Assembly: GCA_965285935.1 (NCBI GenBank)
Contig: OZ260663.1
Location: 18,042,001-18,106,000, forward strand
Direction of reading: 5' to 3'
DNA length: 64,000 bases
Source of the DNA: Ophelia neglecta
Taxonomy: Eukaryota
Below the pieces are notes generated by a model. That model ran no database searches. It worked only from the letters and a program-made list of their open reading frames with translations, and was not told the DNA's origin. The translations under genes and the position numbers were made by a program. Below, piece after piece: positions 1 through 64,000 of this stretch (position 1 is the first letter of the stretch; the number at the start of each line of letters is the position of its first letter).

Positions 1-154
1 TAATACATCCTCTAGCTCCTATACCAATGCAAGGCAACGTAATACATGAATGTGAATAGAGAACTGTAGTTAAGTAACAAATATTTAGTATACGAGAGAG
101 AGAGAGAGGTGTGTTGGGACATGAGCATGATTTTTTCAGTGTGAAATAGATGTA

Positions 155-3100
155 TTAAAATGTGCATGTTATATCCACTATAGTGTGATTTAATTTTGAT
201 GGGGTCAGTATCTCAATTGCCAGTTCAGTGCGGTTAGATTTTGTGTCATTATTGAATGAAGTTGATAAGAATGTTTGGCTTTTTTTAGTGACATTGTTTT
301 CGTTATCTTCTATGTTAAAAGAATGTGTAATAGAAAGTGTTTACCTTTCACTTTTTCATTTTTCTTTAAAGGTTATTTATGTTATTGCAAGAGCAGTAAA
401 AGAATGGCAAAACTCAAACTTAGGCTATTTTACAAATCTCTTATCATAGTCTAGTCACTACGGCTTCTGTGCTGCCCCCTAGTATTGGTATTTGACACAC
501 AATTCGATGTATTTACATTTTCCTTTGAGTGTAGACATCTCTACCGATGTGTCCCCATCAGATTTTCCTAGTTCCCCATGAATACCGTACATTGTGGAAT
601 ACAAGCTGCCTTTCAAAGTAAGATAATACGGAGAAAGAACATCTGGTGAAATTATTGACAAAATGGTAGAGAAAACAGAATCCAGTTAGTGTATGTACCA
701 TGAGGTTAGTAGTAAGGGCCAGCTTCCTGTTACTATCACAGAAAACATGGAATTAGGAAATTCTGATGAATCTTAGAGGGGATTGATATGTCTTGATTAC
801 CTTACAACATCAGTATATGGCTTTTATCTAGGGAATTATAACCCTTAACCTTAGGTCTGTCATATTTTACATTATATTGCAGTATTTATCCGCATTTTAT
901 TGGCATATTTCTTCATAAGTTCAACTTTGCCATCTAGGTTGTTTACCGATGGAGATAGCTTAGAAGGTCCTGCATGTAGAAGATGTAGATCTGCGTGTTA
1001 TGATTTGACTATGCATTTTGAGACACTGGGACTATACCTTTGAGATATGGTGCTAGAATACTAGTTGTGCCACCTGCAGGATTGCTTGCCAAAATAAGCG
1101 TTCAACTGGCGTACTATTCAGAGTTGTAGGGTAGAGACAGTTGTACACTGAGCTGCAGATATATGGGGCCAGAAATGAAAAAATAATTAAATTTCCGAAC
1201 TCCATAAGCATAGGTCTGCCCCTTATAGGATATATTATAGAGTAAAAAGGCCTTGATGCAAATTACTACGTGATACCCTGACAACACCTAAGTAAACACT
1301 CACAGTGGTTCCAAACAATCTGCTGGAGCTATGGCCGTCAAGGTTTCCAGCATGGCAGGTTCTTCAATGACAAGCGAATAATATATCAAGACACGCGAAA
1401 ATTCCTGATATATTCTGTTATGACATATAAGTAATTTGGAGTTTTAAATGTATACGTCAACTACCGGGGATTTGGTTTATGTCGCGGTGCTGGCCAGTTC
1501 GGTTGCCATACATGGCGCTCACTGTTTCCGCAAGTTGTCACCATCATTGGTGGATTCATGCAAGATCTTAAATACATTTGAAATGTAAATGCTACAAGTT
1601 GAGATTGTAACAAGTAAACTTTGTGTTCCAAAACCCTGCTTCTCATTTACAAGCTAAGTTAAAACAAAAGTCTTATAAACAAAATGTCAATGTGCCCAAA
1701 GATTCAAAACTTCAGCATACAGAGGCCAGAGGGAGGAATCTGTAAACCAGTATGTTTCCAACGCGCTGTGCAAAAAACGGTTATAATTCTGGCACAAACT
1801 TTAAATGTACCTTAAATATCTTCCCTTGCTAATTCAAATCACTATATTGCGCGAAATGTCGCTGGCAGTGTATCTTGGTGTATTTCAGATGGGCTCAAGA
1901 TGGTGTCTGGTTTGTTTGGAATTATAGTTTTGTGTTAACAAAATCACGTGACTAGTGACATCAGACTTGTCAACCCTATTCTGTGATGGAATCGAAACAG
2001 ATAAAAGCTACAAGGTGGCACGGTGCCTTCTGCACAATACCACTTAAATTGTGTGTGATCAATGTAGAAGCCACCACACACAGTGTTTGATGTACTAGTA
2101 CATATATTGACCGGGGCGATCTGTATGATTAGGTTGGAATGTGATGTAGCAGGTGGCAAGGAGGGGGGCTTGTCCTGAAGGCCTCCGGTTAGTGAGCACC
2201 TCGGCCCGTATTAGCAGTATTATCATTGTTCAGTTATTTTGAGGGTGGCATACTCATGCTGGTGGGAGCATATTAGTGTGGGACACAATGTATGCTCACA
2301 CACCCCTGGTATTACACACCTAAAAGTGTAAACCTATAATCTTAACATGAACAAATGTACAAGCAACTACTTGTAATATATCAACAGACAAATATTAATA
2401 TTAAATAAGAGGTATTCTAAACATGTCTAAATTCTTTATAATCAATATTGAGCCACAATTTTGACTGTTATTTCAAGTCTAATTGTACGATCTGATGGCT
2501 GTGGAGTACCTGCTGTCTACTCAGGGCTCTGTGAATTGTAATTATTGTAAAATGGTGGACAAGTTTTTGAATGATGTACATATATGTGGAGAAGTAAACA
2601 ATGCAAATATTGGATTGGAAGTTGGTATGGAATTTTAGTCATTAAAATACTACGCATTGTACAAACATGTACAACGTCTCGTTGCTTTCCCCAGTAAACC
2701 GGTATTGTTAAGTAGTATTTGCATGCTGTTTTGAATATTACTACTCATGAAAATGTTTCGTTTTGCATGTTATTGCATGATTATGTTATTTGTGTATATT
2801 TTAATGTAGCTTGCCATATGATAACATAACTAGCTTTGTGCAATGGATTACAAGGGTTTTACCTATTATTATGAAGCCTTGATTATTTATATTTCCATGT
2901 CTACCTACTGGTTTTTAATGGAACTGAGTTAGTTGTAGGTATTTTTTTATATTTTCAATATATCATTATTATTCATTTTATCATTCACTGTCAATGAATT
3001 TACTGTATATCTGCGACTTACAGACTGTCTCATTTCGTGAAGCGCAGGCTGGTATATTGTATTTTCCAAAGACTACGAGGCGTTCAAATATTATATTTAT

Positions 3101-3973
3101 CTCAGTTTCTGGATACCGCCCTTGTGTAAATAGTGGTGTATATTGAATTGAAAAAAAAAAACAGGTTAAGACATTGCATGTAGTAGTATACAGGTTAAGA
3201 CATTGCCTGTAGTAGTATTTAGGTGTACATGTACATGTATTGGTCAATTGAAGTTTAAATAAATACATTCATTATACCTGTGTCTACTGTTTGTTGCAAC
3301 CTGGGATTTACTGTTAAGAGATTTTTGTTGCTATTTTTTACCTTAAAAATTTAATTCCAGAAAGTTATCATTAGAACTGGTTTTAAAAAAAGTTGAGGTG
3401 GGAAAGGCTCATAAAAAATGTTTAATCACTATACAAAGCTTCACCAGAAATATTTCGCATAATGCTAAGCGTTCTGCATTTATCATGCCAGTCGTTCATT
3501 CTTAAACATTGGGCAATTCAGTAATACCAGGTTAATAGGAAACTGCTCAGGATAGAGTCCAAGAACAGTTTTATTGCAAGGGCCTAGGCAAAAACAGTCC
3601 CATACAACAGCTATCGTGATCTTGGATCCTCCACACAGTCTTACTGCCCAATATTTCAGGTACAATTGTCAAAGACTTTAAGCCTGTACACAAGCTACTG
3701 TCAACATTCTGATTATCAGGATTACATGGTTATGCCATGGCTTTAAACTTCCTCAAATCACTGTTTCTAGCAGAAAAAGGGCTACCTTTTACCTGAAAAT
3801 ATCATGGTGACCGGATATAACATATCTAGAGGCTCAGGAAGTGATAGAAGTTCAGAAAAGAATACACACGTACGACTGTCTACATTCTGGATGTTGTAAC
3901 CATCTTCATTTAAGAAAAAATAAACAACAATAAATCCGTACAGAAACACGATCCAAACACTGGCCTTCGCCAT
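155..3973 (-). pseudogene. Possible decayed multi-exon type I membrane protein gene (family not recognised)
   Basis: ATG at 3973 begins a hydrophobic N-terminus (MAKASVWIVFLYGFIVVYFFL) ending at a phase-1 GT donor. A phase-1/1 exon at ~3021-3120 (GRYPETEINIIFERLVVFGKYNIPACASRNETV) follows. Further exon-like pieces lie at ~1465-1566, ~1305-1414, ~1060-1152 and ~518-641, and a TM-like remnant (LSLSFAILLLLL) near 385-420 is flanked by stops. I could not build one continuous ORF. Confidence 0.25.
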
Positions 3974-5390
3974 ATACTCATTATCGAAACATTATCTCAG
4001 AACGTTCCAGATTCTTGTTTTCGTATGAAACGCCCATGCTAATTGGACGATTCCCAGGTAAATACAGACCATACAAATTTTAAAATACTATTTAGTAAAT
4101 CAGAGGGGCACTTTGCCCCCACCGCCAATCAAACCAAAGCATTTTGCTGCAGAACACTAGATACTGGTGTCATATATAGGCTGGAGGATTACATTTTTAA
4201 TGCTGCAAGATTCAACTATTTAACTTTTTCTTATCTGTGTGGAAAACAGTGTGATCAAGGAATTTCTTAACCTGCCAGAAGTTTGTAATTTCTGTGTTTA
4301 TTTGATCTTGTCATTTGTTTTTTCAACTCCTTCATACAAGGGCCAACTGAACACTCTTAAACAAAAGATTCTAATAATGGGCCGAATTATTTGTTGTAAT
4401 TAACAAACTATAAAAACATGTACACTGAAACGGTAGCCTCGGTCACTAGCAGGAAGTGCAATAAAAATAAGTACAATAAAAACCCTAACAAAAGTGTCAA
4501 AATAGAAAAAAAAAATTCCGGGAAAAAGAGGGAAGGAGCTTATTAAGGCATGGCTGCTTATTATAAGAATACTGTAATAATCATTATTATAAACAAACTT
4601 ACCAAACAAACAATAACCCCGGAAGATAGTGTTAATACATACTGCATGAATGAAAAGTCTGACAAAACGTCAAAATATACTGTTCAACAGCTCATTTATT
4701 TCAAAATGAAATAGAAGTACATTTATATGCCTCAGTCATTCATTTTGTTTTGATCTAGATATTTCACATATTCGGTGGAATGAATGTTTATTTACATTGT
4801 AATATCAACGAAATCAACAATTTGTTCACAATTTGCCCCACCAGTTTTCAATGGGAAGATCTATGTACAAATTCTCCTATTAAGCGCAGACATATAATTA
4901 AGGTTGATGTGCGTATCCACATACCCTGAGAAAACCGATATTAATAAGGCTTGTGTCATTCGCTAATTGTGCGAAGTATTTTGTAGAAGCTTCCCTTACA
5001 TAGCTGTCAGTAGTATCAGCATTCACCTTTAATATTCAGCATTATCACAACTTCTTTGGCAATAAATGAAATTGCATACAATGAAACACTCCTTTCTCAA
5101 ATATACCCAAACATAATCAATATGCATGTACCTTATTCTCTATGATAAAGTATGCTCCAAGGCCAATAAAATATTAATCTGATGCAAGAAAACTAAAACA
5201 AGTACCCACTACCATTTGATGTTTAAAATCCCCCAAAACTGGTAAAATACAAAAAGATTTTGCAACGAAAAATGGGGTTTGCCACTTACGAGGGCAGGGC
5301 TATTTATTACAGAGAATAAGGTACATAGAATAACAACACATATACATGTATCTACAGCTCCCTGAATCTCATGGTTTGCCAGTTAAAAAT

Positions 5391-5452
5391 TGTCTGGTTT
5401 TATCACAAGCAGCCCTATTTAAATTTTCAGGCTGCCCAATCATTGGTCAGAC
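5391..5452 (-). promoter_or_regulatory. SECIS element in 3'UTR of selenoprotein paralog 1
   Basis: Minus strand gtctg-acca-ATGAt-tgggcagcct-gAAAatttaaata-gggctgcttg-TGAT-aaaac-cagac: helix I (gtctg/cagac), UGAN/NGAN core, ~10-bp helix II and apical AAA. It lies ~500 nt past the stop and is conserved in paralog 2. Confidence 0.92.
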
Positions 5453-5948
5453 GATCTTGAACTGCCAAGGTTAAAGGTTGCAGAGAGCAGGTCATTGGAG
5501 GACCAACATCAAAGCACATAGATTTGTTTTTAGCTTGATTTTGAACAATACAGCTTCAAGTTTATGTAGCAAGCCCATTTAATACATGCACACACATAGC
5601 TATACATCTTCTCCTTCTGATTTCATATAAATTTACCAATGTCATGAACATTTACCATGGTTCTAAATTACAAATTAGTCAAAAATGACCTAGGTGTATA
5701 AAGTAACAATTGGCTCGGAATCTTCTCTGAAACAAATTTACGTCCCTGGACAAGAGTCATTGTGTTTAATATTATACAATTTACAATAATAAATTTTTCT
5801 ACAAGGCACATTTGGTCATGAAACATTAAGAAATACATGTTAGTTTGTATCTGCACTTATTTGTTGGTCCCCTATGGCTGACTTGCCACTTTTATTGTGC
5901 CACTCTGTACGCTTGTCCAGATGCACATTATTTTGTAACATTCTGTGC

Positions 5949-8900
5949 TTACAAAATGGTGCAACCACCTTTTTCGACTCCCTGTACTGGTCCAGGGGAG
6001 CCGCCAGCTGCCGCCTCCTTCACCGCATTGATGATCTGAAAAATAAAATAAATATCAGTCAGACATACGTTACAAGGGGGTTTTCAAAAATAATCCGGAT
6101 TCATCCTGGAAGAGCCACCAGTCAGTTTTATAAAGTATTTACTAGAGGCCACTTTACAAAACCAACCAGATTAAAAAGGACCTAATAATAATCACTTCTT
6201 TCTTCTTCTTTCATTCATAAAAGCAGATAGGTAGGCTCTAGTAAAAATTGTAATATTTGGTTTAAAGTAATTTGGACATTTTGGTTCATCAGAGTACATG
6301 TACATCCAGTCCCAGTGTGCACTCTGGTAAGTAGCCATGTATGTACTACTCCCTCGTGGGTATGTACTAGTCTCTCATTAACACAGCTTATTAAATTTGC
6401 TGACAAAACACAATTTAGTATACATGTAATTTACACATCCATAGATGAAGGCTGTTTATTTATAGCACTACAGGCTGGTGTCATAAAAATCTAGTAAGGA
6501 AATACTGCAGAAGTACTGTAAAAAAATGTTTGAAATAACATTATTTATTATAATTAGCATAAAAATCCTTATTTTTCAGACTGTTATTTATAATTGAGAT
6601 TTTCCTTCAGTCTGACCAACCTCAAATTCTCTAAGTGGAGTTTCCTTTCTTGTAAAACATGAATCCCTACATTTTGCCGACCTTTAGCCTTCTAGTCACA
6701 TTAAACTTACCTCATCAATGACCGGAAAGCCGCCCATTTTCAGCTTACTGAAAATGTGCTGACCATTGATTGTGATCTCATATGAGGCTGAAAAAGAAAA
6801 GGAAAAACTGAATTATTAATAAACAAAATTTGACAACCTTATACATGTATTTTATCAAAAGAATGTGTTAAGGAGGCATCAAAATTATCCCAACAACTTC
6901 ATTTGCATGAATGCATACAAATAGTGGGATCCCAACTGTATAGAGAGATTCATTTATAACCCCACTTAACTCAAATACTCAATCAGCACTAATGCTAGAA
7001 TACTGAACAAGGGAGCTATCAGTTAATTTAGAAACTGATACAGTGATGAGAAAATAGTATTATCTATTAATGAAGTCACCCATGGCAGTTGTTTAACAGC
7101 AAACTCTGGTATAGTCTAGGACGGAAAAATCAATACACTGTACATTGACAGGTACTGGGGTATAAATCATATGATCTGGTGTTTCTGTCAGATAGGATTG
7201 TGGAGAGCTGTTTACCCGAGTACAGGCCTTTACCTTTACCCAAGTGCAGACCTTTGCCCTGTATGGGTACAGGGTAGGCTGTTTGTAGCTCTATCATCAT
7301 GGGAGGGGGCATGGCTTTAAATATGATGTATTATTGGAAGAACATACACAGTGCATAATTGGGCACATTTACAAATCAAACCTGTATATATATATATGTG
7401 TGTGTACATTTTTATATATACATGTATGTGTGCTTGATGTACATATGATCTAAATATGTATCTATAATAGACACTTTATGCTTTCAAATAGACAATCTGA
7501 GAGGAGACCACTCTCTGATCCAACACTGTATGAAGTTAAACAGGTACAGTGAAACCTGCCTTAAAGACCACCTCTATATTCAGACCACCGGCCAATTCAG
7601 ACCACTAGTATGAAGACCATACTTCACACTTTCAGTGTAAATTAACCTGTCTAAACAGACCACCTCTATAATCAGACCAGTATTTTCCAGTCCCTTGGGT
7701 GGTCTGAATTCACAGGTTTGACTGTACATGTATTCCTAATGTCACTGAGACAGAATGGACAGGTTTTGAGATACATTGTTTAGAGTAGGGGATAGTAATT
7801 AACCTTTTTACATTAAATACCCTTTGTACATATAAATATAAATAAATTTTTTATACACAATGCCCAATTGTCAGCTCGCCAACATGATTCAGTGTGAGCT
7901 TCGTTCAGTTTAAAAGCAATGACAATATCAGACTTCACGAACAGGGTGTGTCATACAAGCTTTGATGTGCAGGTTATTCACACTGGTCATGTGAAATTGA
8001 ATGTACACACCATGTACAGTTTAACAGTAGCTATACATGTACATGTCCTAGTAAGTGTCAGCCATTTGTGAGTGACTAATTTAGCTGTGTAAATATGAGC
8101 ATACATAATGCTGTAAATTTGTATGTGTATATCAACCATTTTTATCTTTTGCTGGACATATTATTGCTAAGTGAAAGGAATTTATCACTTTTAATCAATA
8201 ATCTTCCTAATAGTTTCTTTGTTAGTAGTCATATACTTAGTGTCCTTTGTTTGTAGTACTATGTTTAGTGTTTATTGAAATACCCTAGTTAGGTAATCAG
8301 TGTTCTTAGTCAGTACACACCGAATATGGTACTAATGGCTAGAAGCTCATGTTACGTTTTCCTTAAACCACCATCATAACCTTCATTTTTTAAGTCATAT
8401 TAAAAATATTCGTTCAGTATCAAATCATGTATAATTTAAAAGGCATATATCTGTACAAGTATTGGTTAAAAATTCACACTATGATGACCAATTGACCAGA
8501 AATGTGGCTCTCAAACACTACCCAATGTAAAAACAACCATATGTGCTTCCTTTTTACTACTCGGGCGTTCATTAGCTCGCCAGAAATGTGACAATAGTCA
8601 AATATATGACCAGACTTAATTCTAGAAATCCAAACTTGTTAAAATCAGAAAATTGTGGGAAAAATATATAATTAGCGACGGGACTAGCTTCATCACATGC
8701 AGCCAATGATTGGATATCTAATGACCCCTTGATCCCTTAGTGTTCTTTGTTAGTAGTACAGTGAAACCTGACAATAAGGGACAGCCAAGGGACTGGGAAA
8801 TCTGTCCTAGATTTTCTCAGTTGCCCTTATTTCACAGGTTACTTAACATGTAAAGTATTACAATTGCACTAAAAACAATGTCCTTAATAGTCAGTGTGTC

Positions 8901-10503
8901 CCTAATTGTCAGGTGTCCTTTAGGCCAGGTTTTACAGTACTATACTTACTGGTGCGACCAGTCTGGCCAGTGACCTCCGCATCGGGAACGACTTGCTTGA
9001 TGCGAGCCGCCAGATCCCGATAGCGGCCGGCGTACCCTCATCCACCGCTGAAATACAACAACCAATCAAATCAGACATATAATAATACCAGATACATTAT
9101 ACATACAGTATAAGGACATGATAATCAAAAAGGCCTCCTAAAGCTAATACAGTGAAACCTGTCTAATCAGATCAGTCAAGGGACTGAAAAAAACTGAGCA
9201 CATTATGTAGGTGACCTTAATAGGCAGGTCACTAAGCACAGGCATAAATGGGGATTGGACTATTATTTGGTGACCTGAGTGGACAGGTTACCTTATTACA
9301 CAGGTGACCACAAACACAGGTTTTACTGTACAGTGAAACATGTGAATTAAGACCACTAAGCGACTGGAAAATGCTGGTCCAATTTCAGATTTGGTCTGTT
9401 TAGACAGGTTATTTTAATATGAAAGCACACAGCAAGTGGTATGAATGGACAGGTGGTCTGATCATAGAGGCGGTCTTTAGGGCAGGTTCCACTGTAAGTA
9501 TTTCTTATTCAACTGTTCGAGATAACTAGGCCATTCTGCCTCAACCTGGGTCTTGTTTAAAATACAGACTCAGCTGTAACATACCATCAGCATCGCATCA
9601 GCTGTCAGATTTGTACACATTAAACTGGGAGTACATACAGTATACATCCTACTGGTGGCTATTACATTACCATAATCGCATAACTAAACAAATCATATGT
9701 CATCCTATTTATGTCCACCATTTTGGCAAAGTTGTTGACATGTGATGATGTTGCATGGCACACTTGCAGGAACTTTCACAAAAATAATATGACGTATTGT
9801 GTATGAATTCTGTGATCAGGTGAAGGCCACAAACACCATTTATGCTCATAATAAGGCAGGAGGCTTTTCATTTTTTAAATATAGTCCAAAAACAAGTGTA
9901 GGCACTTTCCTTAAAAAGAGTGATGAGGGTGGTTTTTTCCCTCTCTCTCATAAACCTCCCCCCATTATAAATCTATATTTTATGCCCCTTACATATACAT
10001 CCCCCCCCCCCCCCACACCCGAGGGTATAAGAAGGATAATTGTGTATATCACATGCTCACATCTCCAGTGCACCACTGGACTGGGCTACAAATATTTTTG
10101 AATGAAAAACAGCATTGACTTATTAATGCAAGCTTAGGTTCTTCAGTTCAGTGCTGCATTAATCAGTTAATGTATCGACACCTGGTCTGATGCAACAGGT
10201 AAATGGGCATGACTTGAACTTGGCAGCCCTATCAACAGATCAAGTGTGTATTATTATTCTCGTGGTATTATTTTTATCAGAGGTCACGTGTACGTGGATG
10301 ACTTGCATTCCCATTACATATATCTGAATATCAATAAAAAAACTAACTCTTTGTAATATATACCAAGGAATCGCGGTTGTAGTTCAAAGTTTCGCGCACT
10401 ATGTATATAATAGTCTATATATGCGGACGTGTACCAATGTGACAATGAAAAAATGGCTAAAAACTCACCAGTATTCCACGTTGACTTGTACTTTATTCGC
10501 CAT
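5949..10503 (-). CDS. MIEN1: Rdx-family selenoprotein, SelW2/MIEN1-like, paralog 1 (98 aa, CGGU motif, C-terminal CTIL)
   Basis: Exons 10469-10503, 8950-9047, 6711-6787, 5949-6035, all GT-AG with matching phases. Translation: MANKVQVNVEYCGGUGYAGRYRDLAARIKQVVPDAEVTGQTGRTTSYEITINGQHIFSKLKMGGFPVIDEIINAVKEAAAGGSPGPVQGVEKGGCTIL. In-frame TGA at 9038-9040. Rdx motifs EYCxxUGY, S(F/Y)EIxING and FSKL..GFP are present. Confidence 0.93.
7547..7724. mobile_element. MITE, CAGTGAAACCTG family (TA-flanked, Tc1/mariner-pogo-like)
   Basis: ta|CAGTGAAACCTG ... CAGGTTTGACTG|ta, 178 bp, with internal GACCAC repeats. Related copies occur elsewhere in the window. Confidence 0.8.
8759..8937. mobile_element. MITE, CAGTGAAACCTG family
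   Basis: ta|CAGTGAAACCTG ... CAGGTTTTACAG|ta. It ends 12 bp from the donor side of the Sec-containing exon. Confidence 0.75.
9150..9494. mobile_element. Two abutting MITEs of the CAGTGAAACCTG family (9150-9328 and 9331-9494) sharing one TA
   Basis: The junction reads ...CAGGTTTTACTG-TA-CAGTGAAACATG...; outer ends are ta|CAGTGAAACCTG and CAGGTTCCACTG|ta. Confidence 0.75.
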
Positions 10504-13114
10504 GTTGTTTACAGTGATGACAGGTAGGGATGTCAGTCTCGGTCTGGCACTAGGGTCTACGCTTGCGCTCTTGTGAGCGCGGCGCTGCCGGCGTGCAGTG
10601 CACAGTTTGAATCGAGGGGAGAATGGGGCAAAACGCTAACCCAACAGACATGCGGTGTGAAAGCCAATTTCGGTAGGCCTATCGTAACAATAATACTGTT
10701 TGGTTTATTTTTGCACTGATCCTATGATATGTCGCACCATAATGTGGCGGAGCTATTACACTGAACCGTTTTATCTTTTATAATACCCCTCTGACTATTT
10801 TCCGTCAAAAGTTCCACCTTGCCACCTATAGATAGGCAAAGGGTGTTTACAAACTCCCGTGCAGGCATATCATTTATTTTTCTATCACTTCCAGCGCAAA
10901 ACGAAATACAATATTACCAATTAACTTATTTTTTTAATAAATATAATATATTTCAACAATAGACAGGCCTGTAGTATCTAGATCTACTCTACTTGTAACT
11001 AAAGACGTGCATGCATTCTTCCAACCCCCCCCCCCCCCCCCCTACTTTGCGGCATTCTGTGGAAGAACAGATTTATTCCTGGAAGGTTTTTCTCGCACAC
11101 AGTCCGACGGGTATGCTAGCCTGGCTATATCTGACCATTTTGAAATAAATTTCTATCTTGTCGCTGAACTTATTGCTACATTCAAGCAGAATAGGGGAAG
11201 TTTGAGCAAGAAGCGCACTACGGCCAAGAAGCGCAGCCAGCTGTTTTTGTCAACAAGCAGTAGATGGCGCTGTTTTTGTGCCCCTTGATTCAAAGGTCGA
11301 GGCAGTTCAAAGCACATTGTATCATGGCTAAAAGGCTCCATCGAATTTTCAAGTGATTAAAGACATAGGTTTTATACCCATTATTTCGATTTATGTGTAG
11401 TTCATGTCACCATCGTTAAGTGAAGCAGTATATGTAGCAGAGGGATGACCAATGTATCAGTCGACCAAAACTTTTGTTATCTTAAAAGGTGACTATATGA
11501 GATGAATATCCAGCGAGGCGTTTCATGCACGTGCACAGTTACATCAGACTAATCAGAAGGGGTACAATGCGCACGCACCTTGTGGGCCTTGAGACGCACC
11601 CTGCGCGTCTTGCCCCTTGGGCTGTTGGGGATGTGAGCCTTTGCCCCCCGGAGGACCCCCCCCCCCCCGTCGTTAGGCAAGCCAGGCCCGACAGGACAGC
11701 CAAGCTCTCAAGCCCGTACATGACTCAGGGATAATTCCTCTCGTAACCATGATGAACTATACAATGTCGATATTATCCATGCACACGGCCTATCTGAAAT
11801 CTCACGCCCCTGTAATTGGCACTAATTTTGTTATTAGCAGTTGGATCAGTCATGCACCAGAACGTGTGGCGGTATCTCATTTGCTCTATAATGTATGTAT
11901 ATCATCCAAAGGTATAGGAGATTTGAACCGTATCTTCCGGCATTGGCATATACCAACGTGTCATTTGTGCAATAGACATTACCTGGTGACATTCTAGCCC
12001 ACAGGGCGGGTGCGTCTTGCCCCATCGAGCGGGGCCCCCTGGATCCGCCCCTGCTATATGACCATAAACACCTGAACACATAGGCCTATATGGCATTTCC
12101 GAGCCACATCAATTGATTGCTAACGGCCATTTTGCAAAAGAGTAACGTCAGTTACCGACAGTAGATGAAGCACGGGGACGATAATACCAGTAAAGGAAAA
12201 ACCCTGCGTATCGATTAAAAATAAGCACCCTCGTTAAATTACGTCACCAAGCGTTCTGGTCTTGTGGGATAAGGATGTTTTTATGTGATAGTCTTGGCCA
12301 TGATCTATTTTCGACTTAATCCTTAATATATAGGCCCCTATAGCGACTTTAACGATCAAAATTTTATAAATGTCCTAGCCTCAAAACCTCCATAACAATA
12401 GTCTCAAATCACTTGCAAAGGACTCAGTCATCTGACAATCGCATCACCATGATAGAATCTGTTTAACCCGACTGCTATCAGTTTCTCGAACGTGAAAAGA
12501 GAAAAGCGGTTAAAAGAGAAGGTAGTTGATTATAGTCCACTCTCAGCCAATGAGCGTCAACGACCTTCCTTTGATGATTAAATTAAAGCTAGATTTCACT
12601 AGCTGTCATTTTCGAGAGATTTAAGCATTGCCCACGGCTATAGGCGGCTCAGTCTTTTTTTATTTCTAAATGGTTAAAGGGGCAGGACACCATTGGAGTT
12701 TGGATCACTCTCTAAGAAGCCTTCTTTATAAATGTAATCGTTTATGCGCAATATACGTAAATAATCATGCTTTAAAAGTTTTAAGGTAGGAAATTGGAAG
12801 GTTTGTGCGATCCTCAACTCTAAATATAGATCTAAATACATGTGGAAGTTGATAATAACACACTTCAATAGGTCTATACCTAGCGGATTTGGCGGTATGC
12901 TGCCTCTATAACATCAAGCCGCTAAGGACAGCTTTCTGGTCAATGAAGAATAAAATCGAATGGATCCTAAGTTCCAATTTCTGCAGTTCATTTATTTAAA
13001 TTAAAACGAAATCTACAAATAATATACATATATGTAAGTAATTAAAATAACTTAGTAGAAAGCATAAATTATAAATAATCAGTTCTCTGAACCTCATGGT
13101 TTGCCAGTTAAAAT

Positions 13115-13175
13115 TGTACGGTTTTATCATAAGCTGCCCTATTTATATTTCAGACTGCCTAGTCATTGGTCAGAC
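13115..13175 (-). promoter_or_regulatory. SECIS element in 3'UTR of selenoprotein paralog 2
   Basis: gtctgacca-ATGAc-taggcagtct-gAAAtataaata-gggcagctta-TGAT-aaaaccgtac. Same geometry as paralog 1, with pairing-preserving changes at the base of helix II (UG/UG to UA/UA) and one A-A mismatch. Confidence 0.88.
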
Positions 13176-13264
13176 TATTTTGAACTGCCAAGGTCAAAGG
13201 TTATAGAAAACAGGTCATTGGAAGACCAACATTAGAGACCAACAGACATGTTTCGATATATATA

Positions 13265-13436
13265 CAGTGAACCCTGTCAATTGAGACCACCCCAGGGACT
13301 GTGAAATATTGGTCTGATTTTGGAGGTGGTCTGTTTAGACAGGTTATTTTTATATTGAAAGTTTCCAATATGATTTCATATAAGTGGTCTGATTTGCAAG
13401 GGGGTCTGAAGGTGCTTTTTAAAGCAGGTTTCACTA
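13265..13436. mobile_element. MITE, CAGTGAAACCTG family, inside the 3'UTR of paralog 2
   Basis: ta|CAGTGAACCCTG ... CAGGTTTCACTA|ta. No such element lies between stop and SECIS in paralog 1. Confidence 0.78.
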
Positions 13437-13856
13437 TATATATATGAATAATTATTAGCCAACGTTTAACTAGATAAACCGATTTAATACATACTATGCC
13501 ACAAATATAGCACTTAATTTTAATAGCTTTATGTTCCACAAAATTTGAACTAATAGGCCTATAAACAATTCTGTCACCATCTTTTGAGAAATACATTCAT
13601 TTTTATTAATATATTGGCAATAAGTGCTTGATATTACAACATTTAGACAAAAATCGTTTTTTGTTAACTTGTTCTGCTATGAAACCAACTTCCACTCCTT
13701 TCCTGTACATAAATATGTTTGCAACCCTCTTCTGAAGGTATTTATAGAAGAAAACATGTCTGCACTCCTTTGCTGGTCCCCGGTGGATGACTTTCCACGT
13801 CTTTGGTTCACTCGGTGCTTTCGTTCAGGTGCATATTATTTTGCAAAACGACGTGT

Positions 13857-16800
13857 TTACAAAATAGTACACTTCCATTTTTGGGCACCCTGTAGTGGCC
13901 CGGGCGAGCCTCCAGCTGCCGCCTCCTTGACGGCACCAATGACCTGGATCAAACAGCAAAACCAGTTTGTGAATAAGCGTAGTAATATCATTGGAATGCT
14001 CAACAAAAAAGAATCCCAAAGCCATTTGGACTTGGAGTTTATTAACTTGCATTTTACCATATTAAAAAAGTCTCATTGGCTCGAACCCCGATTTTTCCAT
14101 GCTGCAACTAAGTCACATACCTATACGTATTCAATACGAATAATTATATAACAGGGTATTAAATGAAAGTAGTTGAACATTTGCTAGCCTTCAGTTACTA
14201 AGACAAATATTTAAACCATAGTAACAATAATAAAAAAATAGGCTAAAGTCAGTAATTTCAAGCATCTTTTAATTCCGCGAAGTGGGTAGCCTTATTTCGC
14301 GCAGACGCCATGCGAGGAGTGAGATATTTATTGCGCTGAATTAAACCATGTGTAGAAATGCTTCTTTTTTCACGGTGCGTGGAATAAGCCTTCATTCTGC
14401 ACGGAATTAAAAGTGTTCCTACGTCTATGCACTAAATTCTTACCTCCTCCACTATCGGAAAACCATCCATTTTCAGCTTACTGAAAACAAGTTGGTCATT
14501 AATGGTGACCTCGAATGAACCTGAAACGAAGGAACAATAATATTAACGATACTTCTTAATGTTCGATCATAGATCAAAGTCGTGTTAAGAAAACTTCATT
14601 TTACAGTTGGCCAGGTGCTGTACTTCTTTGAAACATGCTTCTGAATAGGGACAATAAAGGGCTGCTACTCTGGGAAGATAACGCCTTTGCTGATAAAAAT
14701 ATTAATCTTTTTTATTCTTTTCTAGATCAAGACCATGTATTTGAGCGACTTTCATTTACACCTAGATTCCAAAAAATACTACCCTACAGAGGCGTAGGAA
14801 GGAAAATCAAAGTAGGGGTGGTGGTGGTGGGGGGGGGGCAAAACATATGATGGCGCACCACTTTTTTAAGTGGGGGGCCATGCCCCCCCCCCCCCCCCGC
14901 TTCCTACGCCACTGCCCTATATGATAGTGGTGAGTAGGAAGCCCCCCCCCCAAGAAAAGCGGATATTTCATTATTTTTAATCTTGATAACTTAGTTCCTG
15001 GCATCTTTTCACCCTACTCTTTTAAGAAAAATAACCTTTATTCTACACTTAGATATTTTGGCAACAAAGCGAAAATCTGACTACTTAAGAAAGTCCTTGT
15101 TCGCGGTTTTTTTTAGTAGTATATCAGTTGACTTACCGAGGCGACCTGTCTCCCCGGTGACCTCCGCTTCAGGCATGGCTTTCTTGACCTTAGTCTCCAG
15201 GTCCCGATAGCGGCTGCCGTAGTACCCTCATTTACCACTGAAAGACAACCAGAAATTAGATACGTATATAATTCATATAAATACATTACCAATAAGAAAT
15301 ATCCTGGTTGCCTGCCAAAGTTTGTGCATGTGGTATGCCCGAGGTTGTATCTATATATGGTATTGAGAGGTGAACTGATCTTTATAAATCATATGATAAT
15401 TAGCATATAAGACGAATATATAAAAGCTTATTAACATGCATGGGGACAGCCAGGCAAGAGACACACGCTAAGGAAAACGCGTTTTGGTTAAACTATTCTT
15501 TTAATACAGATGAACCTATTTTGATTTATTAAACCGCAGACAGATAATTAATCGTTTGTCCGAGTTTCATAAAGTTAGTGTTGTCCTCTATCCGCGTTTT
15601 TCCCCGGGGTAGATATATTGGGTAAAAGACATCACATATCCTGGTTCCGATTTTCACATATATAGTTTATTGTATCAATAAAGTAATTTCTATTATTGTG
15701 TTATTACTTTAAACTCTGTGAACATCACATTACAATTGTCCAATATGTTTTGTATGCTATATGCCATCTAGATGACTGCATGTTATTTTGGAACACTCTG
15801 TAGTGGTCAGCTGCAGTGAAATATGTAACCAGCTGTAGACCCTTATAAGGTATATGTTAATGATCACATGATCCTGTTCAGCCAAGTGTGCCAGACATAG
15901 TCTGGGTTGGTTCTTTTCAGCCTGACCCTCCAGAGAGAAGGTAGTACATTTTGCCCACCTCCTCCCCTGCTCCACCTGCCTGGTATTTTTGTCGTTTCGA
16001 CATTTCTGATGACATATTATTCTAGTTTAATTTATATTAATTTGTAAGTGCATGTATGTTGTTCAAAACACTATTATCTACTCATTTGCAGTAAAATGGT
16101 GCATTTATTAATGTTCTTCTGTAAATGATATTACCAATATTCTTATGTGGTGGGTAAGTTCCCCCACCTTTGTGAATTTAGGACTTGTTATATTTCCAAT
16201 ATAACCATATTCAACACAGTCACGGCTTTGTTTTCATTCACAAATGTAACTGCGTCGCTCGGTAACACATAGGAATAGAAATATCTTTTTTGCTCTCTAA
16301 ATGTCATAACTCATAACGTGGTCTTTTATACACCATTCGCATAAAAGTTCGACAATGTCTTGTTTAACTTAACTTTAATGGACATTTTGCATGAATTAAT
16401 TGGAGGAAAACACAAAAGAATACCACATGGTCTTCCTGAACCATGTTCTAATTGGAATAATGCCACAGACTGTGACAGCTTTGACAATGGATTAAATAGT
16501 ATATGCACAGTAGCATAACCCATGCACTTAGTACACTTATATAGCCTATTGATAGCTTGTGTTATTTGCATTATTAAACCAGCCCCGTGTAACTGTGTAT
16601 AGGCATGGTTCTAGTTCATGACCACGGTGTCCCCGGGCCTTTTAGGTCCCTTTATCTTTTGTTGGTACGGTCCACTTTAGCTTCCCCGTCGGTGTAACCC
16701 TTTCTTCCTTTACTGCACGTATAACGGTATTTGGCTTGTCTTGCATTGTTTTCATGCTGTTTATCTATCCCTATGTTGGACCATTTGTATATCATAACCT

Positions 16801-17773
16801 GGACTATCTCTGATCCCGCACTCTTTCTCATTTATACATTTGAATATTTTGTAATCGGTCCTCCAAGTGAAATTTCCAGGCTTGCCTACTTGATTATATA
16901 GATTATAGGTTTACCTCAGGAAATAAATCCCTAATTCTTTGAGAAGGCACATACATATATATTATCGATCTGAAAACGCATCGTGATGATTTGTCCTGCC
17001 GTTCAATTTTACAATTATTTCGCAGATATAAATATTTGCCCATTAAGAACTTCTGTTAAAACTAATGGACACTTCTTGAGATAGCCAATTACAGTAGATG
17101 TAATAGATTCGAGCATTTAACAGTTTGAAATCTCAATGAAAAGAGATGCTGGTCTAACTTTTGGCATGAACACCCAGTGTTGAAACAATGCTTGGTTAGT
17201 AGGCCTACCAACTTTTAGAACTCCTAGTACAAAGCTTTTCTTCATATATTAGCTAGTTTTGCAATGCAGCTTATTTTCGGTGGTACATCGTGGTACAGAT
17301 ATCTTTTAAAGTTAATATCTTCACAATACCCTGTAACGTATTCGCCGGAAAGAATGACCTCATCGGGTGCATATTTCGTAATACATTACTATTGAATCAT
17401 CCACATGGTTTTTTACGTTTTTCTTGGGGAAAATTACACCCGCGACTCTATTATTTTCTATGACAGTAAAAAGGGGGTAGGCTATTCCAACCGTACAGAA
17501 CCATGTGGATTAAATGAACCTTTAGCCCGAACTGACTCTGTTATAAATGTTAGAATAAAATTTATAAGATGTGTCGTGATATTTTAGATGTACTATCCAT
17601 GTCTTTCTATGGTCAATCATGAAATATAGTTGTCAAAATAGTAATTTAGGGAAAGAGTTCGTTGAGCTAACGAACCTTATGCCCATTTTGTCCATAAGAC
17701 AAGTAAAGTTAAAAACAACCAAATTCTACAAAGCTTACCAGTGTTCCACACTGACGTGTACCTTGGTAGTCAT
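13857..17773 (-). CDS. MIEN1: Rdx-family selenoprotein, SelW2/MIEN1-like, paralog 2 (99 aa, CGKU motif, C-terminal CTIL)
   Basis: Exons 17739-17773, 15137-15237, 14444-14520, 13857-13943, with the same intron positions and phases as paralog 1. Translation: MTTKVHVSVEHCGKUGYYGSRYRDLETKVKKAMPEAEVTGETGRLGSFEVTINDQLVFSKLKMDGFPIVEEVIGAVKEAAAGGSPGPLQGAQKWKCTIL. In-frame TGA at 15228-15230. Confidence 0.92.
14267..14412. mobile_element. Small degenerate palindromic MITE in intron 3 of paralog 2
   Basis: TTTTAATTCCGCG...CCTTATTTCGCGCA at the left is mirrored by TGCGTGGAATAAGCC...CACGGAATTAAAA at the right. Confidence 0.55.
14787..14915. mobile_element. GC-rich MITE with CAG(A/T)GGCGTAGGAAG terminal inverted repeats
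   Basis: CAGAGGCGTAGGAAG ... CTTCCTACGCCACTG with internal poly-G/poly-C tracts. Confidence 0.6.
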
Positions 17774-19757
17774 ATTGTCTGGAGGGATGAGCGATGACAG
17801 ATTCTGTAAAATCTCAATCAGTAATCACGCACTGCTTGGTGTATACTGCTGCACTCGGGAACACTACGACCAATAACACGTCTGCGCTTTATGTATGAGG
17901 ACTGACTACACACCGCCAGCCCCGCGCAGAATCGCGCAATCGGAAGCAGCTTTCCATTAAATGTCCAGATGTGTGGTGGATGTGATGGTGTGAGGGGGCT
18001 AGCGGGTATGGGGTGTACGTTTTTTATATTGTTTGTGTTGCGTTTTTTTTCCATGAGTTGTGGCCCATGATCCACGGAAGAAATGATTATCATCTATGGT
18101 GATAGCTTTCATACATTAAAGATATTTTGGTCAAACATGTAAATATTGCATGATAATCGTCATGCATTATACGCACAAAGCAACCATCTATCAACACACT
18201 TAGCAAGATCCTATCATATCAAGTCAGCTTTGTTGCAGAACCAACCGTGTCCTGATCGAGCCATGTCTGATAATAAACTGATTCAGCCTGATAATCTAAG
18301 CATCTCTGGAATATGAAATCACTACAGGACCAAATATATTAATTTTTTAGTTATACATAATAACACTGACTGATGAAATTGTCATGCATAATGTGCATCA
18401 CAAGCCAAATAAGAGTGTATTGTTTTGTTTTTTATTTGCATCATTTGCTTAGTAACATTATAATGTTATTATATTCACATGTGGCATAGCGTAAATAACT
18501 ATATAATTATCTATTTATATCGATGTAGGAATGTAAACAAGAGTGGATGCTGGGCAGACAAAACACAATATCGAAATGTAGTCTTTGAATAACACCTTTT
18601 GAACATCTACATTTCGTTTCAGAAAAGATAGAAATAACGACTATTAATTAGAATAATGAATGTAATAGTAAATGTTTATACCATTCGTTTTAATTATTCA
18701 TTTAAAGTTTTAACATCAATTAAGATTCTTCCTGGTTATATTTGCCAACACGAGGTTCTATGTTTAAATTACAATACACTGTTTAAACGTTTTGAGAGAT
18801 ATTTCTTAACATAATTAACAAATGTTTTATATGATGGTAAATTAATTTTTATTGTACAAGAATACTCCACACAGTCTGGTAATATAAACAAGAAATGTAA
18901 GCTATTTCTATGAACGACTTTCAAGAGCATTCGTTCGTACACTGAAACCTGCCCTGGTACACTGAAACCTGCCCTAAAGGCCACCTCTATGGTCCTAATT
19001 CCAATCACCTGTCAATTCAGACCACTTTTACGAACACAATATCGTCCCAATTCACATTTTTCACCGTATGGTATACTAGCCGAATATTTACAAACAGTTA
19101 ATTGACACTAGCACTTGCCATTGAGCTTAGTCTGTCGTAATAAGGATTTAAGTAATTTTTCACTAAGCCATTCCTCAAATTTATGCTATGGGAGCCATAT
19201 ATTTCTAAACATGTTTTGTTGAATTACCGGTAAATATTAGACCATGCAAAGGGCTAACCAGCAGACAATTCTTACTTTTTTTAAGGCTGAACTAACCACA
19301 ACATGCATATAGTACAATGGCTTCCAAATAATGTATTACTGTTAACTAAAATGCCAACAAGAAACGTAAATCACCGCGTTGTTAATCACTCTACAGTCTG
19401 TATGTTTCCAGTTAGCCACGGAGGAAGCCAGTTTAATTAAATAAAGCTACAAAGACAAGATTATACGAGTAGGCCTATGCAGTCAAATACTTTCGTATCA
19501 GGCAAATGTTATTACACGAAGGAATGCCTGAAATATTCACAAAAATGCAACAAAGTCTGAATGAATCCTGAATTAATTTTAAGATGTGATCTAAACAAAA
19601 AAATAACTGTATTGTCTCTACTATGATATCAGATTGGGTAAAAATATAACAGACTCTTACTTTTAAAGGTAACTTAACATTGGGTAATATTGATAGCGTT
19701 GAATAGGGGACAACATCGAGAAAAGACAGTTCAATATTGGTTTGGGTGTGTGCTTCA

Positions 19758-32555
<12,798 letters not shown>

Positions 32556-33187
32556 CTTAGTAGTCTGATTCAGTCGATTATAAATTGGTTTTTACCCATA
32601 ACTAGAAAATAAGACCTGGACTTCCTTGGCCGTGTGTAAACTTGTGTTAGCTATATAGGTAGATTCATCCCTGGCTGGCGGTCACACTTAGTTGGCCGCA
32701 CATTTCTATCGAAAGGGTTATTCGTGATAATAACGTAGGCTTCATTTGTAAACAGCGTCTGACTGAATGTCATTTGTGTGTGTCTAAATATCAATGAAGG
32801 AAAGCATGTGCACTGTAAAGCGCTTAATTTTTGTCTGTTTCTTTCGCACAGGTATCTTACTTTAAAATTTCCTCGGCGACACATTCACAACACAGAGCAT
32901 TAACTGTAGTCTGAGGCCGGGTTAATGAGTCATGCACATGTAGCTGATTCATTTTATATTAAATCAAATTGATGTATTCTTGACATTATTATTTTTTTAA
33001 ACAAGAGCGAGTACCCAGCAGTTAAATCAACTTCGTTGATCAAAAGAAGCCTATTCAATCAATCCAAGTTCTCGGAGAATGAACCTCACACAACTAAACT
33101 CCGATTACACAATATTTTTATCAATTCAACTTATTACACGTCTCTGATGTACATAGGTATAATACAAGAACAAGTTCTAGCTATTAC

Positions 33188-34183
33188 CAGGGTTTGGTTA
33201 AACATGAATTTGCCAAAAAGTGCATCCGTTATCACATTGTCTCCTTATTGAATGTAACTCCTGATCTTATCAAGGAAAAGGTTTTTTCTCACAGCCTACA
33301 TGGGTTTTCTAACTACATCAAACGTTATTACATAAATTGTTATTCCGTGGACTGTTATATTCGGGGCTGTTATGTTTGTCGGGTCACATGTGTGGGCTGA
33401 TGGGTCTGCGCGGCGGTGGTCCTTCGGGGGTTGGCTCTAGTTTCCGTGCCTCTCCTGGCGGGCTGCCTCTGTGCGGGCCCATCGGTTTTTATGTGCTGGT
33501 ACTGTTGGCCTCATTTGCATTTGCATCCAGACACGATCCCTTGGATGTGTTTTTATGTCTTTTACATGAAAGTGCTCCGGTATATGGGAAATCCCCTGCA
33601 TGCCCTCTTGTTTGTATTGCCTTATGTATTCTTAATAACAAATGTATATTCTCTTATTGAGTTGTGATTGAGATAATTTATGCCTCTTTGCATTCCAAAG
33701 CAGTAATCTTAAAAGGTTGACTTATCTATATAAATATAGCATTTAACTTTGCATATACCTACTTTGTTTATCCCTGACAATACACTACAATATATTGTAA
33801 TGTGACAATATTTAAATGTATCCTAATGTCCTTTTTTGCCTTCTTCTTCTGGGTGGCTCCCATGCTAGCGTGTGAACAACACTTAATGAGAGTCTCCCTG
33901 GCCAAATGTCTACATCATAATGTCGTACTAATTTTATATATAAACGTGTATATGCGTTACATGTACATTACATGTCTCATACTTGATCTCTTATTCGTGT
34001 ATTTATTCTATAATTCCATATTGTATAAATCATAATGTCTTACAAATTATATATATAAACGTGTGTATATACGTTACTTATACGTTACATGTCTGCTACT
34101 CGTTATCAAATTCATGTACTTATATTATGATTTCATATTGTATTCATTGTGGTCTGAATAAAATGTTCTGATTCTGATTCTGA
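33188..34183 (+). mobile_element. 5'-truncated non-LTR retrotransposon (CR1/L2-group) 3' end
   Basis: Peptide KHEFAKKCIRYHIVSLLNVTPDLIKEKVFSHSLHGFSNYIKRYYINCYSVDCYIRGCYVC resembles ORF2 C-termini of this group (from memory). It is followed by a T-rich 3'UTR ending AATAAAATG(TTCTGA)3. Confidence 0.65.
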
Positions 34184-37125
34184 TACACAACTATAAATAG
34201 ATATATAACTATTAATATTAGAAATGGAATAGATGAATAAAATGTGCAAGCATTTGTAAATATCTGAAAACTGTAATGTGCCTTAATATTCCATTAATAT
34301 GCCGAGAATACTCTCAAATGATAGGGGCTTTGAGAAAGTGAGCATGAAGATAAGAAGTCTCGAGCCAAAAATTGAACAGTTAAACAATAATTGATATATT
34401 AGCCGTCAATGACACATTTGAAGACGATTAAGTGAGGGAACATAATTTGAACGAACTGACAAATAACCTGCCTTGTTTAACGAAAATCGCTTGTCTTTGA
34501 AAATGTTGTTTGATGAAAGTTGCAACTTATGGCCCTTGCATACAACATAAAATATTTAGGCTGTAAAATAATTTAAATATATCGTGGCATAAATCTCAGT
34601 GCTTTGCAAACAAAAAGTATTTTCTTTAAAGTTGCACTCTTGGGTAGTTTGCGAGATCAGGCCTGCTAAAACACTGTTCTTAGAATCTATAACACCATCA
34701 TTCAGAACTATTCTGACTACTGTTTTACAATTTGGGGATAATGTAGCGAGACAAAACTACTAATTTCAGTAGGGACATTCAGGAATTAAGCCAGTTAAAT
34801 TATTAGGCCTTTAAGTCATTGCGTAGGGATTATTTCATGAATGTATTAACTTTAAAATCACTATATGGTATTGCCCCTCAACATCAAGGAGATACCCTGA
34901 ACTATTGGGGTGAATATCATTAATTCCCGTGACAAAATACAAGTAACAACGTGCAGGCACGGAATTGGTTGAACAATACTCTCATAACGAAATAAATATT
35001 GCAGGTATTTTTACGTCTCTTGGTGTGCTATTCCTTGCTACATAAGAAACCTGCTATGCCGGACACGCTGACTGCCATGACTCCAGCGCATTGATCTATT
35101 TGCTCCGTTGCATCAATTTCAAAGGACACGACAGCAGATACTGTGTATGGCGTCTGATCCAATCTTGGTCGTCCTTGGATCTCTGGTTAACGTTACGAAA
35201 GACATTTTTAGAGAGCGGAATATGTGGTAAAGTCACTGTTTCTTGATGCTCGGGATAAGCGCATTTAAGTGAAAAAATCAAACCCGTCTTTACTTAGCTT
35301 TAACATGACGTTCAAAGAATTACGGAATCCACAGGAGAACCTTACCTATGCCATGCCTCTACATGTGGAATGCTAGCATTTGAATGGAACAGCTTGGCGA
35401 TATCTTTCCTTCTTGTTTGCATGGATTTCTTGAGTATTCTAGTCAAAGCTGTGGAATGGACTAGTTGTACAATTTGTGGCACGTTTCCCAAGGCGAGCGC
35501 TGCTTTTCGAGATAATTCTTATATTCTTAAAAATCACGGGATGTTTAGTCAGCTGATATGTCACTAGTAAATGCCCTTCTTTAGATTTCTTTAGTTTCCT
35601 TATTTCGATTCTATACAAATGCGCCGTAACGCATCATCAAGCATCATAAAGTTGAGCTCAAACACCCTAGAGTAATAAAGGTGTGAATAGATATGGAACA
35701 ATAAAACCAATGATTTGTTTATTGTTGTATTTCAAGTCGAAACATACAACATCACACAGTTTTGACAAGGTCAGGCGTAAAATCTATATAACTGTTTACT
35801 GTTGGAGGGATACTTTTAAATATACATATGGGCAATAATACCCAACAGTGGGTGGTACTCGCTGACAGAGGTCTTGAGACTGCTACCAGTGGGCGCAAGT
35901 GACACCGCCACCTGAAGGCGTTCCATGTCTAGGTGTTATGGCCGTTACGATATCTCAGTCAGTCATCGATAACAGGTAAACTTTATTTTTATTCGTTCTA
36001 AAACCAAATGAGGTACTTCCAGCGCTCAGGAATTGGCTCTGACAAAACTATAACGTTAATCTTGACCCAATTCGACCAACAATCTTTCTCCGAGGTTTTC
36101 TGCGGTTTCGTAGTTTATCATTCCCCTACTCGCTAAGTTTAATGGGTGTGTCTTTTTTTTTGTCAAATCTATAACATTTGTGTGTACCAAATGTACCAGA
36201 CAGCTATTTTTGGTTTTATGCATGACCTGTGTCTTGCCTTCGGTTCCCTTGATGAAACTTTACTAACAAACAAATAATTTGCATGTTCGTCAATTTGTAT
36301 TCCACTTTGTTACATCATAGGCCATTACATACAGCACATCTTAGCTATTTTTTAACAAACATTTAAAAGTATTCATCCACACAGGAGGTGTTATATAATC
36401 CATATTTTTAAACAAGTATCATTGGAATAAAAATGGTTAGTTTTAAAAGGCTGATCCAAACAGTGAATGTAAAGTATGTGCCTATCGAACAAGGCGATAT
36501 TCTAGAATAAACATGATCATGGTAATAAGGCGGAACCAAACATAGTTTGTTGGATATTAGCTAATGCAATAACATTAGAAAAAAAGCAGACAAAACAAGA
36601 TCCCCGTATGAATCATTATATTCGGTAATCATACATTTTTAAGTACAGACATAATATCATAGGAGACACAAATTTGTAAAATTGCCAATGATGGCCGAAG
36701 CTGTAAATACTGGTCGCCCTTAGTGCAGGGATACTTGTGCAGATTAAAACAAAAAATAACATACAGGTGAACAGGTGAACAGGTGAACAAAAAGCAAACA
36801 TGTCAAACAATCAATATTAGCAAAATTATATAGTATAAAATGTCATGAATAGCAGTGATAAAATGTTCTTAACATAGCAGATATCATCAGTTACAATAGG
36901 ACAACAAAGACATTAGTAACAATTTCTAATTAAACAATTTCTGAATATTTTTTAATACACAGGTTCTTGAAATTCCAGTGCTTTTGAACATTATCATTTT
37001 CTTTTAATAGTACTCTAGCTTGTAATGTTATATTCCAGAGTTCGTAGGATAGGTTATTTTTGTTAAATTTGTTCGTATCTTCCCTACATGAATTCGATTC
37101 CTTTGTCTCGTATTTTATGAATGAA

Positions 37126-37127
<2 letters not shown>

Positions 37128-37183
<56 letters not shown>
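37128..37183. repeat. (ATTG)n microsatellite
   Basis: About 14 tandem TGAT units; source of the QSIN repeat in ORF 36930-37265. Confidence 0.95.
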
Positions 37184-37628
37184 GAATTTGATTGTTGTGA
37201 GTGACCATGTTCCAAATATATTTAGGGCATCTTTTTTTTTCAGCGTTCACTTTATAAAGTTTCATGCCGTGACAAAAATACCGATCATGCAGTTTTAAAA
37301 TAATATGTTTTTAAAGATATGACCAGTAACATTCTTATCTATGATTCGCATGGTTTTCCTTTGAATTTTGAAAACGCGTTTTGAGTTAGTGTCATTATCT
37401 TTGAACCATATTAGTATGCATATATACGATGAGGCTGAAACAAAAGGTTGTAGATAATTTTGGGTACGCGTTGCTTAGTGTATTTTTCAATTTGTTCATT
37501 AAAGCTGTAATTTGTGATAGTTTCTTACATATTCATTTGTGTTATATCTCCAGTTTAGCTTTTCATCAAAGCAAACGCCAAACAACTAGAAAAGAACAAT
37601 ACGAGCAAAACCACTCCTTAGCGACTTT

Positions 37629-40600
37629 TCATTTAAAGTTACCATATCGCTCGTTCTTTTTCAAGTAATCCATTGCTAGGGTATGAAGATATTTGTACTG
37701 GCCCTGCAAAATACAAATATCTTATCTAGACAGGCTTTGAATTTTAGGTGGACACGGTTTTAATTAGACTCTCAAAAGGAAAAATGATAGGGAACACCCT
37801 CAGCGTTCTAAACTAATGCGGATAAGGATAATCATGCTAAAAGGATTGATAACTACCATATCTTCGACAAACTGGTGTCTGTGTAGAGCGACAGCCCTGA
37901 CAGCCAGGAAGACGTCCACCTCCCTGTCTGTCTTCATCTTCTCTAGCATATGGTAGGCCGCACACAGCAGCCCACTACGATGGGCTCCGTCTCTAAAGTA
38001 GTAAAATGCCTTAGTTAGAAATAAAACTTATGCATGAAAAACTATTTCAACTTCTTGACAATAGCTAAAATAAGACGAAATAAAGAAAAACTAGCACGAG
38101 TTGGTCTTGTCACCAGCCAAAGAGTTGTTTTTTGACCTTAGGGATGCGTTTAAGTCGGCAGTCAGAATAAATCATGTAGAGTGTGCGAAATAATAATTGT
38201 TTGGCCATCAATGCGATGTCTTTTTATTGTTTTATTGAGACATACAATATTTAAGTACGCCATTCGCTTAAGATCCCCCTCAGAGAAGTGCACACCACAG
38301 GGAAGTTGTATTGTTGTTGTTTGGGGTTTTACGTGATTTTCAACACTTATCGGTCATATCGCCCAATGCCCTCTTTAGAGTGCTGCCTCACTGGAGTACC
38401 TGCTATAGACACCAGACAAGGAACCCCACCTAGTCACATTATACTGACACCGGGTTGACCAGTGCTGAAACTACCCCCGAAATACCGGGCGCCTGGCAGG
38501 GGAGCTATCAGTACCTATTTTTACGTCTTGGGTTTGACGCGATCGGGATTCGATCCCTGATCTACCACTTGCGAGGCGGACAACCTAACCACTCGGCCAC
38601 GCTTTGGTGGGGCAGGTAAGGGAAAGGGAAAGCCTAATCCCAATAAAGCCGGAGAATATTTGTTTCAGGCTAAACCAAATGTAGCTTATACGACAATAAA
38701 ATTCACCGATTACCTGCACAAGACGGTGACCTTTCCATCCTGCTCTTTCTGTTGCCATTTATCAACAACCTCCAGTGTATCGAGCATTTCATCCTTGTCC
38801 GGCAGATCTTGCTCGGATGTCCACTTGTTGAAAAACATCAGACTGACTACCAATGGTTGCTCGTTTGTCTGATACAATTTATAATTATCACTGATTAGTT
38901 TTTATCTTTGAAAAGCTTTTTATGTATAATAATGCTATAAATATCACTCAGTTTTACTTAAATATATACCCTACCTTAGAGGTGTGAGTCACAGAAAATG
39001 TGAGTCTATCTAGGGATCTCTCTGTCCCTTGTGCAGCAATAGACTTGATTTCCAAGACTTCAAATGAAAGGACTCTGTCTTTTTCATCAGGCCAAAACTG
39101 AGGGCAATCCTAAGGGACGGACAAACGTATATGCTACACGTATAATTATATTGGCGGTTGTTAGGAATCTCTAATGCACGATCGTATCACCGTCTGGACG
39201 GTATATCTGGAAACACTGTCTTCTGTTATCAGCCTTGTCAAACTATGCAATAAATAGCTACCTCTGAAGGCGCCTCTAGAACAAACACTGTGTGACACTT
39301 ATGTTGGTATACCATTCTCCAGAAGTCTACAACCGTGTCAGGTAAAGGCAGCTGGCTGACGATGAACGCTTTCTCCTTCAGGTAACTCTGGGAAGGATGT
39401 ACAAACAGGTCAATGCTTCTCTTTAACCATCAGCTCCCCAATGCTCAGCTTACCCAACTGTATTCACTAACATAATGGTGTGAGGCGAACTCATTTGCAT
39501 TAACAGGACTTTGAATTGACTGACTCACTGTACAGTTGTATTTCACGTACTTAATTCACATTGTGGTCTAATTCGCTGATTTAATCAGACACTGTACCAC
39601 TGCCGCGGAACGCTTATTTTATATATCAATATATAAGTTTTACAATAATAGTCGTTTTATACACATACATCAATCAGTATGGCATTAATGTAGTCGTTCC
39701 TGTCCTTAATGCTTCCAGACAGATGTACACGGCGACCATCCTCTATGAAACAACATTAACAAGGTAATAAAGGGAACTATAAACTCTACAAGCTACATAT
39801 CAAAATCATCTTTAGTTTTTTGCCTGCTTTGCACCTCTGAGTTATCGTAAATGTAAATAAAACATTATATCAACTTATGATTAAGTCCTTACCTGGTACA
39901 ATATCCAGGTTCCTGTTCTTATTAGCGTTTTTAGCCCTCAATCCTGATTGGGCACCGGGCGCCTTGCGTCTTTTAAACCTTGTTAGAGTCTGTATATAAT
40001 GTGCATGAAATAAACATGCTATGGTTGGTCTATCGTCGAAAAGTTTATGGTAATACGGTAGCTGTTGCCATGTTATGTACATTTTCGTCTAAACCCGGCG
40101 TAAATTTTACTATTTAGTGAACACGTAGCAAATCAACCAACTTTCATAGTTATTACTATCTTAATTATATAGATACACCATACAACTATAAAATCATTAA
40201 CATATTTTAGATGAAGCTGTGTTATAATTTATTTTGCAATAACAGGTAAGTGTTGCAGACCTGATATTGTTCTTCAATTGGTGTTTCGTTGCAGTATTCA
40301 TTGCCACTAAGGAGGACCCCATACCTCTCTGAGAACAAAGTACACGGGATGGCTGTGTCACCCTGCTGGTGCGCCTCTAGCAGAACTTCGTGTAAAAATA
40401 CATACTGTGGCTGAAATAAAATGCATCCGTAAGTGGAATATTACAATGGCCAATGTTTGTAATTATATATGTTTGACGTAATTCTTTCCGACTTTGAATA
40501 TATCATCTACCAGCGTTTGGATCATTCTCATCCTCTCCTTCCTCATACGGGTCAGTTGCTTTACTACGTCGAGCTTGCCCTCCTGTTTAATTTGATCCAG

Positions 40601-43600
40601 TAATGAGTCCAAAGCCACAAAAGTACCAGACCGTCCAACCCCAGCACTGGAAGACATTTATATATATATTTAAAGGCCACCAGTCTCCTTTGCACTAATA
40701 TTTGTGCACCTCGGAATTCAGGGCATTAAATAGACGACCTACCTGCAATGGACGACCATTGGCCCAGTGCTCTCGCGATCAAACGATCTTACTTTTCTCC
40801 TGAATGACAGCAAGGGAAACGCCTCGTCTGGACAGTCTTTATCGGGCCAGGAGAGAAACTGTAAATGCTTAACTTCTCTTGTTTCTTGCTATGGATTTGC
40901 AAAAAGAACATTGACAAATATAAACGTGCAAAACATATTTCCGCGAAAATTAATTTCATATCTTTACCCAGTTTGATGAAGACATTTTACACTAATAACC
41001 TTCATTCATAATTGAATATCATAAAGTAATAAAACCTGTTTCTTCAGCTTGATGATCGTGAGATTGAAGTTTGCGTATTTATCCCTTATTTCAGTCGATA
41101 CAGTAATGTTACCGTAGGTCTGTTCTTCACCAACATCCGTTGGCCAATATTGCTCACACTTTTTCTAAAAAAATGTTTGAAATTTACAATAATTTGCATT
41201 TGGTTTTCGCAAAAAGTATTACCTTCTTTCATGTTAAAAACCTACGTTTTAAACGACTCATGCATGATAACTAAAACCAACTTTATAATTCAGTCTGGTC
41301 TGAAGAATAACTCACCCGCCCTAATTCAAATGTTTGTGTAAGCATTACTATTCTGTTTGAATTAAGTTCCCAAATCATTTTCCAGAAATGAAGAGTTGTG
41401 TTTGGTCTTGGGCCTTTGTGTGAAGCAAAACATATTATATAAAAAATGTAAATAAAGTGTGACTGTAATACAGTATAACGTAAACGACTGCCACTTTTAG
41501 TATAACAAAATATAATCATGTCGTTAGATAGTGTACCTTGAGTTGCCACATAGTGTTTTTCTGTGTTCGGAAATCCCTAGAATAATCAGATATACCATTC
41601 TTCTTTAAGACACAAGTCATGTATTAGTAATATTAGCTAGCCATGTTTTTATGATGAATATTACATCGCTACAATTTAACTGAACTAAAATATCCGAATA
41701 TAGTGTTTATTTGATTTTTTATATTAAGGGGTCGTATTGTGACGTAGTAACGGCTCCTTACAGTAATGTAACTGGCGTTTATATAATCTGCGGAATCAAC
41801 GTCTTCTAATACCACCCTGTTGTTGTCATCTGAAAGATTTTCGACACAATTGTTAATGAAAAACGGTCTTCGTTATTTGCACTAAATTGATGAACAGCAT
41901 TGAGGGTAGAAAACTACATCAATTGCAAAGAGCCTCCCCCCTCCTCGCTAAAGCTAGGGTTTAAGTTCGGTTTATTTGATATTTGGAGAGCGAGCTGTTA
42001 AGGAATTAGGTGAAATGGAATGTGTAACAAATTTGATTTGATACTTACAAGGTTTGATATTTTTAAACCTATTCTTATCAACGTTGTCCTTCAACCCACC
42101 AATTTTATAATTTGTACCGATTACCTCTGGAATTTCCTAGATTGAAAGGAGGCGAGATCATTTATTATTTAAGTGTGCTATTTTAATATCAAGTTGTTAA
42201 CCAATACCAATGAAGCATGCATGAATTCTCGGATTGGAGTTGGCTACCGGAATCCATATCAATGCACCACTCCTACCTCAAATTCCTTTTTAAATCCATT
42301 CCTTGTAAACTTCTTTGCACCAATGTATTGCTCAAGGTCCTCAACCCTTACGTAAGTGCCGGCCAAAACAAAGTCAGCGGCCGGAAAAGTGACGTACGCA
42401 GTCTGATCGAGTTCGGGTTTTTCGGATGCCTTTTCGGAAACCAGTCCTGTCACCGGTTTCTTTGGTATAGTGGGTTTTGTTGTGGGTGATATTTTCGAAA
42501 CGATACCTGTCGTCGGTTTCTGTGGTACGGATGGCTTTTTCGTGGCTGTTATTCCGTGAATGGTTGTTAACATTAAAACGGTGAATAAAAAATAACATTC
42601 AAACGGTGAATATTTAAACAAATGATGTTTAAAAGTGTGGAAAAAACCCGAAAATCTGTGTATATTTGCACATAGCTGACATTTTTATCATTTATGAATA
42701 TGAATACATTGGACCTTTATGTTTACCTCTGTTGGGTGCATCCGATTTCGGATTTGCTGGCTGCTCTGCGTCACGTTGTTGGTTATTGACATCATTTTGA
42801 GTTGAGTTATTACTCGTATATGAATCTGCAATTAAAGCATCATGTGTCCTGAAAGAAGGTATTTTTGCATATAATGAGAAATGACAATGCTATCACAGGG
42901 GACATCAAAACACATTAATACTTCTATTGTGACGAAATGTGTACCCCCGGATATTAATTTCAAACGTATCAGTTGTTCTAACCAAGTAAGTCAGTCTTAT
43001 CTAAGTATGAAATGATTATGACAAACCGTCTCCATCCTTAGCAATAGGATCGGACCTTCCTCTCCTGCAATCATTCGGTGAAATTGAGCGTGAGTACATT
43101 AGATTCAATTGCCAGAAAAAAATACTCGATCATCAGCAGTGTCCACATTCTATGATGAATTAAATTTTGCTTCTTTGGTCACAATTATTTAGTTCTAAGT
43201 AACATGCTCAATAGAAGAGCAAACCGATATGTTAACCTCATTTGCGATAAAAACGGGTTACAGAGGATAAATTTGTCCAATACTGATATCTAAGTATTAG
43301 GAGCACCAATTTCTAAGATATCGCTTTACCTGCATCTGGGAATGAAGACTGCAAGTATGACCACTAGAGCTATGAGGAATATGCCTCCAGACACACAGCC
43401 AGCTATCAGAGGAACATTTTTTGCTGGTTTGTCCGTAGTACTCACTGGAGAAGTTATCATTCTATGAATAATGGTGGAGTGGCACAATATCAATTAGAGA
43501 CACACACTTAATATTAATTATTCTAGACCCATTGACCAGTGTATCAAAGGAGAAGAATCAATTGACTTTCAATTTCACATTACTACACTGAAAAGTATGA

Positions 43601-46600
43601 GATATAGGGGCCTGTGAAGATATACCAATATCAATACTACTTGTAAATGAAAGGACCAATCTATGTAGTGGCTTGATTAGATTGAAATAGAATGTCCCTC
43701 ACGGTATTGCCTGTAAACAAAATACCATGCCTGTATACAGAATTCCAGGTGGGCTTCATTATCAAGTTCCACTATATAAATATTTCGTAGAGGAGGGTGA
43801 GTCTGGTTAATATGCACTCACAATAAAACATGCGAAAATTCCTCATCACGAAATGTAAATGAGCACATTGTATACTTCCAAATTTACCTATTCAAGAGGT
43901 GCCCTTTCTTTAGAGGCGACATTTTTAGTTGCATTGTTGGTCACAAGTATCAGTTTTATTGTACTGCAATTGTTGGAATTTGATGTAACGATCATACGTA
44001 GCAGCTAATGCCGATCAGAAATACATTGACCTCCGCCTTGAGAAGGGTGCTTATTCCTGTAGCTAGTGTGGTAAAAATATAACCACACCATCGGAAACGA
44101 TACTTACTGTCAAGACATATGTAGCTAATATTGCTAATTTAATTGTTCAACAATTATGTCAGGTATAATAAGCAAAATACTTATGTGTATATTAGTTTTG
44201 CAAACTGCAATTAAACTGCATAGAGTGTCGATGACAAGGCTATTACGAATGACTGATCAGTTTTCCTACCACTGAATAGGTTTATTATTTACTAGATACA
44301 ATGGGCTAAATTTGTGAATACACTGCTCAACAATCAAGCTACTGAACCAAGCACTCAATGTGATAGAAAGACACTGTCCTTTACCCAGTGTCCCAAATAA
44401 TTTCTTCCTACTATCTCCCCTTCTATAGAAAAGTCAAATGAAAATTATATTTTGTAACTAACCTGGTATTGCTGTTGTAGTAGCATTTACAACACCTGTT
44501 TTCGTTCTGCTCTCCTCGATACTACCATTAAGATGACGTCTTAATATGACCATTTGAAAATAGTATGTCATGCTTGGTCTGAGTCCTTCAACCAGGACCT
44601 GTCTCTGCCAGAGGAATGTATCGGTCCTAGTTCTCGTGTGTATTAGTAGCGTATCATTATACTCTGATACGTATATTCCTGCTCCATAGCGATGTGTCAA
44701 ATTGGGCAGAATGTTGTCATATTCGTTCCACTTCAGGGTAATGCTGTTGGTTGTCATATTCGTGACTGTTGGTATATGTTCTTGGTCGGATATGACGTCG
44801 ACATACGCTTCGATAAAAACACAAGCCACGTAAAATTCAAGAAAACAAGGTTAACCAAGCGAGTAAATAAAGTTTTATTTTATCATCTTCAGTTCAGTTC
44901 ATCATGAGCGGAATAATACATCTTTTTTGTAGATTATCATTTAATGCCATATAACATCATAGTTTCGGAGTTTGGGCCTCGTTGTCTTACGTATTTCTCC
45001 GTCACATTGCTCCCCGTAGTACCAGGTCTGGTATTGAGGTTCGTTACATCCCGACTTACAGCTCCCGTTGTTATTATGACATACATCTGGGTGGTTGTTT
45101 TGTAAACAGTTCTCACTACAAGAATAGCGACAGTTGTCTCCGTAACGACCAGGTTGACATGCTGATAAAATAATTCAAAACAAAAAAGACATTAAATAAA
45201 AATGTTCCATCGGTGATCATCTGGTTGGGCTAATTGTAGATGTACGATTTTGAGAAGTAAGATAGTTACGTTCGGTACATGCTGGATACAATATTCCAGG
45301 ATTACATCTGCTACAACCAGTAAGGTCGTTACAAGGGTTATGTTGGGGACAGGCAGCGCAGTCTGGAGAGGAACAGAGATGAGCAGTGCTAACAGACGTA
45401 AGAAACAATATCAGTTTTGACGAGAGTGGTTTATAACAAAACCCCGATGCTGCCTTTTATTCTATGTATTCACATGTAGTTTACAATAGTCAGACAGCAT
45501 ATATAATCAAGTGTCACCTCTTCTCTATTCCAATTGCTGTGGATATAACCGTTCTAAAGGTTGATATTTCATATATTGTTTCAATTTTTTTGATCTTTTG
45601 CTCGCCTATACATCTATTTCATATCAAAAGACGAGTAACCCTTTTGTTGCTGAGTGACTAGTCTTAAAATGTAGATAAATACTAGCACCAACGTGGAATT
45701 CATAATAATCTAGCTGTCATTCAATCCGCCAATGTTGCAAGCTGCAAAGAAAATCCAAATGTACCTATTGGTTTATATCCTTGCACGACTGCTTCACAAA
45801 TACTCATATATTCTTTTTCAAATCCGTCGTCATCCCTGAGGATAGAGACGTATCTCCCAGTGACAGGTCTGTCACACACTATGATATCATGACCACCTGC
45901 GGGTACCGGGCCTTCATACTGTTTACATAGCGCAGATTGATACACGTCACTTAAATTTCCTACACCCAAGCGGAATGCACCTAAACGTTCTGGTAAAAAT
46001 ATAGATAGCTTATTATCTGCTATAGGAATTGCAAAAGAATATATTGCATCGTCACTTAATATTCAAACATAGCCATGGGGTCATTAAACTTATTAAAGAT
46101 ATTCATATGGTATGGACATTGTATCTGCTGCAAATATAGTAAAATATATATATTATTCGTTCTATACAACAGTGAATCAAGTTAAGCTATAACAAGGCAC
46201 CTGTGCCAAAAACATATCTGACAATTGAAATGATCATGTTATAACATTCATGTTATTTAATTGTCTTATTTAATCATGCTCTGCTCGACACAATTTTAAT
46301 TTTAAAGACTTACTATATGCCGTATCGGTGTCGAAATATTTATTCCTGTTATAAAGAGTGACACGGACTACTGTGTATTGCTGTCCGAGATCCACGTACC
46401 ACCAGGCTTGCTGAGGCCTAACAAGTAGCTGTGGGTGTGCACAGTGTAGATTATTAGTGCTGATTTCACCATCAACGGCCAGGTTGGCACCTAGCTCACC
46501 ATATGTGTCGCTTTGAAATGCTTGTTTATTGAGAGCGAGGTTTCCTGAAAACAGACTCAGATTGTAATACCAGCTTGGTAATCTTGGTGAATAAATAATA

Positions 46601-49600
46601 TATTTATGATAATGATACTTGTTTCTATAATGGAGATAGAATTATCTTTGCTATATCTAATACCAAAGCGGGAATATCCCACGTCTAAACGAGGATATTG
46701 GGTTTAAATTTGAACGCACCATTAACAGTTATCACTTAACGCGACATGACATTAAATTGTGTCGAGATATCTATTGAAAGAAGGAATGATCCCTTTCACT
46801 TGAAATGTCCATTGGCCTGGTGGCAAAATCAAAAACCTGTAAAGCATTTTTTTTGCGGGTATTTTTTTTTAGAAACTAGCACCCACGGCAGGAAGTCTCT
46901 TTAGGTATATATGGTGCCAAGCTGAAAAATTATTTGACTGGTCAAAATAGCAATTGGCTCCATTATATCAATAAACATTTATATTAGCCATATCTTCTCT
47001 ACTGTAATGGATTATCTTTTTGCAATTCAAAATACCTTTTTGTGCATTTCAGCAAGACTAAACCATAAGTTTCTTTGTATTAAATCAAAATAGTCTAATC
47101 ATTTGTGATTTAAATATGAAAGTCACATATGTGCATGCTTTCTAACACGTCTGAAGCGATTTATACTGCGACATTAAATGTTCCACACATGTAGTAATGA
47201 TATGCACACAATCACTCTGAATAACTGAATAATAAACAGTGTTCGAATAGACGAGTTTTAATCTTAAGCAATTCTTTGTTTCGTAATTTGCTTAGTTCTG
47301 GGATCCTTTAATCCTAGCTTTATTAAGTTACTCTTGTAGCATCCACTTTCAGATTACACATCTATGTCATTTGTACAATACGATATTGGTGGACATAGTA
47401 GGACTATGGTGTTTTGTTTTTGTCTCATATTCTAGTCTGATTATATATAAATATATATACTTTTTAGGACCGCCAACTAGGATGCTTAAGAACCTGGAGA
47501 AGGCACTAATTGACAAACTACCAGCATGATATTTACCAATAAGTACAATAATCGATGTTTGTCTTGTAACCGTAGCCGCCCAAGAAATGCTGCGATATAT
47601 TTGCCCCATTTACACAGCATTTGATCTGTTGTTTATTTAGTTTGTACAATATAAATTGCATACAAATATTAAGGGAACAATATTCAAGATATTAGATGCT
47701 CGTTACCATGGCAAATGGGCATGAATATCTTGCTTAATGGTGAAAAACATCAAGCATGATACATTTGTAATTTTGGTTTATGCTTATCTTATAATTCTGA
47801 GAGGACTAGTATTAATTTAAAATGTGCTTGTTCAGATACCAAGAGAGTACGAGGTGTTGCAGATTGAGGAAAATGTGTATGAGTAGAGTCATTTGTGGAA
47901 TGTTTGTTTTCTAGCTAATGATTTAGGTAAACGGCAGTGTTGTAAATTATTGAAAAGCAATAATTTGTACAACCACACGCATTAGCAAAAAGGAAAAGGA
48001 AATTTTGTATTCGTTATCTTAAGCAAACTAAACTAATTTAGCGCAATAAACCATAATAACTGTCCCGTTACCATGGTAACGAATAGCAAAAATATTTCTC
48101 ATTGCCATAACGATCACTTACCCATCAAAAATAGTGCATCAGATGGAGCGATATTTTTGTTATTAAAACAACTATTTTAGCCAATTTCAATGTTTCCAGA
48201 CACTGGAGATTCTTTTCGGAGGTGTCATTGTATCAATTGAAAGCTCGTTACCAGAGCAACGGGGTATATTGAGGTGCTCATTGTCTCAATCTAACCAATA
48301 CCATTTTGTTTTAACCCATGTCAAGTTTGATGCTTGTATCACACTTTAAATAATTACCCCCGTAGGCCATTTGTGGGAATAATCTGGTCCAATAGCCCTA
48401 CTCGACTAAAATTATGAAAAATCAAACACTGGCAACATTCGTTTTGCCTCTGATGCCAAAAGCCAGGTTATTATCACGTAATTGAGGTATTGTACTTACG
48501 TATATTTTGCCTTGCAACTAATCTACATTATTAATACGCAAGTTACCATTTGCAACCCCGATGTATACCACAAGATTCATTTGATAGACGAAACTGAAAA
48601 AGTTCTCTAAGTTGTGATTGCATCTCTTTCATATAGATATGTTTAGTATTCAAATGAAACCTTAAGTGTTGCCATCTAACGAAGGGGTACAGTTAATCAT
48701 TTAAGACACATGAATGTGCGTTTTTGCTATAAAATAAAGCACAATGCGAAACGTATTAAATGAACGCAATTTTTATCCATTGGCATTATTTGGATATGAT
48801 TATGCACACATGTCCGGTCATTTAAATTTATTCCGAGAATATAAATGGTCCAATTAAAGTAAGGGTACTATTATTGTGTTTCCCGTGTTTTAAAGGTTAT
48901 GAACACATGTAAAGATGTTTAAAAAAATGAAGGAGTGTAGCTCTGGGCCCAAATCTCCTATTGTATAAACAATGGGGCCATTTTGACTTAATGAAACATT
49001 ACAATGTGAAGTCATCGGCGTCATGTTACTCTCCGCACCTTATTTACCCTCTGTAGAAGTTTAATTAACTGAACAAAACGAATATGGGCAATGCAATATG
49101 GTAACAACACAATGCTATCTGGCATAATGGCGGCGCAATTTCATCATTACATAATACATTTGTCAGCATTTTAGTAACACAATGAAGCTGGACTTGTAAT
49201 ATTATTTGTATAGCCATATATCCTGCAATCGGTGCCATTCAAAGGGTTAAAGCGCCGAAGAAATCTATGGAAACATTACGTTATTTCCCTGGGGGTTCAC
49301 TCAAGGTCGAATACAGTGATCTAATTCAAATAACCATCTATGCACACACATGCACTCGTTTTATATATCTTTAACAACTGGTGGTCTCAGCGGGGTTAGA
49401 ACTCACTACCCTTGGTTCTCCAGCCAACAGCTTTACCAAGTTTGCCAAAGGGGTAACCCCTCTAGCCATGCTAGTAGGAGTGTGGTGTATCATGGTTGAG
49501 TGACCATGATCTGCCCATATATCTCAGTTACCACCGCATATTCGGTCAAATATTTCAAAACGTCGGGTTGCAAAAGTCAATCAGCTTAATTAAACATTTA

Positions 49601-50484
49601 AAATTAGACATAAAACCAAAACCCCACAAATTGTTTATTATTCAGTGTATTTTATATACAGCAAACAGATAAATTATCTGCAATCAATGGCGATTTTTTC
49701 TTAATAAACATATTGCAATACCAGTGATGGAATTGAGAGATTTGTTCACACAGCGCTTAAATATGGGGAGCGATATGGTGCCAGTATTCGATTTTTAGTA
49801 GGCGGTGTAGTAAACAGCCTATTTTCTCTGCGAAACAATTATGTTGTATGTGACAAATTTTATATTTGAACGTTTGTCAAAAGTAAATTCAATGTTATTT
49901 CGGAGTTCATATTGAATGTTTTCCAGGAATATTGGGGGAAATGACTTCATTGGCCTTAAAAATTCAAACATATTAAGTCATCCTCCTCACCTATTTTACA
50001 CCCTGGTCCTGATCTCCGTATGCCGGCCTCAGTTGGGTTGTCAAATGGACACTCTTCCCCTTGTAGACAATTACCGGACGTCTGGTTACAGCCATTGGTA
50101 CACGGACATGGAAATACGCATCCTGGATCATTTCCGAACCGGCATAATTCTGTCAGAAATCATGATACAAGGATTGGGTTAACCGCTAAAAGTCTACCTT
50201 AAGGTTTAGTCTGATCCAATGTGTAGACTGCAATGGGGTCTCGAAAAAGGCTGTTATATTACAATGCTGAAATTCCTCATTACGTCAAGAACGTTAAATC
50301 CGTATATAAGAAGTTCTCTGATTAAACTACATGCATATTAATTACATATAGTTCAGCAAACGTCTTACTCAGATATATAAATATAGAAGACACATTCTTT
50401 GAGATAATACCTACCGTTTTGTGCACCAGCGAAACACAAGACATGTATTCCTACAAATATCACAGATAATTTGAATGCCAACAT
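37629..50484 (-). CDS. Receptor-type protein tyrosine phosphatase, gene B: signal peptide - EGF-like - F-type lectin - EGF-like x2 - FN3 - TM - Pro-rich juxtamembrane - PTP D1 - PTP D2
   Basis: Exons: 50415-50484 (MLAFKLSVIFVGIHVLCFAGAQN), 49991-50149, 46314-46544, 45765-45989, 45270-45362, 44991-45161, 44463-44807 (FN3: SITLKW...LVEGLRPSMTYYFQM), 43330-43444 (TM), two short exons, 42277-42545. The PTP exons have the same boundaries as gene A (KNRF, DYINAS, SWPD, VHC|SAGVGRSG, MIQT; D2 VLCRDGAHRSG). The last exon is GQYKYLHTLAMDYLKKNERYGNFK*, stop at 37629-37631. Confidence 0.91.
38309..38602 (-). mobile_element. tRNA-derived SINE (apparently full length) in an intron of gene B
   Basis: The minus-strand head has an A box (TGGCCGAGTGG) and a B-box-like GATCGAATCCC. 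The central CCGGTGTCAGTATAATGTGAC resembles the Meta-SINE core (from memory). It ends in a (CAA)n tail. Confidence 0.8.
47441..48530. mobile_element. ~1.1-kb segment present in gene B intron but absent from the homologous gene C intron; probable transposon
   Basis: B/C intron homology breaks after TCTAGTCTGA (47440 vs 63493) and resumes near 48540 vs 63505. The segment carries repeated GTTACCATGG(C/T)AA palindromic motifs (~47702, 48067, 48246). Confidence 0.55.
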
Positions 50485-51989
50485 GTCGACCAGTCATAAC
50501 AGTCTTCTGAGTCGTTTAAATCACTGAATGTAATGTGTACCTAGAAAAATAGGAAATCAGTTTACTAGTTCGATTAATTAGACTCTTACCACTTCATTTA
50601 CGGCATTTGTTAATTTATATTACAAATTGGAAACACTCTTTTCTTCAGTGTTCTCATGTTAACATTAAAGACAAGGCTTGCAGGCATTTCGCTGAGTATC
50701 TGTGACCGGCAATGTAAGCATATATTGTGTTAGGTGAAGGGGAACGCATACCTGATTTACATAACTGACATAAAAGTTATTGTGTGTTTGACTTAGTATC
50801 GATTGAATCTAACAACCTTTGCAGTACCAAGATACACGATAAAGCGCAACTTGCCTTGGACAGTAAAGGCGCGAACTTCAAATAAGGCCATACATACATA
50901 GTGTCGACCCATTGTTACACCAGACTACTGTCTTACATATACTGTCTTATACTTGTCCAGTCGATCATGAAAAAACAGTATATCACTAGGAAATGTGCCT
51001 GCTATATGTATTTTTTGTGATGTTTGGCTTATCATTTGACATAGAAAGAAAACCGCACCCCAAATACCCTTGTATGTTAAACAAATCAGTTATGTGGAAC
51101 TCCAAACAAGGAATTTGCTGTGGTTCGTGTTAAAACTAGTTCCTTGGAACCTGTCAGGGGCTTGTCAGTCTCAGTTACTGCCTCTTAGGTCAAACAGAAG
51201 GGAATGCAATTCATGTGGTCTTCATTCTCTATCGTTCCTAATACTATTGCATAAAAAATATTCTCAAAATTTGTGTACCGGGTGAGCTCAGATCTTTAAA
51301 AAGCGCAATTGCAATAATAAGCTTAATCTGGCCGTCAATTAATAAACTGTCATTAGCGGGTTATATACTATTTGGGAGCTGGGGATTGATGTTTGTGGTG
51401 TTGCAGCTGGTAGTTGCCGGTGATTTCACCACTATTTTATTGACTATTCTTGATTAATGATTATACATTGTCTCTGGGCATCGATCCCGTGTTTATGTAC
51501 AGAAGTACCCCTGTTTGCAATATACTACTATTTAACCTTTATATGATTGTATGGGACGCTAAATATTAGATGTGGCAAGCATGCTATCGCATGATCCTTA
51601 TTCACAGTGTTATGAATTTGCCAGCAATTTACGTTTTTAAAAGTTGGTAGGCCTTATCTTGTTGCAGTAAGGGTTTCTAACGATTAGAAATACCGTTTAG
51701 TAGCTCATTCAACTCATCATGGCATACGAATATTACTTTAAGAATTAAATGTCTTGGCTGATATCTACGCTTTTTTTCGATGGCAATTTAAAAAAAAAAA
51801 AAAATAGGTCTGTTAGCATTTCAAAGCTACCACACGCCTAAGGTAACTTAAGCTCGTCCAGTGGCAGCTCTTCATAGAATGTGAAAACATTTTAAAATTA
51901 AAGGTGTATCCCATCGGATACGATATCTTTGCCCTTTGATCGTTTCTCAATCGAAATAAAAAGTTCTGCAAAATATAGATCAGCAAAAA

Positions 51990-52708
51990 TAAGCAAATAA
52001 TCTAGATGACTATAGTATTTTGATCAAGAGCTTCTAACTGGCTACATTCATGCCAAATTTTACGAAAACCGGTCAATAAACAGCTGAGATAGAGCAATTT
52101 GAACTTTTCAAGGTCATGGCGTGACCTTGATTTTTAAAGTACATCAACCAGATTAAATAAGTCCCAAGACCTTCTAACTGTCTACATTCATGCCAAATTC
52201 TACTCGAATTGCTTAATTGTTGAAGTTTTCAATGTCATGGTGTGACCTTGATTTTTCAAAATAGGTGAAAAAGATTATAATTGATCAAAACAGCTTCTAT
52301 CTGGCTACATTCATGCACAATTTACATTCATGCACACTTTAACGGAAATCCTTCCATAAACGGCTGAGATACAAGCGTTTGAAATTTTCAAGGTCACACT
52401 TTGACATTGACCTTTCACAATAGGTCAACCCGATTATTTTGCACAAATGATTTTATAACTGGCTACATTCGTACCAAATAATATGGAAATTGTTCAATAA
52501 TCAGCCGAGATATAGCAATTTTAAATTTTCACGGTCAGCCAAAAGGTAATGGTCTTCAGCCATTGTCCTATTCTAGCTTCTCACCACATTTCATCGAAAT
52601 CGGCCCAGTGATTCTTGAGATATCATGCGGACAGAAGCACAGACACACACACAGACACACACACAGGACAAAAAACATAATATTTGCCCCCTATGGGGCA
52701 ATGATAAT
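51990..52708 (+). mobile_element. Helentron/HINE-like non-autonomous element with internal tandem units
   Basis: Four ~120-160-bp units anchored on CTGGCTACATTCATGCCAAA and AAGGTCA..TGACCTT (~52038, 52178, 52301, 52459), then a (CA/CAGA) microsatellite and a terminal hairpin TTGCCCC-CTAT-GGGGCAA at 52684-52701. Confidence 0.6.
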
Positions 52709-53184
52709 CACAAGAATCCATGCCTACCTTCGATTTGCCCGGGTATGAGCATACCTGCTCTCATCCTTGCAAAATCAGGTAGAAATGACCATCCTTGGAA
52801 GGATACCCGGACAAAAATACTTGTCATATTACGTACATATACATATAACTGATGCACCATCTGGTTGTCTCGGTAAAATAATGATTTATTACATTGACTG
52901 AATGACTTCTAAATGTGATTGAAATGGCACACACGTATACATTCTGGAGACAAATATAACCCACCTGTTTGGCCAATATTAGGAAGGAACTGTTGTGTTC
53001 CTACAACAATTATAATGACATACAATATCCACATCAAGACAAGACAAGCCAGTCCAAGTAAATAGTTGAATAAATCAAACAACGTATTCAACCAGCTTGT
53101 GAGATTGCTTCCTTGTTTATTTTTAGAAGCTACATGTATGTTCAACAGTCTATACGTTCATGCCTTGTTGCACACATGTATCTA

Positions 53185-54066
53185 TAGGGTGGCGCAGAAA
53201 AATCTGTGCCTCTGTGTAGATGGTATGTGGTGTGAAATAAATAACCGTGTGCTTTATTTGATGTTTTCTTCTCAAAGCTATAAACATTTGGCCACGAATG
53301 GTTTATATATGAGATCGTCACATTAAAGAAATAAAGAATTAGGTCGATTTTGCTTTTGGTCTCAAACCATGTCCTGCAATGGCGGTTCTTCCTTGTTACA
53401 GTAACTAATAAACCAATATTGAAGGAACTAATCTTTCACTAGGTAACGGTGAATACAAACAAAAACGGAATGCTTTGTAAATGCCTGAGACGACATGGTC
53501 AATGACGCCATTACATGTGTTGGCGGGAAATCCGTCTTTCGCACTTATCTCTACTATTATTATTTAAACAATCTGTATAATCAAGTTTTGCTATCTGTTT
53601 AATGTATATCAGTAAGCACTTATTTGAAGTCAGCACAGGTAGCTTACTTGTCTGGAACTTTGATTGTTACTCGTGCTGATTTCTCAGATGAGGCATCCGG
53701 ACGCTGGCATATTTCAGGCAATGATACCCTATGTATGTATGGACGAGAAGGTGCCGGATTGGTTTGGGGCCAACTACTGATTCTAGAAAGTTTTAAATGA
53801 AAAATGTCAGAGAAAGCCAATGACATCGATTAAAAAACTTTGGTTATTAATATATGCTGACTTGTTCATCTTAGAAATGTTCATTGGACATTTTTGGTGA
53901 ATCATTTAAATATGAGATGGCCAGCTCCATCAAGCATCAGGTAAAAATCATCAAAATGTGTTTAAGGATAAATCCCTGGTGGTTCTAAAAATACAGCTCA
54001 TAGAATGCATTGCTGCTATATGAGGACGTGCTATAAGATGAGATACGCTTTTTTTGCACCACCCTG
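53185..54066. mobile_element. Non-autonomous Tc1/mariner-type element (~880 bp)
   Basis: ta|TAGGGTGGCGCAGAAAAA ... TTTTTTTGCACCACCCTG|ta: imperfect TIRs with TA flanks. No transposase ORF seen. Confidence 0.6.
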
Positions 54067-55888
54067 TATATGGTAGAATTTTAACGTCTTCCTACCTGTC
54101 GTGACTTATAAAAAAAACATCTGTCTAGATGCGTGTTGTCAGGGGGGCAATGTAGTGATAAGGTTTAAAAGGCATAAAGGCATGTAGGATTGTAAACAAC
54201 ATCATACTGGCGATAACGATAGTCTTTATAATAGTGCCTGGTTTTCATGCAGGTCCTCTTGCCAGAATTACCCTATGATGAAAACTCAGAAAGAGTAAGC
54301 TTGTTGTCGGGAGATAAATGAAGTTATCCGCCTTTTGGACACATTCGATATGCAGCAGCTAAAAACACCGAAGAACTACCAATATGTATAACTGATCACC
54401 CGGGCTTCTATCCATTCTGGATGAATAGGCATTCCTTGACTTCAGGTTACAACCCGTTCAAACAGATTTTATGATGTACACGTATCACTGTCAGTCAATA
54501 AAAAAATACTTCACCTTGGGTTAATGTTATGTACATAAGTTTCTCTTCTCAGTTTTTTGTTCTTCATTTAAATTTCTATTGAAAGGCAGTATCTGTCTGC
54601 ATGTTGAACGAAAAATGCACCCTTTTCTCTCTCTATTGTATACTGGAGGGGGGGGGGGGCGGCTATTTAATTGATGTGTGTGTATGTGGGGGAAGGAGGG
54701 GGGGGGGAATAAAAAGTATGTGCCTATTCATGAGCAGCGGGGTAGGGGGGTCATTAATATTCCTTTTACTTTGGTGGTGCTTGTGTTAGTGGCTATGTGT
54801 GCGTATATGTCGGGGGTTGGGGAGTTATTTTTATTGTGTTACTATAAATGGGAGGCGGGGGAGGGGGGGTCATCAATATTTCTTTTTCGATGGTGATCAG
54901 TGTGTGTGTGGGTGTGGGTTGTGTGTGTGTTGGGGGGGGGGGGGGGTGCAATGAAACTCTCTCGCACCCCAAACCATTTCCAATAGAAGATCCTTTTGGA
55001 CTTCATAGCCAACATTATTTCACTGTTTTGATATACACTTAGTTTCTATAATGACCTAGTTCTGCCTTTAAACGCAGCTGTTTTGACACTCCTAGCGAAA
55101 TATAGTGCACGTGGACAATAAGGGCTTATCATTTACTATATTGCCAAAGACATGTTTATATTTCGATTTATATTTGTTTTTGCTTTTATGGCATAGTTTG
55201 CACTGTAACTTTTTATATATGTGAAAATATAGGACTGTTTTTTATATATTAGATATAAATTGAACAAAAGGTGTGTTGCAATAGGCAATACTTTAGATTT
55301 AAGCTTCCTAGTAGGTGTCACTCCTTTAATAATTAATTAACATAAATAGTACATCTTACGTATATTTCTACTGAAACATGGTTCTCATGAATTAATAGAG
55401 TAATAATTGTTGATAAACATAGTACATGTGTATAAAAGCATGCCTGCTCTTCCTGTCCAAACCTTTTATACAGTAAGTATCAGTTATGGCAAGTTTGATT
55501 TAGTTTGATGCCATTTGCAGCAGACATTTATTATTCTCTTCACTGTTGTTTCATAAGCCACAGCGAATAAAGAGTTAAGAGCTATTTCATAAAAAAAAAA
55601 GGTTTGGGGAAGAAAAACATATTCGGAATTCGAGGGGAGGGGGTGGGATGCCTCAAAGGATTAAAATTAGGGTCGAAAGACATTGAAGTCGATTTCTAAT
55701 TTTCTATATTGATATTCGCCGACATGATTTTCCTTCAAACGTTAAAATGGGCCTGTTTTATCCACACACTTATCCGTCTCACTTCTAGTGTTGGTAGAGT
55801 GGTAACCCGTTAGTGACACTAGGCCTACATTTCACTTGTAACAGAGCATCAATTATTGCAAATTATGATACATTTCTGCACTTGAAGG

Positions 55889-56280
55889 TACTGTAAAATC
55901 CTTAAATTTCGCGACCCTTTTATTCCGTGAATTGAATGGGCAGAGTCAAAACAGCAAAATTTAAGTGCTCGCGATAATTAAGGACCTTGGAAAGGGTGTT
56001 GACAGTAGCTTTAGAACGCCAAAATAAAGGTAAGCGAAATAAAGTGAAACCTGTAAATAAAGACCACCAAAGGGACTGGAGAATAATGGGTTGATTTTTT
56101 TGAGGTGGTCTGTTTAGACAGGTCATCTTACATTGAAAGTATATAGCATACTCATCATATTGGTGGTCTTAATTGACAGGTAGTCTGATTATAGAGGTGT
56201 TCTTTATGGCAGATTTCACTGTAAGTTGAAGGTCAAACCCACGGATATTTAGGGCCGCGAAATATAAGGGGCTGGAATAG
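55889..56280. mobile_element. Nested MITEs: CAGTGAAACCTG-family copy (56042-56221) inside a TACTGTAAAATCC...CGCGAAA-type element
   Basis: The outer left end TACTGTAAAATCCTTAAATTTCGCGACCCT is mirrored by AGGGCCGCGAAATATAAGGGG on the right. The inner element is ta|AAGTGAAACCTG...CAGATTTCACTG|ta. Confidence 0.6.
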
Positions 56281-59200
56281 GGTCGGATAAATAAATCCTA
56301 AATCGACATCGGGAAAACTTTTAAAATCGAACTTCGTTATATAATTAAGGAACCGAGGTCTGACCAATTTCTAAATTCAGGACTTCAGGACTCGGGGGCT
56401 GGCCATATTCTTGGTGTGGGAGAAGGGGGGGGGGATCAGAAGTTTGTTAAATCTTTGAAGTTATATTAATTTTTCTGATGAAACAGCATTTTGACCATCT
56501 GCTAAATGGCAAGACATTTAGCATGTTGTCAGTGTAGTTACTGAAGTGAGTGAGAGCAGGGAGGGTTTTTGCAAGGAGGAGTGCCCCTGGGGGAAAATAC
56601 CATATTTTACCCGCGCAAATATGATCGAATTTCATTACTTTTTTTTTAGCTAATTGGGGTTATTTGGCTTCTCTCCTTGAAACATTTAATACTTAAGAGT
56701 GAAAATACGAGAAGAGGGGCATCATTTGTCTTTCCTGCCAAATTTAAACAATATTTAAAAAGAGTGTGTTCCCTTTCAGTGTTCAATGGAGGGTCATGTA
56801 CTAAATGTTGTCCTGCCAGATGTTCCACATATGTGAGAGCTCAATTCCTGGTAAATTAAGGGCACAGACATTATTTGAATCACGAGGAGGACAATTTGAA
56901 ATGGATATTTTCCTGGTTCCCAGTGGATACTATTATTCTGTATTGGGTATATATGCAGCTTTTTGTCGTGTGAAAGATATTCAACATGTGAGATTATTAT
57001 GTGCCTCTGGGCATATACTTCAATTGTGAATAAATAATTGAATATATAAATTCCTAAGGATACCTTTACCTATATGATTTTATATATATACCACTACTTC
57101 ACATTCAAAATTGTTTAAACACAACTAACCTCAAGTTATGGTCATAAATTACACTACTAATGTGGCTAAAACTCTTAGACAATAGGCGAATTTATGCTAA
57201 TGAACAACTTTCTACAATATGTGTCTGACCGCTATTGAACTGGGTGAACGTGTGTGTGTTTAGACTCAGTCCTGTGTTTGTCTGGTTTGCTCCCATAGAC
57301 AGACGATAACACAGATGTGGCTAGACTTAATGCTCATTTTTATACGCAAACCCGCAAGCTATTTTCTTTCTGGTATCATTTAACTGGCCTGCTATAAAAA
57401 ATCACTAAACTAGATTGGGAAAATATTACATTTGTACTTTTATTCACTCAGTTTACATCATTTGTGCAAACGTTAGATATCAATGTTGATACAATTTGTG
57501 ATAAGTTGGACTGGTATCCAAATTACAGGCAACAAATATACATCCGTTGCACTAGCGAGGTGGCGAATTCCTCCCGCCCGAGAAGCGGCGGCGATCTCCA
57601 AATTTAGGAATGAAACCGTCATTTTTTCCTACGTTTTGAACTCGGATCGATCTTATACTTTTACACATTATTCAGGTATTTGTTAGGCACACATTAATAA
57701 TAACACGTTATCGTTGTTTATTATTAATTATGAGACATTACCATTAGGAAAGCTTCATTTTACGTGGGCGATAAAACAGCCTAACCACTGAGTGGTGACG
57801 TTAGAGCCTTGGCGAGAGTCCACAAAAGAAGGGGCAGTCTGCTAATGATGAGCCGATTGGTAGTGTTTCCATTTGGTACATACAGTATACGATCTGTACA
57901 TGTTCATTAGTGACGTAAAGCCGGGTGGTACGATTATAATGATTAACCTTTAAATGCACTTACTAATACATATTCCCCCCAAATAGCTAAATTCCAAGAT
58001 TTGACTACAAAAACGTGTATAAAATGTTTATTTTGATCATATTGTTTTTCGAGAAAATTGGATAAATATTGCGTAGCGTGACGAAAGTCGGCAAATACAT
58101 ATCGGCCAGCTTCACAAGCATAAGTAGTATTACCTAGCAGTCTTCTGGTGCCGATCACTGTTATAAAATACACATACTACCCGATAAGACTTAACTGAAT
58201 ATTTTACATACCGTCAAATTATTATCGATTATTAAAGTTGCAATCTATAATAAGAGTAGGAGGAGGGAGGAGGAGGGGGGATGAAAAAGGGAGGGGGGGG
58301 GGGTGCTTTAAGATCTGAAAATAGTCTCGGATGGGTTGTCGAAATCGGTGTATTAACTATAAAAAAAATCAGAGATCTATGGCAGTGCTTAGAAGTGTAT
58401 AAACCTAATGTAGATACATGATTAAATGAAGTCAATATTGGGGTTTCTACTCATGTTAGGCCTGACCATACTGCCTATCAGGCCGACAGAGCCTACCTAC
58501 ACATCTATTTCAGATATATGGTATACTTGGAGAATTTCTTCTCAACCGATCCAACCCCCCCCCCCCCTCCCCAAATGGAGACGTTTAAATTGGCGCTGTG
58601 AGAATTAAATACCCTGTTGTTTGACTCCAAATAAATTAGTGCGACTAGCTGTACAACAATACCACTTGGATAGTCACTATCACTATCCTACAAAGAGCTA
58701 TGATTTTTTTCGATCAAAATATCATTTGGAAACTCTTGTTGTACAAAGAGTTTTGTGCTTTTTTTTACCAAGACATGAGGGCCATTATACCGGGTTACAT
58801 TGAAAAGCTGAAGAGCCAACGGGAATTTTTGTATGTTTTCTGGTCTCCGTCTGTCCCTGTCAGTAGCTTTTGGTTGTCTGACCGACTATGGGCGGATCTG
58901 ATCACATGTATCTTTAATAGGTATCAGTCATTTGATATTTAATAATCACCATTGGCGTCGTCGAGATAAAGTAGTTGTAGCCTATAAATTTGTAAAACAG
59001 GAACTAGTACTAAAGTTTGCATTGTGTATTATTAAACCCTTTATGTATTGAAGGGCCTCATTGGCCCTGGCAAGGTTAATATCCATGTACCATTGATCGG
59101 TCATTTGTACATCAAATACTGACGACCTTATGAAAACTATTTTTCGTCAAATGATCAGGAGTATCACATTTGGTGTTGAACATTTATTATTATGAAATTA

Positions 59201-59764
59201 ATGCACATTTTAACAAGATGAATTTGCAAAGCTTATTTATAAGTTGGATCAAAAGAATATAATTGACATATTTTTATGCTATAACAACGAAGAAAAAATT
59301 AAGGATGTTGTATCAGTAAACAAATAATTTGGATCTCACAATACATATTGATTATATAATGGAACAAATAATGTCATGTTTCGGGTAACATGGTGAATTA
59401 TGGCTCCCGAGGGTTTATGTCCCACAGCGCTGTCTGTGACTCTCGATCTGCGGCCTCGGGATAGAGTACTTAGTGGCATATTCCCCAGGGGATGATTATT
59501 CGCCCTTTTGCCCTACATGGCAGTCATTATTTGCTTACTTATGTTATTAGTGATTCTGTGTTTTTATCCCCTATAAAATACGCAAATCAATGAACGTTGG
59601 ACAATGCACTCTGTTAGCCGACGGCACACTAGAAAACCATCAATCCGCCTTTTACCAGTACAAACACATAAAAAGACAATTCTACAACATGCGATTATAA
59701 AGTACTTTTATACTTAGCACAAATACAAGATGTATTAATAGACAAAGAGTCAGTTGTCAACAAA

Positions 59765-62672
59765 TTAGCTTTGTTTGACCTTTTTATCATCGACTTGACG
59801 CAGATTTATCTCTTCATAAACCCCAGCTGCCTGGAGTCCAGCGTACACGTGTACGTTAGGAGTGTCTGCTCTTTCATTCCCTAAATAATAAATACAGCAA
59901 ATTTTAAAGGTTTATCATTTAAACAAGAGAAACCTTTCGAAAGAGCATACTTTCCCTTACATTATATCATAATTTGAATTAAACGTATTGGGTATGAACT
60001 TGTCCGAACAGACAATGTAGAATAAATTCACCGTAAATATTGGCTGTATTAGGCGTATCATATGTTACATGCTCCTGGTTTGATTGAAGGTAACTAACGT
60101 CTTCTTCAGGTAAAGTGTCCTGGTTTGATATATTTCCTTCATTTTCCTTGTTCATTTGCAGATTTTTTTTCCTTGATCCCCTCAATCTGTAGGATATTGG
60201 CTTTAATTAAGCACGTTTTTCGATGTTATGTGAAAACCATATACACCAATGCCTGCAGTATGCCTATGAACGTTAGCTTGGAGTACATGACTCCGATATT
60301 TTGACAAACACGTTAAAGGTCTTTCTAGGTAAATGTTGCTTTAAAATGTTCATTGAACTGCAATTGATATAAAACATGTTCGTACCTAAGGAGTAATATC
60401 ACTACAGTTATACCGAGAGCCAGGAAGAGCACACCGCCAACAACACTGCTGATTATCAGTGTAATGACTCTGTCATCGTTTGATGTGGATTCTGCCGTGA
60501 AAATGCTTGGTATCAATAATTATCAATTTTCGTTTGTTTTTATTCCATCGTTCACTGAATAGTTTGAACTTTGATACTTAGATCAGTCTGTTAATGTATA
60601 ACATACTTACCTGGTATCGATGATGTAATGGCATTTCCCACACTTGTTTTCGTTCTGCTCTCCTCGATCGTACCATTAAGATGACGTCTTAATATGACCA
60701 TTATAAAATAGTATGTGATGCTTGGTCTGAGTCCTTCAACCAGGACTTGTATCTGCCAGGGGAATGTGTCAATCCTAGGTCTCGTGTGTATTAGTAGCGT
60801 ATCATTATACTCCGATACGTATATTCCTGCTCCATAACGATGTGTCAAATTGGGCAGAATGGTGTCATATTCTTTCCACTTCAGAGTTATGCTGTTGGTT
60901 GTTGTGCGGTCGACTATTGGTATATGTTCTTGGTGGGACATTACGTCGACATACGCTTCGATAAAACACAAGCCATGTTAATTTCATATAGAAAGTAAGC
61001 TTTACCAAGAGAGTAATTGAGATTAAGTCTTATTTAATCATCTTAAGTTTAGTTTATCATGAGCACAATAACATTTTTTTTTTAGATTATCATTTAGCGC
61101 CATTTCACATCATCGTTTTGAAGTTTGGACCTCCTCGTTGACTTACGTATTTCTCCGTCACATTGCTCCCCGTAGTACCAGGTCTGGTATTGAGGTTCGT
61201 TACATCCCGACTTACAGTTCCCGTTGTTATTATGACATACATCTGGGTAGTTGATTTGTAAACAGTTCTCATTACAGGAATATCGACAGTTGTCTCCGTA
61301 CCGACCAGGTTGACATGCTGATAAAATAAAACAAATCAAAATAGACATTAAATGAATGTTCCATCGGCGATAATCTGGTTGGGCTAATTGTAGAACTACG
61401 ATTTTGAGAAGTAAGATAGTTACATTCGGTACATGCTGGGTACAATACTCCCGGATTACATCTGCTACAACCGGTAAGGTCATTACAAAGAACAAGAGCG
61501 GGACAGGCAGAGCAGTCTGAAGAAGAATAGAGGGAAGCAGTGCCAACAATCCCCAGAAAACAATATCAGTTTTGACTTTATTTGTTTATAACAAAGCTTT
61601 TATTCTGATATTTATCCCATTTGTAGCTTTCAATAGTCAGCCGGCATAAACAATCAAGTTATTCAAGTGTCATATTTTCTCTGCCAATTACTGTGGATAT
61701 AATGTTACTAAAGGTTGAAATTGCACATATTGTTAATTGTTTTGATCTTTTGCTGGCATGTACAAAAGACGAGTAACCCTTTTGTGGCTGAGTGTTAAGT
61801 CTTAAAATGTAGATTAATACTGGCATCAAAGTGGAATCCATATTAATCTAGCTGTCAATCAATCCGCCAAATGTTGCAAACTGCAAAGAAAATCCAAATG
61901 TACCTATTGGTTTATATCCTTGCACGACTGCCTCACAAATAGTCATATATTGTTTTTCAAATCCGTCGGCATCCCTCAGGATAGAGACGTATCTCCCAGT
62001 GACAGGTCTGTCACACACTATGATATCATGACCAGCTGCGGGTACCGGGCCTTCATACTGTTTACAGAGCGCAGATTGATACACGTCACTTAAGTTTCCT
62101 ACACCCAAGCGGAATCCACCTAAACGTTCTGGTAAAAATAAAGATAACTTATAATCTGCTATAAGAATAGGAAACTTATATATCGTCCATTAATGTTCAA
62201 ACATAGTCATGGGGTCATTAAACTAAGATATTTATTTGGTATGGACATTGTCTCTGCTGCAAATATGTCTATAGCAAAACATATATATGTGTCGTTCTAT
62301 AAAACAGAGACTAAAATTAAGCTATAACAAGGCACCTGCGCCAAAAACTTATCTGGCAATTGAAATGTTCATATTATAAATTCATGTTATTTAATTATTC
62401 AATCATGCTCTGTTCGACACTATTTCAATTTTAAGACCTACTATATGCTGGATCGCTGTCGAAATTTTTCTCCCTGTTATAAAGAGTGACACGGACTACT
62501 GTGTATTCCTCCCCGAGATCCACATACCACCAAGCTCGCCGTGATTCATCCAGTAGCCCTTGGTGTGCACATTTGAGATTATCAGTGGTGATTAAACCAT
62601 CAACGGCCAGGTAGGCTCCCAACACACCAAGTGTGTCACTTTGAGATGCTTGTTTATTGAGAGCGAGGTTTC
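59765..62672 (-). CDS. Gene C (5' exons beyond window): F-type lectin - EGF-like x2 - FN3 - TM - short tyrosine-motif tail, no phosphatase domain
   Basis: Exons 62442-62672, 61904-62128, 61424-61516, 61147-61317, 60611-60955 (same sizes as gene B: 231, 225, 93, 171, 345 nt), then 60386-60491 (TM), 60032-60186 and 59765-59880 (stop TAA). All are GT-AG and phase-consistent. Tail: RLRGSRKKNLQMNKENEGNISNQDTLPEEDVSYLQSNQEHVTYDTPNTANIYGNERADTPNVHVYAGLQAAGVYEEINLRQVDDKKVKQS*. Confidence 0.88.
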
Positions 62673-64000
62673 CTGAAACCAGACCCAGATTGTAATATCA
62701 GCTTGGTAATCTTAGTGAATGAAGTTTATGTTAATGTTTTTTTTTTCTAAAATGGAGACTGAATTATCTTTGCTATATCTAATATCAAAGACGGATATTG
62801 GGCCTAAATTTGAACGCACCATGAACATTTATCACTTAACGCGAAATGACATTGAATTTGTTTGGCACAAAAACATTCCCGTTATAACGAAACTCTGTAT
62901 TTCCGTTCATGTCATTTGGCATGCGTGCAGTAAAACCTGTAATACAGTGTTGCGCTGTTGACAAACAGAATATTAAATTTATTTCAGGAGAGGTATCTAT
63001 TGAAAGAAGCAATGGTCCCTTTCAGTCGCAGAGTCTATTGAAAGAAAGAAAGTTCCCTTTCAGTTGAGATGTCTATTGAAAGAAAAAATGATCCCTTTCA
63101 CCTGAAATGTCCATTGGCCTGGTGGCGAAACAAAAAAATACAACAAAAAAACAAATCACTTATATGCACGCTTTCTAACACGTTTGAAGTGATTTATACT
63201 GCAACATTAAATGTCCCACACATGTAACAATGATATGCACATAATCACTCTCTGATTTGCCAGCATATTAATTCAATAACTTAATAACAAACAGTGTTCG
63301 TATGGACGAGCTTTAACGTTTAGCGATTCTTTGCTTCGTTATTTGCTTAGTTCTGGGATCTCTAATCCTTGCTTTGTTAAAGGACCAAGTAGCATCCACT
63401 CACAGAGTACACATCTATGTCATTTGTACAATGCGATATTGGGAGACATACTAGGGCTATGGTGTTTTGTTTTTGTCTCATTTTCTAGTCTGACTAATTA
63501 GTATGTACGCTATCATTCGCAGCCACGATGTAAACCACAAGATTCATTTGATAAACGAACCTGAAAAGTTCGCTAAGTGGTGATTGTATCTTTTTCATCT
63601 AGATATGACCAATATTCAAATGAAACTTTAAGTGTTGCGTTCTAAACTAAGATAGATTGGAGTACAATTAATCATTTAAGACAAATAAATCTACATTTTG
63701 CTGTAAAATAAAACACAAAGCGAAACGTATTAACTGAACGAAATTTCATTTTTATCCATTGGCATTATTTGAATATGATTATGCACACATGTCCATCCAT
63801 TTAAGATTAACACAAGAAAATAAATGAACCAATTAAAATAAGAATAGTATTATTGTGTATCCCCGTATTTTGAAGGTGTTTAACACCTGTAATGATGTTT
63901 AAGAAAATGAAGTAGCGTAACTCTGGGCCAAAATCCACTATTGTATAAACAATGGGGCCATTTTGAATTAATGAAAATAACAACATTCCAATGTGAAGTC
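60611..64000. repeat. Segmental duplication of the gene B ectodomain region (44463-49012), including introns
   Basis: Colinear exons and alignable introns, e.g. AAACAATGGGGCCATTTTGA at ~48967 and ~63947. Homology stops right after the FN3 exon donor. Confidence 0.9.

What the first reader, a model, noticed from the sequence alone, without database searches (positions are those of the whole stretch)
37629..64000. Candidate paired lectin-receptor system: shared ectodomain, phosphatase tail (gene B) versus ITAM-like tail (gene C)
Seen: B and C share five ectodomain exons of identical size and alignable introns. After the FN3 exon B continues into TM plus PTP D1/D2, whereas C has TM plus a ~90-aa tail that stops at 59765. 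I found no PTP exons in the 9 kb between C and B. Established: vertebrate paired receptors (Siglec-5/14, KIR, PIR, SIRP) couple near-identical ectodomains to opposite signals, and the inhibitory member recruits SHP phosphatases via ITIMs. Inference: here the phosphatase is built into one receptor and the kinase/adaptor docking sites into the other. That would be an invertebrate glycan-sensing on/off pair for immunity, allorecognition, phagocytosis or symbiont control. C could also be a substrate or competitive antagonist of B. I know of no description of this arrangement but cannot search.
Basis: partly seen in the sequence, partly recalled or inferred. Interest (0 to 1): 0.92.

Follow-up and report, generated by a model that had tools for sequence, protein, structure and literature searches.

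The report
Lectin receptors with swappable signalling tails
Two neighbouring genes of an invertebrate (probably a mollusc) encode surface receptors with nearly the same lectin-like outer part. One carries a built-in tyrosine phosphatase and the other a short, strongly conserved four-tyrosine tail, and both belong to a cluster of about 46 such genes that keep exchanging outer parts, much like vertebrate paired immune receptors. Nothing is known yet about their expression or function.

Summary
On the minus strand, genes B and C share five ectodomain exons of identical size (231, 225, 93, 171 and 345 bp), all phase 1-1, 84% identical in protein, with alignable introns. Homology stops at the FN3 splice donor. 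B goes on to a TM exon and tandem PTP domains: D1 looks catalytically complete, D2 lacks the WPD aspartate. C goes on to a TM exon and a 90-aa tail that stops at 59765. No PTP exon lies between them. C has an intact signal-peptide exon just outside the window, giving a 503-aa open frame.

- This is not a simple pair. About 24 short-tail and 22 phosphatase genes sit on 2.4 Mb of this chromosome.
- C is a mosaic. Its head and introns 1-3 are closest (93-98%) to phosphatase genes 200 kb and 1.3 Mb away; its stalk and tail are closest to other short-tail genes.
- The tail core, TY(D/E)TPNTxxIYGNE..HVYAGLQx4YEEI, is kept in 27 copies whose FN3 domains are only ~40% identical.
- The tail is not a canonical ITAM (spacer of 5) and not an ITIM.
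- No RNA data exist, so expression, C's 3' end and the sign of signalling remain untested.

The scan had already noted this family on other DNA of the same genome. I found no published description.

The parts
62442..62672 (-). Gene C, lectin exon 1 (first half of the F-type-lectin-like domain; carries the variable loop patches)
   Evidence: AG/GT borders, 231 bp, phase 1-1. Pfam PF22633 E 4e-7. PDB FBP32 3CQO E 3e-6 and Sm-hPAF 3LE0 E 2e-5. Atlas nearest clusters are 'Fucolectin tachylectin-4 pentraxin-1'.
61904..62128 (-). Gene C, lectin exon 2 (second half of the F-type-lectin-like domain)
   Evidence: 225 bp, AG/GT. PDB 3CQO E 3.5e-4, aligned on the GRYV..LCE..V.GY core. 93% aa identity to B.
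61424..61516 (-). Gene C, Cys-rich exon 1 (6 Cys; EGF-like by eye only)
   Evidence: 93 bp, AG/GT. No Pfam hit.
61147..61317 (-). Gene C, Cys-rich exon 2 (8 Cys, CxPGxYGxNC type)
   Evidence: 171 bp, AG/GT. Only sub-threshold Pfam hits.
60611..60955 (-). Gene C, FN3-like exon; homology with phosphatase-type genes ends at its donor
   Evidence: 345 bp. BLAST alignments with B and with L034-L038 end at 60605-60609. Family profile versus PDB hits FN3 domains at E 0.006-0.1.
60386..60491 (-). Gene C, transmembrane exon (…VITLIISSVVGGVLFLALGITVVILLL)
   Evidence: AG/GT, starts in phase 1, ends in phase 2. No charged TM residue. Same phases and the same opening (V/E)ST(T/S)(D/N) and VxGGxxFLxAL core as B's TM exon.
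60032..60186 (-). Gene C, tail exon 1 (…VSYLQS…VTYDTPNTANIYG)
   Evidence: AG/GT. TY(D/E)TPNTxxIYG is kept in 27 copies; the VSY tyrosine is not conserved.
59765..59880 (-). Gene C, tail exon 2 with stop (NERADTPNVHVYAGLQAAGVYEEINL…KQS*)
   Evidence: Acceptor AG; TAA at 59767-59765. HVYAG.Q....YEEI.L is kept in 25-27 of 27 copies. First AATAAA lies 577 nt downstream at 59188.
50485..59764 (.). Spacer between B's first exon and C's stop; it holds no phosphatase exon
   Evidence: tblastn with 17 B cytoplasmic pieces finds no hit at E<=1e-3. 49966-54386 is B's 5' flank and is duplicated upstream of C.
50415..50484 (-). Gene B, candidate signal-peptide exon (MLAFKLSVIFVGIHVLCFAGAQN, donor G|GTAGGT, phase 1)
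   Evidence: Two homologous intact copies lie upstream of C, outside the window at window-equivalent ~65318-65388 and ~67940-68010.
46314..46544 (-). Gene B, lectin exon 1
   Evidence: 231 bp, AG/GT. 72% aa identity to C, with differences in four patches.
45765..45989 (-). Gene B, lectin exon 2
   Evidence: 225 bp, 93% aa identity to C.
45270..45362 (-). Gene B, Cys-rich exon 1
   Evidence: 93 bp, 80% aa identity to C.
44991..45161 (-). Gene B, Cys-rich exon 2
   Evidence: 171 bp, 93% aa identity to C.
44463..44807 (-). Gene B, FN3-like exon
   Evidence: 345 bp, 82% aa identity to C. Pfam fn3 E 9e-4.
43330..43444 (-). Gene B, transmembrane exon (V-STTDKPAKNVPLIAGCVSGGIFLIALVVILAVFIPRC)
   Evidence: Acceptor ctccag|TG, donor CAG|GTAAAG, phase 1 to phase 2.
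42277..42655 (-). Gene B, juxtamembrane / D1 N-terminal exon; the 5' border is not fixed
   Evidence: Stop-free frame 42684-42262. One phase-compatible direct acceptor at 42655; other paths are possible. Donor at 42277.
40225..42136 (-). Gene B, PTP domain D1 (exons carrying [46 protein letters not shown])
   Evidence: One D1 exon is closest to PTPsigma/LAR D1 in PDB, E 6e-14. dN/dS 0.26 against the 16.66 Mb paralog across the cytoplasmic region.
37632..40088 (-). Gene B, PTP domain D2 (keeps C-x5-R as VLC.DGAHRSG; WPD replaced by W-T-S-E…; ends …NERYGNFK*)
19958..30054 (-). Gene A, third family member in the window (divergent lectin head, tandem PTP)
   Evidence: tblastn with B exons: head 51-57% identity, D1/D2 55-86%.

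Best explanation
**Shown.**
- B and C are two intact-looking members of a large, tandemly clustered family of type I membrane receptors that is actively recombining.
- Each gene has a signal peptide, an F-type-lectin-like head, two Cys-rich modules, one FN3-like module and a homologous TM segment.
- After the TM exon, each gene carries one of two cytoplasmic modules. P type (B) has a tandem phosphatase with a catalytically complete D1 and a degenerate D2. S type (C) has a 90-aa tail with a conserved four-tyrosine core.
- All ectodomain introns are phase 1. Ectodomain cassettes are exchanged between S and P genes by gene conversion or unequal crossing-over, so the same head type occurs on both tails.

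**Inferred.**
- Ligand-driven clustering of an S receptor lets a Src-family kinase phosphorylate the tail.
- pYEEI then holds a Src SH2 domain. The YAGL-x5-YEEI pair docks a tandem-SH2 protein of Syk or SHP type. YGNE and Y(D/E)TP dock Grb2-like and Crk/Nck-like adaptors.
- A P receptor with a related head, drawn into the same cluster, brings D1 next to these phosphotyrosines and resets the signal.
- The family would then be a glycan-sensing repertoire with built-in push-pull control, analogous to vertebrate paired receptors. It works as a many-to-many network, not as the single pair B-C.
For: - Identical exon sizes, identical phases and alignable introns in B and C.
- F-type-lectin similarity of the head.
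- D1 motifs are complete apart from KNRF in place of KNRY; D2 lacks the WPD Asp.
- Purifying selection acts on both modules: ectodomain dN/dS 0.27-0.62 between B and C; B's cytoplasmic region 0.26 against its paralog.
- C's open frame is complete: signal exon; splice sites.
- The tail core is conserved in 27 copies although their FN3 domains are only 38-44% identical and their TM segments about 37%.
- Census on C5 16.6-19.0 Mb: 24 S tails and 22 P juxtamembrane exons.
- The C/B head type occurs on S genes (C, L023, L032) and on P genes (B, L034, L035, L036, L038). A second head type occurs on S genes (L026-L030) and on a P gene (L037).
- C is a mosaic. Introns 1-3 are 93-98% identical to P genes L034/L035. 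Intron 4 and FN3 are 90-95% identical to S gene L021. TM and tail are 94-98% identical to S genes L021/L023.
- B's ectodomain block is 99.2-99.8% identical to a paralog 1.4 Mb away, while its cytoplasmic part is only 88-97% identical.
- SH2-bearing tyrosine kinases exist in this genome.
- ITAM-Syk signalling has been shown experimentally in an oyster (PMC6994640).
- Ectodomain gene conversion is documented for vertebrate Siglec and CEACAM pairs (PMC5701461, PMC4042635, PMC2832619).
Against: - There is no transcript evidence. The only public runs that hold this DNA behave as genomic DNA.
- The YxxL-x5-YxxI spacing is one residue short of any accepted ITAM, and no ITIM is present.
- YAGL and YEEI also fit the YxxΦ endocytic sorting signal.
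- B and C differ most in the exon with the putative sugar-binding loops (72% aa), and the canonical fucose motif HX24RXDX4(R/K) is only partly kept. Shared ligand, and even sugar binding, are therefore unproven.
- Receptor phosphatases can activate Src kinases as well as switch them off, as CD45 does, so 'off-switch' is an assumption.
- Several family copies are broken, so part of the cluster is decaying.
- No relative was found outside this genome, so conservation across species is unknown.
- B's splice between the TM exon and D1 is unresolved.
Confidence: 0.5

Rival explanations
1. S-type genes such as C are endocytic or scavenger lectin receptors. YAGL and YEEI act as YxxΦ signals for clathrin-adaptor sorting, not as phosphotyrosine docking sites. 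S and P genes share heads only because both need the same binding module.
For: Both distal tyrosines fit YxxΦ with L or I at +3. Many lectin receptors internalise their ligands (general knowledge). The ITAM spacing test fails.
Against: Four tyrosines with conserved flanks and fixed Y-to-Y spacing (9, 13, 9) are kept in 27 copies. They include YGNE and Y(D/E)TP, which are not YxxΦ. YEEI is the textbook optimal Src SH2 ligand (own knowledge). A sorting signal needs only one YxxΦ.
Confidence: 0.18
2. There is no functional coupling. The shared ectodomains are a by-product of unequal crossing-over and conversion in a birth-and-death cluster. S and P genes act in different cells or processes, and C may be a young chimera of little consequence.
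For: C is a patchwork of at least three donors. Inverted and near-identical duplicates and several broken copies occur in the cluster. No expression data exist.
Against: C's 503-aa frame is intact with canonical splice sites. dN/dS is below 1 in every exon. The S tail is old and under strong constraint. Conversion tracts stop at the ectodomain border in two independent cases, which fits selection for shared heads.
Confidence: 0.17
3. The P form is a co-activator, not an off-switch. Like CD45 or RPTPalpha, its D1 removes the inhibitory C-terminal phosphate of Src-family kinases and so primes S-tail phosphorylation.
For: D1 is a complete classical PTP domain followed by a degenerate D2, the same layout as CD45 and LAR-type enzymes. 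This role of CD45 is established knowledge.
Against: Nothing in the sequence tells the two directions apart. S and P have ectodomains of equal size, so they would co-cluster on a ligand and not segregate by size. That favours direct dephosphorylation of the S tail (inference).
Confidence: 0.15

Closest known systems
Vertebrate paired activating/inhibitory receptors (Siglec-5/14, Siglec-11/16, KIR, LILR/PIR, SIRP, CEACAM)
   Same: Clustered genes, closely similar ectodomains on alternative signalling modules, and ectodomain-limited gene conversion between the two types (PMC4042635, PMC5701461, PMC2832619; here). The Siglecs are also lectin receptors.
   Different: - The presumed negative arm is a covalently built-in tandem phosphatase, not an ITIM that recruits SHP-1/2.
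- The tyrosine-motif arm carries its own motifs and has no charged TM residue for an adaptor such as DAP12 or FcRγ.
- The head is an F-type-lectin fold, not an Ig domain.
- B and C share only 84% aa identity, not over 90-99%.
- The system is a network of about 46 genes with several head types.
Classical receptor-type tyrosine phosphatases with tandem D1-D2 (LAR/PTPsigma type, CD45)
   Same: Type I membrane protein; D1 has C-x5-R, a WPD loop and a Q loop; D2 is degenerate; FN3 sits in the ectodomain. One D1 exon is closest to PTPsigma/LAR in PDB.
   Different: The ectodomain is an F-type-lectin head plus Cys-rich modules plus a single FN3. KNRF replaces KNRY. The family is massively expanded (22 copies in this cluster, more on C7 and C16) and has sister genes that lack the phosphatase.
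F-type lectins (eel agglutinin AAA, striped-bass FBP32, oyster F-lectins/bindin)
   Same: Sequence similarity over both halves of the domain. The His and the first Arg of the sugar-binding triad align. Variation is concentrated in loop patches, as in eel and oyster isoforms (PMC5712786).
   Different: - These receptors are membrane-anchored signalling proteins, not secreted lectins.
- The loop after the first Arg is about 5 residues longer. It lacks the Cys-Cys bridge and the RxD acidic residue.
- The 2017 review does not mention a phosphatase as a partner domain.
Oyster CgIgR-Syk pathway and Drosophila Draper (invertebrate receptors with their own ITAM)
   Same: An invertebrate type I recognition receptor whose own tail carries a double YxxL/I motif. 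In the oyster this motif recruits Syk and drives phagocytosis (PMC6994640). Draper-I and Draper-II are an on/off isoform pair (own recollection, not checked).
   Different: CgIgR has Ig domains and a canonical spacer of 8. Here the spacer is 5, two further conserved tyrosines lie upstream, and the counterpart is a separate gene with a phosphatase.

Membership tests
F-type lectin domain (FTLD) | Sequence similarity to the FTLD / F5_F8_type_C_2 profile over the domain | tested here: met
   Pfam PF22633 E 2e-7 to 4e-7, above the gathering score. PDB FBP32 E 3e-6 and Sm-hPAF E 2e-5 for exon 1; FBP32 E 3.5e-4 for exon 2. Atlas nearest clusters are named fucolectin-type.
F-type lectin domain (FTLD) | Fucose-binding motif HX24RXDX4(R/K) with the His-Arg-Arg triad (PMC5712786) | tested here: not met
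   His (CAH) and the first Arg (LYNR) align with the triad. The His-to-Arg distance is 29. R is followed by E-K, not x-D. The next basic residues come at +11/+12, not +6. The Cys-Cys bridge is absent. One paralog (L032) has Phe in place of the His.
F-type lectin domain (FTLD) | Jelly-roll F-type fold; sugar binding | not testable with these tools
Binding needs a glycan array.
Classical receptor PTP (tandem D1-D2) | D1 catalytic signature: (I/V)HCxAGxGR(S/T)G, WPD loop, Q loop, KNRY loop | tested here: met
   VHC|[16 protein letters not shown] and QT..QYVF are present. KNRY reads KNRF, a conservative change. Pfam Y_phosphatase E 1e-12 and 3.5e-8 on two exons.
Classical receptor PTP (tandem D1-D2) | Second, degenerate PTP domain | tested here: met
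   D2 keeps C-x5-R (VLC.DGAHRSG) but has W-T-S-E in place of WPD.
ITAM-bearing receptor | YxxL/I-x(6-8)-YxxL/I (x6-12 in the wider definition, PMC6994640) | tested here: not met
   YAGL-QAAGV-YEEI has a spacer of 5. The spacer is 5 in every one of the intact copies, across all subfamilies.
ITIM-bearing receptor | (S/I/V/L)xYxx(I/V/L) | tested here: not met
   The -2 residues are H (HVYAGL) and G or D (xVYEEI / xQYEEI). VSYLQS and VTYDTP fail at +3.
Paired activating/inhibitory receptor system | Closely related ectodomains on alternative signalling modules, encoded by linked genes | tested here: met
   B-C ectodomain identity is 84% aa, lower than in classical pairs.
Paired activating/inhibitory receptor system | Ectodomain kept similar by gene conversion or recombination between the two types | tested here: met
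   C's introns 1-3 are 93-98% identical to P genes L034/L035, against 70-78% in intron 2b and intron 4 for other combinations. B's ectodomain is 99.2-99.8% identical to its paralog, its cytoplasmic part 88-97%.
Paired activating/inhibitory receptor system | Opposite signals, same ligand, co-expression in one cell | not testable with these tools
   No RNA run holds the locus. Signalling and ligand need experiments.

The most novel reading that the evidence does not exclude
An invertebrate has independently built a large paired-receptor repertoire. F-type-lectin heads are shuffled by gene conversion between a self-contained four-tyrosine activating tail and a covalently attached tandem phosphatase. 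One recognition event can then be read as 'go' or 'stop' without ITIMs, SHP recruitment or adaptor chains. This would be a different molecular solution to the logic of KIR, Siglec and LILR systems, used for immunity, symbiont control or self/non-self recognition.
Probability: 0.35. Interest if true: 0.85.

Novelty: new variant of a known kind. Interest (0 to 1): 0.68.

Why it matters
Paired receptors, where one binding domain is wired to opposite signals, are seen as a hallmark of vertebrate innate immunity and of the arms race with pathogens that mimic host ligands. If this reading holds, the same logic arose in a protostome-grade animal with different parts: a lectin head, a built-in phosphatase and an intrinsic multi-tyrosine tail. 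It would be kept up by the same genomic process, ectodomain gene conversion.

It would also give a function to one of the large, unexplained expansions of receptor tyrosine phosphatases in marine invertebrate genomes. The conserved YAGLQx4YEEI core is a concrete, testable docking motif. Even if the functional pairing fails, the locus is a clean example of exon-phase-compatible cassette exchange between two receptor classes.

Tried and rejected
- **Expression.** The look-up of sequencing runs found no RNA run. The three holders, all from one sample and study, cover introns and spacer alike and are DNA-like contigs. They show no splice joints, so C's 3' end and any read-through into B remain untested.
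- **Relatives in other species.** A whole-library HMMER search with C's FN3 exon gave only 10 weak hits (E >= 5e-8). Those that carry names are bacterial or metagenomic FN3 proteins. No cross-species statement is possible.
- **Organism.** A COX1 fragment from the mitochondrial contig (8 TGA inside the match, consistent with an invertebrate-type mitochondrial code) found only unnamed hits of 85% identity or less, plus one unnamed hit at 96%. The Atlas points weakly to Mollusca. I left it there.
- **Structure.** A family profile against PDB was used in its place for FN3.
- **Joined models.** All searches were made exon by exon by reference, so no whole-ectodomain fold or whole-protein homology search was run.
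- **Tandem-SH2 locus.** Whether it is Syk-like or SHP-like is open.
- **Rejected: hidden PTP exons downstream of C**.
- **Rejected: C lacks 5' exons**.
- **Rejected: C is an uncollapsed haplotype of B or of another copy**.
- **Rejected: canonical ITAM or ITIM**.
- **Rejected: overall positive selection on lectin exon 1.** dN/dS is 0.62 overall and 0.70 in the variable patches, where synonymous divergence is raised as well.
- **Rejected: 'EGF' as a tested label**.
- **Unresolved: B's splice from the TM exon (ends in phase 2) to the D1 N-terminal exon.** One stop-free direct acceptor exists at 42655, and many two-step paths also exist.


Full report
**Scope and rules.**
- The genes lie on the minus strand. 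The window is G000:C5:18042001-18106000.
- Every database search used single exons by reference.
- Read laying received 5,901 letters.

**1.
- Self-comparison aligns 60605-62858 with 44457-46758 at 84.3% over 2334 bp. The alignment continues upstream and stops within a few bases of the FN3 donor.
- Reading the splice sites gives five exons of identical length in both genes:

| Exon | Length (bp) | Gene C | Gene B |
|---|---|---|---|
| lec1 | 231 | 62672-62442 | 46544-46314 |
| lec2 | 225 | 62128-61904 | 45989-45765 |
| Cys-rich 1 | 93 | 61516-61424 | 45362-45270 |
| Cys-rich 2 | 171 | 61317-61147 | 45161-44991 |
| FN3 | 345 | 60955-60611 | 44807-44463 |

- All have AG/GT borders and every intron is phase 1. 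Protein identity per exon is 72, 93, 80, 93 and 82% (84% overall). dN/dS is 0.27-0.62.
- After FN3, C has a TM exon (60491-60386) and two tail exons (60186-60032, 59880-59765) with TAA at 59767-59765. That makes a 90-aa cytoplasmic tail. A first AATAAA follows 577 nt later.
- After FN3, B has a TM exon (43444-43330), followed by stop-free pieces carrying all motifs of two PTP domains down to about 37632.
- tblastn with all 17 cytoplasmic pieces of B finds nothing between 46800 and 59765.
- The same search shows a third, more distant phosphatase-type member, gene A, at 30054-19958.

**2. Domain labels.**
- Lectin head: it matches Pfam PF22633 above threshold. In PDB it matches the F-type lectins FBP32 (E 3e-6) and the Streptococcus mitis FTLD (E 2e-5), and FBP32 again for exon 2. 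The ESM Atlas puts exon 1 next to 'fucolectin tachylectin-4 pentraxin-1' clusters, commonest phylum Mollusca (a lead only).
- Sugar-binding motif: the His and the first Arg of the triad align. The canonical motif HX24RXDX4(R/K) (PMC5712786) is not met, because the CDR4-like loop is longer and lacks both the acidic residue and the Cys-Cys bridge. Sugar binding is therefore plausible but unproven.
- 'EGF' exons: they are Cys-rich but hit no EGF model.
- FN3: it rests on weak but consistent hits.
- Phosphatase domains: D1 reads [37 protein letters not shown] and QT..QYVF, so it is complete apart from Tyr-to-Phe in the KNRY loop. D2 keeps C-x5-R but not WPD.
- B's cytoplasmic region has dN/dS 0.26 against its paralog at 16.66 Mb. 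That paralog carries two one-base gaps and may be dead.
- B's join from the TM exon (ends in phase 2) to the next exon could not be fixed. One stop-free direct acceptor exists at 42655.

**3. C is a complete gene.**
- B has a good signal-peptide exon at 50484-50415 (MLAFKLSVIFVGIHVLCFAGAQN, donor G|GTAGGT, phase 1).
- The duplicated unit extends at least 10 kb upstream. It places an intact homologous exon about 2.65 kb upstream of C's lec1, just outside the window (window-equivalent ~65318-65388), and a second tandem copy about 2.6 kb further on.
- With that exon, C's nine exons add up to 1512 nt, or 503 codons plus stop.
- C is not a haplotype duplicate. Its nearest relatives differ by about 9% in DNA, and its head and tail have different nearest relatives.

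**4. It is a family, not a pair.**
- C's TM-plus-tail DNA recurs at least 15 times at 87-96% identity on the same chromosome. More distant copies reach to 18.97 Mb.
- The tail-2 peptide finds 24 copies, all on C5 between 16.6 and 19.0 Mb.
- B's juxtamembrane exon finds 22 copies in the same interval, and dozens of weaker ones on C7 and C16.
- FN3 exons at 80% identity or more number about 20. Of these genes about 15 are short-tail (S) and 6 phosphatase-type (P).
- Some copies are broken: a stop in FN3 of L026, stops in tail exon 1 of L025 and L027, and a frameshift in tail exon 2 of L023.
- Inverted near-identical pairs occur around 16.744 Mb. I cannot exclude assembly effects there.

**5. Mosaic structure and conversion.**
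- Most S genes align with C only from intron 2 downward, and their lectin exons are 47-65% identical to C's. C's head type is shared with S genes L023 and L032 and with P genes B, L034, L035, L036 and L038.
- A second head type occurs on S genes L026-L030 and on P gene L037.
- Segment by segment, C's nearest relatives change:

| Segment of C | Closest genes | Identity |
|---|---|---|
| Introns 1, 2 and 3 | P genes L034/L035 | 93-98% |
| Intron 4 and FN3 | S gene L021 | 90-95% |
| TM to tail | S genes L021/L023 | 94-98% |

- Intron 4 is only 78% identical to L034/L035. Intron 2b is only 70-75% identical to B, L023, L032 and the other S genes.
- In the head and its introns, C's best P partner is therefore L034 at C5:17.90 Mb, about 200 kb away (90.4% in DNA), not its neighbour B (84.3%).
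- Independently, B's ectodomain block (44000-47500) is 99.2-99.8% identical to its paralog 1.4 Mb away, while the cytoplasmic part is 88-97% identical.
- In a tree of the EGF2-FN3 segment, tail type needs only one or two changes.
- Taken together: the S/P split is old, because the introns after FN3 are unalignable. The TM exons remain homologous in phase, in the opening residues and in the VxGGxxFLxAL core. Ectodomain cassettes are still being exchanged, with tracts ending at the ectodomain border. Vertebrate Siglec-11/16 and Siglec-5/14 behave the same way (PMC5701461, PMC4042635).

**6. The tail.**
- Across 27 copies from at least three subfamilies (FN3 38-44% identical, TM about 37%), the core TY(D/E)TPNTxxIYG | NE..DT..N.HVYAG.Q....YEEI.L is kept at 90% or more.
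- Four tyrosines are conserved. C's fifth (VSYLQS) is not.
- Y-to-Y distances are fixed at 9, 13 and 9.
- YAGL-x5-YEEI misses the ITAM definition (x6-8, or x6-12 as used for the oyster CgIgR; PMC6994640) by one residue. No tyrosine fits an ITIM.
- From general knowledge: pYEEI is the optimal Src-family SH2 ligand, pYxN binds Grb2, and pYxxP binds Crk/Nck/Abl. YAGL and YEEI also fit YxxΦ sorting signals, which is the main rival reading.
- SH2-bearing tyrosine kinases are present in the genome, and SH2 domains are themselves expanded on C2. I did not identify a Syk orthologue.

**7. What could not be tested.**
- No RNA run holds this locus, and the three holders are genomic.
- No relative outside this genome was found.
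- Transcription, co-expression, phosphorylation, ligand and the sign of the phosphatase's effect all remain inference.

**8. Literature.**
- Full-text searches for F-type lectin or fucolectin combined with receptor phosphatase, ITAM, paired receptors or invertebrate expansions returned no description of this architecture.
- The main F-type lectin review lists CCP, CTLD, pentraxin, FA58C and TM partners, but no phosphatase.
- The library is limited, and Bishnoi et al. 2015 is not held.

**9. Earlier notes of this scan.**
- The same family and the same reading were already noted on other windows of this genome (s1-736068, s1-739819, s1-733624, s1-739833, s1-734093). This finding is thus a further instance, not a first sighting.
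- Notes on my own window about the FN3-donor breakpoint, the divergence in lectin exon 1 and the SH2-motif tail (s1-750817, s1-750779, s1-750742) agree with what I measured.

**Verdict.** The best-supported description is a recombining multigene family of F-type-lectin-like receptors with two interchangeable cytoplasmic modules. Its push-pull (paired-receptor-like) function is plausible, at about 50%, but rests on sequence logic alone.

Noticed in passing
window 44000-47500 versus G000:C5:16664500-16668000: B's ectodomain block is 99.2-99.8% identical to a paralog 1.4 Mb away, while the neighbouring cytoplasmic exons and introns are 88-97% identical. This looks like a recent conversion tract limited to the ectodomain.
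   Followed up: partly
window 19958-30054 (minus strand): Gene A is a third family member with a divergent lectin head (51-57% identity to B) and tandem PTP domains. Its head region is collinear with the head of a short-tail gene in the 16.65 Mb block.
   Followed up: partly
L040 2286-2465 and 4938-5090 (G000:C5:18107286-18110090, just beyond the window end): There are two tandem copies of the signal-peptide exon and its flank upstream of gene C, both with an intact ATG and donor.
   Followed up: partly
G000:C5:16723600-16763000: Inverted, nearly identical gene pairs (L021/L022 short-tail, L035/L036 phosphatase-type) lie around a centre near 16.744 Mb. This is either a large palindrome or an assembly effect.
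   Followed up: no
G000:C2:96400000-96664000 and G000:C12:55497000-55526000: There are about 20 SH2-domain hits in tandem on C2, and a cluster of SH2 domains inside long intronless open frames on C12. Phosphotyrosine-reader genes seem to be expanded too.
   Followed up: no
G000:C8:14985110-14986370: The two best-scoring SH2 domains of the genome lie 1 kb apart on one strand. This is a candidate tandem-SH2 protein of Syk or SHP type.
   Followed up: no
window 56039-56226: A short repeat has copies at 7545-7726, 9329-9499 and 13262-13438 (72-81% identity). It is probably a small mobile element.
   Followed up: no
window 54600-55050: A G-rich/C-rich low-complexity stretch with strong GC skew gives Gly-rich and Pro-rich pseudo-ORFs on both strands.
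   Followed up: no
window 60461-60549: Contigs of two DNA runs carry a form that skips 87 bp across the start of C's TM exon. It may be a paralog or an allele.
   Followed up: no
L032 (G000:C5:16633300-16637700), lectin exon 1: This short-tail paralog has Phe in place of the conserved sugar-binding His (CAFP for CAHQ).
   Followed up: no
G000:C223:4697-6037: The mitochondrial COX1 match has 8 in-frame TGA codons, as expected for an invertebrate mitochondrial code. The nearest database fragment is 96% identical but unnamed.
   Followed up: partly

Follow-up and report, generated by a model that had tools for sequence, protein, structure and literature searches.

Clusters of lectin-EGF receptors with two kinds of tail have been described in the snail Biomphalaria. 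LG5R encodes scavenger class F-like lectin-EGF receptors with either a short tail (1B) or tandem PTP (phosphatase) domains (1C) (PMC13712769), and SudRes1 holds MEGF/GBD receptor PTPs (RPTPs) (PMC12297450). Both loci have been linked to parasite resistance (PMC13712769, PMC12297450). For the short LG5R tails, no identifiable signature is reported (PMC13712769). In the main texts of the two articles the term ITAM is absent, and in the passages compared "paired" is used only for sequencing reads; the terms ITIM, decoy and activating are absent from the text of PMC13712769. In vertebrates, paired receptors have been defined, together with a conversion model, for CEACAM1/CEACAM3 and the Xenopus Ceacams, and CEACAM3-type receptors bear an ITAM-like motif of their own, often joined by YxN in Xenopus (PMC5112662).

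The window analysed here is a 64,000-nucleotide stretch from Ophelia neglecta, an animal with an intron-containing genome of 762 Mb. It contains gene C, a predicted receptor with a tyrosine-rich tail, and the neighbouring genes A and B, which encode tandem PTP domains (Table 1). As in the published accounts of LG5R and SudRes1, the genes encode clustered single-pass receptors that combine a galactose-binding/fucolectin domain and EGF domains with a short tail or tandem PTP domains, but an FN3 exon and a tail with four defined tyrosine motifs are additional features of the Ophelia cluster genes. With the CEACAMs and Siglec-5/14 and 11/16, as described, they have in common a single cluster, near-identical ligand-binding exons that are held alike by recombination, and different tails. 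However, the vertebrate paired receptors have Ig folds and the gene C family is lectin-EGF-FN3, without homology between them; the vertebrate inhibitory arm relies on an ITIM-recruited phosphatase, whose place would be taken by a catalytic RPTP in the gene C family; and the vertebrate ITAM-like spacer is 6-8 residues, compared to 5 in gene C. With these differences, the gene C family is best read as working like paired receptors.

Hydractinia Alr and Botryllus FcoR are likewise invertebrate multigene receptor clusters split by tail motifs (10.1101/2022.03.25.485889; PMC12582321), but they belong to the IgSF and have ITIM, ITAM or hemITAM tails, and a catalytic phosphatase arm is not mentioned in the available text of these sources. 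The earlier note compared the gene C tail to that of Draper/MEGF10. This comparison holds as a working analogy, since Draper, MEGF10 and CED-1 are also EGF-containing single-pass receptors with an adaptor-free tyrosine tail, and the genome contains Src42A-, Shark- and Syk-like genes. The tail of these receptors is, however, defined by NPxY plus ITAM/YxxL (PMC8092387), and NPxY was found in none of the 27 tails of the cluster to which gene C belongs. Moreover, gene C has no canonical ITAM, has a lectin and an FN3 domain, and is part of large multigene clusters. Draper, MEGF10 and CED-1 are described with an N-terminal EMI domain and a long EGF array; gene C has one N-terminal Cys-rich exon, the lectin and two EGF-like exons. 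Membership of gene C in the Draper/MEGF10 family was ruled out by the missing NPxY and the lectin-EGF-FN3 ectodomain.

Lectin searches of databases returned distant matches only, and 9 of 141 proteins of at least 150 aa had a TM or PTP call. Among these comparisons, the bivalve protein P0065 (Saccostrea 'MEGF10') combines lectin-EGF-TM with a 44-aa YENE/YQEL tail without the x5 tandem motif, and P0085 (Ylistrum 'RPTP kappa-like', from a scallop) combines lectin-EGF-TM with tandem PTP domains; both are distant from gene C (35% identity over the lectin exon) and come from different species. No database homologs of the FN3 exon or of the N-terminal exon profile were found. A pairing of RPTPs with tyrosine tails, or an ITAM with a five-residue spacer, was not encountered in the titles and the beginnings of abstracts of the openly accessible literature.

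Structure of gene C and its predicted tail

The features of gene C and its neighbours are collected in Table 1. The lectin of gene C is fucolectin-like and galactose-binding-like (30.7 bits against PF22633, cut-off 27.8). F-type (fucose-binding) lectins bind sugar through the motif H..RxDxxxxR; in gene C, REK stands where RxD is expected. The signal exon and the N-terminal Cys-rich exon are located just past the end of the window, and the copy of the latter in gene A gave no match in a Pfam search. The signal exon and promoter region of gene C are tandemly duplicated (equivalents of window 65389 and 68014). The FN3-like exon of gene C itself had no Pfam match, and a relative in a second cluster on C7 matches fn3 at E 9e-10.

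Table 1. Positions in the window of the exons of gene C and of the neighbouring genes.
Feature	Position	Strand	Description
Gene C last exon	59765-59880	minus	tandem motif YAGL-x5-YEEI, then the stop codon
Gene C tail exon 1	60032-60186	minus	basic juxtamembrane stretch, YLQS, YDTP, Tyr of the junction YGNE
Gene C transmembrane (TM) exon	60386-60491	minus	hydrophobic segment, uncharged
Gene C FN3-like exon	60611-60955	minus	DNA homology of genes B and C ends at its donor site
Gene C two EGF-like exons	61424-61516, 61147-61317 (61147-61516)	minus	Cys pattern and splice sites by eye
Gene C F5/8-type lectin domain, two exons	62442-62672, 61904-62128	minus	PF22633
Gene B	37630-50500	minus	gene C-like ectodomain, other TM, tandem PTP domains
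Gene A	19900-32560	minus	lectin/EGF/TM/tandem-PTP paralog without FN3

AG/GT borders flank the TM exon and both tail exons, and their phases (1-2-1) are compatible. The splicing of gene C is predicted from the sequence and conserved splice sites; in three sequencing runs, which behave as genomic DNA contigs of one sample, no tail splice junction was seen among 15 of 32 joints. In addition, the reading frames of genes B and C were checked by eye, one exon at a time. The predicted tail is 89 aa long, with five tyrosines inside 45 residues in the motifs YLQS, YDTP, YGNE, YAGL and YEEI, as the earlier note had reported. Its other observations on the sequence were also borne out: YGNE is formed over a splice junction, where a 151-nt intron splits the Gly codon, the tail contains the internal repeat xDTPN, no charged residue falls within the hydrophobic TM stretch, and the spacer from YAGL to YEEI is five residues. 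With this spacer instead of x6-8(12), the motif was ruled out as a canonical ITAM. In most subfamily-I paralogs the stop codon is reached five codons later.

Five tyrosines in 89 aa are unremarkable (binomial P 0.13-0.20), and tyrosine density was dropped as evidence for a docking array. Out of 200,000 shuffles, 250 gave YEEI by chance and 750 gave two YxxL/I together with YxN and YxxP, in both cases with motifs picked after sight. The conservation of the motifs is stronger evidence for the array in the gene C tail than these chance statistics.

Conservation of the tail in two clusters

In searches of the organism's own genome, every match to the tail fell in C5:16.6-19.0 Mb. The cluster at C5:16.59-18.99 Mb (2.4 Mb) holds 27 tyrosine-tail loci, including gene C, and 21 RPTP loci, together with one unclassified gene and one lone EGF exon. 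This catalogue was drawn from 60 stretches, the loci of the genome searches and the window, and covers ∼612 kb of sequence from the region. Stops or frameshifts were observed in scored exons of 5/27 tyrosine-tail and 3/21 PTP loci, and one further tail is truncated. At C5:18849637 a gene has a PTP-type TM exon, but neither kind of tail was found between this exon and the gene that follows, and C5:16.72-16.77 Mb is a near-identical inverted duplication with PTP and tyrosine-tail genes plus an extra tail-only copy.

Conservation among homologs had been named beforehand as a check on the proposed compact SH2 docking array. Four of the five tyrosines are kept across the 27 paralogs, and YLQS, present in only 4/27 tails, proved incidental. 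Y[DE]T[PH] and the junction-spanning YxN occur in all 27 tails (the latter as YGNE in 25 and YENV in 2), YEEI in 26 and YAGL in 22, with the tyrosine of YAGL kept in 26. Both terminal tyrosines, nine residues apart, are found in 25/27 tails, and a strict YxxL/I-x5-YxxL/I in 21/27. When the four tail subfamilies were compared, the motif columns were 78-98% identical and the other columns 35-58%; dN/dS was 0.23 for the tyrosine core and 0.39 for the linker. The Leu at +5 after YEEI is invariant, and one subfamily terminates two or three residues beyond the motif. It is concluded that the four-tyrosine tail is real and conserved among paralogs, which supports the prediction that the gene C tail is a phosphotyrosine docking array. 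A canonical ITAM was found in 6/27 tails only (subfamily III, through an extra C-terminal tyrosine), the ITSM pattern (TxYxx[VI]) in 3/27 and the ITIM pattern ([ILVS]xYxx[ILV]) in 1/27, and none of the three in gene C.

A second cluster lies on another chromosome, at C7:87-93.6 Mb, with matches also on contig C16. The lectin-exon search was scored for the best 150 of 436 candidates and the PTP-exon search for the best 150 of 305. The 54 C7 lectin loci that were read comprise 18 PTP, 24 tyrosine-tail and 12 unclassified loci. The spacer is 5 in 23 of the 24 tyrosine tails, mostly as YEQL-x5-Y[ED][ED]I; the filter allowed 3-8 but favours the motif found, and the 12 unclassified loci may differ. 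The five-residue spacer is a trait fixed in both clusters and not the mark of a decayed ITAM. The three C7 tails for which the middle exon was recovered have Y[DE]T[PA] and the junction YxN, in the same phases as in C5. With one C7 last exon as query, 57 matches were obtained, of which 34 were strong. As the C7 tails were not detected by tblastn with the C5 tails, the case for a common origin is built on exon phases and the order of the motifs. The lectin/PTP array on contig C16 resembles C7:90-91 Mb, with some scores equal, and may be an alternative haplotype. PTP catalytic exons form additional, very large arrays at C5:95.8-98.8 Mb and 103.8-104.6 Mb.

Ectodomains common to tyrosine-tail and phosphatase receptors

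The earlier note lacked the main point, namely that the tail sits on ectodomains that are also borne by receptor phosphatases. Gene B has a TM segment and tandem PTP domains, of which D1 contains the WPD, HCSAGxGR and Q-loop signatures of an RPTP (WPD, VHC|SAGVGR and MIQT, with KNRF replacing KNRY; motifs seen in single exons), and it is presumed to represent the phosphatase partner type. Genes B and C are 84% identical across 2.3 kb, introns included. Upstream, the homology takes in ∼9 kb before the signal exon, with 88-94% in the longest blocks there and 81-94% over the main blocks of upstream region and ectodomain, and stops at the FN3 donor, beyond which TM and tail are unlike; a DNA match between the two TM exons was not found. 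Gene A has a lectin that is 96.2% identical to that of a tyrosine-tail gene elsewhere in the C5 cluster. A 333-bp inverted repeat with arms 97% identical lies within a gene A intron (window 27875-28683), and high-copy interspersed repeats are located between genes B and C (window 56040-56223 and 57980-58190).

That gene C is only the 5' half of an RPTP was ruled out, as no PTP exon was found between its stop and the first exon of gene B; this possibility is also countered by the stop 0-17 residues past YEEI in the YEEI-keeping paralogs. A derivation of the tail from a truncated juxtamembrane region of the cluster RPTPs was likewise ruled out, because no match was obtained (best E 0.37).

A lectin DNA tree was calculated for the 40 C5 genes with both lectin exons (19 tyrosine-tail, 21 PTP), leaving out eight tyrosine-tail loci that lack a lectin exon in the DNA read, and the unclassified gene. 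The tail label changed 14 times on this tree versus 13.6 when shuffled, with 354 of 500 shuffles as low. Six of eight lectin clades were mixed in tail type, the nearest neighbour of 17/40 lectins had the other tail type, and monophyly of the tyrosine-tail lectins was rejected (p-AU 1e-101). Each of the 19 scored tyrosine-tail lectins is matched by that of a PTP gene at ≥90% DNA identity (best 99.5%), and 17/21 PTP lectins have a tyrosine-tail partner; identity between lectin clades is 57-75%. Two singleton clades each consist of one PTP gene and one subfamily-IV tail. The C7 lectin tree (42 genes) was mildly clustered, with 11 changes versus 13.9 shuffled (34/500 as low), of which at least 6 are forced by starred branches. 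On the C5 FN3 tree, 6 changes of the tail label were counted. Among the scored subfamily-I tails, the lectin of 8/12 belongs to a clade that elsewhere goes with a different FN3 type or with no FN3 type, compared to 1/6 PTP genes on the subfamily-I FN3 backbone with a foreign lectin, although these counts are of non-independent events.

No domain-wide positive selection was found on the lectin exons (pN/pS 0.59 (0.40-0.83) and 0.53), in which changes are concentrated in two loops; constraint on the PTP catalytic exon is much stronger (0.11). Of the features by which paired receptors are defined, very similar ligand-binding domains with different tails were thus found in one cluster, and recombination or conversion of the ligand-binding exons is indicated by the chimeric lectin/FN3 clades and the AU test.

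Candidate readers of the tail and the paired-receptor reading

Because the tyrosine-tail and phosphatase genes share the lectin-type outer part, they are likely on/off receptor pairs. With moderate confidence, gene C is read as the likely activating arm of a paired-receptor family, in which RPTPs with the same outer domains are the presumed inhibitory arm; the paired receptors probably serve immunity. Of the earlier suggestion of an adaptor-independent activating tail, adaptor independence is probable, as the TM segment has no charged residue, and the activating reading is the more likely one, with likely signaling of the Src/Syk type. Src-family SH2 domains bind pYEEI optimally, Grb2 binds pYxN, and pYDxP suits SH2 domains of the Nck/Crk type. 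Upon clustering of the gene C receptor by ligand, a Src-family kinase would phosphorylate the tail, after which the terminal YxxL-x5-Y[ED][ED]I pair may recruit Syk/Shark or Src SH2 domains, YxN may recruit Grb2 and Y[DE]TP Nck/Crk-type adaptors, and these readers would drive uptake or activation. An RPTP sibling that binds this ligand would produce local phosphatase activity and damp the signal, and recombination would keep copying lectin modules between the two types. As the spacer is one residue under the ITAM definition, binding by tandem SH2 domains is not assured.

Candidate readers were sought with an SH2 search that gave 86 matches, a subset of which was read across 44 stretches (two without an SH2 match); kinase, phosphatase and adaptor names were assigned from domain order and known motifs. 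A Shark-like SH2-ANK-SH2-kinase was found at C8:29.35 Mb as a single open frame of 695 aa, apparently intronless, as well as Syk-, Src42- (Src42A-), Csk- and Nck-like genes. Src-family kinases form a tandem array at C5:3.28-3.61 Mb with kinase exons in five copies, and SHP2/Corkscrew-like genes (SH2-SH2-PTP) form one at C2:96.40-96.66 Mb. In most copies of the Src-family array the first SH2 exon is duplicated ∼2.5 kb apart, one SHP2-like copy has HCSDG in the catalytic loop, the Csk-like gene (C8:14.98 Mb) has two near-copies of an SH2 exon, and C12:55.50-55.53 Mb holds an array of single-exon SH2 matches within long open frames.

The mixing of tail types on the lectin tree fits both pairing and neutral unequal crossing-over, so that the tree alone does not tell the two apart. 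It is conceivable, although unlikely, that both tails signal for real but independently, and that recombination in a tandem array has led to shared lectins as a side effect, without on/off pairing. The C5 lectin-tree label that is no different from shuffled, the linkage to tail type that grows towards the tail (the FN3 tree), as distance-dependent crossing-over predicts, and the lack of domain-wide positive selection on the lectin exons all agree with such shuffling. It does not readily account for the foreign lectins being found mainly on tyrosine-tail backbones, for the PTP twins of all scored tyrosine-tail lectins when 4/21 PTP lectins are without a tyrosine-tail twin, or for the same mix recurring in the C7 cluster. 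The direction of the effect may also differ, since RPTPs can activate, not inhibit, Src kinases (CD45-like). Tyrosine motifs and PTP domains are not mutually exclusive everywhere either, because the scallop RPTP P0085 has its own Tyr-rich juxtamembrane region.

The tail could instead be inhibitory or mixed and recruit SHP2 (or Csk), so that the phosphatase would be built in on one form and recruited on the other, which is considered distinctly unlikely. SHP2 ligands have features like those of YAGL and YEEINL, and the Ala at +1 in YAGL and the invariant Leu fit this resemblance, as does the SHP2-like tandem array with its eight N-SH2-type matches (C2:96.40-96.64 Mb), but the Src-family genes are tandemly expanded too. 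The rarity of the ITIM pattern in the C5 tails, the acidic C7 tails (YEQL/YEEI/YEDI) and the 9-residue distance between the tyrosines, which is short for the tandem SH2 domains of SHP2, point away from SHP2. Hydractinia Alr tails are described as similarly ambiguous (10.1101/2022.03.25.485889). It is very improbable that the tyrosine-tail proteins are co-receptors or substrates of the RPTPs, as heterodimers or scaffolds, or that the motifs are mainly endocytic in a scavenger-type receptor. YxxL/I motifs also act as endocytic signals (PMC5112662), similar snail proteins are annotated as scavenger class F-like (PMC13712769), and the upstream DNA common to genes B and C suggests co-expression; the YxN and YxxP motifs, the acidic +1/+2 residues and the fixed spacing, however, exceed what endocytosis needs.

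For the paired-receptor reading, a wider version is put forward tentatively. It describes a lophotrochozoan system of ∼100 genes or more, with inhibitors that have a built-in phosphatase and activators that have the x5 ITAM variant, in which activating tails would repeatedly receive lectin copies that serve as decoys, and expansion of the SHP2 and Src families would have gone along with this; the same design could underlie the LG5R/SudRes1 schistosome-resistance loci of Biomphalaria. The snail clusters of lectin/EGF RPTPs are linked to parasite resistance, and descriptions of their short-tailed siblings name no cytoplasmic signature that can be recognised. The conserved tail of four tyrosines, on ectodomains shared with phosphatases, offers a testable on/off model of kinase versus built-in phosphatase. 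If this model is true, it would extend the logic of paired receptors to an ITIM-free design and would define a short-spacer variant of the ITAM.
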